Source of the DNA: Candidatus Uhrbacteria bacterium
GTDB taxonomy: Bacteria > Patescibacteriota > Patescibacteriia > UBA9934
Length of the DNA stretch: 64,000 nucleotides
NCBI GenBank assembly: GCA_030688135.1
Contig: JAUYIW010000067.1
Location: forward strand, 23,982 to 87,981
Reading direction: 5' to 3'
This document shows, one piece after another, positions 1-64,000 of the stretch. The translations under genes were made by a program, and so were the position numbers. Below the pieces are notes generated by a model. The model had not been told where the DNA came from and did not search any database. It was given only the letters and a program-made list of their open reading frames with translations. The first letter of the stretch is position 1. The number at the start of each line of letters is the position of its first letter.

Positions 1-16
1 ACGAATTTCTGTGCGT

Positions 17-1642
17 TTAGTCTTGGTTGGCCAGCGCTGTTTCTGCGGGCAACTCACCGCGCAAGTAGTCGAACAGCGTACCAGCCTCGAAGTGCTCGAG
101 CATGCTGTCGACCAAATTGACCAACCTCTCACTACCACCCAGGTAATTATGTTGCTGTCCTGTAACATGCATTCCTGGCAGGTTATGCCAATATGCGAAA
201 TCCTTAAAGCCGTGCAACTTCTCCTTGTTTGCACGCAAGAATGCCATGGTGTCAGCAACCATTTCACCCATCAACGGGAACACGCCAGTATCGCTCCAAC
301 GGCCAATAAAGAACATGTACGGCACGCCCTTTTTGAAGCCAAATAGGAACGGGTCGATAAGTGCCTGCCAAGCTGGATCTTGCCACTCACGCCCAGCAAT
401 ATCGTGGTACGGGGTGAAAATCACCACGTAATCGAAATGCTGCTTGGCCTTCATGATGGCTCGCAAAATGTGCGGCGGAATTACATCGCCCTGGTACTGA
501 GCCAAGCGCCTGGTTCGACGATTGAAGATTTGGTACAGGTTGGCAAATTCTTGCGTGCCGAGCAGGCTCGCAAAATACTGCACCGCTACGTCTGGTTGCG
601 GATCTGACTGATTCCAGGTGTCTGGCAGGCTATCCTTGGCCTCGATAAACCACACCGGAGCAGCCACCAACAGATCGGCCACGTGCGCGATGGGAATCAC
701 CGAGCATGGCTGTAGCAACTCTGCGTCCCGCAAGAACCGCACCGTTTCGGTAAACAGCCTCGAAGATTGGAGTTGTGCCTCCATAGTTCCCGCCTCGCCG
801 AAACCAGTTCGGTTCCTGCGAATATTCAGGCTACTGGGACTGCCAACCAGCATATGCAGAGCCGAAATCGACATGCGGCTTCCTGGCGACAACACACCAA
901 CTTGTCGTAAGTTCTGCAACACAGCGATGGTGGAGAGAAACAGCGCGTACTCGCTCTCAATGAGCGAAGCCTGCGTAGCGAAACCAAGTTCGCTCTGCAT
1001 GCTAACTGCCATCTCTACCGAGCGCTTCTCGGCCTCGCTACCAGCTGCATCGAGGTCGAATACGACATCGTAGGTAGAAAGTCCAGTGAAGGTTTCTTCT
1101 AGAAACTTAGCCACCAACTCTCGAGCATCGTCCGCATCTTGAATCTCGACTAGCTCGTCGAGCTCGATGCCAATCACTTGCTTGAGTGGCTTGTTGGCAA
1201 TTGCTTTCCGCACCTGCTCGGCCGGAATCGCCTTCACTCGTTTGTGGTAGGCATAGCGCCGAACCAAGCTTGGCAGCTGAGCAGCCTCTCCCTGCAAAAC
1301 AGGAAGGTATACAGCATTCGACACGCCGATTGCTCGAAACTTGCCTTCGCGCTTGTTATCACCGATGAGCGTAAACTCAACCATGGCTCCAACAGTCAAC
1401 GTAAAATCGCTCTCGTCCTGATGCACGAAAACATCTCCGTTGGTATCGAACTGCTCACCCTCGATGGTGGTGATGTTATTGATGAATCCGTAACCATTGG
1501 GCATTTCGACAACTGTGCCGATAAGCCTTGGAAGCACACGGACTGTGGCCTCGGGCCTTGAAAGAACACTTGCAACAGGCATTGCTGACTCCAGTAACGA
1601 CCAGACAGCAGGAAAACCAACAGATTTGGCCCCTGAACTCAT
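17..1642 (-). CDS. hypothetical protein with N-terminal cold-shock (CSD/OB-fold) domain; high-GC island gene
   Basis: 541-aa ORF. The motif GTVVEMPNGYGFI...DVFVHQDES matches the cold-shock domain signature (GxVKWFNxxKGFGFI...DVFVH). GC content is far above the AT-rich genome background. The rest of the protein is unrecognised. The true start may be an internal Met. Confidence 0.5.
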   Translation of the reverse strand: MSSGAKSVGFPAVWSLLESAMPVASVLSRPEATVRVLPRLIGTVVEMPNGYGFINNITTIEGEQFDTNGDVFVHQDESDFTLTVGAMVEFTLIGDNKREGKFRAIGVSNAVYLPVLQGEAAQLPSLVRRYAYHKRVKAIPAEQVRKAIANKPLKQVIGIELDELVEIQDADDARELVAKFLEETFTGLSTYDVVFDLDAAGSEAEKRSVEMAVSMQSELGFATQASLIESEYALFLSTIAVLQNLRQVGVLSPGSRMSISALHMLVGSPSSLNIRRNRTGFGEAGTMEAQLQSSRLFTETVRFLRDAELLQPCSVIPIAHVADLLVAAPVWFIEAKDSLPDTWNQSDPQPDVAVQYFASLLGTQEFANLYQIFNRRTRRLAQYQGDVIPPHILRAIMKAKQHFDYVVIFTPYHDIAGREWQDPAWQALIDPFLFGFKKGVPYMFFIGRWSDTGVFPLMGEMVADTMAFLRANKEKLHGFKDFAYWHNLPGMHVTGQQHNYLGGSERLVNLVDSMLEHFEAGTLFDYLRGELPAETALANQD

Positions 1643-1669
1643 GCTGTCGTCAACGCATGAATTAAGCTT

Positions 1670-1698
1670 GTTTTATCATATTTATTGAACTTTGTCAA
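1670..1698 (-). promoter_or_regulatory. putative promoter with CTTGACAAAG -35 context for the CSD-protein gene
   Basis: The minus strand reads CTTGACAAAGTTCAATAAATATGATAAAAC upstream of the ATG at 1642. The -35 TTGACA is clear; the -10 is weak. Confidence 0.3.
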
Positions 1699-1774
1699 GC
1701 TTAGGACTTACTATGGATGTTGAGCTTGACAGAGGTCTCTATTTATTACCAACGTGGCTTTGTGATTGAAAAAA

Positions 1775-1812
1775 AGAAACGCACCCGACAAGGCAGGTGC
1801 GCCTGTGGATGC
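1775..1812 (-). terminator. rho-independent terminator downstream of the 1828..2730 gene
   Basis: The minus strand reads GCGCACCTGCCTTGTCGGGTGCG followed by TTTCTTTTTTT. Confidence 0.55.
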
Positions 1813-1827
1813 GTAGAGCCCCGGACT

Positions 1828-2730
1828 CTAGCCCGGAGCGAAAATGAGCGGATAGTTCACGACCACGATGCCGCCACCATTGGGCTTGGGGAACTGAAGC
1901 TTGCGGAACTCGCCAGCGATACAGCTCTCGACCGTCGGGTCGTTCATGGTCGAGGAGCTCGTCTCCGCCTTGGAGACACTCCCGTTCTTCGCAATGACGA
2001 ACTTGGTCACGACCTTGCCACCGAGCTCTGGGTCCTTCTCGAGCTCGCGCTGGTAGCAGTAACGGATCTGGTTCATATGTCGCTTGATCACCGCGTCGAT
2101 GAGTGACTTGTCAAGCGCGCCCATGATGATCGGGTCGCCACCAACCATACCACCACCCAGGCCATAGTTCCGAGATCCGAGGCCGCTACCGTAGCCAGAC
2201 GAACCATCGCTGCGACCCTTGGTCCCGAGACCACCGAGACCTTCGGCTGTGCCGCCACCTCCGAGACCGGAGCTCTTGGAGCCAAGGCCACCAGAGCCGA
2301 TCTGGGTGCCCTTGGCACCGATCAACCCCCCGATACCACTGGTGAGGTCTGCGTCGAACCTAATGGAGCCGAACACACCGTCGAACTCGGAGCCGTCACG
2401 AAGTCCCCCGAGCACACCGGCATTCTCCTTGATCTCCTTGTCGAGCTCACGCTTCTGCATCTCGACCTTGTTGCCCTTCGCCTTTACCACATCGGCCGAA
2501 GCGGGCGCTTTGGGCTTCGAGGCCTGAACCGGGTCGGGCGTCGACGCGGACTGCTCTACCGGTGCGACGACAATGTCATCAGCTGGTGTCTCGATTTTCT
2601 TTACGAGTAACGCCGCATCTGCTTGCCTCTCGAGCGCTTCGAACTCATCGAGAACGTCTTGTACGTCGTCAGCCTTCGCAGTGGACGTTGTGGCGAAAAC
2701 CGCCAGGAAAAGAATGAATGCATAACGCAT
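1828..2730 (-). CDS. secreted Gly-rich protein with TonB-C-terminal-like (AgmX/PglI-type) C-terminal domain
   Basis: N-terminal signal peptide (MRYAFILFLAVFATTSTAKA). Central Gly/Ser-rich low-complexity region. The C-terminus (DPIIMGALDKSLIDAVIKRHMNQIRYCYQREL...GGIVVVNYPLIF) resembles the TonB C-terminal / AgmX-PglI fold. High GC. Confidence 0.5.
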   Translation of the reverse strand: MRYAFILFLAVFATTSTAKADDVQDVLDEFEALERQADAALLVKKIETPADDIVVAPVEQSASTPDPVQASKPKAPASADVVKAKGNKVEMQKRELDKEIKENAGVLGGLRDGSEFDGVFGSIRFDADLTSGIGGLIGAKGTQIGSGGLGSKSSGLGGGGTAEGLGGLGTKGRSDGSSGYGSGLGSRNYGLGGGMVGGDPIIMGALDKSLIDAVIKRHMNQIRYCYQRELEKDPELGGKVVTKFVIAKNGSVSKAETSSSTMNDPTVESCIAGEFRKLQFPKPNGGGIVVVNYPLIFAPG

Positions 2731-2783
2731 GTATCACCTCTGTTTTTGAAAGAAACTTACGTACTTCAGTGTACGTAAGACGG

Positions 2784-2815
2784 ATTATAATAGCAATAAA
2801 CCCAACTTTTGTCAA
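2784..2815 (-). promoter_or_regulatory. sigma70-like promoter (TTGACA-N17-TATTAT) with shared TTGACAAAAG context
   Basis: The minus strand reads GTTTGACAAAAGTTGGGTTTATTGCTATTATAAT upstream of the 1828..2730 gene. It is followed by the palindrome CTTACGTACTTCAGTGTACGTAAG (2754-2781) in the 5' leader. Confidence 0.45.
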
Positions 2816-3065
2816 ACTACGGAGGGAGGATCATACAGCAACCAATCAATACCCCGGGTACAGATGAATCAGAACCTGACTAAAGCCCGAATGAAAGTAT
2901 TTTAAACAAAAAGCAGGCCACTAAACCCGCTTTCTACAATATTTGACATTTGAGCTTTCTGATTTGATATTTCGCCTGCATCCTTAACCTCTTCAGCGTC
3001 CGAGTAATCTCTCTTTAACCTCTCCACAATCAGTATAACCTCTCTCCACCTTCCGAGCACCCAAA

Positions 3066-4418
3066 TTACCCCAACCTCCTTCTAACAATATCTACCACTT
3101 TCTTAGCATCAACAATTTCCTGTCCACCTGACTCCATATCACGAATAATAATCGTGCCATCTAAAACTTCTTTCTGACCAAGAATAAGTGATAGTTTTGC
3201 TTCCATTTTGTCTGCTAACTCAAGCTGAGCTTTTAGCGATCCCTTACCAAACGCTTCAGCGACTGGAATTCCCGATACTCTAAACTCCTCAAACATAGCA
3301 AGCCCTTTTCTGCGTGCAGCGTCGCCAAGTTGCGCAAAAAATACATCAACCGTTCTACGCTTTGGAACATCTACTCCCTTATTCTTCATTGCAAGAATAA
3401 CTCGCTCAATTCCAACAGCCGCACCCATTGCAGGAACATCATCTCTCCCACCAAGTAATGGTATTAGGCCGTCATAACGACCACCTCCGGCAAGAGAACT
3501 TTGAGACTTCGACTCTTCGTCACCCTGCGACTCTTCTGCAACAGGTAATATCTCAAACACAGTGCGAGAATAGTAATCAAGTCCACGAACCAAAAATGGA
3601 TCAAGCTCATAGGCAACATCGACTTCATCCAGGTACTCCAATACCTTCATTAGATTTTGCTTTGAAGTTTCATCGATCCAATCAAGAATCTGTGGAGCAT
3701 TTTCACGTAACTCGTCCATTCCTTCTTCTTTTGAATCAAGTAATCGTAAAGGATTTTTTGTTAAACGCTTCTTGTCAACGTCGGATAGCTTGCTCCTGAA
3801 CTGCTTAAAGTAACTTGCAAGCTCCATTACATACTCCCTGCGTGATTCAGAAGTCCCGATTGAGTTGATTTTTACAACCGTATCAAGTCCAAGCTCTTTC
3901 ATGAATCTATCAAGCATTATAATAACCTGTGCATCGATTACAGGCTCAGCTGAGCCGATTGCCTCGAGCCCCCATTGATGAAATTGTCTATAACGTCCAG
4001 ACTGTGGGCGGTCATAACGAAACATTGGACCAAAGTACCAAAGCTTTACAGGCTGTGGTAAATTTAACATTCCGTGCTCAATATATGCTCGAGCAACTTG
4101 CGCAGTGGCCTCAGGCCGCATCGTTACACGATCATTCCCCTGATCGGTGAACGAAAACATTTCTTTTTCTACAATATCAGTTCCCTTTCCAACTGAACGC
4201 TCAAATAAAACAGTCTTCTCAAGCATTGGTAAACGTATTCTTCCAAAACTGTAATCGGTAGAAATTTTCCTTGCAGTGTCTTCTACAAGATTCCAATACG
4301 CCTGTTCTTCAGGTAAAATATCTCGGAAACCTCGCAAATGTTCTGGAGTTTTGCTTTTCTTTTTTGAAGAATCATCCACCTTCTCCAACTTATTCATTTC
4401 ATCTTTTTTTGCAGGCAT
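3066..4418 (-). CDS. hisS: histidyl-tRNA synthetase
   Basis: Class II aaRS motifs are present (RGFRDILPEE, RPEATAQVARAY, FGPMFRYDRPQSGRYRQFHQ, GGGRYDGL). 450 aa. Confidence 0.9.
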   Translation of the reverse strand: MPAKKDEMNKLEKVDDSSKKKSKTPEHLRGFRDILPEEQAYWNLVEDTARKISTDYSFGRIRLPMLEKTVLFERSVGKGTDIVEKEMFSFTDQGNDRVTMRPEATAQVARAYIEHGMLNLPQPVKLWYFGPMFRYDRPQSGRYRQFHQWGLEAIGSAEPVIDAQVIIMLDRFMKELGLDTVVKINSIGTSESRREYVMELASYFKQFRSKLSDVDKKRLTKNPLRLLDSKEEGMDELRENAPQILDWIDETSKQNLMKVLEYLDEVDVAYELDPFLVRGLDYYSRTVFEILPVAEESQGDEESKSQSSLAGGGRYDGLIPLLGGRDDVPAMGAAVGIERVILAMKNKGVDVPKRRTVDVFFAQLGDAARRKGLAMFEEFRVSGIPVAEAFGKGSLKAQLELADKMEAKLSLILGQKEVLDGTIIIRDMESGGQEIVDAKKVVDIVRRRLG

Positions 4419-4447
4419 ATTAAGTATTGAATATGGTTTAGTGAAAA

Positions 4448-5131
4448 TTAGAAATTATAATCAGGAGAAGTGAATGTGCTTATACGTTCAAATGGAAGTC
4501 CACGAATCCAAACTTTTCCAACAATACTTTCTTCATCGACTGGTCCAAATTTTCGTGAATCAAAACTTGAATCTCTGTTGTCGCCTAACAAGTAATACTC
4601 GTCTGCACCTAGAATCACACGCTCATGCCCTTCTGTATAATCTTCTATGTAGGATTCGCTTAATGATGTTCCATTTGGGTACTCACTGTTAAAAACAGTA
4701 ATAACACCGTCTAAAATTTCTACTGTTTCTCCGGGTAAACCTATTATTCTCTTAATGTAAAATTGACTTTCGTTGCCGGGTGGCCTAAAAACAACAATCT
4801 CGCCACGCTGAGCATCTTTAAATCTATAAGTTACTTCGTCAATAATTAAGTAATCATTTTCGTAATAATTCGGCTCCATTGAAGCCCCACGAACAATAAA
4901 TGGCTTAATAAGGAAGTATCGAACTGGAACTATTATCGCAGCCGCAACTATAACAACTTGCAAGACTTCAACAATAAACAGGACAACCGCGCCAAGAGTA
5001 GCCCCGAAGACTCGGTATGCAAAAGGTTCCTTGATATCTTGTCGTCGTTTGAAAAGCATAGTTTGTAATAGGGGCGGCCCATTGTGACCGCCCGCTTGCT
5101 TAAATTCCTCCGAATACACGCACAATATCAC
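4448..5131 (-). CDS. lepB: signal peptidase I (S26 family)
   Basis: N-terminal TM segment. The catalytic Ser box (VRGASMEPN) and the GDNRDSSFDSR box are both present. Confidence 0.85.
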   Translation of the reverse strand: MILCVYSEEFKQAGGHNGPPLLQTMLFKRRQDIKEPFAYRVFGATLGAVVLFIVEVLQVVIVAAAIIVPVRYFLIKPFIVRGASMEPNYYENDYLIIDEVTYRFKDAQRGEIVVFRPPGNESQFYIKRIIGLPGETVEILDGVITVFNSEYPNGTSLSESYIEDYTEGHERVILGADEYYLLGDNRDSSFDSRKFGPVDEESIVGKVWIRGLPFERISTFTSPDYNF

Positions 5132-5249
5132 AGTTTTTTGCTCTTTGCAAGGGAGTGAGCTTGATCCCGCATTCTATACTCAATGCACCACTCATCGGGA
5201 AAAACGCTCAATCGGCACAATCTCAGTCCAATACAATCCAAACACACAG

Positions 5250-5267
5250 TCCAACATCTAGCGTTGA
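5250..5267 (-). repeat. isolated copy (reverse orientation) of the 18-bp iteron TCAACGCTAGATGTTGGA at the edge of high-GC island 1
   Basis: The plus strand reads TCCAACATCTAGCGTTGA. This is the reverse complement of the motif found three times at 40243-40378. Confidence 0.6.
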
Positions 5268-5470
5268 CATATCAGCGCGGAGTACTCAAGAATTGCGATG
5301 CACACTCCACGCATCCTCCTGGCCGCCATAGCTTTAGCGACGGTGGCTGAACGCGCGAACTCCGGCAACATTGCAATCTGAGAGATTTCGGTGACACATA
5401 TCCTTAAACACGTATTCATGAACCTACTCTCCAGTGTTATTTTACCAAACTTTTTCTAAAATAAAAGAGC

Positions 5471-5506
5471 CCCTCGAAAACTTCAGTCAAAGACTTCAGT
5501 TTTCGA
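5471..5506. terminator. GC-rich hairpin (CCCCTCGAAAAC...GTTTTCGAGGGG)
   Basis: Perfect 12-bp inverted repeat near the 3' boundary of the minus-strand island-1 operon. Confidence 0.4.
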
Positions 5507-5570
5507 GGGGCAGGTCGCACTTTTTCAGATGTGGCGAGTCCGCTTCGCGGACGAAGAACCAAGGACCAAG

Positions 5571-5610
5571 CCTGCCTGCTGCCTGCCTGCCGGCAGGCAG
5601 GGCAGGCAGG
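5571..5610. repeat. perfect GC-rich palindrome built from CCTGCCTGCC units
   Basis: The sequence is CCTGCCTGCTGCCTGCCTGCCGGCAGGCAGGGCAGGCAGG. A related (CCTGCCTG)n-CCGGC tract recurs at 40045-40069 beside another high-GC island. Confidence 0.7.
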
Positions 5611-5685
5611 TCCAAAGATCTCCGAGCGCCAAGCTACCAAGCGTGCCCCGTACCGAGCTATGCTCTGGTGCGGGGTTCCAAGTGC

Positions 5686-6387
5686 CTACTCCCAGAGGAC
5701 AGACAACGACGTGAAATAGAACCAGTCGTCGAGGCGGCGGGCGTCCAGGCGCGCCCAGTCACTGTGACGGTCGACGCTCGGCGAGTCCATCCACGCATCG
5801 CAGTCGGGGACGTTCAGCTCGAGACCGCAGGCCAGAACCCACGGAACGGTATCGCCGTCGATCTGGCGAACCCAGTCGGGGTCTTGCGCGGCAGCGTAAA
5901 ATACGGCGAAGTGTGCCGAATCCTTGCCACGCACGGCCTTGGCGACCGTTCCGTCCTTGCGGTTGAAGTGCGCGCCGAGGTCCACGACCTCGATGCGCAC
6001 GCAATCGCGGTAGACGGGTACGATCGTGTTGCCACCCTCGTCCTGCAGGTATCGAACACGATTTTCGTCGATCCCACTGGCGTAGGCGAGATCCCACTGC
6101 CAGAAGTCCGTTCCGAAAGTGTCGCGCATGCGGTCGCGGGCGTAGGGCAGCAACTCATGCGCAAGACCGTCACCGAGATACGGCGACACTACGATGTTCA
6201 GCATGTTGTTGTTCTGGCTCTCTGCGTTGAACCGCGCAATGCGACTCTCGGCTTCCTTCTGCGCCGAGTCGATCATACCTCCCTTCACCCCCGGCCAGCT
6301 CCGTACCATTTCGAGCTTGTCCTTGAGTGGGCGGAATCGGCCGTGGATGAGGCGGAAAGCGTCGTGCTTGCGCATGGTGACGAGCAT
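5686..6387 (-). CDS. hypothetical protein (high-GC island 1)
   Basis: 233-aa ORF with balanced composition. The overlapping plus-strand 369-aa ORF is an Arg/Ala/Val-rich GC shadow. A hairpin (CCCCGTACC...GGTGCGGGG) follows the stop. No family recognised. Confidence 0.45.
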   Translation of the reverse strand: MLVTMRKHDAFRLIHGRFRPLKDKLEMVRSWPGVKGGMIDSAQKEAESRIARFNAESQNNNMLNIVVSPYLGDGLAHELLPYARDRMRDTFGTDFWQWDLAYASGIDENRVRYLQDEGGNTIVPVYRDCVRIEVVDLGAHFNRKDGTVAKAVRGKDSAHFAVFYAAAQDPDWVRQIDGDTVPWVLACGLELNVPDCDAWMDSPSVDRHSDWARLDARRLDDWFYFTSLSVLWE

Positions 6388-6390
6388 GGC

Positions 6391-6510
6391 CTACACCGCT
6401 TTCGGAGTTTGGCTGAGCTTCTTCGCATCTTCAGCCGTGAGCCCTGCCGCGTTAAGAACACGGTAGAGCTCGATTTCGGTTCCCTTGTCTATTTTGTAAA
6501 GGCTGGCCAT
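6391..6510 (-). CDS. small ORF (39 aa) immediately upstream of, and in frame with, the 233-aa ORF
   Basis: The sequence is MASLYKIDKGTEIELYRVLNAAGLTAEDAKKLSQTPKAV. A GGAGG motif lies 8 nt upstream. A TAG stop plus one codon separate it from the downstream ATG in the same frame. Confidence 0.25.
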   Translation of the reverse strand: MASLYKIDKGTEIELYRVLNAAGLTAEDAKKLSQTPKAV

Positions 6511-6669
6511 GTGGCTTACCCTCCTTGTTTCGCCGTCGGCTAACCTTACACCCTGAACTTACAGGAGTCTGACTGACCAGTTTGTTAAATACGGCTCTTT
6601 GAAGTCGATAAACTACAAAAAGCCATATTCAACATTAAAACTTGGTATTATTATATTAATGAACAAGGC

Positions 6670-6701
6670 ATGAATATAGCATTTATTAGCGATTTTGTCA
6701 A
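6670..6701 (-). promoter_or_regulatory. sigma70-like promoter (TTGACA-N17-TATATT) for the island-1 minus-strand operon
   Basis: The minus strand reads CTTGACAAAATCGCTAATAAATGCTATATTCATGCC. It shares the CTTGACAAA context with the other island promoters. Confidence 0.45.
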
Positions 6702-6775
6702 GTCTACTCAGCTAAAATTAGCCAATATTCTGGTGACGTCTCTAAGAGACGTCCCTTTTCTCTTATTTTATTCAA

Positions 6776-6925
6776 GATCCTCCGCTCACCGAGAGATCCT
6801 TCATCGGCTCTATTTTTTTAGGATGTCCTGCTCCCTCAGGATGTCCTACTCCGCCGGCCACCTCAGCGTCAGAATAACCCCTTCGCATCCAGAATAACCC
6901 CTCCGCCAATCGTATAACCCCATTG
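6776..6925. repeat. dispersed repeat, family E, copy 1
   Basis: AGATCCTTCATCGGCTCTA...CCTCAGGATGTCC...CCACCTCAGCGTCAGAATAACCCCTTCG. It is followed by three short ATAACCCC repeats. A second copy lies at 22884-22995. Confidence 0.6.
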
Positions 6926-7056
6926 CATTCGAACCAATCCCCCTCCCAAAACACAGCCCCTTTGCGCCCCTTTCAAATTTCGACTATAATATTGCAAGCA
7001 GAGGCTACCCTTGATATTTTTCGATCTGGAAATACATACCATATAGTGAAACAAGT

Positions 7057-8538
7057 ATGAATGACGACAACTCGGTTGATTTTCTAAAAAAGAAATACAA
7101 CCTGGCACCTGATCGCAATAGCGCCAAACGTCAAAAAAAGGTTTTACGAACTGCAGGCGTTTTTTTGACTCTTATTGCACTTGGCGGTGTCTTTTTTTCA
7201 TACAACATTTCTAAAATAGCCATTGAGCCAGCATCAGACAGCGGAGGGTTTTCTATACTTTCATCTTTCCGCAGACTTGTTACAAGTGATGAAAAAGAAC
7301 TTATTGGCGAAGAAGACGATCGCATAAACTTCCTTCTAATGGGAATTGGTGGCGCTGGCCACGACGGACCCGAACTTACAGATACATTAATGTTCGCAAG
7401 TTTCCGCCCATCTACAAACAAAATCGGAATTATGTCTATTCCGCGTGACCTTATTGTTCCAATCCCAGGTTACGGTTATCAAAAAATTAATCACGCAAAC
7501 GCCTACGGAGAACTTAACGAAGATGGCGCTGGCCCGGAACTTGCAACAGAAGTTATAAGTGAACTTTTAGACCAAGAAATCCACTACACTGTTAAAGTTG
7601 ACTTTCAGGGCTTCGAGGATTTGATCGACGCGATTGGTGGAATCAATGTTTTTGTTGAACGTTCATTTGTTGATCCAACATATCCAACTGACGACCACTT
7701 AACTGAATTTATTGAATTTGAAGAAGGCTGGAAGAAAATGGATGGTGATTTTGCACTAAAGTACGCTCGTTCTCGCCACGGCACAAATGGTGAAGGCTCT
7801 GATTTTGCACGCGCTGCGCGTCAACAAAATATTTTAATGGCTGTAAAAGATAAAATGCTCTCCCCTTCTGTTTTACTAAATCCAGGTAAACTTAATAGTC
7901 TAATTGAAACATTTAAAGACAACGTTAAAACTAATCTTACCTTTTGGGAAATGATTAAACTGGCTCGTTATGCACCAGACGTTAATACTGAAAACATCAA
8001 CCACGAGGTTTTAGATGCAAGTTCGGAAAGTCCGCTTTACTCTACAACGATCAACGGTTCATACGTGCTAATGCCAAAACTCGATAACTGGTCAGAAGTT
8101 CGATCGATTGCAGAAAATATATTTACAGCAAGTAGCTTAAATGGATCTGAAGTAGCTGAAGCTACAAAACCAATGGAATCTGCGCGCGTAGAAATCCAAA
8201 ACGGTACAAGCCTATCTGGTCTAGCGTTTGAAACGTCCCAACTTCTTGCAAGTTCTGGCGTTGAGGTTGTAAAAATTGGCAACGCTGAATCTCGAGGATA
8301 TACCAAAACAATCATCTACGATTTAACAGAAGGCGAAAAATCAGACGGTTTAAACGTATTAAAGGAGTTTTTAGGAGCAGATGTTGCCATGTCTACTACC
8401 GGATGGATATTTTCGGACGAAGTTGTCCCTCGCGAGCTCAGTGTTGGAACTCCAGGAGTTGATCTTGCAACATCTGATGAAGCTATTGACTTTTTGATCA
8501 TTTTAGGGGAGAATACGGCAAACTTGGTAATGCGGTAA
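7057..8538 (+). CDS. LytR-CpsA-Psr (LCP) family cell-envelope phosphotransferase
   Basis: N-terminal TM segment. LCP core motifs are present (INFLLMGIGGAGHDGPELTDTLMFASF, IPRDL, ALKYARSRHG, RQQNIL), followed by a LytR_C-like C-terminal domain. Confidence 0.8.
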   Translation: MNDDNSVDFLKKKYNLAPDRNSAKRQKKVLRTAGVFLTLIALGGVFFSYNISKIAIEPASDSGGFSILSSFRRLVTSDEKELIGEEDDRINFLLMGIGGAGHDGPELTDTLMFASFRPSTNKIGIMSIPRDLIVPIPGYGYQKINHANAYGELNEDGAGPELATEVISELLDQEIHYTVKVDFQGFEDLIDAIGGINVFVERSFVDPTYPTDDHLTEFIEFEEGWKKMDGDFALKYARSRHGTNGEGSDFARAARQQNILMAVKDKMLSPSVLLNPGKLNSLIETFKDNVKTNLTFWEMIKLARYAPDVNTENINHEVLDASSESPLYSTTINGSYVLMPKLDNWSEVRSIAENIFTASSLNGSEVAEATKPMESARVEIQNGTSLSGLAFETSQLLASSGVEVVKIGNAESRGYTKTIIYDLTEGEKSDGLNVLKEFLGADVAMSTTGWIFSDEVVPRELSVGTPGVDLATSDEAIDFLIILGENTANLVMR

Positions 8539-8654
8539 CTGCAAGGGTCCTAAGATGTACAGATCAGTACGAATATACAAATATATAGATAAATTTGAAC
8601 CAGAAATCTGTATATCTGTAAAAATCCGTACATCCTCGGTACCTTGCTACTTCT

Positions 8655-10022
8655 ATGACCCCTCCAAAAATTGCAATAATAGGTAGAACAAACGTCGGGA
8701 AATCGACGCTTTTTAATCGTTTAGTTGAGGCCCAAAAATCCTTGGTGTCTGAAGTCCCCGGAACTACCAGAGATAGATTTGAAGCAGACTGTATTTGGCG
8801 TGGAAAAGTTGTACGACTTATAGACACTGGTGGACTTGATACAAAAGCATCTGATCAAATTGAGCGCGACATTGCGCTTCAGGCTCGCGCAGCAATCAAG
8901 GAAGCAGATGTAATACTTTTTATTGTTGACGCAATAGCAGGATTGCAAAAAGAAGACAGAGATCTTGCTAAGGAATTAATGAAAACAAAAAAGCCAGTTA
9001 TCGTAGCTGCAAACAAAGCCGATAACGCCAGGATTCGCTCAAGGCTAACCGACAAAGAATGGTTTAACTGGTCACTCGCAACTCCGATGGCAGTTTCTGC
9101 AAAACAAGGAATTGGTGCTGGTGATTTGCTAGATGAAATATTTAATAAGCTAAAAGAGATCGGACTTGAGCCAACAGAAATCTCCGAAATCGCACTTACA
9201 CGTGTGGCTGTTGTTGGACGACCGAACGTTGGCAAGTCTTCCCTACTAAACGCTGCTCTTGGAGAACACAGATTTATAACATCGGAAATAGAACACACAA
9301 CACGCGAACCAAACGATACCTTAATGAGCGTTGACGGTCATGATTACCTTTTTGTAGATACTGCCGGTGTTCGAAAAATGGCGCGCGTAAACGCAGGAAA
9401 TTCAAAACTCGAAAAGTCAGGTGTAGACAAAACACTTCGTGCAGTTCGCAGAGCTGACGTTGCATTGTTTGTAATCGACATCACAAAAAAAATATCTTCG
9501 CAAGACAAACATCTTGCGGGAATGCTAGCAGCAGCTGGAGCAAGTACAATTTTGATCGCAAATAAATGGGACCTTATTCCTGACAAAGACTCAAAAATGA
9601 TTAATGAGTACGAAAGATATCTTCGTGCTATGCTCCCAATGCTCGACTACGCGCCAATATTATTCACGTCTGCCCTAACCGGTCAACGTGTCCAAACGCT
9701 ATTCGATATAATCGATAAAGTTTACCAAAGTCGGTTTACACAACTTACTAAAAATGAAACTCGCGAGTTTATTAGTCGTGCAATTGTGAAACACAAACCA
9801 TCACGAGGAAAAGGTATTGCACACCCTCATATTCGTTACTTTGAACAAGGTAATGTAAACCCGCCAACATTCTTCCTTGGACTAAAACAAGCCCGCAAAG
9901 ATGTTTTGGCAGATTCTTATCTTAGATTTTTAGAAAACCAACTTAGAAAAAGTTTTGATTTTGAAGGTACGCCGATTCGAATTGTAGTAAAATCTCGAAC
10001 TAGAACCGTAGAAGAGAAATAA
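8655..10022 (+). CDS. der: ribosome-associated GTPase Der (EngA)
   Basis: Two tandem GTPase domains, each with a P-loop (GRTNVGKST and GRPNVGKSS), followed by a KH-like C-terminal domain. Confidence 0.9.
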   Translation: MTPPKIAIIGRTNVGKSTLFNRLVEAQKSLVSEVPGTTRDRFEADCIWRGKVVRLIDTGGLDTKASDQIERDIALQARAAIKEADVILFIVDAIAGLQKEDRDLAKELMKTKKPVIVAANKADNARIRSRLTDKEWFNWSLATPMAVSAKQGIGAGDLLDEIFNKLKEIGLEPTEISEIALTRVAVVGRPNVGKSSLLNAALGEHRFITSEIEHTTREPNDTLMSVDGHDYLFVDTAGVRKMARVNAGNSKLEKSGVDKTLRAVRRADVALFVIDITKKISSQDKHLAGMLAAAGASTILIANKWDLIPDKDSKMINEYERYLRAMLPMLDYAPILFTSALTGQRVQTLFDIIDKVYQSRFTQLTKNETREFISRAIVKHKPSRGKGIAHPHIRYFEQGNVNPPTFFLGLKQARKDVLADSYLRFLENQLRKSFDFEGTPIRIVVKSRTRTVEEK

Positions 10023-10120
10023 AATACAAACCCTAAATTCTAGACTCTAACCTCTAAATAAATCCAAAATTCAAATTTATTTAGGATTTCTGTTTCGAGC
10101 TTAAAATTTATATGACCCTA

Positions 10121-10173
10121 CTGATAACTGGTCTTGGAAACCCAGGCAAAAAATATCAAAGCACACGCCACAA
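10121..10173 (+). repeat. partial duplicate of the pth 5' end (remnant)
   Basis: CTGATAACTGGTCTTGGAAACCCAGGCAAAAAATATCAAAGCACACGCCACAA mirrors pth codons 3-20. A 24-nt stretch is identical to 10275-10298 and the rest has diverged. Confidence 0.6.
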
Positions 10174-10236
10174 ACCACCCCAAACCCATCCTGAGGAGCA
10201 CTGCATTTCAACGACGAAGGATCTTTTGCAAAAAAT

Positions 10237-10803
10237 ATGACAAAACTTATTGTAGGATTAGGTAATCCCGGCTCAAAATATCAAAGCACACGCCACAATC
10301 TAGGCTTTATGATACTCGACCGCTTGGCTGAAAAGCTCAATGCTAGCTGGAGCGAGGATTTAAAAACATTGGCCGATGTCGCTGAACTTAATCTTGACGG
10401 TGTTAAGGTAATTTTAGCAAAGCCAATGACGTACATGAATAAGTCTGGCGAAGCTGTTGGTGCGCTAGCGCGGAAGTTTAAAGTTGAGTCTGGTGATGTC
10501 TGGGTAGCGCATGATGATGTTGACCTTCCATTTGGTCGATTGCGCGTTCGGCTTGATGGTTCTGCCGGCGGGCACAAAGGGGTTCAAAGTGTAATTGATA
10601 GTCTTCAAGCTAATGATTTTGTACGTTTAAAAGTTGGAGTTGGCGGAACACCTGAAAAAATGGCACTTGAAGATTGGGTGCTCTCAAAGTTCACAAAAGA
10701 AGAGCTCGATGTGTTAGAAGGATTAGTGGAGCAAGTAACAAATAAAATAATAGACGCGATTAAGTCTGGAAGTTTAGAAAATATAACCGAGAACCTTGAG
10801 TAA
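10237..10803 (+). CDS. pth: peptidyl-tRNA hydrolase
   Basis: LIVGLGNPGSKYQSTRHNLGF N-terminal signature. The conserved His/Asp catalytic region is present. 188 aa. Confidence 0.9.
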   Translation: MTKLIVGLGNPGSKYQSTRHNLGFMILDRLAEKLNASWSEDLKTLADVAELNLDGVKVILAKPMTYMNKSGEAVGALARKFKVESGDVWVAHDDVDLPFGRLRVRLDGSAGGHKGVQSVIDSLQANDFVRLKVGVGGTPEKMALEDWVLSKFTKEELDVLEGLVEQVTNKIIDAIKSGSLENITENLE

Positions 10804-10832
10804 GGGCAGGCCAGCATGTCTGCCCTTTTGGT
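10803..10832 (+). terminator. rho-independent terminator after pth
   Basis: AGGGCAGGCCAGCATGTCTGCCCT hairpin followed by TTTTGG. Confidence 0.55.
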
Positions 10833-11073
10833 TAATTCACTGCACCATTTCTACGACGGCGTTTGTCGGGAGGAGAAATCTTTTTTTCTTGTCATCCTGA
10901 CCCTAAGCGAGCCGTAGGCGAGTCGAAGGGGAAGAATCTTTCACTGACAGAATGCGGACTTTTAAGAATGTAAGTTTATTGGGTCACCTTGCTATAAATG
11001 CATATTTGACTCAGTCGGCAGAAAAATACTGTACTCCGGCTACCAATTTTAGCTAATCTCAGCCAAGTGGACT

Positions 11074-11102
11074 TGACAAAAGTGGTTATTTATGATATAT
11101 TA
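11074..11102 (+). promoter_or_regulatory. near-consensus sigma70 promoter (left arm of the island-3 inverted repeat)
   Basis: CTTGACAAAAGTGGTTATTTATGATATATT has TTGACA, a 16-17-nt spacer and TATATT. It is a 29-nt inverted repeat of 12038-12066. Confidence 0.55.
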
Positions 11103-11166
11103 TTAAGTTCCAAAAATGGCCAAACCGTGGCCAGCAACCTTTCAACCCAAAAAAATGGAGGCCAAA

Positions 11167-11616
11167 ATGGCCACCGAAGACGCACACGAATTCATGTTGA
11201 ACCTGGTAGCAGATCAGGCAACCCGAATGGCTATCCTGGCTGCGGGCGGCACGATCGAGCCCAAGGAGTACTATGGAGCAGAGTACCACCACGTAGTGCT
11301 CCCGATGGAAAGCCTGCTCGAGGAGCGAATCCTATATGGAGATGGCCCCATGCGCTACGTCGGCCTCTGCAAGCTGATTGACGGCCAGTGGATCAAGGTC
11401 GCCCCCGCCAATCGCGAGTCGCTCGACCAAATCGGACAGATCGCCCTTTGCGATCTGGACGAAGAGATCCAGCTGTGGACCGATCGCCGTGAGCGACTGC
11501 GCAGAGCCGGAGTCCACATACGCCCAGACTGGGCGGTAGGACTCGCTCCGCATCCGGACTTCCCCGACCCCAGGGGCACAATCCCCGGAGTCAGGCCGGC
11601 TTGCCTCGAATCCTGA
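11167..11616 (+). CDS. hypothetical protein (high-GC island 3)
   Basis: The start was chosen at the ATG preceded by GGAGG (ATGGAGGCCAAAATG). About 150 aa with balanced composition. The longer 11116 start has no RBS. No family recognised. Confidence 0.4.
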   Translation: MATEDAHEFMLNLVADQATRMAILAAGGTIEPKEYYGAEYHHVVLPMESLLEERILYGDGPMRYVGLCKLIDGQWIKVAPANRESLDQIGQIALCDLDEEIQLWTDRRERLRRAGVHIRPDWAVGLAPHPDFPDPRGTIPGVRPACLES

Positions 11617-11665
11617 TCGGCACTGACCCCCGAGTGACGCAAGTCATTCGGGGGTCGTTCTTTTT
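11617..11665. terminator. bidirectional rho-independent terminator shared by convergent genes
   Basis: CCCCCGAGTGACGCAAGTCATTCGGGGG hairpin followed by TCGTTCTTTTTTAT. Confidence 0.6.
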
Positions 11666-11726
11666 TATATGAAAACCGCCCACACAAAAGTGCAGGCGGT
11701 GTCGGGCAGGATGCCCTAGTGCCGAA

Positions 11727-12017
11727 CTATCCGGCGAGTTGCTCGAGAATCCGCTCGAGCTCGGGTTCGGCCGTCAAGTTAGTCGAGTAGACCACACCGT
11801 CCTCAGTAAGTACGTAGTACCCAACGAGACCGGCGCGAACCGCTATCACCTTGTTGGCAATGGTCGACCAGCCTTGAGTGGTCTCGAGATGACCGCCATC
11901 CTGCCATCCCATGAGTCCACCCCCAACTGCGTAGCAGTCAAAAACGTGGCCGACGGATGCGATTGAGAAAACCGACGCCACAAATGCGGCAAAAAAGATC
12001 TGGATCCAGCTTCTCAT
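11727..12017 (-). CDS. small secreted hypothetical protein (high-GC island 3)
   Basis: 96 aa with an N-terminal signal peptide (MRSWIQIFFAAFVASVFSIASVG). An AAGGAG RBS precedes the ATG. It is convergent with the 11167 gene. Confidence 0.4.
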   Translation of the reverse strand: MRSWIQIFFAAFVASVFSIASVGHVFDCYAVGGGLMGWQDGGHLETTQGWSTIANKVIAVRAGLVGYYVLTEDGVVYSTNLTAEPELERILEQLAG

Positions 12018-12037
12018 TTTGTCTCCTTTTATGTTTC

Positions 12038-12066
12038 AAGACAAATGAATATATCACAAATAACCA
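12038..12066 (-). promoter_or_regulatory. near-consensus sigma70 promoter (right arm of the island-3 inverted repeat)
   Basis: The minus strand reads GTTGACAAAAGTGGTTATTTGTGATATATT followed by an AAGGAG RBS. Confidence 0.55.
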
Positions 12067-12499
12067 CTTTTGTCAACCTCAAATCCCTAATTCCTATGAC
12101 TAATAACCTACCGGACAACCACATTTTGTTGCCCTACACGTTTTATAATCTCTAAATCCCAAATATATGCTAAAATGCTCTAAACCTCTCCGTTTGTCGT
12201 TTAACCCCTCTTTAACCCCTTAGCAACCTGAATAACCTCCCTCAAATGCCCCAAAATTCAGACCTCAAATGCTGACTAGTAACGAGCGTTTAACTATACT
12301 TATCAACCAATAATTTACTCTTTGTCGCCTTTCTGAGCACGCCCGGATTTGGTCGGGCAGGAGGCAGGAATAGCATTTTTAACCCTTGCATAACTTTTAT
12401 TAAAACCTGAAATATAGAATACAAGGCGTCCAAAATGCCCTGACGTATACCTGACCTAATGCCGGGCAGGCGCAGGATGGAGAAGTAAACAATTAGAAT

Positions 12500-13576
12500 A
12501 TGTCTTCCGACCTCAAATACTGGCTTGCGCTGAATGTGTACCCAAAATTCGGTCCAAAATCATTGGCCCGACTTTTTAACTATTTCGATTCAATGGAAGA
12601 GGCATTTTCTGCGCCATTAAGCGAAATCAAGCAAGCTGGCATTCCAGAAAAAATAGCTCAAGGCTTCACCGAAATGCGCGAAAATATAAATCCTAACGCC
12701 ACCCTTGCCGAGCTTGAACAACACGGCTTTAACGCAATCACGCTTGCCGACCCAAACTATCCTGCTCACCTTAAACAAATTTACGACCCACCGGCTGTTA
12801 TAAATATTTGGGGTACGCTTCCCTCTTCTGAAATCGCTCATCTTGCAGTTGTAGGATCTCGCCAAGCAACTCCGTACGGCCTTAGAGTTACGCGCGGTTT
12901 AATAGAAGAAGTTGCAGAAGCGGGCGTTGTGATTGTAAGTGGTCTAGCATATGGAATCGATGAAGTAGCTCACCTTGCAACAGTAAATGTTCGTGGACTT
13001 ACCGTGGCAGTTCTCGCGTCTGGCCTTTTAAGCATTAACGGCCGACAAAAAGCAATAGCACAAAAAATTGTACAAACTGGCGGAGCGGTCATTAGTGAAT
13101 TCTCGTTAAATGCCCCAGGCCAAAAACAAAACTTCCCTTTTCGAAACCGTGTTATAAGTGGAATGTGCCAAGGTACGCTAGTTGTGGAAGCTGCAGAAAA
13201 ATCTGGTTCGCTTATTACTGCACGCACAGCAATGGAACAAAACCGCGAGGTTTTCGCAATCCCCGGTCCAATAACGTCGCCAACTTCGTACGGCACAAAT
13301 AATCTAATAAAATTTGGCGCCACACCGGTAACTTGCGCAGAAGATATTTTAGATGGTCTTAATATTGAATCGCGCCCTAATGCAAAGCCTAAACCAAAAC
13401 CAGCCTCAACCGAAGAAGCATTAATTATAGAAACTCTTTCCAAGCAACCAGTACACATCGATAACATTACGCGAATTACTAAACTCCCACCTAATAAAGT
13501 TAGCAGTACGCTCTCACTCATGGAAATAAAAGGCAGGGCTCGCCATGTTGGGGGGAGATACTATATACTAGTTTGA
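12500..13576 (+). CDS. dprA: DNA processing protein DprA (Smf)
   Basis: Rossmann-like DprA core motifs: VVGSRQATPYG, IVSGLAYGID, SGSLITAR, FAIPG. Confidence 0.85.
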   Translation: MSSDLKYWLALNVYPKFGPKSLARLFNYFDSMEEAFSAPLSEIKQAGIPEKIAQGFTEMRENINPNATLAELEQHGFNAITLADPNYPAHLKQIYDPPAVINIWGTLPSSEIAHLAVVGSRQATPYGLRVTRGLIEEVAEAGVVIVSGLAYGIDEVAHLATVNVRGLTVAVLASGLLSINGRQKAIAQKIVQTGGAVISEFSLNAPGQKQNFPFRNRVISGMCQGTLVVEAAEKSGSLITARTAMEQNREVFAIPGPITSPTSYGTNNLIKFGATPVTCAEDILDGLNIESRPNAKPKPKPASTEEALIIETLSKQPVHIDNITRITKLPPNKVSSTLSLMEIKGRARHVGGRYYILV

Positions 13577-13637
13577 CAAGAAGCTCGAAATCCTAAAATC
13601 TAAATCCTAAATAAACTCAAAATCCAATCTGCAAAAT

Positions 13638-14930
13638 TTGAATTTTCGATCTATGCCAAATTTCAAAATAGCATACGACTCTCTGCTCAGTCTTTCAAAC
13701 CTTCAACTAAGGCAATATTCAGATTCAAAAATAGAACTTAAGCGATCGCTTGCTAGAACAAAGACATTACTAAAATTACTTGGAAGTCCCGAAGAGAAAC
13801 TTAAATTTGTTCACATTACAGGAACAAGTGGTAAAGGATCCGTTGCAAATATGATGCATCAAATTCTTGTAGCAGATGATCGCAAAGTTGGAACGTACAC
13901 CTCGCCACATTTAACAAGTTACCTTGAGCGATTTCAGATTAACGACAAATTCATCGACCCAGAACTACTAGCCAGATGTATTCTCGATGTTATTAATGCT
14001 TACTCGCGCCTCCTTGGTAAAGGTGAAAGCGAATTATCATTTTTTGAACTCTCTACCGTTTTAGCTCTTTATGCGTTTCATGAAGCCGGTTGCAAATGGT
14101 GCGTATTGGAAGTTGGATGTGGCGGTCGATACGACGCAACAAATATAATCCCAACGCCAAAGATTGCAATAATTACAAACGTGGATAAAGACCACACAGA
14201 AATACTAGGTGATTCACTTTCAAAAATTGCTTACGAAAAAGCTGGCATAATAAAAAATAAAGGCTTTGTTCTTTGTGGAGAATCAAGGCCTGCGCTACGT
14301 AAGATTTTCATGAAAGAAGCAATCCAAACTCAAGCAGCATTATTTTTTATCAATCAACCTACTTCTGAAATTATAGATGGTAAGTTCGGTCTACATCAGC
14401 AACACAATGCCGCGCTTGCCGAACGCGCTGCCTTTGAGCTTGGAGTTGACCCTCATGTGATAGCGTCCACGCTTAAGAACTTCAAAAAACCAGCATGCAG
14501 ATTTGAAACAGTTCAAAATAATCCTTTGTTAATTCTTGACGGCGCTCATAGCCCGGCAAAAATTAAAGCCGCAGTACGAATGATCAAAAAACTAAATCAA
14601 CCAGTGCATATTTTATTTGGTTGTACTGCTACAAAAGATGCACAAGAATTGATAGATCAACTAAATGAAGTTGCAAAAACAATAACAACAACACGATTTA
14701 CAACAACATTCCGAAAGGCTTCAAATCCGGCACGGCTTCTTTCTTTTGTACAAAAAAGTAAACGGGCTGGATTTTTTCTAGATCCGCAAGAAGCGCTAGA
14801 GCACATTAGGAAACTCACAAAAAATGGTGAGGCTATTGTTGTAACCGGTTCACTTTATCTTGCCGGAGAGCTCAGAGCCGAGTGGGTTTCTGAATCTGAG
14901 ATCTTAAAAAAACGATCAAATAGCTTGTAA
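13638..14930 (+). CDS. folC: folylpolyglutamate synthase / dihydrofolate synthase (Mur ligase family)
   Basis: P-loop ITGTSGKGS. TSPHL motif. Mur-ligase middle and C-terminal domains. Confidence 0.75.
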   Translation: MNFRSMPNFKIAYDSLLSLSNLQLRQYSDSKIELKRSLARTKTLLKLLGSPEEKLKFVHITGTSGKGSVANMMHQILVADDRKVGTYTSPHLTSYLERFQINDKFIDPELLARCILDVINAYSRLLGKGESELSFFELSTVLALYAFHEAGCKWCVLEVGCGGRYDATNIIPTPKIAIITNVDKDHTEILGDSLSKIAYEKAGIIKNKGFVLCGESRPALRKIFMKEAIQTQAALFFINQPTSEIIDGKFGLHQQHNAALAERAAFELGVDPHVIASTLKNFKKPACRFETVQNNPLLILDGAHSPAKIKAAVRMIKKLNQPVHILFGCTATKDAQELIDQLNEVAKTITTTRFTTTFRKASNPARLLSFVQKSKRAGFFLDPQEALEHIRKLTKNGEAIVVTGSLYLAGELRAEWVSESEILKKRSNSL

Positions 14931-15037
14931 TCATAAGCGAACGCAATAATAAGTAAAATGCTCCCGACCAACGCGGGAGTATTGTTTTTTACATCCTCGA
15001 ATGTGTATTGATTTATATTGTGTCCACGCAACCCTAA

Positions 15038-15054
15038 GGGTTGCGGTTGCGAAT
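15038..15054. repeat. REP-like 17-nt palindrome GCAACCCTAAGGGTTGC (copy 1)
   Basis: Perfect palindrome. One of four copies flanking the RAYT gene. Confidence 0.75.
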
Positions 15055-15150
15055 CACAATGTTATCAACACTTGACTTACTTGCTAAAAAATGCTAAAAA
15101 TAAAGTACTCCCCATTACTGCGGGAGTTTTATTTATGCATTCTCGCATAT

Positions 15151-15167
15151 GCAACCCTAAGGGTTGC
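15151..15167. repeat. REP-like palindrome (copy 2)
   Basis: GCAACCCTAAGGGTTGC, directly abutting the ATG at 15168. Confidence 0.75.
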
Positions 15168-15188
15168 ATGCATACAACATACAAGAAT

Positions 15189-15848
15189 ATGCGAGAGCTT
15201 TCGTTCTACAATTCCGGTTTTTTCCACGTCTATAACCGAGGTGTTGATAAACGAGATACCTTTCTGAAAAAGATCGACTGGTTACGTTTTCTACAAATGA
15301 TGGTGTCCGTTAATGACTCAGGAAATAAACGAAAGCGATTTCCTTTGAGAGACAAAACGAACATAGTGCAGAGTGACGAACCTTACGTGCAAATACACTG
15401 CTATACGCTTATGCCAAATCATTTTCATATCTTGTTGGAGCAGCTTGTTGAAGATGGAATTTCAAAATTTATGGGTAGATTATCTAATGGCTATACAAAG
15501 TATTTCAATAAACGTAATAAACGCTCTGGTAGTCTATTCGAAAGTACATTTAAGGCAAGAGAAATCTGTGGTACTGCTGACCTTATTAATATATCCAGAT
15601 ATATTCATCTAAACCCACTTAGCGTGATTAGACCGAAATGGAAAATACAAGGAATCGTCAACTGGCACGATACATTGAATTTTTTAGAACAGTATCCATG
15701 GTCTAGCTACCAGTCATACATGGACATAAATAAGCAACCGTTTGTCGAATCAGATAGAATTATGAGCTGCTTTTCAGGTGCACAAGACTATAAGCAGTTT
15801 ATGCAAGAGTGGACCCCCACAGACCCCAGAGACTTTGTGCAACCCTAA
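15189..15848 (+). CDS. REP-associated tyrosine transposase (RAYT; IS200/IS605-like Y1 HUH transposase)
   Basis: The HUH motif is present (IHCYTLMPNHFHILLEQ). The N-terminal FHVYNRG block and a downstream Tyr region (YIHLNPL) are also present. The gene is flanked by four REP-like palindromes. The start could be at 15168; the annotated 15018 start would run through two palindromes. Confidence 0.7.
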   Translation: MRELSFYNSGFFHVYNRGVDKRDTFLKKIDWLRFLQMMVSVNDSGNKRKRFPLRDKTNIVQSDEPYVQIHCYTLMPNHFHILLEQLVEDGISKFMGRLSNGYTKYFNKRNKRSGSLFESTFKAREICGTADLINISRYIHLNPLSVIRPKWKIQGIVNWHDTLNFLEQYPWSSYQSYMDINKQPFVESDRIMSCFSGAQDYKQFMQEWTPTDPRDFVQP

Positions 15849-15855
15849 GGGTTGC
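15839..15855. repeat. REP-like palindrome (copy 3; overlaps the RAYT stop)
   Basis: GCAACCCTAAGGGTTGC. Confidence 0.75.
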
Positions 15856-15884
15856 ACAACAGAAAACCAATCTTTACTGGTTAG

Positions 15885-15901
15885 TCATAGTGCGTGCAAC
15901 C
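15885..15901. repeat. REP-like palindrome (copy 4; centre base flipped, i.e. opposite orientation)
   Basis: GCAACCCTTAGGGTTGC. Confidence 0.7.
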
Positions 15902-16127
15902 CTTAGGGTTGCACATGAATGTTGCACTTGCTTAACGATGAGTATATATTTGACAACTTGCACCTATATACTGCATTATGCCCCGTAGAGAAACTTCGAA
16001 GTTCTTCTACGGGGTATGTGGGCATTGTCTCAGAAGTCTGAAAGTCTAAAGTCTGAAAGTCCCCAGTCCCCCGACCACTCCTGTTCCATCGTCAACGATC
16101 AATAGTCAATAGTTTCGCAATCCGCTT

Positions 16128-18407
16128 ATGACCAAACTACTCATTGTAGAGTCTCCAACAAAGGCCAAGACAATTAAGAAATTCCTCGGTAGTGAATACG
16201 AGGTTATTTCGTCTTATGGTCATATTCGTGATTTGCCCAAAAAAGAAATGGGAGTAGATATGGAGCATGGTTTTGCTCCTCAGTATGTTGTGCCAGACGA
16301 TAAGAAACAACGTGTAAACGATCTCAAGCGCGCTGCAAAAACAGCAGATGAAATCTATCTGGCTACTGACGAAGACCGCGAAGGAGAAGCGATCGCATGG
16401 CATATTGCCGAGGTTCTTAAAATCGATCCAAAAAATGCTAAGAGAATTACTTTTCACGAAATTACAAAGCACGCAATCGAAGCAGCTCTAAAGGATGCTC
16501 GCAAACTCTCAATGGACCTAATAGACGCTCAGCAAGCAAGACGTATTCTTGATCGTCTTGTTGGTTATGAGCTTTCACCATTTTTGTGGAAAAAAGTTCG
16601 TCGTGGACTTTCTGCAGGCCGTGTTCAGTCTGTTGCAATTCGCATTATTGTTGATCGCGAACGCGAACGTCAAGCATTTAAAACCGATGAGTATTGGACT
16701 ATTGATGGTGAGTTTAAAAAAGATAGTGAAGCATTCGAAGGCAAGCTGTCTCAAATCGACGGAAAGAAACTTAAAAAACTTGCCATTAAAAATCAAGCGG
16801 AAGCTGCAAAAATTGTTGACGACCTAAAAGATGCTGAATATAAGATCGCATCAGTTGAAAAAAAGCACGCAAGCAAAAAACCGCCAACGCCTATTACAAC
16901 ATCAACACTGCAACAAGAAGCAAACAACAAACTCGGATATGGCGCAAAGCAAACAATGACCATTGCGCAAAAACTGTACGAAACCGGTCGCATTACTTAC
17001 ATGCGAACCGACTCGTTAAACTTGGCTGAAAAATTCTTGGCTGAGGCTCAAGATTTTATTTCATCAAACTATGGACCGGATTATGCCAAGGGCTCACAAA
17101 CTTATAAAACAAATAAAAAAGGAGCGCAAGAAGCTCATGAAGCAATAAGACCTACCGACCCTTCTGCAACTCCTGAGTCACTAAAAGGTACAATTGAAGT
17201 TGGTCAGTGGAAACTTTACAACTTGATTTGGCGTCGCACGATGGCAAGTCAAATGCCTGCAGCAAAACTTGAACGCACAGGAATTGATATTAATGCAAAA
17301 AACTATACCTTCCGAGCAAGTGGAAGCATTATTGTTTTCGATGGTTTTATGAAGATTTACAGAAGTGCCAAAGAAAAGTTATTACCAGCTCTTACCGAAG
17401 GCGACAGTGTTGAAGCACAAAAAATAAATCCAGTTCAGCATTTTACAGAACCGCCTGCAAGATATTCTGACGCAACGTTGGTTAAAACTCTTGAGGAACA
17501 TGAAATCGGCAGACCTTCAACATACGCTCCAACAATTCACACAATTATTTCACGCGGTTATATTGACAGGGATGACAATAAAAAACTATACCCTCTCGAT
17601 ATTGCAATGATTGTAAACGATCTTTTAGTTGAGCATTTTGAAAACATTGTAAACTTAGATTTTACAGCTAAGATGGAAAGAACGCTTGACGAAATAGCTG
17701 AAGGAAAAGTCGAATGGGTTCCAATGCTTGAAGCCTTTTACGTACCATTTCATAAAAATCTGGAAGAAAAATCTGGTTCTTTAACGCGCGACGATGTTAT
17801 GCCTGCGCGTGAGCTTGGCAAAGATCCAAAAACTGGAAAAATGATTTTTGTTCGCTCGGGAAGATTTGGTCCATATATTCAACTTGGTGACTGGAGTGAA
17901 GAAGATAGGAAAGAAAAAATCAATAAACCGAAAATGGTTTCTCTTACAAAAGAAATGAACCATGAAACCGTAACATTCGAAGACTCGCTTGAACTATTAA
18001 AACTTCCGCGTACGGTTGGCGCAATGCCTGATGGAGAAAAAATTACAGCGCAAATTGGACCATACGGACCATACCTAAAAGCAGGCAAAACCAATGCGTC
18101 AATTCCCGAAGGTGAAGACCTACTTACGGTTAGTGAAGAACGAGCGCGGGAAATCATTAAAGAGTCAGCTGAACTTAAAAAGCAACGCGACACTCCACTT
18201 GCTGAACTTGGAAAAGATCCAAACTCAAACGGAGATATAGTAATTAAAACCGGACGATACGGACCATACGTTACCGATGGTAAAACAAATGTATCTATAA
18301 AAAAAGATGTTGAGCCAAGCTCGATTACCTCTGAAGTGGCAATCGAAATGCTAGAGAATAAAAGAAAAAACCCAGGCAGAGGACGTTGGGGAAAAAAGAA
18401 AGAGTAA
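16128..18407 (+). CDS. topA: DNA topoisomerase I
   Basis: TOPRIM N-terminus (LLIVESPTKAKTIKKFLG, DEDREGE). Type IA core with active-site Tyr region. C-terminal repeated GR(F/Y)GPY motifs. Confidence 0.92.
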   Translation: MTKLLIVESPTKAKTIKKFLGSEYEVISSYGHIRDLPKKEMGVDMEHGFAPQYVVPDDKKQRVNDLKRAAKTADEIYLATDEDREGEAIAWHIAEVLKIDPKNAKRITFHEITKHAIEAALKDARKLSMDLIDAQQARRILDRLVGYELSPFLWKKVRRGLSAGRVQSVAIRIIVDRERERQAFKTDEYWTIDGEFKKDSEAFEGKLSQIDGKKLKKLAIKNQAEAAKIVDDLKDAEYKIASVEKKHASKKPPTPITTSTLQQEANNKLGYGAKQTMTIAQKLYETGRITYMRTDSLNLAEKFLAEAQDFISSNYGPDYAKGSQTYKTNKKGAQEAHEAIRPTDPSATPESLKGTIEVGQWKLYNLIWRRTMASQMPAAKLERTGIDINAKNYTFRASGSIIVFDGFMKIYRSAKEKLLPALTEGDSVEAQKINPVQHFTEPPARYSDATLVKTLEEHEIGRPSTYAPTIHTIISRGYIDRDDNKKLYPLDIAMIVNDLLVEHFENIVNLDFTAKMERTLDEIAEGKVEWVPMLEAFYVPFHKNLEEKSGSLTRDDVMPARELGKDPKTGKMIFVRSGRFGPYIQLGDWSEEDRKEKINKPKMVSLTKEMNHETVTFEDSLELLKLPRTVGAMPDGEKITAQIGPYGPYLKAGKTNASIPEGEDLLTVSEERAREIIKESAELKKQRDTPLAELGKDPNSNGDIVIKTGRYGPYVTDGKTNVSIKKDVEPSSITSEVAIEMLENKRKNPGRGRWGKKKE

Positions 18408-18450
18408 AAGAATAAACCGCCAATTTTACTTGGCGGTTTATTCTTATTTT
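18406..18450 (+). terminator. rho-independent terminator after topA
   Basis: AAACCGCCAATTTTACTTGGCGGTTT hairpin followed by ATTCTTATTTTTT. Confidence 0.65.
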
Positions 18451-18551
18451 TTACCCGGTGGTTTATAATTTGGAGTTAATAGACATTTAAAGTTGGTGAA
18501 TATCCCGTTTCTCTTCTAACTTTAGCGATAATCTGGAATACTTACGGTCGT

Positions 18552-19550
18552 ATGATCATAAGTGGACCAAAAAAGAGATGCTCGATGTGCTCTAAAACCA
18601 TGCAGCGATGGGGTCGACATCCGTCTGGTAAACAACGCTGGAGGTGTAAGAATTGTGAGAGTTCAAGTATCCGTAGTCGCAAAGACAACCGCCACAAAAA
18701 GCGGTTGTCTTTGTTTGTGCGCTGGCTCACCAGTAAGGCGGCGTTGGATGACTTGGTAACACAAGAAGGCATCACGTTGAGAACCATGACGAGATGGTTT
18801 ACTCCATTTTGGGATCACCCACCACAACCAGACATTCAGATAGGTGTGAGGGTTCTGGTTCTCGACGGAACGTCTGTGATGAAACGAGTGTGTATGCTCC
18901 TCATTGGAGGTGATGCAGACAACGGTCGACCTGTTTCATGGATGGATTGTCCTCGAGAGTGTTACGACTCCTGGGTCGTGTTCTTGAGAGATCTTTCTTG
19001 GAGAGGCATGATCCCTGAAGTGGTCGTCTGTGACGCACAGCGTGGCCTTTTAAAGGCTATTCGTGAAATATGGCCTCAAGTGAAGGTTCAGAGATGTCTG
19101 ATCCATATCGTGAGACAAGCCTGTACTTGGTTGACTAGAAACCCTAAGACCAAAGCTGGTCGAGAGCTTCTTGCCCTGGTTAAAGAACTGCCTCGTCTCC
19201 AGACCAAGCGACAGAAACGTCGGTGGGTCAGGAATTTTTGGAGATGGTATAGACGACACGAGGCGTTTCTCAAAGAACGTAGCTACAGCCCTTCCGGAAA
19301 GTGGTGGTATACCCACCGACGGTTACGAGGCACTCGCTCACTTCTCAAAAACGCCCTGCCTGACTTGTTTCGGTTTGTGACAGACCCATCCATACCAAAA
19401 ACCTCCAACCATGTGGAAGGAGGTTTAAATGCTCGACTTAAGGAACTATTCCGCTGTCATCGAGGCTTTTCACTTCAAAGGAAACTTATTCTTGCTGCCT
19501 GGTATCTAGCATTGAGACAGGGTCAAAAACCAACTTTAAATGTCTATTAG
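18552..19550 (+). CDS. transposase, IS1595-like (N-terminal Zn-ribbon plus DDE domain)
   Basis: N-terminal CxxC...CxxC zinc finger (CSMCSKT...RCKNCES). Size is 332 aa. The C-terminal motif TSNHVEGGLNARLKELFR resembles the N-x-x-E...K signature of IS1595/ISXO2-type DDE transposases. Confidence 0.6.
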   Translation: MIISGPKKRCSMCSKTMQRWGRHPSGKQRWRCKNCESSSIRSRKDNRHKKRLSLFVRWLTSKAALDDLVTQEGITLRTMTRWFTPFWDHPPQPDIQIGVRVLVLDGTSVMKRVCMLLIGGDADNGRPVSWMDCPRECYDSWVVFLRDLSWRGMIPEVVVCDAQRGLLKAIREIWPQVKVQRCLIHIVRQACTWLTRNPKTKAGRELLALVKELPRLQTKRQKRRWVRNFWRWYRRHEAFLKERSYSPSGKWWYTHRRLRGTRSLLKNALPDLFRFVTDPSIPKTSNHVEGGLNARLKELFRCHRGFSLQRKLILAAWYLALRQGQKPTLNVY

Positions 19551-19610
19551 CTCATAATTTGTAATAGTTAAGCTAATCGTTAACCGAAGACTCGCCGCCT
19601 TTCCGAGCAA

Positions 19611-19644
19611 TCACCCAATTAAAATATTTTCGAAACCGGGTTTC
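19611..19644. repeat. perfect 34-bp palindrome AAAATATTTTCGAAACCGGGTTTCGAAAATATTT
   Basis: The 16-bp arms are perfectly complementary. It lies between convergent genes and may be a bidirectional terminator or IS end structure. Confidence 0.7.
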
Positions 19645-19668
19645 GAAAATATTTGGGCATTAGGCGGT

Positions 19669-20241
19669 TTATTTCTTTCCTTGAGTCTTCTTGGACTCTT
19701 CCCCACGTAAATTTAATGGATCCATTCTCTTTACAAATCCTCCCCATGGATCACCAATAATGTTATTGAACCATTTTGCCGCACCCCAAACCTTTTGAAA
19801 AGCAATAACCCCAACAAGCGTAGCGCCTGCCGCAAAACCACCAACAACCCCCAAAGGCTTTGCTACTTTTCTTGCGCCATATTTAACCGGCGTCTCCACC
19901 ATTAGTTTTGTACCACGCGCAGCACTACCAACAACATCCATGGCCTCAGCTCCAACATTACCTGCCTTATCGAGCACGTCAACAACATTCTCTGCAAACT
20001 GAGCCTGTTCGGGATGTGCCGCTCCGTATTCAGATGTCTTCTCCCCCGCAGCTTCGAGCGCTGCATCGCGAGCCCTAGCCGCGGCTTCAAGCGCTTTTTC
20101 CTTCACCTTACCAGCCTCTACTGCTAATTCACGAGCGGCTTGTTTAGTATCATATTTTGCAATATCCAATGTTGACGCCACTGTTTTCTCAATGGTGCTT
20201 GAATCTAAATTTGGCCTTGTTTCCGGTGATCCTGGAGTCAT
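19669..20241 (-). CDS. hypothetical Ala-rich protein with C-terminal TM helix
   Basis: 190-aa ORF. It has an Ala/Glu-rich helical region and a hydrophobic segment (PLGVVGGFAAGATLVGVIAF). No family recognised. Confidence 0.4.
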   Translation of the reverse strand: MTPGSPETRPNLDSSTIEKTVASTLDIAKYDTKQAARELAVEAGKVKEKALEAAARARDAALEAAGEKTSEYGAAHPEQAQFAENVVDVLDKAGNVGAEAMDVVGSAARGTKLMVETPVKYGARKVAKPLGVVGGFAAGATLVGVIAFQKVWGAAKWFNNIIGDPWGGFVKRMDPLNLRGEESKKTQGKK

Positions 20242-20342
20242 ATGTATATATACTACCTAAATCCTTGCATTTAGGCAAAAAAATGCTACTCTATATATAC
20301 GCCACATTATTTAATATGCTAGAGTTGGCCTTTTTGTAAACT

Positions 20343-21830
20343 ATGGCAAACGTAAGATCAGCAAAAACTCAATTTTCTATTCTAAAAGCAAAGCTTCCTA
20401 GCGACAGATATAGCGAGGAGGAGGTTGAGGTTATAAAACACGCGCACGAAGTTGCAAAGCAAGCGCACGAAGGCCAGACTCGCCTTACTGGTGCGCCATA
20501 TTTTGAGCATGCTTTTGGAACTGCCATGAAACTAGTTGATATGCAATTGCCATTCGAGGTTATTGCAGCCGGTCTTTTGCATGATGTGCTAGAAGACGCT
20601 GATATTAGTGAAGAGGAGATGAAAAAAGAGTTCGGCGAAGATATTACGAATTTAGTTAAAGGTGTTACAAAACTTGGACGAGTTCAGTACAGAGGGCTTG
20701 AGCGCTATGCCGAAAATCTACGTAAGATGTTTATTGCAATGGCTAAAGATGTCCGTGTAATCTTTATTAAGTTTGCAGACCGTATGCACAATATGGAAAC
20801 GCTTTATGTGTTGCCAGAACAAAAACGTAAACGAATTTCAAAAGAAGTTATGGAGATTTATGCTCCAATTGCCAACCGTCTTGGAATGGGAGAATATCGA
20901 GGACTATTTGAAGACTATGCTTTTAAATACCTGAATCCTAAGGAGTATAACTGGACTAAGCACTTACTTGAACAACGAGTTACAAAATTTGGTCCAGCAA
21001 TGAAGCAATCTCAAAAAGAAACCTTGGAAGCGCTCGAGGAAAATAAAATCTACCCTAATTCTCTTCATGGAAGAATTAAATACTGTCACAGCCTTTTTAG
21101 AAAACTCCAGCGCTATGACAATGACATCAATAAAGTATATGACATCGTTGCAATCCGCGTGATTGTAGACGACGTTACTGACTGCTACGCGGCGCTTGGA
21201 ATTATTCACGGCCTTTATACCCCGCTTGCTGGCAGGATTAAAGATTATATTTCTAGGCCAAAACCAAATGGATATAAGTCTTTGCATACTACTGTGTTTA
21301 GTGAAGATGGTTCAATTTTAGAATTCCAAATCCGCACACTTGAAATGCACGAGGAAGCGGAATACGGTGTGGCTGCTCATTGGCGATACAAAGAAGGACG
21401 AAAATTGCGTGAACGAAAAGTGAAATGGATGGAAGAATTAACCGAAATTCAAAAAGAAATTAGCGAAGGCGATCCGTTGGCAAAGATCGATGAACTTAAG
21501 CTAGATATGTTTAAGAATCGTATTTTTGTATTTTCGCCTAACGGTGATGTTTTTGATTTACCCGAAGCCTCTACCCCTGTGGATTTTGCATATGCCGTCC
21601 ACACCGATGTAGGAAATAAAGCATCGAGCGCTAAGGTGAATCATCAAATGGCAAACCTAGATGCTGTATTGAAATCTGGTGATATGGTTGAAATTACGGT
21701 TGATAAAAATCGAAAAACTCCAAACCCGGATTGGTTAAAATTTGTAAAAACCTCTCACGCCAGAAGCAAAATTAAAGAAGCTATAAAACGAAATCGAAAG
21801 TCATTTTTTGGAACGTTGATGAATCGATAG
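20343..21830 (+). CDS. RelA/SpoT homolog (RSH) (p)ppGpp synthetase/hydrolase, short form
   Basis: HD hydrolase motif (LLHDVLEDA). Synthetase domain (YKSLHTTV, AAHWRYKEG). TGS-like domain (GDMVEITVDKNRKTPNPDWLKFVKTSHARSKI). No ACT domain. Confidence 0.85.
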   Translation: MANVRSAKTQFSILKAKLPSDRYSEEEVEVIKHAHEVAKQAHEGQTRLTGAPYFEHAFGTAMKLVDMQLPFEVIAAGLLHDVLEDADISEEEMKKEFGEDITNLVKGVTKLGRVQYRGLERYAENLRKMFIAMAKDVRVIFIKFADRMHNMETLYVLPEQKRKRISKEVMEIYAPIANRLGMGEYRGLFEDYAFKYLNPKEYNWTKHLLEQRVTKFGPAMKQSQKETLEALEENKIYPNSLHGRIKYCHSLFRKLQRYDNDINKVYDIVAIRVIVDDVTDCYAALGIIHGLYTPLAGRIKDYISRPKPNGYKSLHTTVFSEDGSILEFQIRTLEMHEEAEYGVAAHWRYKEGRKLRERKVKWMEELTEIQKEISEGDPLAKIDELKLDMFKNRIFVFSPNGDVFDLPEASTPVDFAYAVHTDVGNKASSAKVNHQMANLDAVLKSGDMVEITVDKNRKTPNPDWLKFVKTSHARSKIKEAIKRNRKSFFGTLMNR

Positions 21831-22090
21831 AAGAACATTCAAAATGTTAAAGTCGATCAGATTAATTTTGACGATTAAAATAGAATCACCAGACCCGCCT
21901 TGTCATTACGAAGAGGCCGTTTTTCGTGACGAAGTAATCTATCTTTTCTGCCATCCTGAGGAGCTCGTAATGGATCATACGCAATTTGGGTGGAGAATGC
22001 ATAGAGGCCAAAGGTTAGCTCAACCGGTAAAAACAGCGAATCTCTTGCTTTCTACCATCTCGAACCCGACTTAACTTTCTGCTGTCGGGC

Positions 22091-22200
22091 GAGAGATCTT
22101 TCGAACCCCACCATCTCGAGGAGCTTGCAATCCACGACGAGAGATCTTTCGAACCCCACCATCTCGAGGAGCTTGCAATCCACGACGAGAGATCTTTCGC
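22091..22200. repeat. 48-bp tandem repeat, about 2.3 copies
   Basis: The unit GAGAGATCTTTCGAACCCCACCATCTCGAGGAGCTTGCAATCCACGAC is repeated head-to-tail. Confidence 0.8.
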
Positions 22201-22359
22201 GGTTCGTTGAGATCTCCGAAAGATTTCTCCTCGCGACCTACAGACTCGTCGAAATGGTAACTTTCCACTTATTAAATAGATCAAACAAATCCTAACCTGG
22301 CAGATTGGACGAGTCCTCCACCCAAATTGCGTATGACCCCTAGTAATCTGCGACGAATG

Positions 22360-22780
22360 GATCTCTCAGTCGCTTTGCTCCTTCGAGATGGTAAAGTGCG
22401 AAAAAATTGCTTTGTCGTAAACCGCGAGCTCCTAGTAATGCGTATTTTGTCTTTGCGAGGAATCTACTTATCGTGACGAAGCAAACTCTTCGGTTAGAGT
22501 GCAGAAAGATTGCTTCGGACCGAACTGCATAGTCCTCGCAATGACGAAAAAGATCTCTCAGTCGCTTCGCTCCTTCGAGATGGTAAAGTGCGAAAAAATT
22601 GCTTTGTCGTAAACCGCGAGCTCCTAGTAATGCGTATTTTGTCTTTGCGAGGAACCTGCTTATCGTGACGAAGCAAACTCTTTGGTTAGAGTTCAGAAAG
22701 ATTGCTTCGGACCGAACTGCATAGTCCTCGCAATGACGAAAAAGATCTCTCAGTCACTTTGCTCCTTCGAGATGGTGAGA
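22360..22780. repeat. 192-bp tandem repeat, about 2.2 copies
   Basis: Unit starts at 22360, 22552 and 22744 are near-identical (GATCTCTCAGTCGCTTTGCTCCTTCGAGATGGTAAAGTGCG...). They share the core GATCTCTCAGTCG..CTCCTTCGAGATGG with the MITE-like family C. Confidence 0.8.
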
Positions 22781-22883
22781 GAGAGTCGAGGGCATTCAAC
22801 TCGGTCGGGATAACAATTTAAAAACCGATCACTCGATCGGTATATTTTTGTAATATTTAGACTCTCAACTTCATTTAACAAAC

Positions 22884-22995
22884 CTCTTCAGCATCCAGAT
22901 AGATCCTTCGTCGGCTCTACCTCCTCAGGATGTCCGGCAATGCCCTCCACCTCAGCGTCGGAATAACCCCTTCGTACATCGCATAACCTCTGTGT
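22884..22995. repeat. dispersed repeat, family E, copy 2
   Basis: AGATCCTTCGTCGGCTCTACCTCCTCAGGATGTCC...CCACCTCAGCGTCGGAATAACCCCTTCG matches 6776-6925. Confidence 0.6.
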
Positions 22996-23036
22996 TACCT
23001 GCTTAACGATTCCTACTTACCCTAAACTACCCTCTC

Positions 23037-23894
23037 CTAATCTGTTAATCGATTCAATAACTCCTTAAGCTCTTCCTTTGAATAAAAATGAATCGTAATT
23101 TTACCGCTTCCGGCTTTCAAATCAACCGTAACCTTAGTACCAAGCGACTCACGCAAGTCAGCTTCCATCGCTGCTACATTCGGGTCAACTGCCTTGGCAA
23201 CTTTTGTTCGCGCTCCAGCCTTAGCTTCGGCCTGACGCACAGTCATTCCACCAGCCAGCATTTGCTTAAACAACTCATCCCTACGTAGAACATCGGACTC
23301 TGCGAGCAAAGTCCTAGCATGACTCTTTGTAATCTTTCCAGACGATAGTGCTTCAAGCATTTCATCGCTCAAATCAAGCAAGCGCACAGTATTTGCAACA
23401 TGAGGCCTACTCTTCCCCACTCGCTTTGCAACATCATCTTGAGATAGTGAAAACTGGTCAATAAGTGCCTGATAGGCCTGTGCTTCTTCAATAGGATTCA
23501 AATCTTGACGCTGAATATTTTCAATCAAAGCAAGTTCGAGCTTCTGCTGATCGTTAGCTCTGCGTATTACAACTGGAACCATTTTAAGCCCCAACATTCT
23601 TGAAGCACGAAGTCGTCGCTCGCCGGCAATAAGCTCATAAGTATCCTCGGCAATTCTAGTAACCACCAATGGTTGTAAAATTCCATGCTCTTTAATTGAG
23701 CTTAAAAGATCCTCCAAATCTGATGGAGAGAAAAATTTTCTCGGCTGATGTGGATTTTCTACAATTGAATCAACCGGCACCTCTGTCGGCTCTGCGCTCG
23801 CGGCACGACCAGCATCTGTTTCCGGTGGTGGTGCAATTTTCTGCGGTATAAGAGCTCCAAGCCCCCTACCGAGTCCTCCTGTTGGTTTTGTCAT
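23037..23894 (-). CDS. parB: chromosome partitioning protein ParB (Spo0J)
   Basis: ParB N-terminal box (LIAGERRLRASRMLG) and an HTH region. Confidence 0.88.
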   Translation of the reverse strand: MTKPTGGLGRGLGALIPQKIAPPPETDAGRAASAEPTEVPVDSIVENPHQPRKFFSPSDLEDLLSSIKEHGILQPLVVTRIAEDTYELIAGERRLRASRMLGLKMVPVVIRRANDQQKLELALIENIQRQDLNPIEEAQAYQALIDQFSLSQDDVAKRVGKSRPHVANTVRLLDLSDEMLEALSSGKITKSHARTLLAESDVLRRDELFKQMLAGGMTVRQAEAKAGARTKVAKAVDPNVAAMEADLRESLGTKVTVDLKAGSGKITIHFYSKEELKELLNRLTD

Positions 23895-24019
23895 ATCGTG
23901 GGAAATTCTAAGTCCTAAATTATAAGCTCTAAAAAAATCTTAAGTTTTAAATTCAAAAATAATTTTGGATTTTGAAATTAAAATTTATTTAGGATTTAAC
24001 GTTTCTAATTTAGAGTTTA

Positions 24020-24787
24020 CTAATTCAGGTCTTCTCGCATCAAAAACTCGCGTGCGAGGCGTTCGTATGATTTTGCGGCTTTTGAATTTGGATCGTAGTG
24101 TAAAATTGATTTTCCAAAACTTGGTGCTTCGGCTAATCGAATACTACGAGGAATTACAGAGCGGAAAATCTTTTCAGGAAAATATTTGTATAGCTCCTGT
24201 AGCACTTGATTCGAAAGTTTTGTACGTGGATCAAACATTGTGATTACCGCGCCCATAATACCAAGATCGGGCTTGAGTGACTGCCGTATTAAACCAATAG
24301 TATTCATAAGCTGTCCCAACCCTTCAAGCGCGTAGTACTCAGCTTGTACTGGAATCAATACGCTGTCTGCTGCAACAAGACCGTTAATGGTGAGCATACC
24401 TAGCGTTGGTGGATTATCGATTAGCACGTAATCGTAATCGTTTCTAACTTCGAGCAAAGCCTGATGTAACTTTTTCTCTCTGTTAAACTCATTTACAAGC
24501 TCTACGCTTGCGCCAGCTAAATTAGGACCAGCTGGCAATAAAAACAAACCTTCGTGCGCAGTTGGAACAATTAAATCCTTTGTGGGATGTGTGCCTGCCA
24601 TTGCTTCGTAAGTCCCTAGCGTATCTGAAATATCATGCCCAAAGCCACTGGAAGCATTGCCCTGAGGGTCAAGATCAACCAAAAGAACAAACTTTCCAAA
24701 GTGCGCTAAATAAGCCGCCAAGTTCATTGCCGTGGTCGACTTCCCCACTCCGCCTTTCTGATTTACTACTGAAACAATATGAGCCAT
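24020..24787 (-). CDS. parA: chromosome partitioning ATPase ParA (Soj)
   Basis: Deviant Walker A (NQKGGVGKSTTAMNLA). 255 aa. Confidence 0.9.
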   Translation of the reverse strand: MAHIVSVVNQKGGVGKSTTAMNLAAYLAHFGKFVLLVDLDPQGNASSGFGHDISDTLGTYEAMAGTHPTKDLIVPTAHEGLFLLPAGPNLAGASVELVNEFNREKKLHQALLEVRNDYDYVLIDNPPTLGMLTINGLVAADSVLIPVQAEYYALEGLGQLMNTIGLIRQSLKPDLGIMGAVITMFDPRTKLSNQVLQELYKYFPEKIFRSVIPRSIRLAEAPSFGKSILHYDPNSKAAKSYERLAREFLMREDLN

Positions 24788-24883
24788 AATCTTGTACTAG
24801 TATAGCACGAGAAATCTTAAATTTAAAATCATAAATCCTAAATAAATATGAGTGCCGTCTCTGACTTATTCCTTTTATTCCCC

Positions 24884-25010
24884 TGAATTACGAAACTCGA
24901 TGAGATTTGCGTGAACGGGCTGTCGATCCCGGTGAACCCTACTAAAACGTAGGGAGAACAGGGGCGACGGGCGCCCATGAACGCAAAGATCGCGAGTTTC
25001 GTAATTCAAG
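24884..25010. repeat. GC-rich ~130-bp structured element with terminal inverted repeats, family A copy 1
   Basis: CTGAATTACGAAACTCG...GCGTGAACGGGCTGTCGATCCCGGTGAACCCTACTAAAACGTAGGGAGAA..GGGGCGACGGGCGCCC.TGAACGCAAAGATCGCGAGTTTCGTAATTCAAG. Confidence 0.7.
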
Positions 25011-25012
25011 AT

Positions 25013-26245
25013 TTATTCGTATCTCAATGCCTCGATAGGGTCGAGCTTAGCAGCCCTACGTGCAGGATAGATTCCAAAAACTACACCAACAGTAGTAGCT
25101 ACAAATACTCCAAGAAAAACTGCGCTAATAGGAACCGTTGGCTCCCAGCCATCAAGATAATATCCTACTGCATAACTTGCTACAACTGAAAACACAACAC
25201 CAAGCACTACCCCAATGATTCCTCCAAACATAGTCAGAAGCACAGCCTCGAGTAAAAACTGCTGTAAAATCTCCTTGTACGTGGCGCCAACAGATTTACG
25301 CAAACCAATTTCTTTTGTACGCTCCGTTACAGAAACTAACATGATATTCATGATTCCAATTCCACCAACGACAAGCGAAATAGCAGCGATTGAAACTAAA
25401 AGCAAAGATAACACCGAACCAACAACGCCAATAATTTCAACAGCATCACTTTGAGACGAAACAAAGAAGTCATCTTTTTCAGGAACGCCTTCAGGATTGT
25501 CTAAATTGTGAGTATCACGAAGTGTGAAGCGCGCTTCATCCTTAGCGTTATCGATGTCTCCAATAGCCCTGGCTGAAATATACGTAACATGGTCCACTCC
25601 AAAAATATCTCTTTGCGCAGTTGTGATAGGTACCGCAATCTGTGTATCGAGATTTTGAAAAAATCTAGTACCCTGCTCTGGGAAGACCCCAATAACGCGC
25701 AGGCTCGTGCTTTTAATTTTTATGCGCTCACCAATAGGGTCCTGGTCACCAAATAAATCCACAGCAATCTCGCTACCAAGAACTGCTACCCGCGCATAAG
25801 AACCAACGTCAGATTCATCTAAAAATCTACCATTTAGAACTTCCGAAGGGAAAACATCAATGTATCCCTCTGTTGTTCCTATTACTTGTGTAAAAGTGCT
25901 TTCCTGCTCACGGCTTACTGTTGAAGTTGACTGCAAGATTGGAGTTATAGAAGAGAACACAGCTACTTTTTCCAGTGCATCAACGTCGTCTATATCGAGT
26001 GACCGCTCGATGAATGGATCTGGCGGACCAGCGGTTGGATCGCCAGCAGCAGGTTCAATAAAAACTAAATCAGCACCAAGATCAGCGACTTGATTCAAGA
26101 TTAGTCCTTCGGCGCTACGTCCCACAGAAAACATTATAATAACAGCAGCTATGCCAATAACAATCCCAAGAATAGTTAAAATTGACCGAGATTTATTGGT
26201 CTTAAGAGATGTTGATGAAGTTTCGAGTAAGTCAGACCATTTCAT
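25013..26245 (-). CDS. ABC transporter permease (FtsX/MacB family)
   Basis: N-terminal TM segment, large extracytoplasmic domain, C-terminal FtsX 4-TM domain. 410 aa. Confidence 0.8.
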   Translation of the reverse strand: MKWSDLLETSSTSLKTNKSRSILTILGIVIGIAAVIIMFSVGRSAEGLILNQVADLGADLVFIEPAAGDPTAGPPDPFIERSLDIDDVDALEKVAVFSSITPILQSTSTVSREQESTFTQVIGTTEGYIDVFPSEVLNGRFLDESDVGSYARVAVLGSEIAVDLFGDQDPIGERIKIKSTSLRVIGVFPEQGTRFFQNLDTQIAVPITTAQRDIFGVDHVTYISARAIGDIDNAKDEARFTLRDTHNLDNPEGVPEKDDFFVSSQSDAVEIIGVVGSVLSLLLVSIAAISLVVGGIGIMNIMLVSVTERTKEIGLRKSVGATYKEILQQFLLEAVLLTMFGGIIGVVLGVVFSVVASYAVGYYLDGWEPTVPISAVFLGVFVATTVGVVFGIYPARRAAKLDPIEALRYE

Positions 26246-26344
26246 AGGTGTGCGTCACAGAACTACAGACTATACAGAGCTACGGACTGACTGCCACAAT
26301 AAGTTAGTAAGTCTATAAGCCTTGTAGGCCTGTAACCAAATTTA

Positions 26345-27073
26345 TTATTTTGCAAATTTATGTGTCCTGCGCCTGCTAACAGCTTCATCTGAAACAATAT
26401 TTCCATCTCGAACTCTAACAATGCGTTTCGCAAACTCCGCAGCTTCTTGTTCATGAGTTACCATAATCACAGTATGACCTGCTTCATTCAAATTTTGAAA
26501 AATCTGTAAAATCTCAAGTCCAGATTGAGTATCTAGATTTCCAGTTGGTTCATCTGCAAAAATAATTGATGGATTATTTACAAGTGCCCTAGCGATTGCA
26601 ACACGCTGACGCTCGCCACCAGAGATTTGATTAGCAATGTGTTCTGTACGATGTCCCAACCCAACGTTTTCCAATGCCTTCTTAGCGCGCGCTATACGCT
26701 CTGGACGCGGAACTTCGGCATAGAGCATAGGAAGCATAGTGTTTTCAAGAACCGTAGTGTTAGAGATAAGATTAAAAAACTGAAATACAAATCCTACTTC
26801 GTCTCTTCGAAGATATGCTAATTCGTTGTCGCCTAATTCCGACACATCCTTACCTTTAAACCTATAGCTACCAGATGTCAGGCGATCTAGAAACCCAAGT
26901 ATATGCATAATTGTTGACTTACCTGATCCCGAAGGTCCCATAAGCGCAACAAATTCACCTTCCTCTATATCAAGAGTGACACCGTGAAGAACCGGCGTCA
27001 CTACTTCTCCATTAACATATTTTTTGGTCACGTCCTTTAATTCAATCAACGTGTTTGCCATACTAATAAACAA
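26345..27073 (-). CDS. ABC transporter ATP-binding protein (MacB/LolD-like)
   Basis: Walker A (GPSGSGKST), ABC signature (LSGGERQRVAIARAL) and Walker B (IIFADEPT). Confidence 0.88.
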   Translation of the reverse strand: MFISMANTLIELKDVTKKYVNGEVVTPVLHGVTLDIEEGEFVALMGPSGSGKSTIMHILGFLDRLTSGSYRFKGKDVSELGDNELAYLRRDEVGFVFQFFNLISNTTVLENTMLPMLYAEVPRPERIARAKKALENVGLGHRTEHIANQISGGERQRVAIARALVNNPSIIFADEPTGNLDTQSGLEILQIFQNLNEAGHTVIMVTHEQEAAEFAKRIVRVRDGNIVSDEAVSRRRTHKFAK

Positions 27074-27095
27074 TTACCAAAAGTGATTCCCGGTA

Positions 27096-28928
27096 TTAAC
27101 GAACCGTCACAATTATATCCTCCCCTTCTATAAGACCTGAAATAATTTCCACCTTTCCTTCGTCTGCTTTAAGTCCAATGTCGACTACTACTTCATCATA
27201 ATTATTTCCACGAGGAGTCCGAACATAGCGAACACCATCGCTCTCCAATACTGACCTACGAGGAACAAACAATACGTCTGCAACTTGCTCAGTTGTAATA
27301 GTAACGTCGGCCGACATTCCAGGCTTTAGTTCAAGAGGAGGGTTATCTTCTGCAAAGAAGATTCCAACTTCATAGAACACAACACCTTCAACTTTTGTTT
27401 CAGCTGGATCGATCGTTCCTACAAATCCATCAAATGATATATATTCACCAAAAGCATCGAATGTAATTGTTGCAGGATCATTTAGCGAGACCTTTGCTAT
27501 GTCAGATTCGGAAACGTCGAGCACAACCTGAAATTCATCTTCAATTGTTTGCACTGTAATGACTGACGTCGCCGGAGATGCCTGCTCGCCAATTTCGATT
27601 TCAATATTTGTTACCTTACCGTTAATTGGAGAAACAATCTCTGCCTTTGCCAAACGAGCATACGCTGCATCTAGATCGGCCTGCGACCTTCTGACATCTG
27701 CCTGATAGGCTGCTAAATCAACAGCGCGAGGATCAGCGATAAGATCGCCAAGTGTTGCTTGTGCCTTTGTAAGCGAAGCTTCTGCTTGCTCGAATGCCGC
27801 GAGCGAAGCTGCAACTTGGCTAGCTTCGGAGGCCTCAGCTTTGATTAAATCCTGTTCAGATTTTGCTAAATTGTTGCGTGCGTTATCTTCTGCGACATTG
27901 GTATCGATAATTGCATTTGCATACGATTGACGAGCGAGGAAAAATGAAGCCTCTTCATTCTGAATTTGCGTACGAGCAGAATTGATCGTAGTTTTTAGTG
28001 CCAATAAATCAGTTATTGAAAAATCAGCATCTTCTAAAATTGTCGCATCGAGAGCTTGATGAGTATAAAGAAGTGCAAGCGCCGAATCTTCAAGAGCTGT
28101 TTCAAGAAATTCAGCCGCTGCGTTAACATCAGTATCATCGGAATCTGCGCTTAACACAAAAACCGCATCCTCTGCAATGTCCCGACTAGCGCGAGCAAAG
28201 CCAAAATATCTGTTCGCGTGATATAAAGTAGAAGGATCAGCTGACGCAAGCATATCGAAAAAATCAATATTCAAGAGTCCATTTTCGATTCCTAAAACTT
28301 GATCAGCTTCGGAAAGTCCTGCGCGTATCTCTATCGTTGCCGACTTCATTGCGTTTACATAATCTTCCTTAGTGTCAGATAAATCTTGAATGTTTGAAGC
28401 AAGCACGTTAGCTAAGTCATCTTCTTTAGTATCAAGTGCAATTTCTGCAATTCGCACTGTTGCTGCCTCTGTTGCTTGAATGTGAGTGTAATCTGATTCT
28501 GCGGCAGAGAGCGCAACTTCTGCAATAGTGATGTCTGCCATTTTTACAGCAATAGCTTCTGAACCTGCTCCGGCTAATTCGAGATTTAGATTAGCATGAG
28601 CAATATCTAGCGCCTGCTCTGCCTGCCTAGCCTGAGCTCCGAGTTCATCAGCCTCCAAAACTGCCAAGTAATCTCCTATCGCAACCTCATCGCCGACATC
28701 TACAAAGATCTCTTCTACATTACCGGAAATTTGAAAAGATAGTTCAACTTTATCAAGCGATTCCAATTCTCCAGTTGCCTCAACTGTTTGTATTAGATTT
28801 CCACGAGTAACTTTATCTAGTACAAACTCTTGACCGCTCCCCTGTCTAGTTAGAACAAAAATTGCAATCACAACAATTATAACAATCACGCCAGTAACCG
28901 ATAGCCATAGCTTTTTAGGTAATTTCAT
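27096..28928 (-). CDS. HlyD/MacA-family membrane fusion (periplasmic adaptor) protein with extended coiled-coil
   Basis: N-terminal TM anchor. Biotinyl-lipoyl-like half-barrel (GDEVAIGDYLAVLEADE). Very long Ala/Glu/Gln-rich coiled coil. C-terminal beta-barrel. It is the operon partner of the two ABC genes. Confidence 0.7.
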   Translation of the reverse strand: MKLPKKLWLSVTGVIVIIVVIAIFVLTRQGSGQEFVLDKVTRGNLIQTVEATGELESLDKVELSFQISGNVEEIFVDVGDEVAIGDYLAVLEADELGAQARQAEQALDIAHANLNLELAGAGSEAIAVKMADITIAEVALSAAESDYTHIQATEAATVRIAEIALDTKEDDLANVLASNIQDLSDTKEDYVNAMKSATIEIRAGLSEADQVLGIENGLLNIDFFDMLASADPSTLYHANRYFGFARASRDIAEDAVFVLSADSDDTDVNAAAEFLETALEDSALALLYTHQALDATILEDADFSITDLLALKTTINSARTQIQNEEASFFLARQSYANAIIDTNVAEDNARNNLAKSEQDLIKAEASEASQVAASLAAFEQAEASLTKAQATLGDLIADPRAVDLAAYQADVRRSQADLDAAYARLAKAEIVSPINGKVTNIEIEIGEQASPATSVITVQTIEDEFQVVLDVSESDIAKVSLNDPATITFDAFGEYISFDGFVGTIDPAETKVEGVVFYEVGIFFAEDNPPLELKPGMSADVTITTEQVADVLFVPRRSVLESDGVRYVRTPRGNNYDEVVVDIGLKADEGKVEIISGLIEGEDIIVTVR

Positions 28929-29012
28929 AACGCAGGCACAGTATCACTAATTTGCTATATTGAAAAGAGTATATAGGTACCATAATTAGACCTTGGACAC
29001 TCTTCGAATACA

Positions 29013-29062
29013 AAAAAACGTCTCAAAAAGAGATGTTTTTTTTGGTTGCGGGGATCGAATTT
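29013..29062 (-). repeat. duplicated terminator hairpin plus truncated tRNA-Met 3' end
   Basis: AAAAAACGTCTCAAAAAGAGATGTTTTTTT followed by TGGTTGCGGGGATCGAATT duplicates 29199-29246 (the terminator plus 3' end of the tRNA-Met). The region between the copies (29060-29190) has no complete cloverleaf. Confidence 0.55.
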
Positions 29063-29198
29063 TCACATCGCTCACCTTAGTTCGCTCTCCATAAGGGCTT
29101 CCGCCCCTCTGGCGGCCAGCTAAGCTGGCCTGTCACCCCCATTAAGTAAGTGGGACATTCCCCCTTACCATCCCCCTGGTTCAAATCCTTCAAAAACA

Positions 29199-29227
29199 AA
29201 AAAACGTCTCTAAAAGAGATGTTTTTT
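29199..29227 (-). terminator. rho-independent terminator downstream of tRNA-Met (minus strand)
   Basis: ACGTCTCTAAAAGAGATGT hairpin flanked by A/T runs. Confidence 0.55.
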
Positions 29228-29304
<77 letters not shown>

Positions 29305-29349
29305 GGACGATAATACTTAAAAGCGACTATATTGTCAAGTTTATGCCTG

Positions 29350-29497
29350 ATATCGAGACTGTTCTAATACTCTTTTTTCCATCTCGAAGGAGTCTTCGAC
29401 TGAGAGATCTTTCGTGCTTCCTAAGGATTTCTCATCGGCCGGTTCAACGGGCCTTTCCGAAATAGTGAGATTTTAAGTATTAGAACTGTCTCGATAT
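29350..29497 (+). repeat. MITE-like element, family C copy a (about 140 bp with terminal inverted repeats)
   Basis: It begins ATATCGAGACTGTTCTAATACT and ends AGTATTAGAACTGTCTCGATAT. The interior shares CCATCTCGAAGGAG..CGACTGAGAGATC with the tandem repeats at 22.1-22.8 kb. Confidence 0.7.
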
Positions 29498-29544
29498 CTA
29501 TTGACTAAAAATCATTTTTTTGGTATAGTTCCCCCACAATTTAA

Positions 29545-29631
29545 GTCGCGGTGGCGGAACTGGCAGACGCGCAGGACTCAAAATCCTGTGGTGGCAACAC
29601 CGTGAGGGTTCGATTCCCTCCCGCGGCACCA
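29545..29631 (+). tRNA. tRNA-Leu (anticodon CAA)
   Basis: 87-nt class II tRNA. Acceptor GTCGCGG/CCGCGGC. Anticodon stem CAGGA/TCCTG with loop CTCAAAA. Long variable arm. T-arm GAGGG-TTCGATT-CCCTC. Encoded CCA. Confidence 0.8.
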
Positions 29632-29827
29632 TAATTACAAACCGAAGTTTCTAAATTAATGATTGAAGCCAGGGCTATGCAGTTTGAGACTAGTTTAAAT
29701 AATGAGCCAGAACGTTCTAAATTGGATGAAGTTTTGATGCGCTGCGAGCACCGCAAAAAGACGTACTAAATGTACGTCGTTGAGGAGCGGAGCAGTAAAT
29801 CAAAAATTCGCCGATTTAGGACGTTAT

Positions 29828-29904
29828 GGCTGGGTAGCTCAGTCGGTTAGAGCGAAGGACTCATAAGCCTTAGGTCGTGGGTTCGATTCCCACCCCAGCC
29901 ACCA
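29828..29904 (+). tRNA. tRNA-Met (anticodon CAT), elongator-type (or tRNA-Ile2 if lysidinylated)
   Basis: 77 nt. Acceptor GGCTGGG/CCCAGCC. D-arm GCTC-AGTCGGTTA-GAGC. Anticodon loop CTCATAA. T-arm GTGGG-TTCGATT-CCCAC. Encoded CCA. One A-G mismatch closes the anticodon stem. Confidence 0.75.
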
Positions 29905-30034
29905 AAATGACCACTTCGAAAGAAGCGGTCATTTTGTTACAAGCAAGCCAACTGCTTGGCTTGCGAAGTAATCAAGCACACAACCTAAAGGAGATGTGGA
30001 GGAAAGTATTTCCCTCACTTTTCCTAAAAAATAA

Positions 30035-30601
30035 CTATAAAACCAGCCGGCTACGACTCTTCCCACTCGCCTCCCATTCCGCCTTGAATCTTACCTTTTC
30101 TTCTATAGGGATTTTGTTGTTGTATAGATTTAGCACAGTAACTCCATCCGGAATATTCTCAATCTTTGGGATTTGGTTTTTGGATAGATTTAGCCTTGTG
30201 ACTCCTTCTATGCGTTTAAAGAATGGTGGTATCAACTCTATTCCTTCGCCATAAAGATCTAGCTCGGCATTAAGCGAAATAATCTCGCCGTATTCGGTGA
30301 ACTCAAAAAGCTCTTCTACCATTTCTTTGTTTAGGCCAATATCTTCAAAATATGCAGTAACCTCTACGCGCGTTAGTTTTTCTTTTATATTTTCCGCTTC
30401 TACAGCGCGTATTGCTTCCATTTCTTCCTCTGTAAACCGATGTTCCGGAATCGGCTCTTCCGCCTTTTTGGCAGTTTTACCGGACAAACGCCTCATTTCC
30501 GCTTCAGGTCCCAAAACACTACCAATAAAAGCAGCATCGTCAGGGTTTAGCTTCCTAGGTTCCTTAAATGGGTTTTCTAATGATTGTGGCATATACACCA
30601 T
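30035..30601 (-). CDS. small leucine-rich-repeat (LRR) protein
   Basis: The C-terminal half contains tandem LxxLxLxxNxI-type repeats (LNLSKNQIPKIENIPDGVTVLNLYNNKIP). 188 aa. The N-terminal part is acidic. Confidence 0.5.
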   Translation of the reverse strand: MVYMPQSLENPFKEPRKLNPDDAAFIGSVLGPEAEMRRLSGKTAKKAEEPIPEHRFTEEEMEAIRAVEAENIKEKLTRVEVTAYFEDIGLNKEMVEELFEFTEYGEIISLNAELDLYGEGIELIPPFFKRIEGVTRLNLSKNQIPKIENIPDGVTVLNLYNNKIPIEEKVRFKAEWEASGKSRSRLVL

Positions 30602-30846
30602 CTTACCTTATTTTAATACTATTTGTCATTACTACTTACATTGCAATCGTAAAGTAAAAATACTTTGTACTATGGCCTAAAAGCAATATGATCATATTAA
30701 ACAAGATAATTGCAATACTACGCAGAATAGTCTATTAAATGCTCCTTATTGGCGATATCACCTATGTGCGTATACCTAGGTTATATTTTAGATCCATTAA
30801 TAAACCACCCTTTAGCCTACCGCGAATTAGTGTGGTTTCCATTGCG

Positions 30847-30985
30847 CGAGACCGTTCTAATACTTAAAATCTCACCATTTCGAGGAGGTCTATTATATCG
30901 GCCGACGAGAAATCTTTAGAAGGCACGAAAGATCTCTCAGTCGAAGACTCTTTCGAGATGGGAAAAAGGAGTATTAGAACGGTCG
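30847..30985 (-). repeat. MITE-like element, family C copy b (inverted relative to copy a)
   Basis: CGAGACCGTTCTAATACT...AGTATTAGAACGGTCG. The interior is approximately the reverse complement of copy a. Confidence 0.7.
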
Positions 30986-31036
30986 GACTAGGGCGCCTTT
31001 GTTTTTCGATACTTTAGTGCTATACTATTATCAATT

Positions 31037-31498
31037 ATGACCATAACAACTCACACAGCAATCGGTGCGGCAATCGGATTCAGTGTTGGAAATCCTTACC
31101 TTGGATTTGGGCTTGGTCTTATCTCTCATCTACTGGTTGATATGATTCCGCATGGAGATAGTTTGATTGCGGAAGAATTTCGTATACATAAAAAAAGGAA
31201 AAGGGCATTCAGACTTGGTACAACAGACGCGCTATTCGCACTCCTTCTTGCACTATTCATATTCAATCTTCCGCACGTTACATCAACAATGACAGTTTCT
31301 CTAGCAATTGCAGGAAGTATTTTTCCCGACCTTATCGTTGGCCTGCATGACGCAACAAAAAGTAAGTATCTGAAAAGAGCGGTAAAAGTTCATTGGTTTT
31401 TTCATGACTTTTTTATCAAGCGCTATCACGACGTAAAGCTAACTAACAGCTTACTATTGCAGGCTGGGCTCGTGGCCATAATCATGAATATACTGTAA
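31037..31498 (+). CDS. membrane protein, possibly YdjM/DUF457-like metal-dependent hydrolase
   Basis: Multiple TM helices. The His-containing motif LLVDMIPHGD is reminiscent of the YdjM family. This is a weak assignment. Confidence 0.35.
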   Translation: MTITTHTAIGAAIGFSVGNPYLGFGLGLISHLLVDMIPHGDSLIAEEFRIHKKRKRAFRLGTTDALFALLLALFIFNLPHVTSTMTVSLAIAGSIFPDLIVGLHDATKSKYLKRAVKVHWFFHDFFIKRYHDVKLTNSLLLQAGLVAIIMNIL

Positions 31499-31549
31499 AT
31501 AAAAATCGAGATAATGACCTAGTCAAATACTCGATATCGTTTTCAACGG

Positions 31550-32056
31550 TTAAAATAAAATATCTGCGCTCAGGCTTACTGAAGAAACAATAATACCGGC
31601 AACAATGATTCCAAGTAACTCACCTATTAGCGCATAACGAACCGGAACTTTCAGCGCTACCGCTGCAAGCGTTGCAGTCCAAAGACCGGTAAACGGTAAA
31701 GGCAGTGCTGTAAATAGAAAAAGTGCAAGTGCTCCATAACGGGCATATTTTTCTTTTACCCTACCCTCTGCTCTATCGATTGATGAATCAATTAGACGTG
31801 TTAGGGAAGGCAAATACTTTGCAGTAACCCTACGAAGAGAATTTAGTCCGTAATATAGTGGGAAAAATGGTAGAAAATTTCCAATGATTGCGAGCCCAAA
31901 AGCGTTCAATGGATTAATTGTCCAAATATACACGGCAACAGGAATAGCAAGCCTAAGTTCTCCAACAGGCGTAGCCGCAAGTAAGATAGTTGCAAGCCAT
32001 GTTGGGAACTGACCTAAAAAATTTATGATGGTGTCTAACATAATGCCAAATTTCAA
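31550..32056 (-). CDS. hypothetical polytopic membrane protein
   Basis: 168 aa with 4-5 predicted TM helices. No diagnostic motif. Confidence 0.45.
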   Translation of the reverse strand: MKFGIMLDTIINFLGQFPTWLATILLAATPVGELRLAIPVAVYIWTINPLNAFGLAIIGNFLPFFPLYYGLNSLRRVTAKYLPSLTRLIDSSIDRAEGRVKEKYARYGALALFLFTALPLPFTGLWTATLAAVALKVPVRYALIGELLGIIVAGIIVSSVSLSADILF

Positions 32057-32108
32057 AATCCAAATATCAAATATTTTTGATTTGACATTTGAGCTTTGAC
32101 ATTAGTCA

Positions 32109-33089
32109 TTACTCCCCCGGCCACTTGTATACTTTAAACGCCCAACTAGCAAGACCCTTGGCTTCTTGAACTCGAGTGTCCTTTGATTCTGAGCCCATAA
32201 CAATCACATAAATTTTGTCACTGCCTTTTTCTATACTACTCACGAGAACATAGCCTGCTTGTGGCAAATATCCAGTTTTGCCACCCGCTATATCAAACTC
32301 TCCGGTGTTTAGAAAACTTTCTAGTAACAAGTTGGTATTTTCAATTGTAACCGAGCGTCCGCTTAAGTGCTGAACAGTTATAACCGACGTTGTCATAAAC
32401 TTTTGGATTGTCGCCACATCTTCGGCCGCACGAAGCAGCTTTACTAAATCCCAAGCTGTAGACATGTTTGTTGAATCGATTCCGGTCGGATCGGTAAAGG
32501 TCGAATTCTTCATACCCAATTCTTCTGCCTTTGAATTCATCCTTGCAATAAATTCCTCGCGCGTTAACCCTGAAAATCGCATAAGCGCCTCGGTTGCCGT
32601 ATTGTCAGAACCAACAAGGCTTGCAGCAAGAACATCTTCTAATTCTATGCCATCGTAAAATGCAAGATAAACTCTTCCTCCTTCTATCAAATCAAGCGTT
32701 GGATCTAGGGTTACTATCTGGTTCATATCCGGATCAGCTTCTAAAAATACTAAAGCGCTCATCAACTTTGTAACGCTACCGATTGAGCGTACCTGATACG
32801 GATGCTTACCTAGCAATATCATTCCGCTCTCAGCATCGACTACCAACGCGCTCTGTGCCGTTGTTACAATTCCGTATGAATCTGAATCAACCTTTATAGG
32901 ATAATCTTCAGGATGTCTATCCCCTGCTACGGGCAAGCTTACACCATACGCAGAGAGAGTCTCCGTTTCAAAAAAATCTATTGGCTCACCCGCAACCCCT
33001 GCCTGCCATTCAAAATAAGAAGCATCCGCTGGAATAAGCTGAGTAAATACTGTGGCTATAACTAATTGTCCAACAAGTTTTAGAATCAT
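32109..33089 (-). CDS. D-alanyl-D-alanine carboxypeptidase (serine-type, PBP5/DacA-like)
   Basis: SxxK (GSVTKLM), SxN (SDNTATE) and KTG (GKTGY) motifs are present in the correct order, with an N-terminal signal/TM segment. Confidence 0.8.
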   Translation of the reverse strand: MILKLVGQLVIATVFTQLIPADASYFEWQAGVAGEPIDFFETETLSAYGVSLPVAGDRHPEDYPIKVDSDSYGIVTTAQSALVVDAESGMILLGKHPYQVRSIGSVTKLMSALVFLEADPDMNQIVTLDPTLDLIEGGRVYLAFYDGIELEDVLAASLVGSDNTATEALMRFSGLTREEFIARMNSKAEELGMKNSTFTDPTGIDSTNMSTAWDLVKLLRAAEDVATIQKFMTTSVITVQHLSGRSVTIENTNLLLESFLNTGEFDIAGGKTGYLPQAGYVLVSSIEKGSDKIYVIVMGSESKDTRVQEAKGLASWAFKVYKWPGE

Positions 33090-33116
33090 AATGACAAAGG
33101 GTAAGATGTAACAGAA

Positions 33117-33674
33117 TTACTCTTCCGGTGAATCAAAAACTGTACTTAACATTTCTGTGATCTTTTCATTGCCATTGAACTGCTCGTAATCTGGCAAATC
33201 AACAGCAGAAGAAATCCCAAGATGGCGCATCATCTCCGTTGAGAGTGAGTAGGTCATTTGCAAGCGATCGACATCTTCCTTTTCAACAACTAGTCCTCGC
33301 ATAAGAAGATTGCGCAAAATAATACTGCAATTAACTCCACGAACATGTTCAATTTCTGGCCTAGTAATTGGGCCCCTGTAAGCAATAATTGTTAATGTCT
33401 CAAGCTGAGGTCGCGTAAGCTCTCCTTCCATCTCTTCCTTACTCATCTTTGAAGTTACATCTGTGAAATCAGGATTCGAAGCTAACTCCACAGCAGCCTC
33501 GCCAACTACAACTCTAATCCCTGAATCTAATGAATTCCGAACCTCGGCAAGTTGATTGACATGGCCGTGAACATCTTCCTCTTTTATACCTAATAGCTTA
33601 GCAAGCTTTGAATAAGAAACCGGCCTAGTTGATAGGAATAATACTGCTTCAATTTTTGCTGCGAGCTCGTTCAT
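33117..33674 (-). CDS. scpB: segregation and condensation protein B
   Basis: Tandem winged-helix domains (IEAVLFLSTRPVSYSKLAKLLG; ITRPEIEHVRGVNCSIILRNLLMRGLV). It lies downstream of scpA. Confidence 0.85.
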   Translation of the reverse strand: MNELAAKIEAVLFLSTRPVSYSKLAKLLGIKEEDVHGHVNQLAEVRNSLDSGIRVVVGEAAVELASNPDFTDVTSKMSKEEMEGELTRPQLETLTIIAYRGPITRPEIEHVRGVNCSIILRNLLMRGLVVEKEDVDRLQMTYSLSTEMMRHLGISSAVDLPDYEQFNGNEKITEMLSTVFDSPEE

Positions 33675-33715
33675 AAGTGAATACTGGAGTAAATAGGTAG
33701 TAGACGATGATAAAA

Positions 33716-34411
33716 CTATATGCGTTGGATTGTAATCTCACCACCTTTTTGCTTAGCTGTCACAATTTGCCTGCGCATAAGTTCGAGTAGTGCCAAGAAG
33801 CTTACCACAACTTCCGCTTTGTTAGAAGCGCCAACTATGATGTCTTGGAACTTCATACTTGCCCTTGATTGAATCGCTTTTGTAAGCTCGCTCAACCGTT
33901 CCTCAACAGATTTTATTCGTATGATTGATGCTTTCTGAAGCGCAAAGAATGGCTCTAACTTCTTCATTAGCGATTCAAAAGCCGAATGCAAATTGCTAAT
34001 TGTAACATTTTCAGGCGCATTAAAAGTTGGCTCATTTGACCTTACACGAATAAACGGCCTAGCAAATGAGTGACGCTCTCCGGTATATAACTCCTCTAAC
34101 TTTTCAGCAGAACGAACAAACATTCTGTAAAGCCTTAGCTGATCTTCAAGGCTTGCCACTTCGGTATCCTCTTCTTCGATTCTAAGGTATGGCATTAATT
34201 GGCGACTTTTTAGATAGATGAGACGCGATGCAACTACCAAAAAATCAGCAAGCTCGTTAGTGTTAACTTCATTTTCATCGAGATATTTCAAATATTCGTC
34301 TGCAATACCGGCAAGCGCGACGTCTTTAATCTCAAGCTTTTGTGAGTCCAGTAATTCCAAAAGCAACCCTAATGGGCCTGAATAAGCGGTTTGTTCTACT
34401 TTAAATTCCAT
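33716..34411 (-). CDS. scpA: segregation and condensation protein A (kleisin)
   Basis: N-terminal FSGPLGLLLELL-type motif and C-terminal winged-helix motif (VSFLALLELMRR). Confidence 0.85.
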   Translation of the reverse strand: MEFKVEQTAYSGPLGLLLELLDSQKLEIKDVALAGIADEYLKYLDENEVNTNELADFLVVASRLIYLKSRQLMPYLRIEEEDTEVASLEDQLRLYRMFVRSAEKLEELYTGERHSFARPFIRVRSNEPTFNAPENVTISNLHSAFESLMKKLEPFFALQKASIIRIKSVEERLSELTKAIQSRASMKFQDIIVGASNKAEVVVSFLALLELMRRQIVTAKQKGGEITIQRI

Positions 34412-34553
34412 AAAGCTATTTTAGCATATTTTGGTGTTTTTGTGAGGTGTAAAAATCTAGAAAGTGATAGAATTACAAAACGGTAAAATTTGATACAAGA
34501 TTGAAAAGTCGCCCCAATTTACGCTACTCTCATGCCACAATAACTAACGTTCC

Positions 34554-34736
34554 TTGGGGACTTCAATGAACTTTGAAAAAATTTTGTTTAGAATTGCTAT
34601 AGCTCTTTGCGCCGGATTCGTGTTTGGAGTTTTGCCATTTATGATAGCGGATAGCAACTGGCATGTTAGGGATCCGCTCGGACCATTCGAGATGCCAGAT
34701 CCGCTCCCAGAAGTATGCATGCCAGAAACAGTTTAA
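34554..34736 (+). CDS. small hypothetical membrane peptide (60 aa)
   Basis: One hydrophobic helix (IAIALCAGFVFGVLPFMIA). It is the only ORF in a 400-bp gap. Weakly supported. Confidence 0.2.
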   Translation: MGTSMNFEKILFRIAIALCAGFVFGVLPFMIADSNWHVRDPLGPFEMPDPLPEVCMPETV

Positions 34737-34819
34737 CCAATCGTTACGGCGGGTTCGTTTATCCTGGACTGTAGTACCTACAAAAACTCAATCTGGGCAA
34801 ACGGTGAAGTCTGGATTAC

Positions 34820-34948
34820 CTTGAATTACGAAACTCGCGATCTTTGCGTGAACGGGCTGTCGATCCCCGTGAACCCTACTAAAACGTAGGGAGAATGGGG
34901 GCGACGGGCGCCCGTGAACGCAAAGATCGCGAGTTTCGTAATTCAAAA
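34820..34948. repeat. GC-rich structured element, family A copy 2 (has a perfect 29-bp outer stem)
   Basis: CTTGAATTACGAAACTCGCGATCTTTGCG ... CGCAAAGATCGCGAGTTTCGTAATTCAAG encloses the GTGAACGGGCTGTCGATCCCCGTGAACCCTACTAAAACGTAGGGAGAATGGGGGCGACGGGCGCCCGTGAA core. Confidence 0.7.
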
Positions 34949-35074
34949 GGATTAAGACCTTTGGCAATAGGCCATACAACCCACTCAGCCACTACACTAT
35001 GTCCTTCCCCTATCCGAATCTCGTCGCATACCAGACGCTCCCCCGCGTCGGTTTTTTTCTTTCTATTCTAAGTA

Positions 35075-35090
35075 CCCTTCGCACGAAAGG
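35075..35090. repeat. short palindromic repeat CCCTTCGCACGAAAGG(G) followed by TCCTAAGATT
   Basis: Copies occur at 35075, 35387 and (reverse complement) 56089. The first two bracket the ArsR-family gene. Confidence 0.6.
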
Positions 35091-35114
35091 TCCTAAGATT
35101 AGGAGATTTAAAAA

Positions 35115-35375
35115 TCAAATAATCGACAATAACATAGTGCTTACCGGATTCTGAGTACCCCGAACGCTATACACTACGCCAAAGCCGTTTTGCCAACGAT
35201 CAATAATCCCGGCATCATACAAAATACGTAAATGCTTTGAAGTTGAACGATATGACAAGCCAATTTCTCTAGCAATGTCATCCACAAAAATACATGGATT
35301 CATTTTTAAAATCCGCAATAACGAAAGTCTTCTCTGGCTTGCAAAGGCTTTTAAAATTTTCTCAAGTTGTTCCAT
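35115..35375 (-). CDS. ArsR-family winged-helix transcriptional regulator
   Basis: HTH region RRLSLLRILKMNPCIFVDDIAREIGLSYRSTSKHLRILYDAGII. 86 aa. Confidence 0.6.
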   Translation of the reverse strand: MEQLEKILKAFASQRRLSLLRILKMNPCIFVDDIAREIGLSYRSTSKHLRILYDAGIIDRWQNGFGVVYSVRGTQNPVSTMLLSII

Positions 35376-35386
35376 ATCTTTAGTAC

Positions 35387-35401
35387 CCTTCGCACGAAGG
35401 G
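35387..35401. repeat. short palindromic repeat CCCTTCGCACGAAGGG (copy 2)
   Basis: Same motif as at 35075 and 56089. Confidence 0.6.
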
Positions 35402-35633
35402 ACCGATAGAAATTTACAAAAATAAAACCCCATAAAAAACTTGGGGAGTCTTTTCACGTCCATTTAATTTTCGTTTACATTGAATACTTGATCAGAAACA
35501 ATAATCTAATCTACTTCTATGTTTACACAAAATATAACTCATGTCAAAGCCCTCTGGGGACAACTGTCAAAAAAGGTCGGCACATTGCCGACCTTTTATC
35601 AGGCAGGCGACCATAAAGGTCGCCCCTACACTG

Positions 35634-37031
35634 TTACTTATCAATTTTAATATGAACTTCTTTAAGGGTCTTCTCTGGCAACGCACTCGGCGCATCCATC
35701 ATTAAATCCCGAGCGCTTCCGTCTTTAGGGTATGCAATAACTTCACGAATATTTGGCTCCCCTGCCATTATCATTACAATCCTATCGATACCAGGAGCAA
35801 ATCCTCCATGTGGAGGCGCACCGTATTCAAACGCCTCAAGAATATGACCAAATTTTGCCTGTTGCTCAGCTTCACCAATCTCTAAAAGATCAAAAATTCT
35901 TTTCTGCATGTCCCGCTCATGAATTCTAATCGATCCTGAGCTCAACTCAAATCCATTTAAAACTAGGTCGTAAGCATTAGCGCGAATAGAAAATAAATCT
36001 TCACCATTCATGAGTTTTTCTTTGTCTTCCTCTTTTACAGAACAAAATGGATGATGCACTGCGTCTATTTTACCCTCTTCATTTTTCTCAAACATTGGAA
36101 AATCCAGAATCCAGCAAAATGCTAACTCATTTGGATCGTCCTTGTTTTCTCGCAAGTCAGGCTTATCTGTCCCATACTTCTCCATCGCCTCAGCGTGCGT
36201 AAGACGAGTGAATGGATTTGAAGTAAGTGTCTTATCTGGAAATAACTTTTTAACCAGCTCTAGAAACATCTCTTCTGTGTACTCTAAAATATCTTCCTGT
36301 GTAACAAAAGACATTTCATAATCAAGCTGAGTAAATTCAGGCTGTCTATCTCCACGCTGATCTTCATCGCGGAAACATCTTGCAATTTGGAAATATCTTT
36401 CAAATCCAGCCACCATAGAAAGTTGCTTGAACTGCTGAGGCGACTGTGGTAATACGTAAAATTTACCCTCATGAAGCCTGGATGGAACAATGTACTCGCG
36501 CGAACCCTCGGGAGTTCCCTTCATAAGTATTGGAGTCTCAATCTCAACAAATCCATTTGCATGCATGTACTCGCGAAAGAAAGTAATAATCTTGTCTCGC
36601 ATTCTTATATTTCTTTGCATTCGCTCAGTTCGAAGGTCAAGATACCTGTATTTTAGTCTCAACTCCTCGTTTATAGTCATTGTGTCTTTATCGACTTCAA
36701 ATGGTGGAGTCTTAGCCTCGTTTAAAACCTTAATAGACTTTGCCAAAAGCTCAACTGTGCCAGTAGCAAGGTTTGAATTTATTTGCTTTTCTCCACGAGC
36801 CTGAACTATACCTTCAATTTCCACCACCCACTCCGGCCGAAGGGTTTGCGCAATCGACGTTGCTTCTTCCCCAAGATCTGCCGGAACGCCAACAATTTGC
36901 AACAAGCTATCCTTGTCACGAAGGTCAAAAAACATGATCTTTCCCATATCACGTCGCGCATGAATCCATCCGGCTACTTTTACTGTTTCGCCAACTTTGC
37001 TTACAGTTTCTGAAGTAAATATACGTTTCAT
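35634..37031 (-). CDS. aspS: aspartyl-tRNA synthetase (short bacterial-type, lacking the GAD insertion domain)
   Basis: N-terminal OB anticodon-binding domain. Class II motif 2 QIARCFRDEDQRGDRQPEFTQLD is AspRS-specific. Motif 3 GGFAPGIDRIVM is present. At 465 aa it is about 125 aa shorter than typical bacterial AspRS. Confidence 0.85.
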   Translation of the reverse strand: MKRIFTSETVSKVGETVKVAGWIHARRDMGKIMFFDLRDKDSLLQIVGVPADLGEEATSIAQTLRPEWVVEIEGIVQARGEKQINSNLATGTVELLAKSIKVLNEAKTPPFEVDKDTMTINEELRLKYRYLDLRTERMQRNIRMRDKIITFFREYMHANGFVEIETPILMKGTPEGSREYIVPSRLHEGKFYVLPQSPQQFKQLSMVAGFERYFQIARCFRDEDQRGDRQPEFTQLDYEMSFVTQEDILEYTEEMFLELVKKLFPDKTLTSNPFTRLTHAEAMEKYGTDKPDLRENKDDPNELAFCWILDFPMFEKNEEGKIDAVHHPFCSVKEEDKEKLMNGEDLFSIRANAYDLVLNGFELSSGSIRIHERDMQKRIFDLLEIGEAEQQAKFGHILEAFEYGAPPHGGFAPGIDRIVMIMAGEPNIREVIAYPKDGSARDLMMDAPSALPEKTLKEVHIKIDK

Positions 37032-37106
37032 ATTGATTTTATATTGGAACCGGGCCTCTCGGTTCGTTTGATCATGAATACAGTTTACATTGGGTTGGGT
37101 TTGATA

Positions 37107-37928
37107 TCAAGCGGATTGTTCTGTATTCGCCTGTTCTAATTGCCTCTCCTTATCTTCCAACACTCCGGCCCAAAATGGTACATCTGAATCAACTGGGAGA
37201 TGGAAAACCATTAAATCGTGCACTATGCGAGCATATGCGTCTAAATCATCTGCCAATAACGATGGTTTTAGAAGATCGGGATACCCTGCACCGCGCGCAA
37301 AGCGCAATAACTTTACAACCTCTTCTCGAATTGGCCTGGCAGAAAACCATTCCTCCGGCTTTTCGCTCAAACAATCACTACAAACCAAACCACCCTTATC
37401 GGCATGCCAACGAAAGGAAAGAGGCATTACTTTCTGTTTACATTGAATACAATCATTCAACTGAACGTCATAACCCAAGTGACGCATAATCCGCAATGCA
37501 AAACTACCAAGAATGAAAGTAGCACGAACCGGAGTAACGCTAAACTGAGAATCTACAAACTCTAACCAATCAAGAAGTTCGGCATATAAACATGGGTCAT
37601 AATCATGTTCGCGCGTGTGTTTATTAAGAAGCGACAAAGATGTCTGGATTAGCAATCGCTTATCAAGCGATTCTCTAATATTTGCAAAACCTTTTATACG
37701 CTCAACAGAAATAACAGTGGTAGAGCGTTTACCGCGTACGATTTCAATGTCAACGATTGCAAAAGGCTCTAAGTGTGCGGCGAGCTTAGCCTTACCCTTA
37801 CGCGCTCCACGACCAAGAAAACTCACCTTACCGTTGTCGGGGGTGAGTGCTGTGTACATACGGTCAGCTTCTCGAAATGGTTCAGAAGTCAAAACAATCG
37901 CTTCAGTTTTTAGTGTGGACCAGGACAT
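37107..37928 (-). CDS. recO: DNA repair protein RecO
   Basis: N-terminal OB fold (EAIVLTSEPFREADRMYTALTPDNGKVSFLGRGARK). C-terminal Cys4 zinc motif (CIQC...CSDC). Confidence 0.8.
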   Translation of the reverse strand: MSWSTLKTEAIVLTSEPFREADRMYTALTPDNGKVSFLGRGARKGKAKLAAHLEPFAIVDIEIVRGKRSTTVISVERIKGFANIRESLDKRLLIQTSLSLLNKHTREHDYDPCLYAELLDWLEFVDSQFSVTPVRATFILGSFALRIMRHLGYDVQLNDCIQCKQKVMPLSFRWHADKGGLVCSDCLSEKPEEWFSARPIREEVVKLLRFARGAGYPDLLKPSLLADDLDAYARIVHDLMVFHLPVDSDVPFWAGVLEDKERQLEQANTEQSA

Positions 37929-38074
37929 TGGAGGGATTATTCATTACCTTACAGCCCAGTTTATTATCGATCTGCAGGGTTTATTAAAAATACGACCATT
38001 TATTATTGTACTGCCCTTATATTAATAAACATTCGTCTCCTGCGATAACCCTAGATTCTCATTAATAAACTTAT

Positions 38075-38203
38075 CTTGAATTACGAAACTCGATGAGATT
38101 TGCGTGAACGGGCTGTCGATCCCCGTGAACCCTACTAAAACGTAGGGAGAACGAGGGCGACGGGTGCCCGTGAACGCAAAGATCGCGAGTTTCGTAATTC
38201 AAG
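38075..38203. repeat. GC-rich structured element, family A copy 3
   Basis: CTTGAATTACGAAACTCGATGAGATTTGCGTGAACGGGCTGTCGATCCCCGTGAACCCTACTAAAACGTAGGGAGAACGAGGGCGACGGGTGCCCGTGAACGCAAAGATCGCGAGTTTCGTAATTCAAG. Confidence 0.7.
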
Positions 38204-38230
38204 GAAACTTAAGCTTCTTGTAAATAAACT

Positions 38231-38626
38231 CTACTGTGTAGCACGCTTCTCATCAAGAAATCCCTGCAATATCAACATTGCCGCCAGGGCGTCTTCTTCC
38301 ACATCACTTCCCTCCTCTTCCTGTATACGCTGACTTTCTGCAGATGTATAACTTTCATCCACGGAATGCACTACAAGTCCTGCTTCGCGTAAGGCATCTA
38401 TAAAACTCTGTGTAATTTCCAACTGTTCTCCGGAGTAATCGCCGGTAGGAAGCGGAACACCAACAACTAATTCATCCACGCCTTCAAGCTCCATAAACTG
38501 TTTGATGTCTTCAATTGTGTGGGGCGTATTTGCAATAACATCAACAGGTGACGCAATGCCAGTTTCGCTGTCGCCAAGTGCAAGGCCAATTTTTGATAGA
38601 CCGTAGTCTATTCCAAGGTATTTCAT
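38231..38626 (-). CDS. ruvX: Holliday junction resolvase-like protein RuvX (YqgF)
   Basis: MKYLGIDYGLSKIGLALGD N-terminus in the RNase H-like fold. 131 aa. Confidence 0.88.
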   Translation of the reverse strand: MKYLGIDYGLSKIGLALGDSETGIASPVDVIANTPHTIEDIKQFMELEGVDELVVGVPLPTGDYSGEQLEITQSFIDALREAGLVVHSVDESYTSAESQRIQEEEGSDVEEDALAAMLILQGFLDEKRATQ

Positions 38627-38745
38627 AAAACTAAAAGTGAAAAAGGTGAAAAAAGTTATGTAGTAAGCTGAAGAGGTTAGTTAGGATGCGGAAAGGTTAT
38701 TTCGACAAACGCAGGGGTTATACGACAAGCGTAGGAACTGACTGG

Positions 38746-39240
38746 CTACTGGCTACTATCTACTTCGCCACTTGGAAGCTCAGTTCGCTCAGCCTCGGGG
38801 ATAGCTAAGAAATCCGGTCTGACAACAGTGCCATCGACTTCAACCGGAAGATCATCATTTACAACAAAAATACCATCACCATTATCTGCATGCAAAAGTG
38901 CAATGTAGCGGTAACCTGGCAACATTTCTTCGGTGAGATTAATTTTTAAATTTTCGTAAACGCCAATGTCAAGATAATCTGAAGTTCCAACAATTGCTGC
39001 AGGAGCGCCTGCGCCACCAGTTGCGAGCGTTTCATGAATTGTAATAAATCCTGGGGCAACAAGCTCGGTACTTAGCATTACAAAATCAATCTGATCCTGA
39101 TCCTCTACTGTTATTGATCCGCCTCCAACGTCGATTGGCACGTAATCAAGCTGAGGTGCCTCTGGGGCAAACATAAAATAACTGCCAAGAGCTGCAACTA
39201 CTGCAACTACTGCGAGAAGTGTTAGTATATCTTTTTTCAT
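38746..39240 (-). CDS. hypothetical secreted/membrane-anchored protein
   Basis: N-terminal TM/signal segment (ILTLLAVVAVVAALGSYFMF). 164 aa. No family recognised. Confidence 0.4.
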   Translation of the reverse strand: MKKDILTLLAVVAVVAALGSYFMFAPEAPQLDYVPIDVGGGSITVEDQDQIDFVMLSTELVAPGFITIHETLATGGAGAPAAIVGTSDYLDIGVYENLKINLTEEMLPGYRYIALLHADNGDGIFVVNDDLPVEVDGTVVRPDFLAIPEAERTELPSGEVDSSQ

Positions 39241-39339
39241 AAATAATATTTGATTACCAAATCATACTATCACAAATTTGAACAAAGCGAAAATTGGCTA
39301 AAACTAGCCTAGTTATAATGGTCTAAATGGTCTAATCGT

Positions 39340-39368
39340 TTGACAGAACGGCAATTTTGTTCTATAGT
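39340..39368 (+). promoter_or_regulatory. near-consensus sigma70 promoter (TTGACA-N17-TATAGT) for the island-4 gene
   Basis: TTGACAGAACGGCAATTTTGTTCTATAGT. It is followed by a ~150-nt GC-rich structured leader (39369-39519) containing the hairpin GCCCTTTTGAAAAAGGGC just before the RBS. Confidence 0.5.
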
Positions 39369-39519
39369 ATGCCGTTAGTCTGTGCTTTCAGCACCCCACT
39401 TTCTTTTTGCCTATTTGGCTTAAATAAGCAGAAAGAAGGCGGGAACAAGCACTCATTTTCCTCTTTGCCGACGGTCGGTGAGGAGTGAGCCCTTTTGAAA
39501 AAGGGCGGGAGATAAACAG

Positions 39520-39996
39520 ATGAGTAAGTTCGAAGGTTCCCGTGCCATGGCGCACCTCCTGGATCAGCTCGGCGACGAGCGCTTCGCAGCTCTGATCGAC
39601 TCGGCCAACACCGGGAAGGTCAAGGAGCTCTGCGATGCCCTCGTGAGGAATACACCCTCTCTCCCGACGGAGATGACGATCAATGGCCGCACCTACGATA
39701 TCCTCGGCTTCCTGCGGGAAGACGAGACGTCGGTGCTCAACCACGAGATGATCACGCGCGCCAAGAACATGAACGCCCACCTCGGGGAGGACGACTGCGA
39801 GTACCTGCTGGACAACCAGCAGGATATCCCCGTGAGTTTGCGGCGCAAGGTCGTGTTCGTCTTCACCTACTGGCGTGGCTCCGGCGACTCCGAGGATGTC
39901 TGCTACGTCTTTTGGGACCACGTCGTCTGGTTTCGGAGCTGGGACAGGGGCTTCAGCATCTGGAGTGGCGACTATCGGGTGCTCCGTCGCAAGTAG
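39520..39996 (+). CDS. hypothetical protein (high-GC island 4)
   Basis: 158 aa with balanced composition. An RBS-like GGGAGATAAACAG precedes the ATG. The antisense 177-aa ORF is a GC shadow. No family recognised. Confidence 0.45.
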   Translation: MSKFEGSRAMAHLLDQLGDERFAALIDSANTGKVKELCDALVRNTPSLPTEMTINGRTYDILGFLREDETSVLNHEMITRAKNMNAHLGEDDCEYLLDNQQDIPVSLRRKVVFVFTYWRGSGDSEDVCYVFWDHVVWFRSWDRGFSIWSGDYRVLRRK

Positions 39997-40004
39997 TCCC
40001 TCGG

Positions 40005-40069
40005 GTCCTTGTGACCTTTGCCCTTGGCATTGGTCACAAGGACACCTGCCTGCCTGCCTGCCTGCCGGC
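40005..40069. repeat. hairpin GTCCTTGTGACC...GGTCACAAGGAC followed by a (CCTGCCTG)n-CCGGC tract
   Basis: Same GC-rich CCTGCCTGCC motif as the palindrome at 5571-5610. Confidence 0.6.
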
Positions 40070-40124
40070 TTGATTCCTTCCCGCCGTCAGGCGGGTCGGT
40101 ACCGCCGAGGAGGCTACCCTCATA

Positions 40125-40170
40125 CACCCCGCACTGGATTCGTCCACGCGGGGTGTTTTATTTTATGTTA
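40125..40170 (+). terminator. rho-independent terminator closing high-GC island 4
   Basis: CACCCCGCACTGGATTCGTCCACGCGGGGTG followed by TTTTATTTTAT. Confidence 0.6.
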
Positions 40171-40242
40171 CAATTCCATTCGGAAAGTAAATGTTTCAGT
40201 CACGGCTACAGTTTTGGGCGATTGAACCTACACACACCTTGT

Positions 40243-40378
40243 CAACGCTAGATGTTGGACTGTGCGTGCACAAAATACCAACACCTGGGGTTGGTAATGA
40301 TTAACAACGCTAGATGTTGGACTTTCTCATATGAGCCATATATTAAAGGATCCGGCTCTGTCAACGCTAGATGTTGGA
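40243..40378 (+). repeat. three direct copies of the 18-bp iteron-like motif (T/A)CAACGCTAGATGTTGGA, spaced about 58-61 bp
   Basis: Copies at 40243-40260, 40304-40322 and 40361-40378. The motif is a near-palindrome CAAC-N7-GTTG around a central CTAG. A fourth copy lies at 5250-5267. Confidence 0.7.
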
Positions 40379-40485
40379 GACTCGTATAATCGAAATGGAA
40401 CAGACGTTATAATGCAATTGCATTAACACATAACAATCTGGGGGAATTTTTTTAAAAAAATATCTGAATAGCTACCTCATTAAGA

Positions 40486-40516
40486 CCAAATCTAAAAGCC
40501 GGCTCACTTGCCGGCT
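40486..40516. terminator. bidirectional terminator downstream of map
   Basis: AAAAGCCGGCTCACTTGCCGGCTTTT, a perfect hairpin flanked by A/T runs. Confidence 0.6.
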
Positions 40517-40525
40517 TTTAGATTG

Positions 40526-41308
40526 TTAAATTTTTATCTCAGGTTGTAGCGTTAATATCTCCGGTCCGTCTTCGCCGATAACAATCGTTACTTCATAGTG
40601 AGCCGCGTCTGATCCGTCAACGGTAGTAATTGTCCAGCCATCTTCCAATGTTTCAATATCGTCTGATCCGGTTGTAATCATTGGCTCAATAGCCAAACAC
40701 ATTCCAATTTTAATTTCCTGATCTGGGAATTTTTTTGTTCTGTAATTTGGAATATGAGGTTTTTCATGCACCTCATGCCCAACGCCATGCCCTACTAAGG
40801 CACGCACAATGCCATATTTTTTCAAATCGATTACATCTTCTACCGCCGCACCAATATCCGATATCATATTTCCAACTACTGCAGCATCGACGCCCACATA
40901 AAGCGCATCACGAGTTAAACGCATAAGTTCAAGCTTTTCTTTAGATACATTTCCAACCGGAACTGTAACAGCCATATCTACACACATATCTTCGTACCAA
41001 AGGCCAATATCTAGACCAACAATGTCTCCCTCTTCCAATGTTATATCTCGGCCACCAACACCATGAACAATCTCATTATTTCTTGAAATACAAAGAGTTG
41101 ATGGAAAAGGAGTACCTCCACCACTTCCAAATCCCTTAAATGAAGGCTTACCTCCACCCTCTAGAATCGCCTGCTCGGCAATAGAATCAAGTTCACGCAT
41201 AGTAACGCCAGGCTTTGTAGCATCAACCGCCGCTTGCAATGCACGTGACAGCAATGCGCCACCTTTGCGCATACTTTCGATTTCTTTAATTGTTTTTATA
41301 AGTGCCAT
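40526..41308 (-). CDS. map: methionine aminopeptidase, type I
   Basis: Pita-bread fold with metal ligands (D..D..H..E..E in the conserved order). 260 aa. Confidence 0.9.
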   Translation of the reverse strand: MALIKTIKEIESMRKGGALLSRALQAAVDATKPGVTMRELDSIAEQAILEGGGKPSFKGFGSGGGTPFPSTLCISRNNEIVHGVGGRDITLEEGDIVGLDIGLWYEDMCVDMAVTVPVGNVSKEKLELMRLTRDALYVGVDAAVVGNMISDIGAAVEDVIDLKKYGIVRALVGHGVGHEVHEKPHIPNYRTKKFPDQEIKIGMCLAIEPMITTGSDDIETLEDGWTITTVDGSDAAHYEVTIVIGEDGPEILTLQPEIKI

Positions 41309-41367
41309 ATGATTTTGCTAGTTACCTACTGATGTACTAATTTTTACTGATATACAGATCGAGTAGC

Positions 41368-41925
41368 TTATTCAGAAAAACTGAGTGCTTCGTTTACTCG
41401 TTCAGAGATCTCCTCTATAGTTCCAATGCCATTTATAATCTTCGCAATCCCCTGCTTTTGATATTCGTCGATAATAGGAGTCGTGTCTTCTTCGTAAATC
41501 TCAAGTCTACGAGCAATTTTCTCCGACGTGTCATCAACTCGCTTTTCAATTTCTGCACGTTTCAAAAGCCGGCGCATAGATTCATCATTAGGCACATCGA
41601 TTACCAAGAGCGCCGAAGGCTGATCGAACTGCTTGTATACTTCATATTGCGCACGATTCCTTGGATAGCCATCAAGAATATAACCAATCTGAGCGTCAGG
41701 TTGATCTAAACGTTTTTTCAAAACTTGAAGTGCAACATTGTCTGGTACTAATTCACCCTGATCAATAGTTCTCTTAATCTCTAACCCTAATTCACTTTGA
41801 GATTCAGTTTCATTACGTAAAAGCTGACCCATCGAAAGCGCTGGAATATTTAATTTTTCCGCTAATATGTTCGCCTGTGTCCCCTTGCCACTACCCTGAG
41901 GGCCAAGGATTAGAATTTTGTGCAT
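41368..41925 (-). CDS. adk: adenylate kinase (short, without Zn-lid)
   Basis: P-loop GPQGSGKGTQ, NMP-binding region, 185 aa. Confidence 0.9.
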   Translation of the reverse strand: MHKILILGPQGSGKGTQANILAEKLNIPALSMGQLLRNETESQSELGLEIKRTIDQGELVPDNVALQVLKKRLDQPDAQIGYILDGYPRNRAQYEVYKQFDQPSALLVIDVPNDESMRRLLKRAEIEKRVDDTSEKIARRLEIYEEDTTPIIDEYQKQGIAKIINGIGTIEEISERVNEALSFSE

Positions 41926-42271
41926 AATTCCGTATGCTAAAGTTTATTATTTATCGCCTTGATTGCTTGTAGTGCAAAGTTTAATATCTGGCGACGTAGT
42001 GTATTGATATTTGATATTTGCCAACACTACTGCAGGTCACGTAGGAACAATCCCTTGTGATTGTCAGCTCGCTTATAGTACACCTTAAGGCAGATTTTTC
42101 AATAGTATTAAAACGAGCCTCTTCCGGCTCGCTGTTATTGCTAATTGTTCGTAGATCGACCTGATAACACAATCGATCGTTCGTCTTACGGCTATGCGTT
42201 CATTGCTCGCTCTGCTCGCGTTCGTCTATCCGTGACACTCCGTAAATCATCCGTGACAATCCGTGCCTTAT

Positions 42272-43537
42272 CTACATGTCGTATCGCCTCATAGTAACTT
42301 GAGACTCAACCTGTTTAACTATATCAATTACAACCGATACAATGATAAGAATTGCAGCACCACCAACGATTAAATTAGGACTTCCTGTAACTTCCTGCAC
42401 AATAAGAGGCAAAACGGCTATTGCGCCAAGGAATGCTGCACCAGTCAAAAGGATTCGATTCTTAACCCAGTTTAGATACTTTGCTGTTTGTGCACCAGGT
42501 CGAATACCAGGAATGAAACCACCCTGCTTCTGCAAATTCTCAGCAACATTTTCTGGTTTAAAAATCACGCCCGCGTAGAAGAAAGTAAAGACAAAGACAA
42601 GTGTGAAATACAAGATTGCGTAAAACGCACTATTCCCAAATGCCTGCAACACAAATTCCGCTACACTGCGAATGAATTCAGTTCTGGCGTTCACAAAAAA
42701 CTGTGCGACAAGTGGAGGAAATACAACAACAGAAATCGCAAAGATAATAGGAATCATTCCTCCCATATTAACTCGAATCGGTAAATGCGAAGTTACTTTA
42801 GTGCTAGTGACTCCCTGCACTCCACGTGCATACTGTACTGGAATATTACGCTGTCCTTCGTTTACCACTACCACCGTAACCACGGTTACAATTGAAAGTA
42901 TAACGAACAATACAATGTTAAAAAGGTCTGCCGATGTGTATGTGGCCAATGTTCTTTGTATAAAGCTAGGAAAACCAGAAACAATGCCCGCAAGAATTAA
43001 AATAGAAATACCGTTCCCAACATTACGCTCGGTAATAAGTTCACCAAGCCACATTAAGAAAATTGTTCCAGCAGCCATTGATATGAGCGCAGTTATCATT
43101 GTAAAACCGCTTACATCGAAGCCTCCAATCGCTCCTGCCTGTTGGCCAAACAATTTAATAAGTCCAAATCCCTGCACAAATGCAAGCGGAGCAGTAGCAT
43201 AACGAGTCCATTTGTTAATTTTTTGTCTTCCCTGCTCTTCTTTTTGCAATTCTTCAAACTGCGGGAATATCATTCCAAGAAGCTGAAAAATAATCGAGCT
43301 AGTAATGTACGGTGCAACGCCAAGTGCAACAATAGAAAAATTCTCAAGCGTACCACCTGAGAAAACATTCAAGAGTCCGAGAAATTGGTTTGAACCGAGC
43401 ATTGAAGAGATTCCAGATGCGTCAATTCCAGGTACGGTAATATGAGCTGCAACACGGAAAATCGTAAGGGTAAACAAAATGAAAAGCAAACTATTACGAA
43501 GCTCCTTTACTTTAAATATCCGCTTTAGCATCTCCAT
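42272..43537 (-). CDS. secY: preprotein translocase subunit SecY
   Basis: 10-TM topology with conserved SecY motifs (GISILILAGIV, plug region). 421 aa. Confidence 0.92.
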   Translation of the reverse strand: MEMLKRIFKVKELRNSLLFILFTLTIFRVAAHITVPGIDASGISSMLGSNQFLGLLNVFSGGTLENFSIVALGVAPYITSSIIFQLLGMIFPQFEELQKEEQGRQKINKWTRYATAPLAFVQGFGLIKLFGQQAGAIGGFDVSGFTMITALISMAAGTIFLMWLGELITERNVGNGISILILAGIVSGFPSFIQRTLATYTSADLFNIVLFVILSIVTVVTVVVVNEGQRNIPVQYARGVQGVTSTKVTSHLPIRVNMGGMIPIIFAISVVVFPPLVAQFFVNARTEFIRSVAEFVLQAFGNSAFYAILYFTLVFVFTFFYAGVIFKPENVAENLQKQGGFIPGIRPGAQTAKYLNWVKNRILLTGAAFLGAIAVLPLIVQEVTGSPNLIVGGAAILIIVSVVIDIVKQVESQVTMRRYDM

Positions 43538-43549
43538 AATTTGAATATC

Positions 43550-43987
43550 CTATTTTGCTGAAACATTACCTCCAGCGGCTGTAATTTTTTCTACAGCTGA
43601 TTTTGAAACCTTACAACCCTTAACTTTAACTGCAATTCTTATTTCACCGTCTCCTAAAATCTTTACTCCATCCTTTTTTGATGCAATTAACTTTTTATCC
43701 AATAGTGTCTGTGGGCTTACTACATCATCCTTCTTAAATGCAGAATCAATACCTCCAAGGTTAACTACCGCTGGCTTGCCTGCTTGAGATTGAAACCCTC
43801 GCACCTTAGGAGTCGCAAGCATAAGCGAACGAAGCCCAAGACGCTTTAAACCGCCAACACCTGAACGAGACTTTTGTCCCTTATGTCCACGACCAGAAGT
43901 CTTACCACCAGTAAAACCACGCCCAAGGCGTTTCTTAGACTTCTTAGAACCTTCTGATGGTTTTAAATTATTTAGTGTTAATGGCAT
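43550..43987 (-). CDS. rplO: 50S ribosomal protein L15
   Basis: KKRLGRGFTGGKTSGRGHKGQKSRSG Gly/Arg-rich N-terminus. No L30 gene lies between S5 and L15, as is typical of CPR. Confidence 0.9.
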   Translation of the reverse strand: MPLTLNNLKPSEGSKKSKKRLGRGFTGGKTSGRGHKGQKSRSGVGGLKRLGLRSLMLATPKVRGFQSQAGKPAVVNLGGIDSAFKKDDVVSPQTLLDKKLIASKKDGVKILGDGEIRIAVKVKGCKVSKSAVEKITAAGGNVSAK

Positions 43988-44025
43988 ATATTTATATTAT
44001 CAATCTTTACAGTAAAACCATCAAC

Positions 44026-44616
44026 TTATTTATGATCGCTTACTGCGACTTCTTCCACAGCTTTTATGCTAACTGTCTTCACTTTTTTCGCACCCTCCTC
44101 ACCCTTCAAAGATCGCAACGCCACAAAAGTCGCTTTAGCATTATTTATTTTGCTGTCTGATCCTAAAATCTTTGAAACAGCATTTGGAACGCCAGCAAAT
44201 TCAAGTACCATTCGCACAGCTCCGCCAGACTTTAGTCCTGTACCTTCCGGAGCTGGTTTCAGCATTATCTCAGCTGCACCAAACTTACTAAGTATAGCAT
44301 GTGGAATAGTTCCGTTAATAAGTGGAACGGTTACAAGATTTTTCTTTGCCTGTTTAAAAGCCTTTTCTACAGAGGCTGCAACGTCTGCTCCTTTCGCAAT
44401 ACCCATTCCAACTCTACCTTTACGATCACCAATAATAAGACATGTTCGGAATCGCATGCGCTTTCCGCCTTTTGTGACACGCGTAACGCGAGCAAGCTCA
44501 AGAATACGTTGCTCAAATTCACGCTCTTCACGCTGTTTACCGCGGCGTCGAGGTCTTGCATTCTTTATGCTACCGCGTTTCTTTTTATCAGTGTTCTCTT
44601 CAAACATACAAATCAA
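44026..44616 (-). CDS. rpsE: 30S ribosomal protein S5
   Basis: dsRBD-like domain plus the S5 C-terminal domain (VTKGGKRMRFRTCLIIGD). Confidence 0.9.
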   Translation of the reverse strand: MICMFEENTDKKKRGSIKNARPRRRGKQREEREFEQRILELARVTRVTKGGKRMRFRTCLIIGDRKGRVGMGIAKGADVAASVEKAFKQAKKNLVTVPLINGTIPHAILSKFGAAEIMLKPAPEGTGLKSGGAVRMVLEFAGVPNAVSKILGSDSKINNAKATFVALRSLKGEEGAKKVKTVSIKAVEEVAVSDHK

Positions 44617-44979
44617 TTAAAACTTCAAACCTCCCTCACGTGCTGCGTCTGCTAATGCTTTAACGCTGCCATGATACTTATAAGGACCTCTGTCAAAAAC
44701 TACTGATTCGATACCAGCTGATACGGCTGCCTTTGCAACTTCTGCCCCAACTAGTGCTGCTACTTCTACCGGCTTCTTGCCATCTACCTTAAGCTTAATG
44801 TCTGAAGCTGAAGCAAGAGTTTTTCCAGCAGCGTCATCTATAACCTGAACTGAAATATGCTTAAGAGATTTAGAAACCGAAAGACGTGGGCGCTCTGCAG
44901 TGCCTCGAATCTTAGCACGCGTTCGTCTTGCACGAAGCGTAGTTGTCTTTCTCTTTTTTTGTAATTTTTTTGCTTCCAT
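44617..44979 (-). CDS. rplR: 50S ribosomal protein L18
   Basis: [18 protein letters not shown] ... [11 protein letters not shown]. Confidence 0.9.
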
Positions 44980-44984
44980 ACTTT

Positions 44985-45533
44985 TTAATCAGACTTAGCG
45001 GCCTTACCCACCTTGCGGCGAACCACTTCGTCAGTATAGCGGAATCCTTTACCCTTATAAGGTTCAGGTTTTTTTAGTCCTCGGATTTCTGCAGCGACAT
45101 GACCAACTAATGCAGTGTCTACTCCACTAATAGTAATAACGTTGCCTTCGACACTGGCGTTAATGCCATCAGGAATCTTAAACTCAACCTCGTGTGAAAA
45201 TCCTAGCTTCATAACAAGCTTTGAGCCCTGCAAGTTCATTCGAAAACCAACTCCATTTAGCTCCAATGCTTTTGACCAGCCCTCCGTAACACCATGAATC
45301 ATATTCGCTAAAAGTGCACGCATAGTCCCCCACATGGCAGCGTCTCCCTTAGGATCTTTAACGGTCACCTCTAGGAGATCTCCATTTTCACCGGTTTTCT
45401 TTTCAACCGTTGCACACTCATGCAGGACGAGTTCCAACTCGCCCTTAGGTCCCTTAACTTTTACAGTCTGGCCGTTAATTTCTACAGCAACACCGCTTGG
45501 GACTAATATGGATTTTTTTCCTATTCGTGACAT
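44985..45533 (-). CDS. rplF: 50S ribosomal protein L6
   Basis: MSRIGKK start, two alpha/beta domains, PEPYKGKG motif. Confidence 0.9.
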
Positions 45534-45678
45534 ATTATGTTAGATATTTGCTGCCTAGAAATTAGAGAATAGTTAATGTTGTGCTCAGAATTCTGTTTGA
45601 AAATAACACGCTTTTGCTACTTTCAGTTTCTACTATTTGTAACTAATCTCCATTCTCCAGACAGCTTCTTTCAATTCT

Positions 45679-46080
45679 TTAGAACACCTCGCAAATTACT
45701 TCACCACCCAGTCTTCGCTTCCTTGCGGCCACGTTTGTCATTAGACCGTTTGGAGTTGAAACAATAGTTAATCCAAATCCTGATCTTATAGTTCTCAAGT
45801 CGTCTGCGCTTGAATAAATTCTAGATCCGGGCTTACTGATTCTACGAACAGATGTAATCGCAGGCTCCTTACTTCTTGAATACTTCAAATGAATCCGAAG
45901 TGTCGGCTTTATAGCATTCTCTAGCTTCTCGGCCCTACTAACATAACCTTCTTGCTCTAAAATTTTCGCAATAGCGAACTTCATCTTAGAAAAAGGCATA
46001 TCAGCAACACCCTTCCGAATAACGGAAGCATTGCGAATGCGAGTTAACATGTCTGAAATTGGATCTGTCATCATATGCAT
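45679..46080 (-). CDS. rpsH: 30S ribosomal protein S8
   Basis: DPISDMLTRIRNA N-terminus. Confidence 0.9.
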   Translation of the reverse strand: MHMMTDPISDMLTRIRNASVIRKGVADMPFSKMKFAIAKILEQEGYVSRAEKLENAIKPTLRIHLKYSRSKEPAITSVRRISKPGSRIYSSADDLRTIRSGFGLTIVSTPNGLMTNVAARKRRLGGEVICEVF

Positions 46081-46179
46081 TAGAGATCGGCTGTTTGAAA
46101 ATTGGAAATTAGTAATGAGAAACTATCTTCAGCGATCTATTACTACTCTCTAATTTCCAAACAGCTCTTTTCTACATTT

Positions 46180-46365
46180 TTACCAGCTTGCTTTTTTTAT
46201 TCCGGGGATCTCACCCTTATTTGCTAATTCACGGAAACAAATACGGCACAGCCCAAACGCGCGCATAAAGAATCTGTTACGTCCGCAGTTCCAACATCTA
46301 TTCACCTTGCGGCTCATAAACTTTGGCTGCTTTTTTGACTTTGCAATTTGGTTCTTTGTTGCCAT
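46180..46365 (-). CDS. rpsZ: 30S ribosomal protein S14 type Z (zinc-binding)
   Basis: 61 aa with CxxC...CxxC (CWNCGR...CRIC). Confidence 0.9.
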
Positions 46366-46366
46366 A

Positions 46367-46912
46367 CTATTTCTCGTTTTTCTTAAATGGGAACTTTAGC
46401 GACTTAAACAGCGCCAAGCCTTCTTCCTTATTCTCTGCTGATGTCGTAATAGTTACTTGAAGGCCGTGAATCTTTTCGATTGCATCAACACTAATTTCTG
46501 GAAATGCAATATGCTCACGGAACCCGTAATTAAAGTTTCCTGCTGAATCAATCGCTGTTTCAGGGATTCCTCTAAAGTCACGAATTCGAGGGAAAACTAC
46601 ATTCACAAGCTTGCTAACAAAATCCCACATACGCTCACCTCGAAGCGTAACCATGGCTCCAACAACAAGTCCCTCACGAACTTTAAAGCCAGCAATAGAC
46701 TGTCGGGCTTTAGTTTCAACAGGCTTTTGTCCAGAAATACGCCCTAAAGTGTCTAGGATTGTTTCAATGAACTTTGGATCTTTCTTGCTACTTAGCCTGC
46801 TGTTTATCGTAACCTTGGTTATAGTTGGAGTATTCAAAAGACTCTTACGGCCAAGCTCTTCTTTAAGCGCCGGTGCAATACTTGTTTGAAATTGTTTTTT
46901 CAATTCGCTCAT
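46367..46912 (-). CDS. rplE: 50S ribosomal protein L5
   Basis: Conserved L5 core ([14 protein letters not shown]). Confidence 0.9.
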
Positions 46913-46913
46913 A

Positions 46914-47231
46914 CTATTCTAAATCTTCAAGACCTTTTTTAGTCTTAAGTATTCTAACTTTTGTCTTTTTTGAATCGCGCTCAATAAACTTATAAGCAAC
47001 ACGACCTTCGCCAGCCTTTCCAATAACTCGTACATTTGAAGCGTCTATTGGTGCAAAGTAATCAATACGTTGTCCAGCTGTGTTACCTCGTCGTTTTAGA
47101 TGTTTTACAGCCTTATTGATTTCTTCAATAACAACTTTATTGAGATTTGGAAAAACCTGCAGGACCTTTCCGGTCTTGCCTTTATCTTTACCTGCGGTAA
47201 CTCTTACATTGTCGCCAGTTTTAATCTTCAT
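46914..47231 (-). CDS. rplX: 50S ribosomal protein L24
   Basis: KIKTGDNVRVTAGKDKGKTGKV KOW motif. Confidence 0.9.
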   Translation of the reverse strand: MKIKTGDNVRVTAGKDKGKTGKVLQVFPNLNKVVIEEINKAVKHLKRRGNTAGQRIDYFAPIDASNVRVIGKAGEGRVAYKFIERDSKKTKVRILKTKKGLEDLE

Positions 47232-47240
47232 ATTATATTA

Positions 47241-47343
47241 CCAGGTTCCTACTGATGTACTGATAGCTACAGATTTACTAATTGGATTTAGCCGCTTGTC
47301 GATCTGTATATCTGTAATAATCTGTACATTAGTAGGGTCCTTG
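47241..47343. repeat. ~100-bp palindromic spacer element, family D copy 1 (L14/L24 gap)
   Basis: Terminal inverted repeats CCAGGTTCCTACTGATGTAC ... GTACATTAGTAGGGTCCTTG. Inner core CGATCTGTATATCTGTA. Confidence 0.65.
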
Positions 47344-47354
47344 TTTTTCGCATG

Positions 47355-47726
47355 TTATAGCACCTCTGGTGCAAGAGAGATAATTTTAGTATATCCTAGG
47401 CCTCGTAATTCTCGTGCAACTGGGCCGAAGATTCGAGTTCCCTTCATGTCTTTGTTGCCCTTGTCGATAATTACTGCCGCATTTTCTCCAAATCTTATGT
47501 AAGAGCCGTCTGGTCTTCGGATTTCTTTTTTTGTACGTACGAGAACTGCATGCACGATGTCACTCTTCTTAACATTACTGTGCGGAACAGCCTCTTTTAC
47601 CACAGCTGTAACAACATCCCCAAGACAAGCATAACGCTTCTTATACCCACCGAGTACCCTAATAACCATAAGCCTCTTGGCTCCAGTATTATCCGCTACG
47701 TTTATCATTGATAGATGCTGTAACAT
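47355..47726 (-). CDS. rplN: 50S ribosomal protein L14
   Basis: [17 protein letters not shown] start. Confidence 0.92.
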
Positions 47727-47734
47727 ATTTTATA

Positions 47735-48010
47735 TTAGTTCTCGATCTGTACTATCCTCCAGTGCTTATCTTTAGAAATTGGACGCGTTTCTTCAATAGT
47801 AACCTTATCGCCTATCTTTGCAGAATTCAGAGAATCATGCGCTTTAAACTTTTGACTTACAGTATAGCGCTTATTATATTTTGGATGAACCATAGCTCGC
47901 TGAACTCGAACAACGACGGTTTTGTCCATCTTATCTGATACTACCGTACCAATCAGGCGTCGGCGTTTTACATTGTTATTCTCTTCAGTCATACGATAAT
48001 TAGTTTTCAA
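47735..48010 (-). CDS. rpsQ: 30S ribosomal protein S17
   Basis: OB fold ([16 protein letters not shown]). Confidence 0.9.
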
Positions 48011-48209
48011 TCACTTTATCAGAGCCTTCTAACTGGCTAATCCTAGTCTCTATCCGTGCAATTAGCTTCTTTTTCTTCCTTACACTCCTCACATCCTTTA
48101 ACTGATTCACAGAAAGTTTCAACCTTAATTCATGCAAGCTTGAACGCTCTTCGCTAAGAATCTTCTTGAGCTCATTTGCGCTCTTTTTTTCAAGTTCTTT
48201 CCATTCCAT
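48000..48209 (-). CDS. rpmC: 50S ribosomal protein L29
   Basis: 69 aa, helical, L29-like ([13 protein letters not shown]). Confidence 0.85.
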
Positions 48210-48346
48210 ACCCGGTTGAACAACTTTGAATTAGTGTATGATATTAAGCTTTTTTTAGTAATTGGTCAAGTACCGAGCATTTCGCTCTATACCATTTTGC
48301 AATGACAACCTATGAAAAGGCTTTCCAAGGTCGTACTGCTGGCATA

Positions 48347-48760
48347 CTACTGTCTGATGACAAACTTAGTTTTGGTTGGTAGCTTATGCGCAGCAAGTCT
48401 AAACGCCTCGCGAGCCAAATCTTCCGTAACTCCATCCATTTCAAACATTACTGTACCAGCTCTCACAGGTGTCATGTAGTAATCGACTCCTCCCTTACCT
48501 TTACCCATCGGAGCTTCAGCACCATGACTAGTGATTGGATGATCTGGGAAAATACGAATCCATATCTTACCGCCGCGCTTCACATGCCTTGTCATTGCGC
48601 GACGAGCTGCCTCGATTTGACGTGCGGTTACCCACGACTCTGTTATAGCCTTCAAGCCAAAGCTTCCGAAAGCAACTTCGGTCTTTTGCGAAGCCACACG
48701 ATCGCCTTTTGTGCGTCGCTTGTGCAACTTGCGGTATTTCATTTTCTTAGGCATCAACAT
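48347..48760 (-). CDS. rplP: 50S ribosomal protein L16
   Basis: [16 protein letters not shown] start and the RMGKGKG motif. Confidence 0.92.
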
Positions 48761-48781
48761 ATGATCTTTTTCAAGTCGTGT

Positions 48782-49477
48782 TTATTTCTTTTGATGTGCT
48801 ACAGAGCCGGAAGCCGATTCTTTTTTTTCATCTTCTTCTTCAAAGATTTCTCCCTTATAAATCCAAACCTTTATTCCTATAGTACCGTAAATCGTTCTAG
48901 CTGGAATACGAGCGAAATCAACGTCGGCTCGTAGATTGTGAAGAGGGATACTGCCTTCCGAAACCGTTTCGCTTCTTGCAATTTCTGCACCATTCAAACG
49001 GCCAGCAATCGTGATTTTAACTCCCTTTGCTCCGCCTTTCATTACTTTTTCTATCGCCATTTTCATTGAACGTCGAAATGGAAGTCGCTTTTCAATTTCT
49101 TGCGCTATCTGTTGCCCTACAATTCTCGAAGACAACGCTGGCTTAGAAACTTCTTGAATATTGATATTAATATTTGTGCGACGTCCTCTGAAAAACTTAT
49201 CTTTAATCTTTTTCTTTAATTCTTCTGCTCCTGCGCCGGCTCTACCAATAATGAAACCAGGTTTAGCAGATGCAATAGTTACATTTATAGTATCGGCTGT
49301 ACGATCGATATACACAGCGTCAACGCTAGCTTCTTTCAATTGCTTTTTCAGAAAATCACGAAGCTTAACATCTTCCTCAAGATAAGAAACAAAATTCTTG
49401 CGGGGAGCAAACCACTTGGAGTCCCAGCTATATATAGTTGACAGTCGGAAAACTTTTGGATGAATCTTTCGTCCCAT
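48782..49477 (-). CDS. rpsC: 30S ribosomal protein S3
   Basis: MGRKIHPKVFRL start, KH domain, and an acidic/Lys-rich C-terminal tail. Confidence 0.92.
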   Translation of the reverse strand: MGRKIHPKVFRLSTIYSWDSKWFAPRKNFVSYLEEDVKLRDFLKKQLKEASVDAVYIDRTADTINVTIASAKPGFIIGRAGAGAEELKKKIKDKFFRGRRTNININIQEVSKPALSSRIVGQQIAQEIEKRLPFRRSMKMAIEKVMKGGAKGVKITIAGRLNGAEIARSETVSEGSIPLHNLRADVDFARIPARTIYGTIGIKVWIYKGEIFEEEDEKKESASGSVAHQKK

Positions 49478-49492
49478 ATATAATATTGAATC

Positions 49493-49936
49493 TTATTTAC
49501 TATCTTTTACGCTTTTTGGCTTAGACGCTACAACCTTGTCTTCTTTTACAACCTTATCACTAGCGCCCTTTGCAACAACAGCCTTCTTTGCTTTTCCTTT
49601 TTCTTCTTTTACGTCTACACCAATCGTAATATGTGACATTCTATAGCGAATCGTAGCCGCTGTTCCACGAGCTCGTGGGGCAAATCTTTTAATAGTTGGC
49701 CCCTCATTAACTGAAGCTAATGATACGAACAGCTTTTCCGTATCGATATCAAAGTTATTCCTTGCATTAGCTATAGCAGAATTAAGAGTCTTAAGCACTG
49801 GCTTTGCAGCTGCCTTCTTGCTAAACATAAGCTGTCTGCGAGCATCCTCAATCGGTAAGCCACGCACAAGATCAACCACAAGGCGAGTCTTGCGTGGTGA
49901 CATATGAATAAATTTTGCAGTAGCTTTAACTTGCAT
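49493..49936 (-). CDS. rplV: 50S ribosomal protein L22
   Basis: Conserved L22 core with a Lys-rich C-terminal extension. Confidence 0.88.
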   Translation of the reverse strand: MQVKATAKFIHMSPRKTRLVVDLVRGLPIEDARRQLMFSKKAAAKPVLKTLNSAIANARNNFDIDTEKLFVSLASVNEGPTIKRFAPRARGTAATIRYRMSHITIGVDVKEEKGKAKKAVVAKGASDKVVKEDKVVASKPKSVKDSK

Positions 49937-49948
49937 ATTTTTCTAGCA

Positions 49949-50245
49949 TTACCTCTTTGGAGGTGAAGAAGGAGGAGCGGCATCAATTGTCTTACCCCCA
50001 TGTCTAATAAATCGACGTGTTGGCGAAAACTCTCCAAGTTTATGGCCAACCATACTTTCCTGGACCTTTATCTGAATAAAATCTTTTCCGTTATGCACGC
50101 CAAAAGTCAACCCAACCATCTGTGGAGTTATCGTACTTGAACGTGCCCATGTTTTAACGACAGTTTTGTCGTTAGGCATCAATTTTGATACCTTTTCCAT
50201 GAGCTTTAGATCAACGTATGGTCCTTTTTTAAGACTTCTAGACAT
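49949..50245 (-). CDS. rpsS: 30S ribosomal protein S19
   Basis: [12 protein letters not shown] start, GHKLGEF motif. Confidence 0.92.
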
Positions 50246-50257
50246 AGGTTTCGATTA

Positions 50258-50339
50258 CCAGGCTCCTACTAATGTACCAATTGTCACTGATGTACAGATC
50301 CGTAAATCTATATTAATCAGTATATTAGTAGGAACCTGG
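50258..50339. repeat. palindromic spacer element, family D copy 2 (L2/S19 gap)
   Basis: CCAGGCTCCTACTAATGTAC ... TATATTAGTAGGAACCTGG. Confidence 0.65.
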
Positions 50340-50352
50340 TAGTTTTTTTGTG

Positions 50353-51189
50353 TTAACGTTTCTTACTCTTACGTCTTGATATAATGAATTTATTTGTAAC
50401 TTTGTTGCGACGAGTCTTAACTCCCAGCGCCGGCTTTCCTGTTGGGGTCTTAGGACGTTTAAGTCCAATCGGGTTCCTACCTTCACCTCCTCCATGAGGG
50501 TGATCGACTGGGTTCATGGCCTTACCTCGTACAGTTGGTCGAATGCTACGATGACGCGTGCGTCCTGCCTTTCCCCATCGAACAAGTCGCCAATCAGGAT
50601 TTGATACATTACCAATCGTTGCCATGCACGTCTTTGGGACTGTCCTTACCTCGCTTGAAGGCAATTTAAGCGTTGCATAATCGCCTTCTACCGCCATTAG
50701 CGTTGCGCCAGTACCAGCTCCACGAACTAGCTGTCCGCCCTTACCTGGCTGAATTTCAATATTAATGACCTGAATTCCAAGAGGAATCTTCTCAAGAGGA
50801 AAACGATTTCCAACTTGTGGTTCGCTAAACTCTCGTGATGTTATGATCTTTGAACCAACCTTCAAACCTTGTGGCGCAAGGATGTATCGCTTTTCTCCGT
50901 CAGCATATACAACTAATGCAATTCGTGCCCCACGATTTGGATCGTACTCAATAGTACTAACGGTCGCTTCAATATCAAGTTTATCAAACTTCCAATCTAT
51001 GATTCTGATTCCGCGCTTTACTCCACCCCCTCGGTGACGAACCGCTATTTTTCCATTTGCTCGTCCTGCCTGTTGCTTTCTATGCTTCAGAAGTGGCTTA
51101 TACGGACTCTTCGACGTTACGTCATCAAAAGTCTGAACGCTTGATTTGCGCCTTCCGGGTGTAGTTGGTTTGTGGACTCGTATTCCCAT
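50353..51189 (-). CDS. rplB: 50S ribosomal protein L2
   Basis: Conserved L2 C-terminal block NPVDHPHGGGEG. Confidence 0.95.
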   Translation of the reverse strand: MGIRVHKPTTPGRRKSSVQTFDDVTSKSPYKPLLKHRKQQAGRANGKIAVRHRGGGVKRGIRIIDWKFDKLDIEATVSTIEYDPNRGARIALVVYADGEKRYILAPQGLKVGSKIITSREFSEPQVGNRFPLEKIPLGIQVINIEIQPGKGGQLVRGAGTGATLMAVEGDYATLKLPSSEVRTVPKTCMATIGNVSNPDWRLVRWGKAGRTRHRSIRPTVRGKAMNPVDHPHGGGEGRNPIGLKRPKTPTGKPALGVKTRRNKVTNKFIISRRKSKKR

Positions 51190-51207
51190 ATTTATTGATA
51201 TACTAGT

Positions 51208-51299
51208 ACCCTACAGAAGTACTGATTGTGACCGATTTATTTATAATCCGACTTCAGATCTGTGAATCAGTACCAATCAGTACGTCAGTAGGTTCCCTG
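51208..51299. repeat. palindromic spacer element, family D copy 3 (L23/L2 gap)
   Basis: ACCCTACAGAAGTACTGATTG ... CAATCAGTACGTCAGTAGGTTCCCTG. Confidence 0.6.
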
Positions 51300-51306
51300 T
51301 TTCTCT

Positions 51307-51759
51307 TTATACTCCATCAAATACATCTATCGTTGTTCCATTTGGTAGCTTTATAAGCGCTTTTTTTACATCACTTCGCTTACCGCTCACTCTACCAAAA
51401 TTCAATCGCTTGCCTCGTACGTTAATTATATTAACGCTCTCTGGAATAACGTGATACATTTCTTTAAATGCCTGTTTCACGGCAACGCGATTTGTATTTG
51501 GATGGACTCGGAAAACCATCACTCCCTTATCAGACAACTGAGCAGTCTTTTCTGAAACTATTGGTTCCAAGATTGTATTCAGTGACCTTGCGCTCGCTGA
51601 AATTACCATCTTCTTTTCTTTGGTTTCAACCTTCTTTGCTACAGGCTTCTTTACAGCATCCTTCTCATCCTTAACTTCCGCAACATCAACAAGCTGCTTT
51701 GTTACGCCAGTAGATTCAGTCTGTTCATTCTTCTTTTTGAATTTATCGAAAAAATTCAT
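51307..51759 (-). CDS. rplW: 50S ribosomal protein L23 with Lys-rich N-terminal extension
   Basis: The C-terminal ~95 aa match L23 (VSEKTAQLSDKGVMVFRV...). An extra ~50-aa N-terminal region is Lys/Glu-rich. Confidence 0.85.
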   Translation of the reverse strand: MNFFDKFKKKNEQTESTGVTKQLVDVAEVKDEKDAVKKPVAKKVETKEKKMVISASARSLNTILEPIVSEKTAQLSDKGVMVFRVHPNTNRVAVKQAFKEMYHVIPESVNIINVRGKRLNFGRVSGKRSDVKKALIKLPNGTTIDVFDGV

Positions 51760-51763
51760 AAAT

Positions 51764-52396
51764 TTATCTTGCGTAATTCTTTATGATCTGTTCAATTGCA
51801 GCCTTTGAAGCTAACACATACGGATATTTTGCAATATCGCGAACGTTCAAACTTCCAGCGCTAATTGTTTCAGTATCCTTAACATTGCGAGCTGCACGCA
51901 CAAAAGCCTTCTCATCTGCAGTTGTAACTATAAGTGCCTTTTTTCCAGCGCCCGGAAGACTATTTCGCATTTGCGCAACTGTCTTGGTCTTCATATCTTC
52001 CGCGCTGATATCTTCTATAGCAACTAGTAAATCTGAAGCTACTTTATCGGACAAAATCATTGCTAATGCACCCTTTCTTGCCTTCTTGTTTATTTTCTTT
52101 CCAAAAACTCTTAAAATAGTTGGACCAAATGTTACTCCACCACCAATCCAAATAGGCGATCGACTTGAGCCGTGACGTGCCCTACCTGTTCCTTTTTGCT
52201 TCCATGGCTTGCGTCCGCCACCTCGTACCTCACTCCTATCTTTCGTGTTGGCGATACGAATTCGTCCGTTTTCAACCTGAGCGATAATAGCCTCATGAAC
52301 AAGTGAAGATTTTACTTTCACGCCAAACAACCCTTCCGGCAAATCCATTGTGCCAGACTTTGAGCCATCTATTTTATATACATTTACTTGTGCCAT
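51764..52396 (-). CDS. rplD: 50S ribosomal protein L4
   Basis: Conserved L4 core (KPWKQKGTGRARHGS). Confidence 0.92.
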   Translation of the reverse strand: MAQVNVYKIDGSKSGTMDLPEGLFGVKVKSSLVHEAIIAQVENGRIRIANTKDRSEVRGGGRKPWKQKGTGRARHGSSRSPIWIGGGVTFGPTILRVFGKKINKKARKGALAMILSDKVASDLLVAIEDISAEDMKTKTVAQMRNSLPGAGKKALIVTTADEKAFVRAARNVKDTETISAGSLNVRDIAKYPYVLASKAAIEQIIKNYAR

Positions 52397-53007
52397 ATAT
52401 CTCCCATTGAAGTTGTTATCACTACAAAGCTTCCTCGACTTCCGGGAACCGCTCCCTTAATCGCTATAATATTATTAGCTTTGTCGACATTAACTATTTC
52501 TAGATTTTTTACGGTAACTTGGTCTCCACCCATTCTGCCACCCATTCTAGTTCCTTTAAACACTCTCTGAGGACCGCCAGCACCAATGGATCCTGGCATT
52601 CTAAGCTGATCTTTGTGTCCATGAGAAGCAGGTCCTCCGTGGAATCCATGACGCTTTACAACTCCCTGAAACCCTTTACCTTTTGAAATTCCACTCACGT
52701 TAACAGACTCACCAGCCTCAAAGGTGTCCGCGCAGATCTTCTGACCTTTTTCAAAAGTTTCACCTTCAGAAAGTTCAAATTCACGAACATATGCAAAATT
52801 TCCAAGATCTTTCCAGTCTTTCTTTTGAGGTTTATTTACTGACTTTGATGTACCGTAACCAAGAACAGCGGCCTGCCTTCCTGCAGGATTAGTTCTCACC
52901 GTTGTAACAGTACATGGACCAGCCTCTATTAGAGTAACCGGAACAACGCCTCCGTCTTCACGGAAAAATTGAGTCATTTCTAATTTTCTTCCAAGAATAG
53001 CTTTCAT
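52384..53007 (-). CDS. rplC: 50S ribosomal protein L3
   Basis: MKAILGRKLEMTQ start, FKGTRMGGRMGG motif. Confidence 0.92.
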   Translation of the reverse strand: MKAILGRKLEMTQFFREDGGVVPVTLIEAGPCTVTTVRTNPAGRQAAVLGYGTSKSVNKPQKKDWKDLGNFAYVREFELSEGETFEKGQKICADTFEAGESVNVSGISKGKGFQGVVKRHGFHGGPASHGHKDQLRMPGSIGAGGPQRVFKGTRMGGRMGGDQVTVKNLEIVNVDKANNIIAIKGAVPGSRGSFVVITTSMGDIWHK

Positions 53008-53436
53008 ATTTCTTCTAGCTGGCTAATGAAAAACCAGAAGTCGTTAAACATCATTCAGATATTCAACAGCTTCTAGTCTAAGTAAAACAACATTTGTACT
53101 TAGATTTTTTTTGATTTCGAATGATTCCTTTCTTAATTCCTCTTGAATCGTCGGGGAGGGTATCCTTCGTGTGCTTAACGATAACTTTAAACTATAACTA
53201 TAACTTTGGATGTGAGAAATTTCGATATTCTTGAATTCCTTAGTTATGGTGATTGTAAATGTTACGTCCTCCGTAATGCACGGACCTAACTCCTCGGTTC
53301 AAATGGGAATGTTTGAGTCACAAGCTGGAAATTGCTAGCCGGAAATTACTTTCGACCTTCTCCGGCCGTGAGAACTGAGCCGTATTCGGCACAGCATCTT
53401 ACAGCCGGAAACTCTCAACTTGTAACTCGTTATTAT

Positions 53437-53784
53437 TTACATCTTAATTTCGATGTCGACGCCTGCTGGCAGATTGAGTGTCATCAATGAATCAACAGTG
53501 CCTTCTGATGGGCTAAGAATGTCAATGAGACGCTTATGAATCCTCATTTCATACTGGTCTCGAGACGTCTTATGAACAAAAGTTGAACGGTTCACAGTAA
53601 AACGACGCTTTTCGCTAGGAAGTGGTATTGGCCCTAAAACCGTTGCACCACTTCGCTTTGCTGTCTTGATGATGGTATCAGCAGCAGAGTCGATTATTTT
53701 GTGATCGTACGCGCGAATTTTAATTCTAATTCGCTGCTTCGCTTCCTCCTTAGCATTTTCAGTTGTTGTGTTGGCGTCTGCCAT
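53437..53784 (-). CDS. rpsJ: 30S ribosomal protein S10
   Basis: [30 protein letters not shown]. Confidence 0.92.
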
Positions 53785-53849
53785 AGAAATGTACGAAAAA
53801 GTTCAGAACGCAAGCGAGGAAGGGGCCAAGCCCCTTCCTCGATGCATTT

Positions 53850-55034
53850 TTATTCAATAATCTTTGTAACAACACCAGCTCCAACGGTTCGTCCACCTTC
53901 ACGAATAGCAAATCTCATCTCTTCTTCGATTGCAATTGGCTGGATGAGTCCTACTTCAACGTTTACAGTGTCGCCAGGCATAACCATTTCAACTCCTTCA
54001 GGAAGTGAAATAATATCACCTGTAACGTCAGTTGTTCGAATGTAAAACTGAGGCTTATAACCCTTGAAGAATGGCTTATGACGTCCACCTTCTTCCTTTG
54101 TTAGGGCATAAATCTTTGCTTCAAACTTGGTGTGAGGCTTAACAGTTCCAGGAGTAGCAAGCACCATTCCGCGCAATACGTCATCTTTCTTGATGCCGCG
54201 GAGGAGAATACCTGCATTGTCGCCTGCCATACCTTTGTCTAGCAACTTGTTAAACATTTCGATTCCAGTAACAACTGTCTTTGCAGTGTCGCGAATACCA
54301 ACTATTTCAACATCATCGTTCAAGTTGATTATACCGCGCTCAATACGACCAGTAACAACAGTTCCACGGCCTTCAATTGAGAAAACGTCCTCAATAGGCA
54401 TTAGGAATGACTTTTCTGTGTCACGTACTGGCTGTGGAATGTATTCATCAAGAGCCTTCAATAAATCCTTAATTGGCTTTATCGCCTCTTCATCAGTTGG
54501 ATTCTCTGCTGCCTTAAGAGCAGAACCACGAATAATTGGAGTTTCATCTCCTGGGTACTCGTACTGCTTCAAAAGATCTCGGATTTCCTCTTCAACAAGG
54601 TCAATAAGCTCAGGATCGTCAACCATGTCAACCTTATTTAGGAAAACAACGATTGTAGGCACACCAACCTGACGAGCAAGAAGAATGTGCTCACGAGTCT
54701 GAGGCATTGGACCATCAGCTGCTGAAACCACTAAGATCGCACCGTCCATCTGGGCGGCACCAGTGATCATATTCTTAACATAGTCAGCGTGACCCGGACA
54801 ATCTACATGGGCGTAGTGACGAGTTGCTGATTCGTATTCAACGTGAGACGTTGAGATTGTAATACCGCGCTCTCTTTCCTCAGGAGCGTTATCGATTTGG
54901 TCAAACGCTTTTTTCTGTGAGTCTGGAGAAAAAAGGCCGGAAAGTGCTGCAGTAAGCGTGGTCTTACCATGGTCAACGTGACCAATAGTTCCTACGTTTA
55001 CGTGCGGCTTTGATCGATCAAACTGTTCTGCCAT
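53850..55034 (-). CDS. tuf: elongation factor Tu
   Basis: [18 protein letters not shown] and NKVD GTPase boxes. 394 aa. Confidence 0.97.
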
Positions 55035-55306
55035 ATAATTAATGACTTATTGTTTGCGGTTCAAGACAAATTTGCCTTAAAACCTAATAAAATTATGATT
55101 TACGTAAGTGACGAGAGTATAGCAAAAGCCTGAAAATATTGCAAGTCCCATGCGGTGAATTAGTCCTCAGCCTATCATCATAACTATATTAAACATGTTC
55201 TTTGCTAAGCTTAGCTAATTTGTTAATTCTGAAGCCTATCTATAAACAACTAGATTTTCGGAAGTAAGGAAAAGGTTTTTTGAAATAGATTTTGCATTTT
55301 CACGAT

Positions 55307-55702
55307 CTACTCAATCGGCTCAAGATAGAACCGCTCCTCTCCAGGCTCAAAATCACTATCCTTAGGTTCAATTCCCTCTTCAACTGCCTTTTCAGCTTCA
55401 AACTCTTCCATTGCTGTGGTAGTCATTGCATTCAGCTCATCAATTGATTGAATTGGATCGTCGTCCTCTTCATCAAAACCTCCCTCCCATTCCATCGCTG
55501 GCATCGCGCTACCATTAAACGGTATTTCCTCTATTTCATCATAGTCATTGCCAGTCCATTCAAAATCTTCTTCAGCGCCCAAAAGGCATTCATACTGATC
55601 GACAGGCATTATTACAACCGGCTCGCCTTCACCAGCAACTATAAGTGTATCGCCTGTGCGTTGTGCTAAACGAATTAAACGCTGTAGTTGATTATTCTCC
55701 AT
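55307..55702 (-). CDS. hypothetical acidic protein inserted between fusA and tuf
   Basis: About 132 aa starting at MENNQLQRLIRLAQRTGDTLIVAGEGEPVVIMPVDQYECL. The C-terminal half is extremely Asp/Glu-rich. The N-terminal part of the longer 55987 ORF is Arg-rich and overlaps a repeat, so it is excluded. Confidence 0.4.
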   Translation of the reverse strand: MENNQLQRLIRLAQRTGDTLIVAGEGEPVVIMPVDQYECLLGAEEDFEWTGNDYDEIEEIPFNGSAMPAMEWEGGFDEEDDDPIQSIDELNAMTTTAMEEFEAEKAVEEGIEPKDSDFEPGEERFYLEPIE

Positions 55703-56088
55703 AGTTTTAGACAAACATTGATTATGTCGCCATCTTAACGCATCTGTAGAAGGAGTCAAGAGGTGGTAGATTGGCAATGGTAAATTAGCTTTTGGCCACT
55801 TGCCATTAGCTCGTGCAACCCATCCATATATCTGTACTGCAACCTGCCCTGAGCGAAACGATCCTGAGCCTGTTGAAGGAGAGTGAAGTCGAAGGGTATA
55901 TCCGTAACGAAATAAAAAAACTCCAGACTTTGTCAATCTCATGGGGGCGACCTTTAGGTCTCCCGCAAGCGGACGGCATACTGCCACAGGTGACTCGGGC
56001 AGTCCGCCTTCAATGAACAGTGGCGGAAATATCGTCCATACACTTAACTACCATTCACATGTCCTAGAGACGTGAAATCTCTTTAGGA

Positions 56089-56104
56089 CCTTTCGTGCGA
56101 AGGG
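56089..56104. repeat. short palindromic repeat CCTTTCGTGCGAAGGG plus TCCTAAGATT (copy 3)
   Basis: Same family as 35075 and 35387. Confidence 0.6.
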
Positions 56105-56283
56105 TCCTAAGATTGGTAGACGCCTTACTTTTGAGGATGAATGAGAGCAGTAACAAAAAGGCGAGCCTTTCGACCCGCCTTTAAATCTCTATTTAACCCC
56201 CTAACTTCCCTCAAACTCTCTCACATTGCTCGCGTTGGTCGATCTGTAGTTCCGTATAGTCTGTAGGTCTGTAACGATGTACC

Positions 56284-58368
56284 TTACGCTCCACGCTTCT
56301 CAATGATCTCTTTGGCAACGTTCCCTGGAACTTCCTGATACTCGTGGAATTCCATTGAGTAACTAGCGCGACCCTGAGTCATGGAACGAAGCGCTGTAGC
56401 GTAACCAAACATTTCAGCAAGTGGAACAATCGCGGCTACTGTCTTCACGTTTCCGCGCTCTCCCATTTCCTGAATTTGCGCACGCTTTGAATTCAAATCT
56501 CCAACAACTGTACCCAAGAACTCTTCAGGAGTAACAGCTTCAACTTTCATCATAGGCTCCAATAGTACTGGTCTTGCCTTCCTCGCCGCTTCCTTAAAAG
56601 CCATCGATCCAGCCATCTTAAACGCTGATTCATTCGAGTCCACTTCATGGTACGAGCCATCAAAAACTGTTGCTCTAATGTTGATTAGCGGATAACCAGC
56701 TATAACACCGCGGTCGAGCGATTCTTTTACACCCTTTCCAATGGCCGGAATGTATTCCTTTGGAATAGATCCACCTTTAATTTGATCGATAAACTCAAAG
56801 TTTGGACCATCCGGTTCTGTGATTGGTTCAACGCGCAACCAACAGTGACCATATTGTCCGCGTCCACCAGACTGCTTAACATACTTTCCTTCTCCCTCTG
56901 CAGTTTCACGAATAGTTTCGCGGTAGCTTACTTGAGGACGACCAACAGTGGCATCAACATTAAACTCGCGCTTCATGCGGTCAATAATAATTTCCAAATG
57001 AAGCTCACCCATTCCAGAAATAATTGTCTGTAATGTGTCTTCGTCGGTTCGAATTCGGAAAGTTGGGTCTTCTTCTGCAAGCTTTTGAAGCGCCATACCG
57101 AGTCTTTCCTGGTCAGCCTTTGTTTTTGGTTCAATTGCCTGTGAAATAACCGGCTCTGGGAAAGTAATTGATTCAAGAACTATTGGATCTGTTGGATCGC
57201 AAAGCGTATTTCCAGTTGTAGTATGTTTTAGCCCAACAGCTGCAGCAATTTCTCCAGCATAAACCTCGTTTACATCCTCTCGAGTATTTGCATGCATTCT
57301 AACAATTCGTGAAATTCTTTCTTTCTCGCCAGTAGATGTATTCAATACATAACTTCCGGCCTGGAGCGTTCCAGAATAAACTCTAAAGAAAGCAAGCTTT
57401 CCAACAAATGGATCAGTTGCAATTTTAAATGCAAGCGCTGAAAATGGAACTTCATCCTTTGCTTCGCGAATAATTTTTGTATCTTTATCTGCTGGATCAA
57501 AACCTTCAACTGGAGGCACGTCGAGCGGCGAAGGTAAATAGTCAACCATTGCGTCGAGTAAAAGCTGAACTCCCTTGTTCTTTAAAGCAGAACCAATAAG
57601 TACTGGAAAAATATCAAGTGAAATAGTGGCTTTGCGCAATATTCTCTTTAAATCATCAAATGCAATTTCAGCTCCAGCCAAATACTGTTCCATTGCACCT
57701 TCATCGTTCTCTACAATAGCCTCGATTAACTGCCCTCTCCATTTCTTTGCAGTAGCTGCGTATTCTTCTGGGATATCAATTTCTTCAACATCTTTACCAA
57801 GATCATCTCTGTACATAAATGCCTTCATGCGCAAAAGATCGATAATACCGATGAAGTTATCTTCGGTACCAATTGGAATCTGAATAGGATGTGCATTTTT
57901 TGTAAGTCTTGCGTGAATCGAATCTAAATCTTTGTAAAAATCTGCTCCAGTACGATCAAGCTTATTAATAAAGCAAATTCGTGGAACATGATATTTATCA
58001 GCCTGATGCCAAACAGTTTCAGACTGTGGCTCTACGCCAGCGACACCATCAAAAACAGTAACACCGCCATCAAGCACTCGAAGAGATCGCTCTACTTCAA
58101 CAGTAAAGTCAACGTGCCCTGGGGTGTCAATAATATTTATTCTGTGGTCCTTCCAAAAACAGGTTGTAGCAGCAGATGTGATTGTGATTCCACGTTCACG
58201 TTCCTGTTCCATCCAGTCCATCTCAGCTTCACCTTCATGAACTTCACCAATTTTGTGTTTCTTGCCAGTATAGAACAAGATACGCTCGGTGGTAGTTGTT
58301 TTACCAGCGTCAATATGAGCAATAATTCCTGTGTTGCGAATATTACTTAATGGAAAGTCACGGGGCAT
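56284..58368 (-). CDS. fusA: elongation factor G
   Basis: [20 protein letters not shown] and NKLD GTPase boxes plus domains II-V. 694 aa. Confidence 0.97.
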
Positions 58369-58567
58369 ACGGGGGAAAAATTTATTATCGAGTAGCCTTA
58401 GTTTATTAACGGTTTGCGAAATTTATTACCAGTATGCTAACGTTTATTAGCTGGCGACTTGTGTTTATTGCCTCGATCGGTACATCTGTATATCTGCACA
58501 CGATCCGTACATCTTCGATCCCTTGCTATCAAAATGAGTAAATGCGATACCTGCCGCACGAAGCTCA

Positions 58568-59038
58568 TTATCGTTTTGCGAAATGAGCGAAGGCGCGGTT
58601 GGCCTCTGCCATTCTCTGGACATCTAGCTTCTTCTTAATTGCGTCTCCTTCATTGTTAAATGCAGCAATGATTTCCACAGCTAGCTTTTGAGCCATTGGC
58701 TTACCCTTTTTTGATCTTGCTATTGTAATCATCCATTTGAGCGCAAGCGAATATCTACGTTCACCTCTTACAGGGATAGGGATTTGATAGTTTGCACCAC
58801 CAACTCTTCGAGATTTAACCTCCATGCTTGGTGTTACGTTCTTAATTGCAGTTTCAAATACATCAACAGGATCTTGCTTGGTCTCAGCTGAAATTATATC
58901 GAATGCGTCATAAACAACGCGCTCTGCGGTAGATTTCTTGCCATCGTACATTAAATAGTTAGTAAGTTTCGCAAGCAAAACGTTACCGTATTTTACGTCA
59001 GGCTCTATTATTCTTTTCTGTGCTTGTTTTCCGCGCAT
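58568..59038 (-). CDS. rpsG: 30S ribosomal protein S7
   Basis: Conserved S7 fold ([17 protein letters not shown]). Confidence 0.92.
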
Positions 59039-59133
59039 ATTTATTTAGCAATGTTTGCTTCATTAGACTCTTAGCTTCATTGGCTTCAACTGCGGTTCCC
59101 CGGCAAGCTATAAGCTAAAAGCTATCAGCTAGT

Positions 59134-59553
59134 TTATTTCTTTGGTTTCTTAGTTCCGTATTTGCTTCGACTCTGATTCCTGCCATCAATTCCAGTAGTG
59201 TCATATCGACCACGTACAATGTGGTAACGCACACCAGGAAGGTCTTTAACTCGTCCTCCACGAATCATAACGATTGAGTGCTCTTGGAGATTATGCCCTT
59301 CTCCTGGAATATAAGCGTTAACTTCTGTTCCATTTGATAGTCTTACACGAGCATACTTACGAAGCGCAGAGTTAGGCTTCTTTGGAGTCATGGTTGTAAC
59401 CTTCACACAAACTCCACGCTTAAATGGAGCTCCTTTTCGGAGGGTTGTTCGCTTACGGTGCAGTGTGTCGAGTGTGTACTGCATTGCCGGTGATTTTGAC
59501 TTCTTCGTCGAAGTCTTTCGACCCTTTCTTACAAGTTGGTTTATTGTTGGCAT
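59134..59553 (-). CDS. rpsL: 30S ribosomal protein S12
   Basis: [12 protein letters not shown] start, [10 protein letters not shown] motif. Confidence 0.97.
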
Positions 59554-59724
59554 AGCTGTATCTGAATTCTGATATTTGAATATCCGAGTTTAAATAAAAA
59601 TAGATGGCCGAAATGTACCATAGCCACTAAATTTCGTCAATATTTGGTTACTCACACAACTAAATCGGCAACACGGCTCCAATTTAGCAAAAAAGCCTTA
59701 AATTACAGGGGCTGGTAGCTTTGT

Positions 59725-60426
59725 TCATCCAAATATCAAACTGAATAGCAACAGGCAGTTCTCCCCTACTAATAAGTCACAAAGCATGTACGCTGGCCAG
59801 CTTACAAAAAAGAACACGTTAAAAGCCGGCGATATAATCGATATTAGTACCAAAACGATTAAAACCTGAGGTCCGTACGTCGCAATTGCGTTCCTGAACT
59901 TTTGATGCTTTGGTTTTACTAAAAGTGCATCAACTAGCTTTGAACCATCAAGCGGATGAACTGGAATAATATTAAAGAAAAGCAGGAACAAGTTAATAAT
60001 AACAAGAAGCACTAGAAATACCGGGAGTAGCGTGGACGACGTAAGTAGATCGGTCATGGAAAGAATTCGGAGTGCAATTGCAGCAAGCGATGCCAAAATC
60101 AAATTCGCCAAAGGCCCGGCAAGCGCAATATAAACTGCATCAACTTTTGGATTCTTTAGATTGTATGGATTGAACGGAACCGGCTTTGCCCAACCAAACC
60201 CTAAAAGTATAAGCGGAATGAGTCCCATTGGATCAATGTGAGCGATTGGGTTCAATGTGAGCCGACCAGCGTTTGCTGCAGTTGGGTCACCCTTTAAGTG
60301 CCCCGCAAGCGCATGCGCAAATTCATGCACTGTGATCGACATAAAAATAACCACAATCCAAACAATCGCGATTGCCGGTGAGTTGTATAGTAGAGTTAAG
60401 AACATATTGCCAATATAATATATCAA
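59725..60426 (-). CDS. peptidase M50-family membrane metalloprotease (site-2-protease-like)
   Basis: HExxH (VHEFAHAL) inside a TM helix, multiple TM segments, LDGSK-type motif (HPLDGSKL). 233 aa. Confidence 0.75.
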   Translation of the reverse strand: MIYYIGNMFLTLLYNSPAIAIVWIVVIFMSITVHEFAHALAGHLKGDPTAANAGRLTLNPIAHIDPMGLIPLILLGFGWAKPVPFNPYNLKNPKVDAVYIALAGPLANLILASLAAIALRILSMTDLLTSSTLLPVFLVLLVIINLFLLFFNIIPVHPLDGSKLVDALLVKPKHQKFRNAIATYGPQVLIVLVLISIISPAFNVFFFVSWPAYMLCDLLVGENCLLLFSLIFG

Positions 60427-60440
60427 TTTAAGCTTTTTGA

Positions 60441-61361
60441 CTACCCGTCAATCGATCTCCAACTCGACAAATCCCTCCCTAATAAATCCTCAACATAACG
60501 AATATCTTCTTCGAACTGTGGTAGCAATTCACTTCTCAATGCTCTATCCAATTCAGGCCTCGATTTACTAGCGCCAATCCTTCGAATCCTCTCCTTCAAT
60601 TTTCCAAGAGGCCTTCTAATTGAAACTGGAAGATTACGCACAGCACCAGTAAAGCTTACCGCCTCCATTACACGTTGTAGCTTCCTAAATCGCGGAATAT
60701 AGGCCTGATTAGACTCATGTTTAAAATCTAGCTTGATATCGGGATCGACATTTAAAAACTTACAAATTCTATTCATCTGCCCTTCCGTGTCTCTTCGAAG
60801 GTCTTCCGAAAGTAAAACCAAAATCTGCTCGCTCGGAAAAAGTTTAAAAAACCTTTCTAAATGAGTCTTGTAAGAACTAACATCTATGTAATACTGCAAT
60901 CTTGGATGATTCTCGTGAACCATTTCTTTAAAACTAGGAAAATATTTCTTTTTAAAACCATACCTATTTTCATGCCAATATTCTGAAAAAACTCGCGCCA
61001 CCGGATCACGAAGCAAAAAAATCAATTTTATATCTGGCATAAACTTGTAGAGCATTTCTGCTGAATCAGGAAAATATAAATATTGAACCGAGGCTTCGCC
61101 AATGGCTCTCTGTGTATCGTTTGGATTGAATTGAGACTTATACCAATCCCAACCTTTATAAAAAGTTCCAGACCCAAGAGGATCAACTCCGAACTCGTCT
61201 CCAATAAGTGATCCACGCTCAAACTCGCCTTTAAACTCTGAAAAAAATGTAATTTCTTTTGGATTTGAAACAAAAACTTCAGGATGCGAACTTAGATAAT
61301 CTGCAAGCGAAGTTGTACCGCACTTGGGCGCGCCAGCAATAATAAAATTCGGTAATGCCAT
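60441..61361 (-). CDS. PAPS-dependent sulfotransferase
   Basis: 5'-PSB motif IIAGAPKCGTTSL and 3'-PB motif LLRDPVARVFSEYWH. 306 aa. Confidence 0.8.
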   Translation of the reverse strand: MALPNFIIAGAPKCGTTSLADYLSSHPEVFVSNPKEITFFSEFKGEFERGSLIGDEFGVDPLGSGTFYKGWDWYKSQFNPNDTQRAIGEASVQYLYFPDSAEMLYKFMPDIKLIFLLRDPVARVFSEYWHENRYGFKKKYFPSFKEMVHENHPRLQYYIDVSSYKTHLERFFKLFPSEQILVLLSEDLRRDTEGQMNRICKFLNVDPDIKLDFKHESNQAYIPRFRKLQRVMEAVSFTGAVRNLPVSIRRPLGKLKERIRRIGASKSRPELDRALRSELLPQFEEDIRYVEDLLGRDLSSWRSIDG

Positions 61362-61362
61362 A

Positions 61363-62127
61363 TTAATTACTAACTATAAAATGTGGATTTCTTAAATCTT
61401 CTTTATTGTACCTCATTCTCTCCAGACCCTCGACAGTCAGCACACTTCCCCCTGCCTCTTCAACAATAATCTGCGCTGCCGCAGTATCCCATTCCATAGT
61501 TGTGCCAAGACGAGGATAAACATCTGCCGCCCCTTCAGCAACTGCTAAAAACTTTCTGGTGCTGCCAAACTGTTTAATTTCAGGGCTGATATACTCTTCC
61601 ATATACTTTACAGTTTCTTCGTTCATGTGATTTCGGGACGCTACAATCCTTACGTTTCCGTTAGGCTTTTCAGATACATGAATCATCTCAGTTTTTTCTC
61701 CTACTTCTAAAAACGCACCGCCTCCACTTACAGCGTAATACAATAAACCATGCGCTGGAACTAAAACTACACCAAGAATAGAAATCCCACTTTCAATAAG
61801 AGCAATATTAACAGTAAAGTCCCCAGTCCTTGCAATAAATTCCTTTGTGCCATCGATTGGATCAACTAGCCAAAAATCTTTCCATTCCTTTCGCTCATTG
61901 TAAGAAACGCTATCCCCTTCTTCGCTAAGAACTGGTAGCCCAGTTCGCGAAAGAATATCAAAAATTATTTCATGAGAGCGCCTATCCGCAATGGTTATTG
62001 GCGAATTGTCATCTTTTATTTCAACACCAAAGTTACTCGATAAATAAACATCCATTATTGAATCAGAAGCGACCTCTGCAGCTTCTTTTGCAATACTCAA
62101 ATATTTTCCTAATTCATCGATCAACAT
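61363..62127 (-). CDS. cysQ: 3'(2'),5'-bisphosphate nucleotidase CysQ (inositol monophosphatase family)
   Basis: Metal-binding motifs LSEEG and WLVDPIDGTKEF. 254 aa. Confidence 0.8.
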   Translation of the reverse strand: MLIDELGKYLSIAKEAAEVASDSIMDVYLSSNFGVEIKDDNSPITIADRRSHEIIFDILSRTGLPVLSEEGDSVSYNERKEWKDFWLVDPIDGTKEFIARTGDFTVNIALIESGISILGVVLVPAHGLLYYAVSGGGAFLEVGEKTEMIHVSEKPNGNVRIVASRNHMNEETVKYMEEYISPEIKQFGSTRKFLAVAEGAADVYPRLGTTMEWDTAAAQIIVEEAGGSVLTVEGLERMRYNKEDLRNPHFIVSN

Positions 62128-63361
62128 ATGAATGTATCATCCCTGCTGCCACAGTATTATTTGTCTCAGGGTCAATCAGAATAATGCTACCGGTTGATTT
62201 ATTGTTCCTGTATGTATCAAAACACACTGGATCTTGTGTGATTATTCTAGCGCGAATAATGTCGTTCGCTACAACTTCTTTGGTATCCTGCATTCGACTC
62301 AAAGAATGAATGTCAACTTTGTAAATAACTTCCGATACCGCAGCCTTAGTCTCCTTGGATGTCTGACGAATTAAATATGATTTTTGGCGGTCAAATGGTT
62401 GGTCATCCAACCAGCACATCATAACATCAAACTGCGTGCCAACTTGTGGACGATTATTTATTCTTACAAGCATATCTCCACGCATAACTTGAATATCATC
62501 CTCAAGCTCAATTGCCACAGACATGCCTACAGAAGCCTCATTGAGTTGGCTCTTAGCAAGACTAATTTCTAAAATTCTCGATGTAATTCCGGACGGCAAA
62601 ACCATTACTTCATCTCCTTTTCTTAAAGACCCGCTAGCTACTCTTCCAAGAATCATGTTCCGGTCATTTTGTGTAAATACCATTTGAATAGGAAATCTTG
62701 CATCAATATTATTTCCATCTCCAGAAATATGAATATTATCTAACAAATAACTAAGAGTTGGGCCGTCGTACCATGGCATATTAGCTGACCGAGTTACTAC
62801 CCCATCTCCACAAAGCGCACTCATTGGAATAAAATGAATGTCATTTATGTCCAACTTGGAAGAAAATTCTCGGAAACTTTCAACAATATTATCAAATACT
62901 TTTTGATCATAGTTAGCCTTATCCATCTTGTTCACGCAAAGCACAAGGTGAGAAACTTGCAAAAGCGATGCAATGTAAGCGTGACGTTTTGTTTGTTCCT
63001 GAATCCCTTCTTGCGCGTCAATCAAAATCAAAGCAACATTTGCGGTTGAAGAACCAGTAAACATATTTCTGGTGTATTCAAAGTGTCCAGGGCAATCAGC
63101 AAGTATAAACTTGCGTCGTTCAGTTTCAAAATACCTATAGGCAACATCGATCGTTATTCTCTTTTCTTGTTCTGCGGCAAGCCCATCAGTAAAAAGCGAA
63201 AAATCTAAAGACTCAAAACCTCGCTCCTTACTGGCGCGTGTCACAGATTCCACCTGATCTTCATAAACCGAACCGGAATCAAATAGCAGGCGACCAATCA
63301 AGGTGCTCTTACCGTCGTCCACTGAACCGATTGTAACTAATCTAAGAAGCTCCTTATTCAT
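62114..63361 (-). CDS. cysN: sulfate adenylyltransferase subunit 1 (GTPase) CysN
   Basis: GSVDDGKSTLIGRLL, DCPGHFEY and NKMD boxes. The likely start is MNKELLRLVTIG at 63361. There is no APS-kinase fusion. Confidence 0.85.
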   Translation of the reverse strand: MNKELLRLVTIGSVDDGKSTLIGRLLFDSGSVYEDQVESVTRASKERGFESLDFSLFTDGLAAEQEKRITIDVAYRYFETERRKFILADCPGHFEYTRNMFTGSSTANVALILIDAQEGIQEQTKRHAYIASLLQVSHLVLCVNKMDKANYDQKVFDNIVESFREFSSKLDINDIHFIPMSALCGDGVVTRSANMPWYDGPTLSYLLDNIHISGDGNNIDARFPIQMVFTQNDRNMILGRVASGSLRKGDEVMVLPSGITSRILEISLAKSQLNEASVGMSVAIELEDDIQVMRGDMLVRINNRPQVGTQFDVMMCWLDDQPFDRQKSYLIRQTSKETKAAVSEVIYKVDIHSLSRMQDTKEVVANDIIRARIITQDPVCFDTYRNNKSTGSIILIDPETNNTVAAGMIHSYVDR

Positions 63362-63362
63362 A

Positions 63363-64000
63363 TTAAAAATATCCAGCCCTTTTTCTATCTTCCATTGCCG
63401 AAGTAGACAACTTGTCATCAACTCTTGAACCACGTTCACTCTGCTTTGCAACCTCAAGCTCTGCAATTATCTCCTGAATGGTATTAGCTTTTGAACAAAC
63501 AGCGCCAGTGCACGTTATATCGCCAACTGTTCTAAACCTTACAGTCATGATTTTTGATTCCTCACTCGTTTGCTTATCTAAAATACCTTCGTCTGCCAAA
63601 ATCACACCATTACGGCTAAAACACTTTCGATTATGCGCAAAATATAACTCGGGAACAACTAGTCGTTCTTCCTGAATATATCGCCATACATCCAACTCGG
63701 TCCAATTGCTAATTGGAAATGCCCTAAAATGCTCGCCATCTTTGATTCTACCGTTAAATAAATTCCAAATTTCAGGTCGCTGATTGTTAGGTTGCCATCC
63801 ACCGCCTACATCGCGATGAGAGAAAAATCGCTCTTTTGCACGCGCTTTTTCTTCGTCACGTCTGCCTCCACCTATTGCAGCATCGAATGTATTATCTGCG
63901 ATTGCTCGCTTGAGGGCTATGCTTTGCAATGAGTTTCTGCTCGAATCCAAAGCCTCTTCGGCCACTCCAGTGTTGATAAGGTCCTGCACACTGCCAACTA
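63363..64000 (-). CDS. cysD: sulfate adenylyltransferase subunit 2 CysD (C-terminal part; 5' end beyond window)
   Basis: GGGRRDEEKARAKER...NQRPEIWNLFNG...SNWTELDVWRYI...VRFRTVGDITCTGAV aligns with the CysD C-terminal half. The ORF is open at the window edge. Confidence 0.8.
   Translation of the reverse strand, partial: VGSVQDLINTGVAEEALDSSRNSLQSIALKRAIADNTFDAAIGGGRRDEEKARAKERFFSHRDVGGGWQPNNQRPEIWNLFNGRIKDGEHFRAFPISNWTELDVWRYIQEERLVVPELYFAHNRKCFSRNGVILADEGILDKQTSEESKIMTVRFRTVGDITCTGAVCSKANTIQEIIAELEVAKQSERGSRVDDKLSTSAMEDRKRAGYF

Follow-up and report, generated by a model that had tools for sequence, protein, structure and literature searches.

Two of four GC-rich islands in an Uhrbacteria contig are probably relic DGR target loci without reverse transcriptase and template

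The reverse transcriptase (RT) of a diversity-generating retroelement (DGR) copies the RNA of a template repeat (TR) and misreads adenines, and the cDNA then replaces the variable repeat (VR) of a target gene. DGRs are abundant in Patescibacteria, and those of the CPR/Patescibacteria clade were reportedly treated by Paul et al. in 2017. Integron cassettes are promoterless, bounded by attC and arrayed beside intI, attI and Pc. The CPR-type DGRs form the "CPR set" of Wu et al. (2018, PMC5758913) and DGR clade 2 of Roux et al. (2021, PMC8144416). A full locus of the kind considered here consists of a strong sigma70 promoter, a leader of ~150 nt and the gene of a small variable protein with C-type-lectin fold, the VR being the last ~120-129 nt of the gene. 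A terminator and an extended -10 promoter follow, and then a non-coding RNA with the TR in its 3' part, bAvd and the reverse transcriptase.

The stretch of DNA analysed (the window) comprises 64 kb of a 93.8-kb contig from an AT-rich member of the Uhrbacteria (Patescibacteria/CPR), and the GC-rich segments in it are real. Measured in windows of 150-500 nt, GC reaches 0.51-0.65 in the segments 1-2750, 5500-6500, 11100-12000 and 39500-40000 and is ~0.40 elsewhere. The GC3 of the island genes is 0.60-0.72, rising to 0.80-0.86 in the true frames of the two genes termed here the 233- and 158-aa genes, compared with 0.27-0.40 for host genes and 0.23-0.47 in a set of 55 host ORFs, confirming the four high-GC segments proposed in the initial annotation. 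The GC excess is located at synonymous sites. The GC3 excess is also restricted to coding sequence, the island promoters and leaders being AT-rich and similar to the host in composition.

Island 4 (~39294-40378, plus strand) begins with a palindrome TTGGCTAAAACTAGCC (39294-39309) and a promoter identified in a perfect-promoter scan, TTGACAGAACGGCAATTTTGTTCTATAGT (39340-39368), the site at 39340 reading TTGACAGAAC. A 5' leader RNA folded into three helices (39369-39519) is conserved in the 158-aa family and leads into the variable-protein gene (39520-39996), the product of which is predicted by modeling to adopt a C-type-lectin fold. The VR equivalent lies at ~39873-39993. Downstream of the gene are a (CCTG)n insert (40045-40069) missing at this position in the homologous loci L008 and L015, hairpins and a terminator formed by CCCGCCGTCAGGCGGG and by CCCCGCACTGGATTCGTCCACGCGGGGTG with a T-tract (40079-40159), and an extended -10 TGTTACAAT (40166-40174). 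The start of the DGR RNA, GGAAAGTAAATGTTTCAGTC..GGGCGATTGAA (~45 nt, 40182-40226), is truncated in the alignment with L008 and L015, and three iterons (40240-40259, 40302-40321 and 40359-40378, plus strand) stand in place of TR, avd and RT. The leader RNA covaries across the family (94.9% of cells paired, 16 compensatory pairs) and has no match among Rfam families.

The 158-aa family has 82 homologues, with bAvd and RVT_1 directly downstream in L006, L007, L009, L011, L013, L018, L020 and L028. The TR in the family is found 485-509 nt past the VR start, and 132 of 143 TR/VR mismatches occur at TR adenines. The alignment of window positions 39340-40226 with L008 and L015 starts at the -35, where the homology begins exactly and in a different genomic context, and runs to GGGCGATTGAA; from there the window diverges into the iterons and L008 and L015 continue into their own TRs. 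The window VR has six mismatches at 46 invariant non-adenine TR positions, compared with zero to one in VRs accompanied by their own TR.

Island 2 (~5250-6725) is directed along the minus strand. An upstream palindrome TTGGCTAATTTTAGC (6711-6725) is followed by the promoter TTGACAAAATCGCTAATAAATGCTATATT (6673-6701), a sigma70 match from the same scan, and a leader of ~160 nt (6511-6672) with a hairpin GGCTTTTTGTAG..CAAAGAGCC and then GTATTTAACAA..GGTCAG, both of which are common to L004. The gene of the 233-aa family (5686-6510), assigned by homology to L004 genes flanking RT, bAvd and TR, is split by an in-frame TAG (6391-6393) into a 39-aa N-terminal piece (6394-6510) and a 233-aa ORF (5686-6387). 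Its last ~129 nt (5689-5817) are the VR equivalent, and beyond it are a GC-rich (CCTG)n palindrome (5571-5610), a terminator hairpin CCCCTCGAAAACTGAAGTC..GACTGAAGTTTTCGAGGGG with a T-tract recognized on sequence inspection (5470-5511) and an extended -10 TGGTAAAAT (5439-5447). The 5' stub of a TR-bearing DGR RNA (5270-5434) is cut off before the TR. This segment aligns with L005 and with L004 at 8500-8745, which continues into a 129-nt TR (8367-8495), and the homology ends at 5270, exactly at an iteron TGTCAACGCTAGATGTTGGA (5250-5269). L004, one of 20 homologues, has two paralogues of the 233-aa gene (6001-6819 and 8872-9792) on either side of RVT_1 and bAvd with VRs at their 3' ends. Its TR is 81% identical to the 3' ends of both, and 18 of 24 mismatches occur at TR adenines. 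When the family is aligned, the last ~45 residues of the protein prove hypervariable.

As homologues of both genes in other Patescibacteria adjoin bAvd and RT, and the mismatches between their 120-129-nt TRs and the 3' ends of the genes fall at adenines, the 233- and 158-aa families are assigned as DGR variable proteins. The loci resemble CPR DGRs in this gene neighborhood, in the adenine-specific differences of the homologues' TR/VR pairs, in a 3'-terminal VR within the gene of a small C-type-lectin-like protein, and in being chromosomal and cellular rather than phage-borne. In scans of viral contigs the 158-aa family had a single relative, and the other three proteins scanned had none. Unlike CPR DGRs, each window locus consists of the target gene and a truncated 5' TR RNA, and TR, Avd and RT are absent; both target families also lack a Pfam model. 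The C-type-lectin variable proteins Mtd (Bordetella phage BPP-1) and TvpA (Treponema denticola) are much larger than those of the window (158 aa and ~273 aa for the 233-aa family), which share at most 11% identity with them and lack the FGE-sulfatase-type motif. No mention of a GC3 excess over the whole coding sequence, a structured leader or an iteron at the break was found in the DGR literature searched.

Islands 2 and 4 are therefore best described as probable relic DGR target loci without reverse transcriptase and template, and the four islands do not constitute one capture system. At both loci the promoter, leader and gene are still present, as are the terminator and an initial 45-165 nt of the TR RNA. 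No RT or Avd (tblastn) and no TR or second copy of either VR was found in the 64-kb window; this is the part of the contig searched, and RT with matching TRs could lie elsewhere in the MAG. Because both loci carry truncated TR RNA stubs, the cis module appears to have been removed. Each locus breaks off after the first part of the TR RNA, TR, avd and RT are missing, and the genome-specific 20-nt iteron lies at the break. The iteron sequence CAACGCTAGATGTTGGA occurs four times in the window, at 5250 (minus) and at 40243, 40305 and 40362 (plus), where ~0.17 copies are expected by chance, and the 20-nt iteron borders two islands only, on their distal side only.

The GC-rich genes of islands 1 and 3 are unrelated accessory genes that use the same host-type near-consensus promoter. 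Nothing links them to DGRs, and their composition and promoter type fall outside the relic account. Island 1a (17-1698, minus strand) encodes a 541-aa protein whose N-terminal CSD match is weak and below cutoff and whose conserved C-terminal domain has no known function, and its promoter TTGACAAAG..TGATAAAAC (1670-1698) has a weaker -10, TAAAAC, at site 1698. The family (184 cluster representatives) occurs as single genes among housekeeping genes with no RT near. Island 1b (1828-2730, minus strand; promoter 2787-2815, terminator 1777-1804) encodes a secreted Gly-rich protein of 300 aa with a C-terminal AgmX/PglI (GltG-type, TonB-C-like) domain that passes NF033768 of NCBIfam at 110.8 bits against a cutoff of 40. 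The earlier description of the island genes as having no recognisable family thus does not apply to this protein, although it stands for the 541-aa protein as far as its sub-cutoff CSD match is concerned. The Myxococcus gliding-motor proteins GltG and GltJ share this domain (NF033768, NF033760), and the alignment covers the C-terminal half of GltG with its Gly-rich linker. Differences are the half length, a score of 195 that is far below the GltG equivalog cutoff of 650, and the occurrence in a Patescibacterium with no further gliding genes nearby. Island 3 (11073-12076) holds two convergent orphan genes, one for a 166/150-aa protein (11116-11616, plus) and one for a secreted 96-aa protein (11727-12017, minus), with convergent terminators at 11624-11657 and 11675-11700. 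Its 29-nt promoters (11073-11101, plus; 12048-12076, minus) are identical at 28 positions, the promoter being literally duplicated.

The motif TTGACA-N16-18-TAnnnT occurs six times in the 64 kb, five times before island genes, at 2815(-), 6701(-), 11073(+), 12076(-) and 39340(+), and once before a tRNA, at 29338(-). TTGACAAA likewise has six copies, five of which precede island genes, and exact TTGACAAAAG has only three. Within 1-20000 the four island promoters rank first to fourth among sigma70 matches, each with TGn ahead of the -10. TTGGCTAA has only two copies in the window, both upstream of a DGR-target promoter. The near-consensus promoters of the initial annotation were borne out with coordinates correct within a few bases, the four iteron copies and both (CCTG)n palindromes are present where it placed them, and terminator-like hairpins end each island gene.

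The islands might instead be four independent recent horizontal gains from GC-rich donors, such as a myxobacterium-like organism for the GltG-type protein, with near-consensus host promoters by chance. The match of the 300-aa protein to GltG/AgmX-PglI models typical of Myxococcota, island GC3 far from host usage and the 166-aa protein, which has no homologue except itself, favor such gains. They are nevertheless doubtful given the compositions found in other genomes. The target genes have a GC of 0.52-0.65 compared with 0.29-0.47 in the flanks in most of ~28 loci, with two near 0.46, and the excess is confined to coding sequence beside AT-rich RT, Avd and leader in more than 25 genomes. The 541-aa family is also richer in GC than its flanks elsewhere, and L039 is a locus of this family that shares the promoter type. 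The trait is accordingly an intrinsic one of long standing.

A second alternative accepts the DGR assignment and takes islands 2 and 4 as active remote targets, with RT, Avd and TR supplied in trans from elsewhere in the genome and VRs still diversified. DGR surveys record targets that are not adjacent to an RT (Wu et al. 2018, PMC5758913), and the family members L016, L021, L032, L035 and L036 are likewise without adjacent RT or TR within 3.5-kb flanks. The ORF of the 158-aa gene is intact together with its promoter and leader, all 95% identical to L015, unlike what long-term decay would give, and the GC-rich 3' end (..CGGGTGCTCCGTCGCAAG) is intact as well. The alternative is nonetheless unlikely, as both loci hold truncated stubs of their own TR RNA, the window VR is off the family TR scaffold at the six non-adenine positions, the 233-aa gene has its premature stop and the window has no TR.

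The integron-like, plasmid- or phage-derived capture and expression platform of the initial annotation, gathering unrelated GC-rich cargo behind a standard promoter, is largely refuted and very improbable. The foreign-looking one- or two-gene units with near-identical strong promoters on which it was built stand, and at least three of them (the 158-, 233- and 541-aa genes) recur in other genomes as cassettes of gene and promoter with the same promoter type. In favor of the platform, five of the six perfect promoters precede island genes, the island 3 pair is nearly identical, islands 2 and 3 are alike in their promoter regions over 57 nt at 75%, and GC-richness is limited to coding sequence. 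As in integron cassettes, the units are short, mostly of one gene, unrelated in function and atypical in composition. Unlike them, each has a promoter of its own and they are dispersed among housekeeping genes across 40 kb; the window contains neither an integrase nor an attC- or attI-like site common to all units. The promoter travels with its gene across genomes, the cassette homology starts exactly at the -35 in differing contexts, and both iteron-bearing units are identifiable as DGR loci. Treatment of the four islands as one family was also rejected, the protein families being unrelated and found in different contexts elsewhere.

That the islands are chimeras with a GC-rich organism that arose in assembly or binning, as the abrupt GC steps might suggest, can practically be dismissed because independent Logan contigs (SRR13727534; L001, L042 covering island 3, and L053) bridge most host/island junctions, running from host genes through islands 1, 2 and 3 into host again and refuting the chimera for these three, and because island promoters and leaders are host-like in composition. 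The joins holding the truncation points (5197-5583 and 39997-40273) are supported only by the MAG assembly and by no Logan contig; iterons 2 and 3 of island 4 are also present in L053.

Both relic target loci seem once to have carried their own TR-avd-RT and to be inactive now, and diversification of the target genes in cis has apparently ceased in the window. The 158-aa gene is intact yet drifted at scaffold positions and the 233-aa gene is interrupted; the non-adenine VR mismatches and the in-frame TAG may be read as signs of decay. The same kind of promoter is found 130-200 nt upstream of the target gene in other loci. The adenine-poor coding sequence of high GC and the TTGACAAAA..TGnTATAAT promoter come with the cassette by inheritance, being shared by more than 25 loci from other metagenomes, and do not indicate that a GC-rich donor supplied them recently.

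Windowed GC places the GC-rich islands recognized in the initial annotation at about 1-2750, 5500-6500, 11100-12000 and 39500-40000, with GC contents of 0.51-0.65 compared with a background near 0.40. The excess is located at synonymous sites, the GC3 being 0.60-0.72 in island genes compared with 0.23-0.47 in host ORFs, and when read in the true frames it is about 0.80 for the 233-aa gene of island 2 (- strand) and 0.86 for the 158-aa gene of island 4 (+ strand). The genes around the islands are unremarkable housekeeping genes of Patescibacteria (HisRS, signal peptidase, LytR-CpsA-Psr, Der, Pth, DprA, RuvX, Map and a ribosomal protein operon). The 233-aa, 158-aa and 166-aa proteins are identical to Q8P30_03935, Q8P30_04095 and Q8P30_03955 of the MAG Candidatus Uhrbacteria bacterium, and comparison of the island proteins with Pfam, PHROGs and PADLOC gives no defense or phage family match except a weak CSD match. 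We hold with considerable confidence that the core of this arrangement is a pair of relic target loci of diversity-generating retroelements (DGRs), at islands 2 and 4, accompanied by unrelated GC-rich accessory genes.

Judged by comparison of their sequences with homologous loci (L handles) from other genomes and metagenomes, the 233-aa and 158-aa genes are members of DGR variable (target) protein families. Homologues of the 233-aa protein number 20 and are about 262-306 aa long. At locus L004 two paralogues of this family flank an RVT_1 reverse transcriptase (RT) and a gene for the accessory protein bAvd, and a 129-nt repeat adjoining the bAvd gene matches the final 129 nt of each paralogue with 81% identity; at L002 a bAvd-like gene adjoins a family homologue. 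The 158-aa protein has 82 homologues, and 29 metagenome loci were fetched with the family alignment. In L006/L007, L009 and many of these 29 loci a repeat of the gene 3' end, 120-125 nt in length, lies about 490-510 nt downstream of it and is followed by bAvd and RVT_1. Differences between the template repeat (TR) and the variable repeat (VR) fall overwhelmingly at adenines of the downstream copy, with 132 of 143 in eight TR/VR pairs of the 158-aa family, and 18 of the 24 mismatches at L004 are at TR adenines. Such an adenine bias of TR/VR differences is the defining mark of DGRs. Genes carrying the VR of verified TR/VR pairs adjoin an RT at L006, L008, L009, L011, L013, L020 and L028 in the 158-aa family, and both VR-carrying targets of L004 lie near its RT. 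Alignments A1 and A4 show that both families have a hypervariable stretch formed by the last ~40-45 residues on a conserved scaffold, with a Trp and a terminal RVLRRK or LWE conserved in the variable C terminus. A fold of the C-type lectin (CLec) kind, as expected of a DGR variable protein, is also predicted for the 158-aa protein.

None of the elements of a complete cis-acting DGR (RT, TR and Avd) is found within the window. Searches by tblastn gave no match below E=0.68 with three family RTs as queries and no match for Avd/bAvd, and blastn-short (word size 7) gave no second copy of the 3' end of either gene (5689-5817 or 39873-39993). Homology with complete loci ends abruptly at both islands. 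Positions 39340-40226 align with L008 and L015, two loci of the 158-aa family, beginning with the -35 hexamer and taking in leader, coding sequence and terminator and, after these, an extended -10 TGTTACAAT; the homology extends ~45 nt into the downstream transcript GGAAAGTAAATG...GGGCGATTGAA and then ends. Past this break L008 and L015 run about 190 nt on to their TRs, and the window has three copies of an iteron. At island 2 the segment 5270-5434 (-), preceded by TGGTAAAAT, aligns with the homologous locus L005 and with the TR-leading segment of L004, and the homology stops at an iteron (5250-5269). Both window loci therefore keep a stub of their own TR RNA gene. We infer that TR-avd-RT modules were once present at islands 2 and 4 and were then deleted or replaced.

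The iteron that the initial annotation had placed at the borders of two islands is borne out. Its 20-nt sequence TGTCAACGCTAGATGTTGGA occurs at 5250-5269 (-) and at 40240-40259, 40302-40321 and 40359-40378 (+), giving four copies in the window compared with 0.17 expected, and it sits exactly where both relic loci lose homology with complete DGR loci. It has zero exact matches in 185,579 species genomes, none of the other loci retrieved contains it when up to 2 mismatches are allowed, and in viral contigs it gives eight single 17-mer matches, approximately the chance estimate for a collection of that size.

Of 46 positions that are non-adenine and invariant in six family TRs, the window VR is mismatched at 6, compared with 0-1 mismatches at invariant non-adenine TR positions for VRs with a cognate TR, and in the 233-aa gene an in-frame TAG separates 39 codons matching the family N terminus. 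The six scaffold mismatches and the TAG appear consistent with a loss of function and, as indirect signs, argue against ongoing adenine-directed diversification of the VR. Targets with no adjacent RT (L005, L016, L021, L032, L035 and L036) are common in both families, and L002 has the Avd-like gene only.

The (CCTG)n palindromes reported at the same two islands are present at 40045-40069 and 5571-5610. Compared with L008 and L015 this (CCTG)n/(CAGG)n element is inserted, and at both window loci it occupies a GGAC^CTTGG site, which suggests a small palindromic repeat or a slippage product specific to the genome of the window. A GC-rich inverted repeat after the 158-aa stop codon was considered as a conserved DGR cruciform and rejected, being near-perfect in the window only and not in L008 or L015. 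YTYGG pentamers (CTTGG, CTCGG and TTTGG) number six to eight within about 100 nt past the target-gene stops of both families, at 5610-5690 (-) and 39997-40080 (+) in the window and in L004, L005 and L006.

A pattern search for TTGACA-N16-18-TAnnnT finds six sites in the 64 kb, five preceding island genes (2815-, 6701-, 11073+, 12076- and 39340+) and one preceding a tRNA (29338, -). The best four sigma70 scores in the first 20 kb are island promoters, all four with a TGn extended -10. The motif TTGACAAA has six occurrences, five of them at islands; the count itself is not above chance and the placement is, as the stretches of 200 nt upstream of the six island genes, counted in the correct orientation, amount to <1% of both strands and the chance of five of the six sites landing there is, by our own arithmetic, of the order of 1e-9. 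The exact 10-mer TTGACAAAAG occurs at three promoters only, and the promoter of the 541-aa gene has a weaker -10. The promoter sequence of island 4 is TTGACAGAAC. Where enough sequence is available upstream of the gene, nearly every family member carries a near-consensus promoter at a distance of 130-200 nt, most reading TTGACAAAA(G/C)..TGnTATAAT. Comparison of the window with L015 shows that homology starts exactly at the -35 in contexts that are otherwise unrelated. Both the promoter and the composition thus belong to what is inherited with the cassette.

A palindrome, TTGGCTAA..TAGC, is located upstream of the -35 at a distance of 10-35 nt and occurs only twice in the window, both times at DGR-target promoters (6711-6725 and 39294-39309), as well as in L010 and L019, and a shorter form, GGCTAA..TTAGC, is present at L039, a locus with a homologue of the 541-aa gene. 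This palindrome could be an operator or a weak terminator. G-rich repeats of the form GGGGTTATTC..GACGCTGAGGTGG with strongly skewed GC are found at 2830-3065, 6730-6965, 12085-12330 and 22880-23040 in the minus-strand sense, located upstream of the island 1, 2 and 3 promoters and, for the 22.9-kb copy, downstream of parB.

Between promoter and start codon the 158-aa family has a conserved leader (alignment A9; window 39369-39519 (+), L008 4848-5000, L015 74-218 and 14 other loci) in which three helices are defined. Of the leader cells 94.9% are paired compared with 48-58% in slid controls, compensatory changes are seen at 16 pairs compared with 5-9 in the controls, and the leader is more conserved than the coding sequence behind it. 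It matches no Rfam family; at the gathering threshold Rfam identifies three tRNAs only, and at permissive thresholds islands 2 and 4 give chance microRNA-type matches only. A 43-aa ORF in the island 4 leader was considered as a leader peptide and rejected, as it is kept in the closest relatives only while the helices covary across the family, and so the leader is read as RNA. This structured leader RNA appears to be previously undescribed.

Islands 1 and 3 are GC-rich accessory genes with the same type of promoter, and no DGR features were found in them. Island 1 encodes the 541-aa protein and a secreted, Gly-rich 300-aa protein, which aligns with the C-terminal half of GltG, scoring 110.8 bits against the NF033768 AgmX/PglI domain (cutoff 40) and 195 against the GltG equivalog, below its cutoff of 650. 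A resemblance of the 541-aa protein to CSD is plausible from residues 42-107, which match Pfam CSD with 18 bits and E=0.0026, below the gathering score of 27. The 541-aa family comprises 184 cluster representatives with a conserved C-terminal domain; the divergence of alignments A5 and A6 was too great to find loci with them, and A7 gave three loci. In these three loci the homologues are single genes, mildly GC-richer than their flanks, placed amid housekeeping genes (SecY, MurJ and LepA), with no RT or TR/VR-like repeats, and L039 has GGCTAATGTTAGC-N9-TTGACAAAAGTG upstream. For the 166-aa protein of island 3 no homologue was found. Island 3 is bracketed by inward-facing copies of one 29-nt promoter (-35 to -10) at 11073-11101 (+) and 12048-12076 (-), which are 28/29 identical with the similarity limited to the promoter, and the region of its + promoter matches the promoter region of island 2 over 57 nt at 75%.

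The promoters shared by unrelated genes had been taken in the initial annotation as a sign of an integron-like capture or expression system. Integron cassettes are promoterless, attC-ended and arrayed by intI, whereas the units in the window are scattered at 1-2.8, 5.2-6.7, 11.0-12.1 and 39.3-40.4 kb amid housekeeping genes and every one has a near-consensus promoter of its own, kept with its gene, in place of a promoterless cassette with attC. A contiguous cassette array with an adjoining attI/Pc platform is absent from the window, and no repeat there is common to all units; the iteron, the sole repeat shared among islands, marks the points of DGR truncation. The identification of relic DGR targets replaces this speculative capture system. 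A phage-derived cassette family, offered in the same annotation, is argued against by scans of viral contigs with four island proteins or alignments, which yielded one locus in total. This near-absence from viral contigs agrees with the DGR clade of Roux et al. 2021 (PMC8144416), which is cellular and restricted to the CPR. Wu et al. 2018 (PMC5758913) described a CPR set of DGRs with targets mostly unclassified. An origin of the islands as assembly chimeras is ruled out, because contigs of an independent assembly (Logan, SRR13727534) run from host genes into the islands: L001 links signal peptidase and HisRS, by way of island 1, with rpsU, L042 connects the coding sequence of island 2 with DprA by way of LCP, Der, Pth and island 3, and L053 joins SecY and Map to iterons 3 and 2. 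These contigs span most host/island junctions, though not the stretches 5197-5583 and 39997-40273.

Several other repeats are present in the window. A MITE- or REP-like 127-nt repeat with internal inverted symmetry occurs at 24884-25010, 34821-34947 and 38077-38203 (84-96% identical), with a fourth copy just beyond the window start (L001 5695-5720). Tandem repeats of 48 nt (2 identical copies) and 192 nt (about 2-3 copies, 97% identical) at 22090-22776 lie downstream of a parB-like gene (23037-23894). Upstream of pth, a 64-nt segment is 75% identical to the pth start (10110-10173 compared with 10235-10298), which suggests a partial 5' duplication.

The composition of the target genes is confined to their coding sequences. 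Among about 28 loci of the 158-aa family the target gene of most has a GC of 0.52-0.65 compared with 0.29-0.47 for the flanks, with GC3 mostly 0.6-0.9 and exceptions in L022 and L037 (gene GC 0.46), and the 233-aa family has the same pattern. Within a single cassette the RT and Avd genes have host-like AT-rich third positions, and the 150-nt leader has a GC of 0.30-0.48. The AT-rich leader is followed by a GC-rich coding sequence, and the step in composition therefore falls at the start codon. Averaged across 17 targets, third positions have frequencies of 0.07 (A), 0.15 (T), 0.31 (G) and 0.47 (C), with A below T in 16 of the 17, compared with 0.32 (A), 0.36 (T), 0.16 (G) and 0.15 (C) in the pooled host genes of the window. 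The target coding sequences (39520-39996 and 5686-6387 in the window; L004, L006 and L008-L036) are GC3-rich and adenine-poor over their whole length, and the other parts of these cassettes (promoter, leader, Avd and RT) share the AT-richness of the host. Comparison of window 39340-40226 on L015 45-900 shows promoter and leader to be 95% identical and the 3' flank 84%, compared with 65% identity in protein and 60% at third positions for the coding sequence outside the VR, where four-fold sites are near saturation (20/42 the same); divergence is thus far greater in the gene body than in its own non-coding flanks.

We regard as improbable the proposal that in DGR variable-protein genes of Patescibacteria, and perhaps in a wider class of accessory cassettes for surface or secreted proteins including the 541-aa family, third positions are pushed toward G/C, with adenines in particular stripped out, by a process acting within the coding sequence only, and that the cassettes are controlled by the leader RNA and the upstream TTGGCTAA..TAGC operator. 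Under this proposal, retroelement-linked adenine-directed mutagenesis or gene conversion reaching past the VR over evolutionary time would explain both the composition and the divergence; alternatively, selection might purge adenines from the whole target mRNA. Wu et al. 2018 (PMC5758913) noted that the mutagenic region has GC-rich flanks, together with inverted repeats that are GC-rich, and took GC deviation of the whole DGR as a sign of horizontal transfer. A target-specific GC3/adenine anomaly is not mentioned in Wu et al. 2018, in Roux et al. 2021 or in full-text literature searches.

Three features appear to be new compared with the literature searched: the GC3/adenine anomaly limited to the coding sequence, the leader RNA with its conserved covarying helices, and the iteron that marks the deletion points. 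RT-first DGR finders would miss relics of this type, for which the promoter, leader, VR, TR-RNA stub and break point provide landmarks in the CPR. Small GC islands with consensus promoters in AT-rich genomes may mark DGR variable-protein genes and may so serve as a cheap discovery heuristic. If the anomaly is a mutational footprint of the retroelement extending past the VR, the understanding of DGR targeting would change.

What the first reader, a model, noticed from the sequence alone, without database searches (positions are those of the whole stretch)
11074..12066. Symmetric two-gene cassette with inward-facing identical promoters in a 29-nt inverted repeat
A 29-nt inverted repeat bounds a ~1-kb high-GC segment. 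The left arm is CTTGACAAAAGTGGTTATTTATGATATATT at 11074-11102 and its reverse complement lies at 12038-12066. Each arm is a textbook TTGACA-N17-TATATT promoter pointing inward.

The two promoters drive convergent genes, 11167..11616 and 11727..12017. The second encodes a 96-aa secreted protein. Both genes terminate on a single shared bidirectional hairpin at 11617-11665. A promoter-bearing terminal inverted repeat around cargo genes resembles a non-autonomous mobile cassette. It could also be a toxin/immunity or effector pair.
Basis: seen in the sequence. Interest (0 to 1): 0.7.

Follow-up and report, generated by a model that had tools for sequence, protein, structure and literature searches.

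The report
Two back-to-back foreign genes sharing one promoter
The 29-base inverted repeat is real, but it is two copies of one strong promoter, each driving its own small high-GC gene of unknown function inserted between two housekeeping genes of a Candidatus Uhrbacteria genome, and it does not behave like the ends of a jumping element.

Summary
A 29-nt inverted repeat (11073-11101 and 12048-12076, 28/29) flanks a 55-66% GC segment in a ~42% GC Candidatus Uhrbacteria contig. Each arm is exactly one TTGACA-N17-TATATT promoter pointing inward. The genes end on two separate terminators, not one shared hairpin.

The mobile-cassette reading is not supported:
- There is no target-site duplication.
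- No other copy of the arm was found in the window or in the two collections scanned.
- Repeat identity stops exactly at the promoter hexamers.
- The pair is not found as a unit elsewhere. Gene 1 has three distant homologues, none next to a gene 2 relative. Gene 2 has no detectable relative.

Context explains the symmetry. Every high-GC gene in the window (six genes, five units) has its own consensus promoter and, where checked, its own terminator. Relatives carry similar units. The Pth-DprA gap is empty in one relative, holds different cargo in a second, and holds a gene 1 homologue in a third.

The element is therefore two tail-to-tail, moron-like single-gene units using paralogous copies of one promoter. 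Both gene functions remain unknown. Interest is moderate to low for the repeat and higher for the lineage-wide pattern.

The parts
11073..11101 (+). Left arm: promoter of gene 1. Sequence TTGACAAAAGTGGTTATTTATGATATATT, with -35 TTGACA, a 17-nt spacer containing a TATG (TRTG-type) -16 motif, and -10 TATATT.
11157..11161 (+). GGAGG ribosome-binding site, 5 nt upstream of the ATG at 11167.
   Evidence: The start at 11167 is also supported by alignment with homologue P0005. The public annotation instead starts at 11116 (166 aa).
11167..11616 (+). Gene 1, 149 aa, GC 0.61. Member of a four-protein family with no known domain or fold match.
11625..11667 (+). Terminator T1 of gene 1: a 14-bp G+C-rich stem (11625-11656) followed by a U-tract.
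   Evidence: (I3)
11660..11700 (-). Terminator T2 of gene 2: stem 11675-11700 followed by a U-tract read on the - strand.
11727..12017 (-). Gene 2, 96 aa, GC 0.56, hydrophobic N-terminus. ORFan: the only hit is itself.
12022..12026 (-). GGAGA ribosome-binding site of gene 2.
12048..12076 (-). Right arm: promoter of gene 2. Sequence TTGACAAAAGTGGTTATTTGTGATATATT, with its one difference from the left arm at the R of the TRTG motif.
10804..12499 (.). The whole Pth-DprA intergenic gap (1,696 nt). This is an insertion hot spot: 14 nt in relative L003, occupied by different cargo in L002 and L004.
2787..2815 (-). Same type of promoter (TTGACAAAAGTTGGGTTTATTGCTATTAT) driving the high-GC ORF 1828..2730 (300 aa, signal-peptide-like N-terminus). 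The unit lies just beyond the 3' end of HisRS.
6673..6701 (-). Same type of promoter (TTGACAAAATCGCTAATAAATGCTATATT) driving high-GC ORFs 6391..6510 and 5686..6387. Including upstream sequence, its 57 nt are 75% similar to the left arm region 11045-11101.
   Evidence: (I2)
39340..39368 (+). Consensus promoter (TTGACAGAACGGCAATTTTGTTCTATAGT) driving high-GC ORF 39520..39996 (158 aa), which is followed by a terminator.
1670..1698 (-). Promoter-like TTGACAAAGTTCAATAAATATGATAAAAC upstream of the 53% GC ORF 17..1642 (541 aa).

Best explanation
The element is two independent, tail-to-tail, single-gene accessory transcription units. Each is a strong sigma-70-type promoter, a short AT-rich leader with a Shine-Dalgarno site, one high-GC ORF and its own intrinsic terminator. 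Both sit in the Pth-DprA intergenic hot spot of a Candidatus Uhrbacteria (CPR) chromosome.

The 29-nt inverted repeat is simply the two promoters. They are paralogous copies of one promoter sequence, placed in opposite orientation because the two units are convergent. The likely functional result is strong and roughly equal transcription of both genes, with each transcript stopped by its own terminator so that the convergent transcripts do not collide.

The units work like phage 'morons' and sit in a site that behaves like a 'minimal mobile element'. The cargo between two conserved core genes differs between related genomes. It was probably exchanged by DNA uptake and recombination, not by transposition on the repeat.

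Shown:
- the repeat, the consensus promoter matches, the ORFs with coding periodicity, and the two terminators;
- the foreign base composition;
- the empty and differently filled sites in relatives;
- the gene 1 family occurring without gene 2.

Inferred:
- that the promoters fire;
- that one arm was copied from the other or from a common source;
- the route of acquisition;
- that gene 2 is exported.

The biochemical roles of both proteins remain unknown.
For: 1. Repeat identity coincides exactly with the promoter. The arms share all 7 spacer positions left free by the generic pattern (GTGGTTA). The single mismatch is a purine-purine change at the R of TRTG. Spacer identity is 16/17, against 3-12/17 for all other promoter pairs.

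2. The layout is general in this genome. In 64 kb the TTGACA-N16-18-TAnnnT matches are the promoters of the high-GC units at 2815, 6701, 11073, 12076 and 39340, plus tRNA-Met; a looser TTGAC-first-hexamer scan also picks up tRNA-Leu. All four TTGACAAAA occurrences are island promoters. Terminators follow the units where checked.

3. Relatives show the same kind of unit:
- L002 has a promoter at 6697, two high-GC ORFs and a terminator.
- L003 has two units, at 1107 (+) and 2423 (-), which also face inward but have non-identical promoters.
- L004 has a unit at 7186, and another beyond the 3' end of HisRS.

4. Synteny HisRS-SPase-LytR-Der-Pth-DprA-FolC is conserved. Pth and DprA are 14 nt apart in L003. 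L002 carries an IS plus unrelated cargo at that site. L004 carries a 29%-identical gene 1 homologue.

5. Gene 1 family members P0003, P0005 and P0009 lie in three other contexts without gene 2.

6. Composition is foreign: GC3 is 0.65-0.71 for the two genes against 0.27-0.35 for host genes.

7. The published definitions of morons (PMC3594210) and minimal mobile elements (PMC3082526) match these features.
Against: - No expression data exist, so promoter and terminator activity are consensus and folding predictions only.
- Only 64 kb of this genome and about 17 kb of each of three relatives were examined. Other copies of the arm could exist elsewhere in the MAG.
- Collection scans for the arm were exact-match only.
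- The mechanism that copied a 29-nt promoter in inverted orientation about 1 kb away is not identified.
- The flanks are not in a prophage, so this is not a moron in the strict sense.
- Intergenic flanks are too diverged between relatives to map recombination breakpoints.
- Part of the 'family' likeness among island promoters is generic. The same pattern occurs in 9 unrelated AT-rich viral contigs.
Confidence: 0.6

Rival explanations
1. One reading: a non-autonomous mobile cassette. The 29-nt arms are terminal inverted repeats recognised by a transposase supplied in trans, and they also happen to carry inward promoters.
For: A near-perfect 29-nt inverted repeat brackets foreign-composition cargo. 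The site is absent from relative L003. An IS with an integrase-core transposase lies at the same gap in L002, so transposition does occur in this lineage.
Against: There is no target-site duplication of 2-10 bp. No other arm copy was found in the window, metagenome contigs or viral contigs. Identity stops exactly at the -35 and -10 edges. Other high-GC units have one such promoter, not a pair. The L002 IS has unrelated TIRs (TGTTYAGTTAACCTT). The gap differs from the empty site by 1.7 kb, not by the 1,004-bp IR-bounded piece.
Confidence: 0.07
2. A functional two-gene module, such as an exported effector with a cytoplasmic partner or immunity protein. The two promoters are kept identical, spacer included, because one regulator binds both or because equal dosage is needed.
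For: Spacer identity goes beyond what sigma-70 contacts require. Gene 2 has an export-like N-terminus while gene 1 does not. The genes are adjacent and insulated by paired terminators.
Against: Gene 1 homologues in L004, in L082-L087 and on the P0009 contig have no gene 2 relative beside them. There is no match to known toxin, immunity or defence families. Known pairs of this kind are normally co-transcribed rather than convergent (general knowledge). No regulator gene is adjacent.
Confidence: 0.15
3. Independent convergence. Two unrelated promoters each evolved to the same optimum, so the repeat carries no historical or structural meaning.
For: The consensus pattern TTGACAAAA-N7-TTTATGMTATWTT is generic. 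It recurs in 9 unrelated AT-rich viral contigs and, loosely, at all island promoters.
Against: The arms also agree at all 7 spacer positions left free by that pattern. The chance of that is about 4^-7, or 6e-5 per pair, and roughly 1e-3 over the 15 pairs among the window's six island promoters. No other pair exceeds 12/17 in the spacer.
Confidence: 0.05
4. An invertible (phase-variable) segment, or an assembly artefact.
For: Inverted repeats flanking about 1 kb are the geometry of invertons.
Against: The promoters are the arms themselves, so inversion would change nothing. The nearest genes (Der, Pth, DprA, FolC) show no recombinase domain in the precomputed Pfam hits. Two assemblies agree base for base over 9.5 kb.
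Confidence: 0.03

Closest known systems
Phage 'morons' (Juhala/Hendrix concept; reviewed in Cumby et al. 2012, PMC3594210)
   Same: An independent transcription unit with its own promoter and terminator. It is inserted between genes that are adjacent in relatives, and its GC content differs from its neighbours. All four features are seen here.
   Different: The host DNA is a core chromosomal neighbourhood (Der, Pth, DprA, FolC), not a phage or prophage. No phage or viral relatives were found. Two units lie tail-to-tail and share one promoter sequence.
Minimal mobile elements of Neisseria (Saunders and Snyder 2002; definition quoted in PMC3082526)
   Same: Two conserved genes (Pth and DprA) have different whole-gene cargo between them in different genomes. 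No mobility genes or repeats are needed. This is plausible in a lineage that encodes DprA, a transformation protein.
   Different: The comparison here is between genomes with only 50-76% DprA identity, not between strains. Recombination through the flanks is inferred and not shown. The cargo is ORFan and markedly GC-richer than the host.
Correia repeat enclosed elements (CREE/nemis), MITEs whose inverted-repeat ends create promoters (PMC2649163)
   Same: A short inverted repeat of about 26-29 nt with promoter sequence at the ends.
   Different: CREE are 70-157 bp and carry no genes. They are present in many copies, duplicate a TA target, and generate promoters that act on adjacent (flanking) genes. 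Here the element is single-copy, has no duplication, carries about 950 bp of coding cargo, and its promoters read inward.
Genomic islands and individually transferred genes reported in groundwater Patescibacteria (PMC12455944)
   Same: A CPR genome with horizontally acquired segments. That paper attributes up to 13% of genome length to HGT, which is similar to the roughly 10% of this window.
   Different: A term search of that paper's main text found no mention of promoters, so promoter-to-terminator single-ORF units or promoter reuse are evidently not discussed. Its detected transfers are mostly between Patescibacteria, whereas the cargo here has no identifiable donor.

Membership tests
TIR-bounded non-autonomous transposon / MITE-like cassette | Terminal inverted repeats | tested here: met
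   The arms are 29 nt and match at 28/29. However, they coincide exactly with the promoter hexamers.
TIR-bounded non-autonomous transposon / MITE-like cassette | Target-site duplication directly outside the arms | tested here: not met
   The flanks are ...GTGGAC on the left and CCTCAA... on the right. No direct repeat of 2-10 bp is present.
TIR-bounded non-autonomous transposon / MITE-like cassette | Multiple copies of the ends in the genome or related genomes | tested here: not met
   Only the two arms occur in the 64-kb window at up to 3 mismatches. Exact-pattern scans gave 0 hits in metagenome contigs and viral contigs. The rest of the MAG was not available.
TIR-bounded non-autonomous transposon / MITE-like cassette | Empty site in a relative whose boundary coincides with the arm ends | tested here: not met
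   L003 has Pth and DprA 14 nt apart, so the whole 1.7-kb gap is missing, not only 11073-12076. The flanks cannot be aligned between relatives.
Phage moron | Own promoter and own terminator | tested here: met
   Consensus promoters score 11/12 with a TG extension. There are two intrinsic terminators with z-scores of -5.4 and -4.0. These are predictions only.
Phage moron | Inserted between genes that are adjacent in related genomes, with deviating GC content | tested here: met
Phage moron | Resides in a phage or prophage genome | tested here: not met
   The flanking genes are Der, Pth, DprA and FolC. There are no significant PHROG matches (best E-value 0.056) and no phage or IMG/VR relatives.
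Minimal mobile element | Two conserved genes with different whole-gene cassettes between them in different genomes | tested here: met
   At the Pth-DprA gap, the window has gene 1 plus gene 2. L002 has an IS plus unrelated ORFs of 128 and 161 aa. L004 has a secreted protein gene plus a gene 1 homologue. L003 is empty.
Minimal mobile element | Incorporated by homologous recombination in the conserved flanks after DNA uptake | not testable with these tools
   This needs strain-level genomes or transformation experiments. The only hint is that DprA is present.
Toxin-antitoxin or effector-immunity pair | The two genes co-occur across genomes | tested here: not met
   Gene 1 homologues occur without a gene 2 relative in the L004 and L082-L087 contexts; the neighbours on the P0009 contig could not be compared, because no DNA was available. 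Gene 2 has no homologue at all.
Toxin-antitoxin or effector-immunity pair | Similarity to known toxin, antitoxin, immunity or defence families | tested here: not met
Invertible promoter switch (inverton) | Orientation of the segment changes which gene receives the promoter; a recombinase lies nearby | tested here: not met
   The promoters lie in the arms, so inversion is neutral in outcome. No recombinase domain appears among the genes on either side.

The most novel reading that the evidence does not exclude
Uhrbacteria-type CPR chromosomes may carry a so far undescribed class of 'chromosomal morons'. These would be promoter-to-terminator, mostly single-ORF units of markedly higher GC than the host. 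Where homologues were searched (gene 1, gene 2 and the L004 homologue), the products have no relatives among 5.8 billion proteins outside a few similar contexts; the other units had no Pfam match above the curated cut-off. The units occupy recurrent hot spots between core genes (the Pth-DprA gap, the region beyond the 3' end of HisRS, and the SPase-LytR gap).

They are the only genes besides tRNAs to use near-consensus promoters. Promoter copies appear to be reused between units: the two arms, the 57-nt similarity to the 6701 promoter, and the AAGTGG spacer shared with units in L004 and at 2815. This would imply a dedicated way of installing and expressing genes from an unsampled high-GC gene pool, for example genes used in the interaction with a host cell.
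Probability: 0.25. Interest if true: 0.6.

Novelty: new variant of a known kind. Interest (0 to 1): 0.35.

Why it matters
The inverted repeat itself matters little. It is a by-product of two convergent units using copies of one promoter, and it should not be catalogued as a new mobile element.

The wider pattern is more useful. In this CPR lineage about a tenth of the sequence examined consists of GC-rich genes. The two in this element have no relatives outside a few similar contexts, and the others match no known protein family. Each has a textbook promoter and terminator, and they sit at recurring gaps between housekeeping genes.

If that holds genome-wide, it gives a simple sequence signature for finding the accessory genes of uncultured CPR bacteria: a consensus promoter followed by a jump in GC. 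These genes may also be strongly expressed. It also raises a concrete question about where such GC-rich genes come from and how they are installed.

Tried and rejected
- Domain searches of both proteins against Pfam, PHROGs, PADLOC and NCBIfam found nothing significant. The four other island proteins also had no Pfam hit above the cut-off.
- Word-indexed homology searches of gene 1, gene 2 and the L004 homologue returned only the query itself.
- A profile search of 1.84 billion representatives with gene 1 plus P0003 added two credible members (P0005, P0009). It also returned five long multi-stretch proteins, which I set aside without inspecting them as probably spurious, because each matches only a short segment of the profile, mostly in several stretches.
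- PDB sequence searches gave nothing significant.
- Phage and plasmid collections and IMG/VR gave no relatives of the proteins or the cassette DNA. Three other island proteins also had no viral relatives.
- A metagenome scan with the gene 1 family alignment recovered only the contig already known.
- Rfam gave only three tRNAs at gathering threshold, and one chance-level hit over the terminators.
- An upstream TTAGCTAA or GGCTA..TAGCC motif was considered as a shared operator. It was rejected as unproven because TTAGCTAA is not enriched in the window, the spacing varies, and the right arm lacks it.
- Integron cassettes were considered and rejected. The units are dispersed, carry their own promoters, and show no attC-like site or integrase.
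- Breakpoint mapping by aligning intergenic flanks with L002, L004 and L083 failed because only matches of 12-29 nt were found.
- Literature searches found no description of this pattern in CPR bacteria.
Full report
**1. Checking the observation**

The region was read directly. The repeat finder reports arms at 11073-11101 and 12048-12076, 29 nt long and 97% complementary, with 946 nt between them.

A search for the left arm allowing 3 mismatches finds only these two sites in 64 kb. None of 100 shuffles gave a match. The single mismatch is A versus G at arm position 20.

The consensus scan scores both arms as TTGACA-17-TATATT, with 11 of 12 matches and TG before the -10. Both read inward.

The enclosed DNA is 55-66% GC, against 41-42% on either side.

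The leading C of the quoted left arm is not part of the repeat.

The claimed single shared hairpin is wrong. There are two separate hairpins with a shared A/T tract between them:
- T1 lies at 11625-11656 on the + strand, followed by UUCUUUUUU (-29.8 kcal/mol, z -5.4).
- T2 lies at 11675-11700 on the - strand, followed by UUUUCAUAUAA (-27.8 kcal/mol, z -4.0).

An independent Logan assembly of run SRR13727534 is identical to window 5583-15088. The arrangement is therefore not an artefact of one assembler.

**2. The two genes**

ORF 11167..11616 (+, 149 aa) has GGAGG 5 nt upstream of its ATG. ORF 11727..12017 (-, 96 aa) has GGAGA upstream.

Both show the codon-position GC pattern of real high-GC coding sequence. 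GC1/2/3 is 0.69/0.43/0.71 for gene 1 and 0.60/0.43/0.65 for gene 2. The neighbouring housekeeping genes have GC3 of 0.27-0.35.

The public annotation starts gene 1 at 11116, giving 166 aa. The ribosome-binding site and the alignment with homologues favour 11167.

Neither protein has a significant match in Pfam, PHROGs, PADLOC or NCBIfam. In the 5.8-billion-protein collection each finds only itself. The source annotation there is 'Candidatus Uhrbacteria bacterium', loci Q8P30_03955 and Q8P30_03960.

The gene 2 model is unusable (pLDDT 51.7). Its export is suggested only by the hydrophobic N-terminus.

**3. Surroundings in the window**

The flanking genes are Der (8655-10022) and Pth (10237-10803) on the left, and DprA (12500-13576) and FolC (13638-14930) on the right.

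The window holds four more high-GC segments: 17-1642, 1828-2730, 5686-6510 and 39520-39996. Their ORFs show the same coding signature, with GC3 of 0.60-0.86. None has a Pfam match above the curated cut-off.

A scan for TTGACA-N16-18-TAnnnT over the whole window returns six sites. Five sit directly upstream of high-GC ORFs, at 2815, 6701, 11073, 12076 and 39340, and the sixth is the tRNA-Met promoter. A looser scan allowing any base at the sixth position of the -35 also finds the tRNA-Leu promoter.

All four occurrences of TTGACAAAA in 64 kb are island promoters. Terminator hairpins follow the island ORFs that I inspected.

The cassette is therefore one instance of a repeated layout: promoter, leader, high-GC ORF, terminator. 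Here two such units lie tail-to-tail.

**4. Is the arm identity more than 'two good promoters'?**

Alignment of the promoter regions shows that identity between the arms starts at the first T of the -35 and stops at the last T of the -10.

Eleven island promoters from the window and from related loci give a consensus of TTGACAAAA, about six free positions, WTTTRTGM, then TATATT. That reads as a -35, a TRTG-type -16 motif and a -10.

This generic pattern also occurs in nine unrelated AT-rich viral contigs, none with high-GC DNA downstream. Most of the family likeness is therefore functional convergence.

The arms, however, also agree at all seven spacer positions left free by that pattern (GTGGTTA). 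They score 16/17 in the spacer, while every other pair scores 3-12/17. The chance of seven free positions agreeing is about 6e-5 per pair.

I conclude that the arms are copies of one sequence. Their only difference, A/G, falls on the R of TRTG and so keeps the motif.

Some further reuse is suggested but not proven:
- The 57 nt ending at the left arm are 75% similar to the 6701 promoter region (pair I2).
- An AAGTGG spacer start recurs in a unit beyond the 3' end of HisRS in L004; the window promoter at 2815 has the similar AAAGTTGG.

**5. Tests of the mobile-cassette reading**

- There is no direct repeat of 2-10 bp outside the arms.
- There is no other arm copy in the window.
- The exact pattern, with R at the mismatch, gives no hit in metagenome contigs or viral contigs.
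- The cassette DNA has no match in plasmids.
- Neither protein has a match in phages or IMG/VR.

**6. Related genomes**

A scan of species-representative genomes with DprA returned three relatives with conserved synteny HisRS-SPase-LytR-Der-Pth-DprA-FolC. They are L002 (76% DprA identity), L003 (55%) and L004 (50%, Candidatus Uhrbacteria).

| Genome | Content of the Pth-DprA gap |
|---|---|
| Window | Gene 1 and gene 2, convergent, near-identical promoters |
| L003 | Empty; the two genes are 14 nt apart |
| L002 | An IS with its own, unrelated inverted repeats; then promoter TTGACAAAACCACCGAAATGTGCTAATAT, two high-GC ORFs unrelated to gene 1 or gene 2, and a terminator |
| L004 | A low-GC secreted-protein gene; then promoter TTGACAAAACCCTTTTTTTATGCTATATT, a high-GC ORF of 152 aa, and a terminator |

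In L003 the SPase-LytR gap, which is occupied in the window, is 86 nt.

The L004 protein is a distant homologue of gene 1, with 29% identity over 89 residues and a pairwise E-value of 9e-8.

L003 carries two further units beyond the 3' end of HisRS. Their promoters also face inward but are not alike, and a bS21 gene lies between them. Inward-facing promoter pairs therefore arise simply from how units are packed.

**7. The gene 1 family**

A profile built from gene 1 and the L004 protein was searched against 1.84 billion representatives. It added P0005 (160 aa, E 4e-15, 42% identical to gene 1 in the family alignment A3) and P0009 (148 aa, E 6.7e-7).

P0005 lies on seven groundwater contigs. 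On L083 it sits in a 65-69% GC segment within roughly 52% GC DNA. It follows a promoter, TTGACAAAAGGCCCATTTTATGATATTTT, and one extra ORF. Its downstream neighbour is a dCMP deaminase gene.

P0009 lies between unrelated genes on another contig.

In L004 and L083 no neighbour resembles gene 2; for the P0009 contig no DNA was available, so its neighbours could not be compared. The two-gene unit is therefore not found as a unit elsewhere.

**8. Explanation**

The best-supported account is two moron-like accessory units in a hot spot between core genes, driven by paralogous copies of one strong promoter.

The published definition of a moron is an independent transcription unit with its own promoter and terminator, with deviating GC content, found between genes that are adjacent in relatives (PMC3594210). 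This fits in every respect except that the host DNA is not a phage.

The site itself fits the definition of a minimal mobile element: different whole-gene cassettes between two conserved genes (PMC3082526). Incorporation by homologous recombination is inferred only.

Correia elements are the nearest known case of promoter-bearing inverted-repeat ends (PMC2649163). They differ in copy number, size, target duplication and lack of coding cargo.

How the promoter was copied is unknown. Candidates are a template switch, acquisition of both units from one source, or gene conversion.

**9. Verdict**

The repeat is real and non-random, but its meaning is ordinary. It is not a terminal repeat of a mobile element, and the gene pair is not a conserved system.

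The more interesting observation is lineage-wide. GC-rich genes with no family assignment (the two in this element are true ORFans), each with a consensus promoter and terminator, occupy recurring gaps between housekeeping genes. I found no description of this in the literature searched.

Interest is 0.35 for the finding as given. The novel reading is stated separately.

Noticed in passing
window 5242-5269 (-) and 40240-40378 (+, three copies spaced 57-62 nt apart): A 17-20-nt repeat, (T)GTCAACGCTAGATGTTGGA(C), occurs four times in the window. Shuffles give a mean of 0.17 matches, and none of 100 reached 4. Each time it lies just beyond the terminator end of a high-GC unit (the 5686 unit and the 39520 unit). 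It is absent near the 11-12 kb cassette. It could be a binding or recombination site linked to some islands.
   Followed up: partly
window 5579-5601 and 40046-40076: (CTGC)n-CCGGC tracts, partly palindromic (CTGCCTGCCTGCCGGCAGGCAGG), lie downstream of two different high-GC ORFs. There are 6 matches at up to 2 mismatches, against about 0.03 expected.
   Followed up: partly
window 6834-6919, 22923-22991, 12200-12250, 2980-3060; L002 5600-5700 and 7940-8000: C-rich intergenic stretches (GC skew down to -0.57) carry repeated GAATAACCCCTTCG / TAACCTCTCTTTAACCTCT motifs. They lie next to islands and upstream of core genes in both the window and relative L002. Their meaning is unknown.
   Followed up: no
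window 21830-23037: About 1.2 kb has no ORF of 80 aa or more apart from one 89-aa reverse-strand ORF. It contains a perfect 48-nt x2.3 tandem repeat (22090-22199) and a 192-nt x2.2 tandem repeat (22360-22776, 96% identical).
   Followed up: no
window 29372-29493 and 30847-30968: A 122-nt inverted repeat (86% complementary) has its left arm between the tRNA-Met (29228-29304, -) and tRNA-Leu (29545-29631, +) genes; the repeat encloses the tRNA-Leu and second tRNA-Met (29828-29904, +) genes. It is the longest inverted repeat in the window.
   Followed up: no
window 24884-25010, 34821-34947, 38077-38203: A 127-nt dispersed repeat is present in three copies (84-96% identity). It contains an internal 37-nt hairpin-forming inverted repeat and may be a small MITE-like or REP-like element.
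   Followed up: no
window 10110-10173 vs 10235-10298: The first ~64 nt of the Pth gene are duplicated 125 nt upstream (75% identity). This gives a short decoy ORF (10112..10240) that begins MTLLITGLGNPGKKYQSTRH, like Pth itself.
   Followed up: no
L002 5714-6692: A relative carries an IS in the same Pth-DprA gap. It encodes a 293-aa transposase-like protein (judged from its sequence by eye, not scanned), is bounded by TGTTYAGTTAACCTT inverted repeats, and ends 4 nt before the island promoter.
   Followed up: partly
window 11167-11616 (gene 1 protein residues 20-36 and 107-122): Gene 1 and its homologues contain a motif, R-x-A-x-L-x-AGG-x-I-x-P-x-[DE]-[YW], twice: once near the N-terminus and once after the C-terminal helix. 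This hints at an internal duplication.
   Followed up: no

What the first reader, a model, noticed from the sequence alone, without database searches (positions are those of the whole stretch)
15038..15901. REP/RAYT unit: IS200-like HUH tyrosine transposase flanked by four copies of the 17-nt palindrome GCAACCCTAAGGGTTGC
A Y1 HUH transposase-like gene carries the motif MPNHFHILLEQ. Two perfect 17-nt palindromes lie upstream and two downstream. One downstream copy is in the flipped orientation, giving a BIME-like pair.

This is the classic REP-associated tyrosine transposase arrangement described in Proteobacteria. It is not expected a priori in a reduced CPR-type genome. Two of the palindromes lie inside the longest annotated ORF, which argues for a downstream start (15168 or 15189).
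Basis: partly seen in the sequence, partly recalled or inferred. Interest (0 to 1): 0.55.

Follow-up and report, generated by a model that had tools for sequence, protein, structure and literature searches.

The report
Hairpin-bracketed Y1 transposase-like gene unit
A single gene for an IS200/RAYT-type DNA-cutting enzyme in a Uhrbacteria (CPR) genome is bracketed by four copies of its own 17-base hairpin; this layout recurs in its many CPR relatives, but the hairpins are not spread through the genome, so it is a fairly ordinary "TIRtron/REPtron"-type unit rather than a true REP system.

Summary
Four copies of GCAACCCTWAGGGTTGC (15028, 15151, 15839, 15896; the last flipped) bracket an intact 219-aa Y1 HUH gene. 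The gene runs 15189-15848; homologue N-termini support the 15189 start. The HUH motif (H78/H80) and the Tyr motif (Y138-IHLNP) are invariant, and the predicted fold best matches E. coli TnpA_REP (4ER8).

The "classic REP/RAYT" reading is only partly right.
- The palindrome occurs nowhere else in the 64-kb window.
- There is no GTAG foot.
- The protein scores below NCBIfam's REP-transposase cutoff (43 vs 80 bits).
- It is much closer to published TIRYTs (Quentin subclass 2.1) than to REP-associated RAYTs.

The family is also common in CPR, not unexpected: more than 3,700 relatives were found.

In ten loci from ten genomes (230 kb), every homologue carries its own lineage-specific hairpin. These sit in a stereotyped layout: P1, promoter-like site, hairpin plus T-run, P2, gene, P3 at the stop codon. 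No dispersed copies were found. The unit is absent from the same folC-topA site in one relative and present in the closest one.

Best reading: a single-copy, self-contained TIRtron/REPtron-like Y1 module with private cognate hairpins. It is a new member of a known kind, of modest interest.

The parts
14950..15007 (+). folC terminator-like hairpin (stem 14957-14983 plus T-run) and about 20 nt after it. About 72% identical to the internal leader segment 15097-15153, so it may be a partial duplicate of the unit's leader. Its membership in the unit is uncertain.
   Evidence: (D2)
15027..15045 (.). P1: outer upstream copy of the cognate palindrome CGCAACCC-TAA-GGGTTGCG, 144 nt before the start codon. 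Marks the left edge of the unit.
   Evidence: ssDNA hairpin -9.5 kcal/mol, z -4.0. The equivalent P1 in L126/L128 marks where DNA homology begins.
15072..15101 (+). Sigma-70-like promoter match TTGACT-18-AAAAAT between P1 and P2. A TTGAC(A) element sits at the same place in four of the relatives (L126, L128, L132, L142); L145 has only a weaker TTGAGA there.
   Evidence: Consensus match only; function is inferred.
15098..15134 (+). Leader hairpin CTCCCC...GGGAG followed by TTTTATTT, which looks like an intrinsic terminator or attenuator. It is conserved in position in L126, L128, L132, L142, L144 and L145.
   Evidence: (-8.7 kcal/mol, z -4.85)
15149..15169 (.). P2: inner upstream copy ATGCAACCC-TAA-GGGTTGCAT, 21 nt before the ATG.
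15189..15848 (+). Y1 HUH (IS200/RAYT-superfamily) gene, 219 aa. HUH is H78-F-H80 (nt 15420-15428). The catalytic-Tyr motif is Y138-IHLNP (Y at nt 15600-15602). The C-terminal tail has a WSS motif (S172, S173).
15835..15859 (.). P3: downstream copy TTGTGCAACCC-TAA-GGGTTGCACAA, same orientation as P1 and P2. Its left arm encodes the last residues (FVQP) and its loop TAA is the stop codon.
   Evidence: A P3 at or overlapping the stop codon is seen in all relatives.
15894..15914 (.). P4: flipped copy (central T). With P3 it forms a 22-nt perfect inverted doublet separated by 36 nt, resembling a REPIN/BIME. Marks the right edge of the unit.
   Evidence: (I3)

Best explanation
The region 15027-15914 is a self-contained, single-copy TIRtron/REPtron-type unit. 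It consists of a class-2 Y1 HUH ssDNA endonuclease/transposase gene of the TIRYT / subclass 2.1 branch, in a short form without the long C-terminal tail. The gene is bracketed by private copies of its own recognition hairpin.

Shown:
- The enzyme is intact, and its catalytic residues are conserved across the clade.
- The hairpin copies are identical within a locus but differ between lineages. They always sit at the same places: one or two upstream, one on the stop codon, and sometimes one in frame inside the gene.
- The unit is a discrete block. It sits in different contexts in different genomes and is absent from the same site in one relative.

Inferred by homology to E. coli TnpA_REP and IS608 TnpA:
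- When the DNA is single-stranded (lagging-strand template), the protein binds the stem-loop and cuts and rejoins next to it through Tyr138 and the HUH-bound metal.
- This keeps the flanking copies uniform and occasionally moves or deletes the whole P1-P3 block.
- It has not seeded a genome-wide repeat family.
- The promoter-like site followed by a hairpin plus T-run in the leader probably keeps expression very low, as is known for IS200.
For: Enzyme:
- Pfam Y1_Tnp hit.
- H78/H80 and Y138-I-H-L-N142 are invariant in 27 sequences.
- AF2 model pLDDT 89. The top PDB fold match is 4ER8 (E 7.5e-7), followed by IS608/ISDra2 TnpA.

Branch:
- BLASTP to published TIRYTs gives 62-72 bits, against 27-48 bits to RAYTs. 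The clade profile gives 82-102 against 18-45 bits.
- The motifs NHFH / F[EQ] / YIHLNP / SS match Quentin et al. subclass 2.1.

Cognate hairpins:
- All ten of ten loci carry 2-7 copies each of a lineage-specific hairpin. All 41 copies lie from 234 nt upstream to 160 nt downstream of the gene, or inside it.
- The only close protein pair (L126/L128, 66% identity) shares the hairpin at 18 of 19 positions.

Discrete unit:
- L126 and L128 are 70.5% identical exactly from P1 to P3, with nothing alignable outside.
- folC and topA are 35 nt apart in L143, an empty site. The site is filled in the window and in L142.

Single and stable:
- One Y1 gene in 64 kb. The P0001 cluster has 1 member on 1 contig.
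- P0115 is always in the same rpsB-tsf / prfA context in 24 contigs.
- Syntenic pairs are L132/L145 at serS and L134/L144 at rpsB-tsf.

No dispersal:
- 0 real copies in about 215 kb outside the units.
Against: - No biochemical or transcript data exist; binding and cleavage are inferred only from homology.
- The rest of the source genome (a 93.8-kb contig plus other contigs) could not be retrieved. A low-copy dispersed family, below about 48 copies per Mb in this genome, is not excluded.
- At the shared folC-topA site the Y1 proteins are only 46% identical, while DprA, FolC and TopA are 75-78% identical. That site may therefore have been re-invaded or replaced, which points to more mobility than 'domesticated' implies.
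- Published descriptions of subclass 2.1 say no REP-like structures flank those genes. Either this CPR clade differs from them or those searches missed such hairpins.
Confidence: 0.6

Rival explanations
1. Classical REP/RAYT system. The 17-mer is a REP family spread through intergenic regions of the genome, and this single-copy RAYT disseminates it. The flanking copies are the REPtron.
For: The REPtron-like arrangement and the inverted P3-P4 doublet. The fold is closest to E. coli TnpA_REP. NCBIfam REP_Tyr_transpos is the only NCBIfam hit.
Against: No copy outside the unit in 63 kb even at 3 mismatches. If about 100 copies were spread over about 1 Mb, roughly 6 would be expected (P of zero about 0.002). 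The genome size and the even spread are my assumptions.

None in 166 kb from nine relatives for their own hairpins. No GTAG foot. The NCBIfam score is 43 against a cutoff of 80. The protein groups with TIRYTs, not RAYTs. The GTAG-recognising W-Q of 4ER8 aligns to F-E here. Scans of 596 Gb of reference genomes and of JGI metagenomes found no relative with this 17-mer dispersed.
Confidence: 0.08
2. An active, autonomous IS200-like insertion sequence. P1 and P3 would be the left-end and right-end subterminal hairpins, the element would excise as an ssDNA circle and reinsert, and its single-copy state would only reflect small genomes and MAG assembly collapse.
For: P1 and P3 have the same orientation, as LE and RE do in IS200/IS608. 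Homology between L126 and L128 stops at the outer hairpins, and their contexts differ. L143 is an empty site. The Y1 at the shared site is far more diverged than its neighbours, which is compatible with reinvasion. A terminator-like hairpin in the leader recalls IS200 (own knowledge).
Against: No second copy in any locus, and only one context for P0115 in 24 contigs. The Y motif is Y...NP (class 2), not the Y...Q of IS200 transposases, and the HUH motif is NHFH, not DH[VI]H. Deeply diverged genomes keep the gene at the same site, with Y1 divergence similar to that of SerS, RpsB and PrfA. This fits long vertical residence better than rapid turnover.
Confidence: 0.2
3. The palindromes are only transcript-level elements (terminators, insulators or mRNA-stabilising stem-loops) for the Y1 gene and its neighbours, and the enzyme does not recognise them.
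For: P3 sits on the stop codon and P2 just upstream of the start. REP-type hairpins are known to act in 3'UTRs (abstract listed).
Against: Independent terminators have no reason to be sequence-identical within a locus while differing between lineages. The P hairpins lack T-runs, whereas separate hairpin-plus-T-run elements are present. Three relatives carry an in-frame copy inside the coding region at codons 52-60.
Confidence: 0.07

Closest known systems
TIRYT / TIRtron (Di Nocera et al. 2013, PMC3733652) = TnpA_Y1 subclass 2.1 (Quentin et al. 2018, PMC6006769) = Bertels group 1 RAYT
   Same: This is the closest group by sequence: 62-72 bits single-sequence and 82-102 bits with the clade profile. 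The motif set is the same: YHVxNRG, LMPNH[FY]H, F/W-[EQ], Y[IV]HLNP and a WSS tail. The gene is bracketed by repeats that are often not a genome-wide family, and some published TIRs are wholly self-complementary. Copy number is low.
   Different: The protein is about 220 aa and lacks the long distal C-terminal (HTH-like, GRPRK-ending) tail of the published TIRYTs. The flanking repeats are short perfect stem-loops, not GGGGWSAS-type TIRs. Quentin et al. report no REP-like structures for subclass 2.1. The hosts are CPR/Patescibacteria, which I did not find mentioned in those papers.
E. coli TnpA_REP (RAYT, YafM; PDB 4ER8) and its REPtron; subclasses 2.2/2.5
   Same: The fold is a Y1 HUH fold and 4ER8 is the best structural match. 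The Y...NP motif is shared. The gene is single copy and flanked by cognate hairpins, including inverted doublets (REPIN-like).
   Different: There is no GT[AG]G foot and the W94-Q95 equivalent is absent. The hairpins are not dispersed in the available sequence. Sequence similarity is weak: 27 bits to eco b228 and profile E 0.019 to 4er8. The score is below the NCBIfam equivalog cutoff.
IS200 / IS608 / ISDra2 (IS200/IS605 family, subclass 1.1)
   Same: The catalytic fold is the same. Stem-loops lie near both ends in the same orientation, the unit is compact at about 0.85-0.9 kb, and the leader carries a hairpin that probably limits expression.
   Different: The Y motif is Y...NP rather than Y...Q, and the HUH motif is NHFH rather than DH[VI]H. 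The protein has a C-terminal tail of about 75 aa. There are no multiple near-identical copies and no tnpB partner.

Membership tests
Y1 HUH endonuclease superfamily (Pfam PF01797 Y1_Tnp) | Profile match above the curated cutoff | tested here: met
   32.4 bits against a cutoff of 23
Y1 HUH endonuclease superfamily (Pfam PF01797 Y1_Tnp) | HUH metal-binding motif and a single catalytic Tyr on the following helix, within the Y1 fold | tested here: met
   H78-F-H80 and Y138 are invariant in 27 sequences and aligned to the same motifs of 4er8. The AF2 model matches 4ER8, IS608 and ISDra2.
REP-associated tyrosine transposase (RAYT / TnpA_REP sensu stricto, with REPtron) | Gene flanked by copies of its cognate REP hairpin, often as inverted pairs | tested here: met
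   P1-P4 in the window; the same pattern in 9 relatives
REP-associated tyrosine transposase (RAYT / TnpA_REP sensu stricto, with REPtron) | The same REP is dispersed at high copy number (usually more than 100 per genome) in intergenic regions | tested here: not met
   0 copies outside the unit in 63 kb of the window and 0 real copies in about 215 kb pooled over ten genomes. The full source genome was not obtainable, so this is met only as far as the sequence allows.
REP-associated tyrosine transposase (RAYT / TnpA_REP sensu stricto, with REPtron) | Conserved 5' GT[AG]G tetranucleotide at the hairpin foot, and the W-Q...R residues that read it | tested here: not met
   The 5' flanks are CCAC, ATAT, TTGT and CATGT. 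W94-Q95 of 4ER8 aligns to F-E.
REP-associated tyrosine transposase (RAYT / TnpA_REP sensu stricto, with REPtron) | NCBIfam NF047646 equivalog cutoff | tested here: not met
   43 bits against a cutoff of 80 for the window protein. All 27 clade members hit the model only weakly (best E 1.8e-13); their individual scores were not shown.
REP-associated tyrosine transposase (RAYT / TnpA_REP sensu stricto, with REPtron) | Single copy per genome, stable position, vertical inheritance | tested here: inconclusive
   One gene in 64 kb. P0115 has one context in 24 contigs. There are three syntenic pairs. However, Y1 is 46% identical against 75-78% for neighbours at the shared site, and whole genomes were not available.
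TIRYT / TnpA_Y1 subclass 2.1 (Bertels group 1) | Closer in sequence to TIRYTs than to RAYTs; motif set NH[YF]H, FQ/W[EQ], Y[IV]HLNP, SS tail | tested here: met
   (bit scores), for the motifs. The authors' own HMMs and tree were not available.
TIRYT / TnpA_Y1 subclass 2.1 (Bertels group 1) | Gene bracketed by terminal inverted repeats (TIRtron), often without a dispersed family | tested here: met
   The self-complementary P copies on both sides are inverted repeats by construction (I6/I8). No dispersed family was seen. They are not of the common GGGGWSAS type.
TIRYT / TnpA_Y1 subclass 2.1 (Bertels group 1) | Additional distal C-terminal domain (HTH-like); median length 238 aa | tested here: not met
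   219 aa, and the clade is 216-235 aa. Only the proximal WSS tail is present. Pfam finds no second domain. The published TIRYT tails of about 100 aa are absent.
IS200/IS605 transposase TnpA (subclass 1.1) and IS200-type insertion sequence | Y...Q tyrosine motif, DH[VI]H HUH motif, core-only protein of about 150 aa | tested here: not met
   YIHLNP, NHFH and 219 aa
IS200/IS605 transposase TnpA (subclass 1.1) and IS200-type insertion sequence | Several near-identical copies per genome in different contexts | tested here: not met
   within the limits of MAG data
IS200/IS605 transposase TnpA (subclass 1.1) and IS200-type insertion sequence | Subterminal hairpins at both ends; excision and insertion through ssDNA | not testable with these tools
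   Hairpins are present at both ends. Transposition chemistry would need experiments or read-level data.

The most novel reading that the evidence does not exclude
The CPR-wide short-form Y1 modules may be neither decaying insertion sequences nor REP spreaders. They could be long-lived, vertically kept host-level devices in which the enzyme acts only on its own private hairpins, including an in-frame intragenic copy in some lineages. Possible roles include self-limiting autoregulation or local ssDNA processing at conserved sites next to housekeeping operons. The promoter-terminator-hairpin leader would be part of that circuit. Equivalently, they could represent the 'seed' stage from which REP families arise.
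Probability: 0.15. Interest if true: 0.55.

Novelty: new member of a known kind. Interest (0 to 1): 0.33.

Why it matters
The analysis corrects a database-level simplification. Thousands of CPR genes are labelled only 'transposase'. They form a coherent short-form branch of the TIRYT / subclass 2.1 Y1 enzymes, and each carries its own private hairpins in a stereotyped layout. The literature says this subclass lacks REP-like structures.

The clade gives a compact natural set of enzyme-hairpin pairs: ten different cognate hairpins are listed here. Such pairs could be used to study how Y1 HUH enzymes read stem-loops. They also bear on why some lineages amplify their hairpins into REP families while streamlined genomes do not.

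For annotation, the work fixes the start codon at 15189. The public 182-aa call is truncated and the 276-aa ORF is too long.

Tried and rejected
1. Finding the rest of the source genome.
- The exact 17-mer was scanned in genome contigs and metagenome contigs. Both gave only scattered single matches, plus one unrelated metagenome (Ga0136639) where the 17-mer sits inside other nested repeats with different flanks.
- The look-up of encoding contigs for P0001 and for the window's TopA found nothing on record.
- Genome-wide dispersal could therefore not be tested directly.

2. Single-sequence phmmer against the PDB gave nothing useful. A profile search and fold search were needed.

3. Rfam on the unit returned only spurious miRNA-precursor hits caused by the long hairpin.

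4. The 47-nt, 77% 'inverted pair' around P1/P2 (I1) is not counted as evidence. Outside the palindrome core the match is only about 60% in AT-rich sequence.

5. dN/dS for L126 against L128 could not be computed. dS is saturated; dN is 0.22.

6. Hairpin theme against protein identity: the matrix is nearly star-like at 37-49%, so only the one close pair is informative.

7. CRISPR, attC or operator readings were considered and dropped. There is no regular spacing, copies lie on both sides of and inside the gene, and they co-vary with the Y1 lineage.
Full report
**1. Observation**

The 17-mer GCAACCCTWAGGGTTGC occurs four times: at 15028, 15151 and 15839 with a central A, and at 15896 with a central T. 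It occurs nowhere else in the 64-kb window, even with three mismatches allowed. That is 8 strand-matches against 0.19 expected, and no shuffle reached 8.

The stems extend to 9-12 bp. The four copies are:
- P1 15027-45
- P2 15149-69
- P3 15835-59
- P4 15894-914

As ssDNA each folds stably. P3 and P4 are a perfect 22-nt inverted pair 36 nt apart and can form one long hairpin (-29.7 kcal/mol, z -8.1).

The ORF between them carries MPNHFHILLEQ. Otherwise the description is accurate.

**2. The gene**

The longest ORF (15018-15848) swallows P1 and P2. Alignment with 26 homologues shows that all N-termini line up on MRELSF.../M-R-x-x-x-F at 15189. The gene is therefore 15189-15848, 219 aa. The public 182-aa call (P0001, 'Candidatus Uhrbacteria bacterium', 93.8-kb contig) is truncated.

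Pfam Y1_Tnp is matched above its cutoff (32.4 against 23 bits). NCBIfam REP_Tyr_transpos is matched only weakly (43 against 80 bits).

Invariant residues in the alignment:
- H13, N16, R17, G18
- P76-N-H78-x-H80 (the HUH motif)
- Y138-I-H-L-N142
- S172-S173

An AlphaFold model built on the alignment is confident (pLDDT 89). Its best PDB match is E. coli TnpA_REP bound to a REP hairpin (4ER8, E 7.5e-7), followed by the IS608 and ISDra2 transposases. tblastn finds only one such gene in the window.

**3. Which branch of the superfamily**

The motif set is NHFH, F-[EQ], YIHLNP and a WSS tail, in a protein of about 220 aa. This matches subclass 2.1 of Quentin et al. 2018, which corresponds to Bertels group 1 and mostly to the TIRYTs of Di Nocera et al. 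2013.

I tested this directly using sequences printed in Di Nocera's Additional file 5. Results are:

| Query | TIRYTs | RAYTs |
|---|---|---|
| Window protein (BLASTP bits) | 62-72 (sml_4509, gbm_2474, dau_2153) | 27-48 (eco b228, sml_2816, pfs_3939) |
| Clade profile (bits) | 82-102 | 18-45 |

The protein is therefore TIRYT-like, not a REP-associated RAYT in the strict sense. It lacks the roughly 100-aa distal tail of the published TIRYTs.

The family is large. There are more than 3,700 hits; of the minority that carry a source name, nearly all are Patescibacteria and one is Omnitrophica. In the 50%-identity library there are 14,295 representatives at E<=1e-3 and 184 at E<=1e-30. Its presence in a CPR genome is expected, not surprising.

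**4. Are the palindromes a REP family?**

Not in any sequence I could reach. There is nothing outside the unit in the window.

Scans of the GTDB representative genomes and the JGI metagenomes did not recover the source organism. They returned scattered single matches, and one unrelated metagenome where the 17-mer lies inside other nested repeats with different flanks.

Suppose a typical REP load of more than 100 copies (Nunvar et al. abstract) sat evenly in a genome of about 1 Mb (my assumptions). About 6 copies would then be expected in 63 kb, and the probability of seeing zero is about 0.002. The 95% upper bound for this genome is about 48 copies per Mb. There is also no conserved GTAG-type foot.

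**5. Comparative evidence that the hairpins belong to the enzyme**

I fetched nine further homologous loci from other genomes: L126, L128, L130, L132, L133, L134, L142, L144 and L145. Every one has its own hairpin, repeated 2-7 times, always hugging the gene (summary).

| Locus | Cognate hairpin |
|---|---|
| window | GCAACCC-TAA-GGGTTGC |
| L142 | TTAACC-CTGAA-GGTTAA |
| L126/L128 | ACCAAC-GYTAAAG-GTTGGT |
| L132 | CCACAACC-G-GGTTGTGG |
| L145 | GTCAACCCC-T-GGGGTTGAC |
| L130 | GTGTGAAGC-TTA-GCTTCACAC |
| L133 | TCGAAGC-TAA-GCTTCGA |
| L134 | TACAAGG-TTCAA-CCTTGTA |
| L144 | TGTGCAGAAT-TGG-ATTCTGCACA |

All 41 copies lie within 234 nt upstream, within 160 nt downstream, or inside the gene. 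In about 215 kb outside the units there is only one match, a 3-mismatch, non-palindromic hit that is probably chance.

Copies are identical or nearly so within a locus and different between lineages. The only close protein pair (L126/L128, 66% identity) shares the hairpin at 18 of 19 positions.

The layout is stereotyped:
1. P1
2. a TTGAC(A)-17/18-TAxxxT promoter-like site
3. a hairpin followed by a T-run
4. P2, lying 8-30 nt before the ATG
5. the gene
6. P3, on or just after the stop codon

This is supported. Inverted doublets recur in L132, L133 and L142, matching P3-P4 here. Three loci (L133, L134, L144) also carry an in-frame copy at codons 52-60, in the variable, low-confidence loop of the protein.

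**6. Is the unit discrete, and is it mobile?**

- L126 and L128 lie in unrelated gene contexts. They align at 70.5% exactly from the first base of P1 to the last of P3, and nowhere else.
- In the window the unit sits between folC and topA. The closest relative (TopA 78% identical) has a Y1 unit at the same place (L142). A slightly more distant Uhrbacterium (TopA 73%) has folC and topA only 35 nt apart, an empty site (L143).
- P0115 is found in 24 contigs from many samples, always between rpsB-tsf and prfA-rpmE.
- Two more syntenic pairs exist. L132/L145 lie next to serS, and L134/L144 next to rpsB-tsf. In these pairs Y1 divergence (39-46%) is similar to that of SerS, RpsB and PrfA (38-52%).
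- At the folC-topA site, by contrast, the two Y1 proteins are only 46% identical while DprA, FolC and TopA are 75-78% identical.

Overall the unit is single-copy and long-lived at given sites. It has nevertheless been gained, lost or replaced as a block over evolutionary time.

**7. Mechanism**

Shown:
- The Y1 HUH enzyme is intact.
- Private, co-varying hairpins bracket it.
- The unit has block-like boundaries.
- No dispersal is seen in the available sequence.

Inferred from the solved homologues (4ER8, IS608):
- The enzyme binds the stem-loop on single-stranded DNA and cuts and rejoins beside it through Tyr138.
- This would explain the uniformity of the copies and the occasional movement or loss of the P1-P3 block.

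The conserved promoter-like site followed directly by a hairpin plus T-run suggests tight limitation of expression. This is reminiscent of IS200 (my own knowledge; untested here).

I put 0.6 on this 'TIRtron/REPtron-type private-hairpin unit' reading. The rivals are an active IS200-like element (0.2), a true REP system (0.08) and hairpins acting only at the RNA level (0.07).

**8. Novelty**

Di Nocera et al. already describe RAYT-like genes bracketed by repeats that are not genome-wide families. Some of those repeats are self-complementary, and they list REPtrons in species that lack REP families. The kind is therefore known.

What appears undescribed in the searchable literature is the CPR-wide short-form clade with perfect stem-loops in a fixed leader/gene/stop-codon layout. 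Quentin et al. explicitly found no REP-like structures for subclass 2.1.

I rate it a new member of a known kind, of modest interest.

**9. Limits**

- There is no whole genome for the source or for any relative.
- There are no read-level or experimental data.
- Promoter and terminator calls are consensus matches only.

Noticed in passing
window 24884-25010, 34821-34947, 38077-38203: A dispersed, non-coding long-hairpin element of about 127-131 nt, present in 3 copies that are 92-96% identical. It has about 30-nt terminal inverted arms (TTGAATTACGAAACTCGCGATCTTTGCGT...) and an apex hairpin CCCTAC-TAAAAC-GTAGGG. RNA MFE is -69 to -93 kcal/mol. At least the first copy is intergenic, and there is no Rfam family. 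It looks REPIN- or MITE-like and is unrelated to the Y1 palindrome apart from a shared AACCCTA 7-mer. It was not found in any fetched relative. Arguably more 'REP-like' than the finding itself.
   Followed up: partly
L133 10180-10196; L134 4155-4173; L144 10171-10193: In three relatives a copy of the cognate hairpin lies in frame inside the Y1 gene, at codons 52-60. This is the variable, low-pLDDT loop between helix A and the HUH strand. No such copy exists in the window gene.
   Followed up: partly
window 14950-15007 vs 15097-15153: The folC terminator region is about 72% identical to the unit's internal leader hairpin plus the following roughly 20 nt. This may be a partial duplication of the leader, or a remnant of an older unit.
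   Followed up: partly
window 15189-15848 vs L142 9063-9755: At the shared folC-topA site the two Y1 proteins are 46% identical, while DprA, FolC and TopA are 75-78% identical. This implies either very fast evolution or replacement of the unit at the same site.
   Followed up: partly
window 22090-22185 and 22360-22776: A perfect 48-nt tandem duplication and a 192-nt tandem repeat of 2-3 copies at 97% identity. Coding status was not checked.
   Followed up: no
window 19622-19654: A 33-nt perfect palindrome, AAATATTTTCGAAACCGGGTTTCGAAAATATTT, with a 16-bp stem. Single occurrence.
   Followed up: no
window 10110-10173 vs 10235-10298: A 64-nt segment 75% identical to the start of the peptidyl-tRNA hydrolase gene lies just upstream of it. 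It looks like a duplicated 5' fragment.
   Followed up: no
window 8606-8633, 41306-41355, 47229-47329, 50246-50325, 51191-51285: Recurrent AT-rich motifs of the type CTGATGTACTGAT / ATCTGTATATCTGTAA in several places (D3/D6). They may be promoter or regulatory repeats.
   Followed up: no
L142 4124-5005: The closest relative carries an rve-family (DDE) integrase/IS gene between pth and dprA. The window lacks it.
   Followed up: no
L052, L062, L077, L080, L084, L085, L089, L090, L098, L110, L112, L113 (metagenome Ga0136639): The same 17-mer recurs 16 times on 12 contigs of one metagenome. It is embedded in dense nested short-palindrome repeats with quite different flanks. This is an unrelated repeat-rich organism, not the source.
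   Followed up: partly
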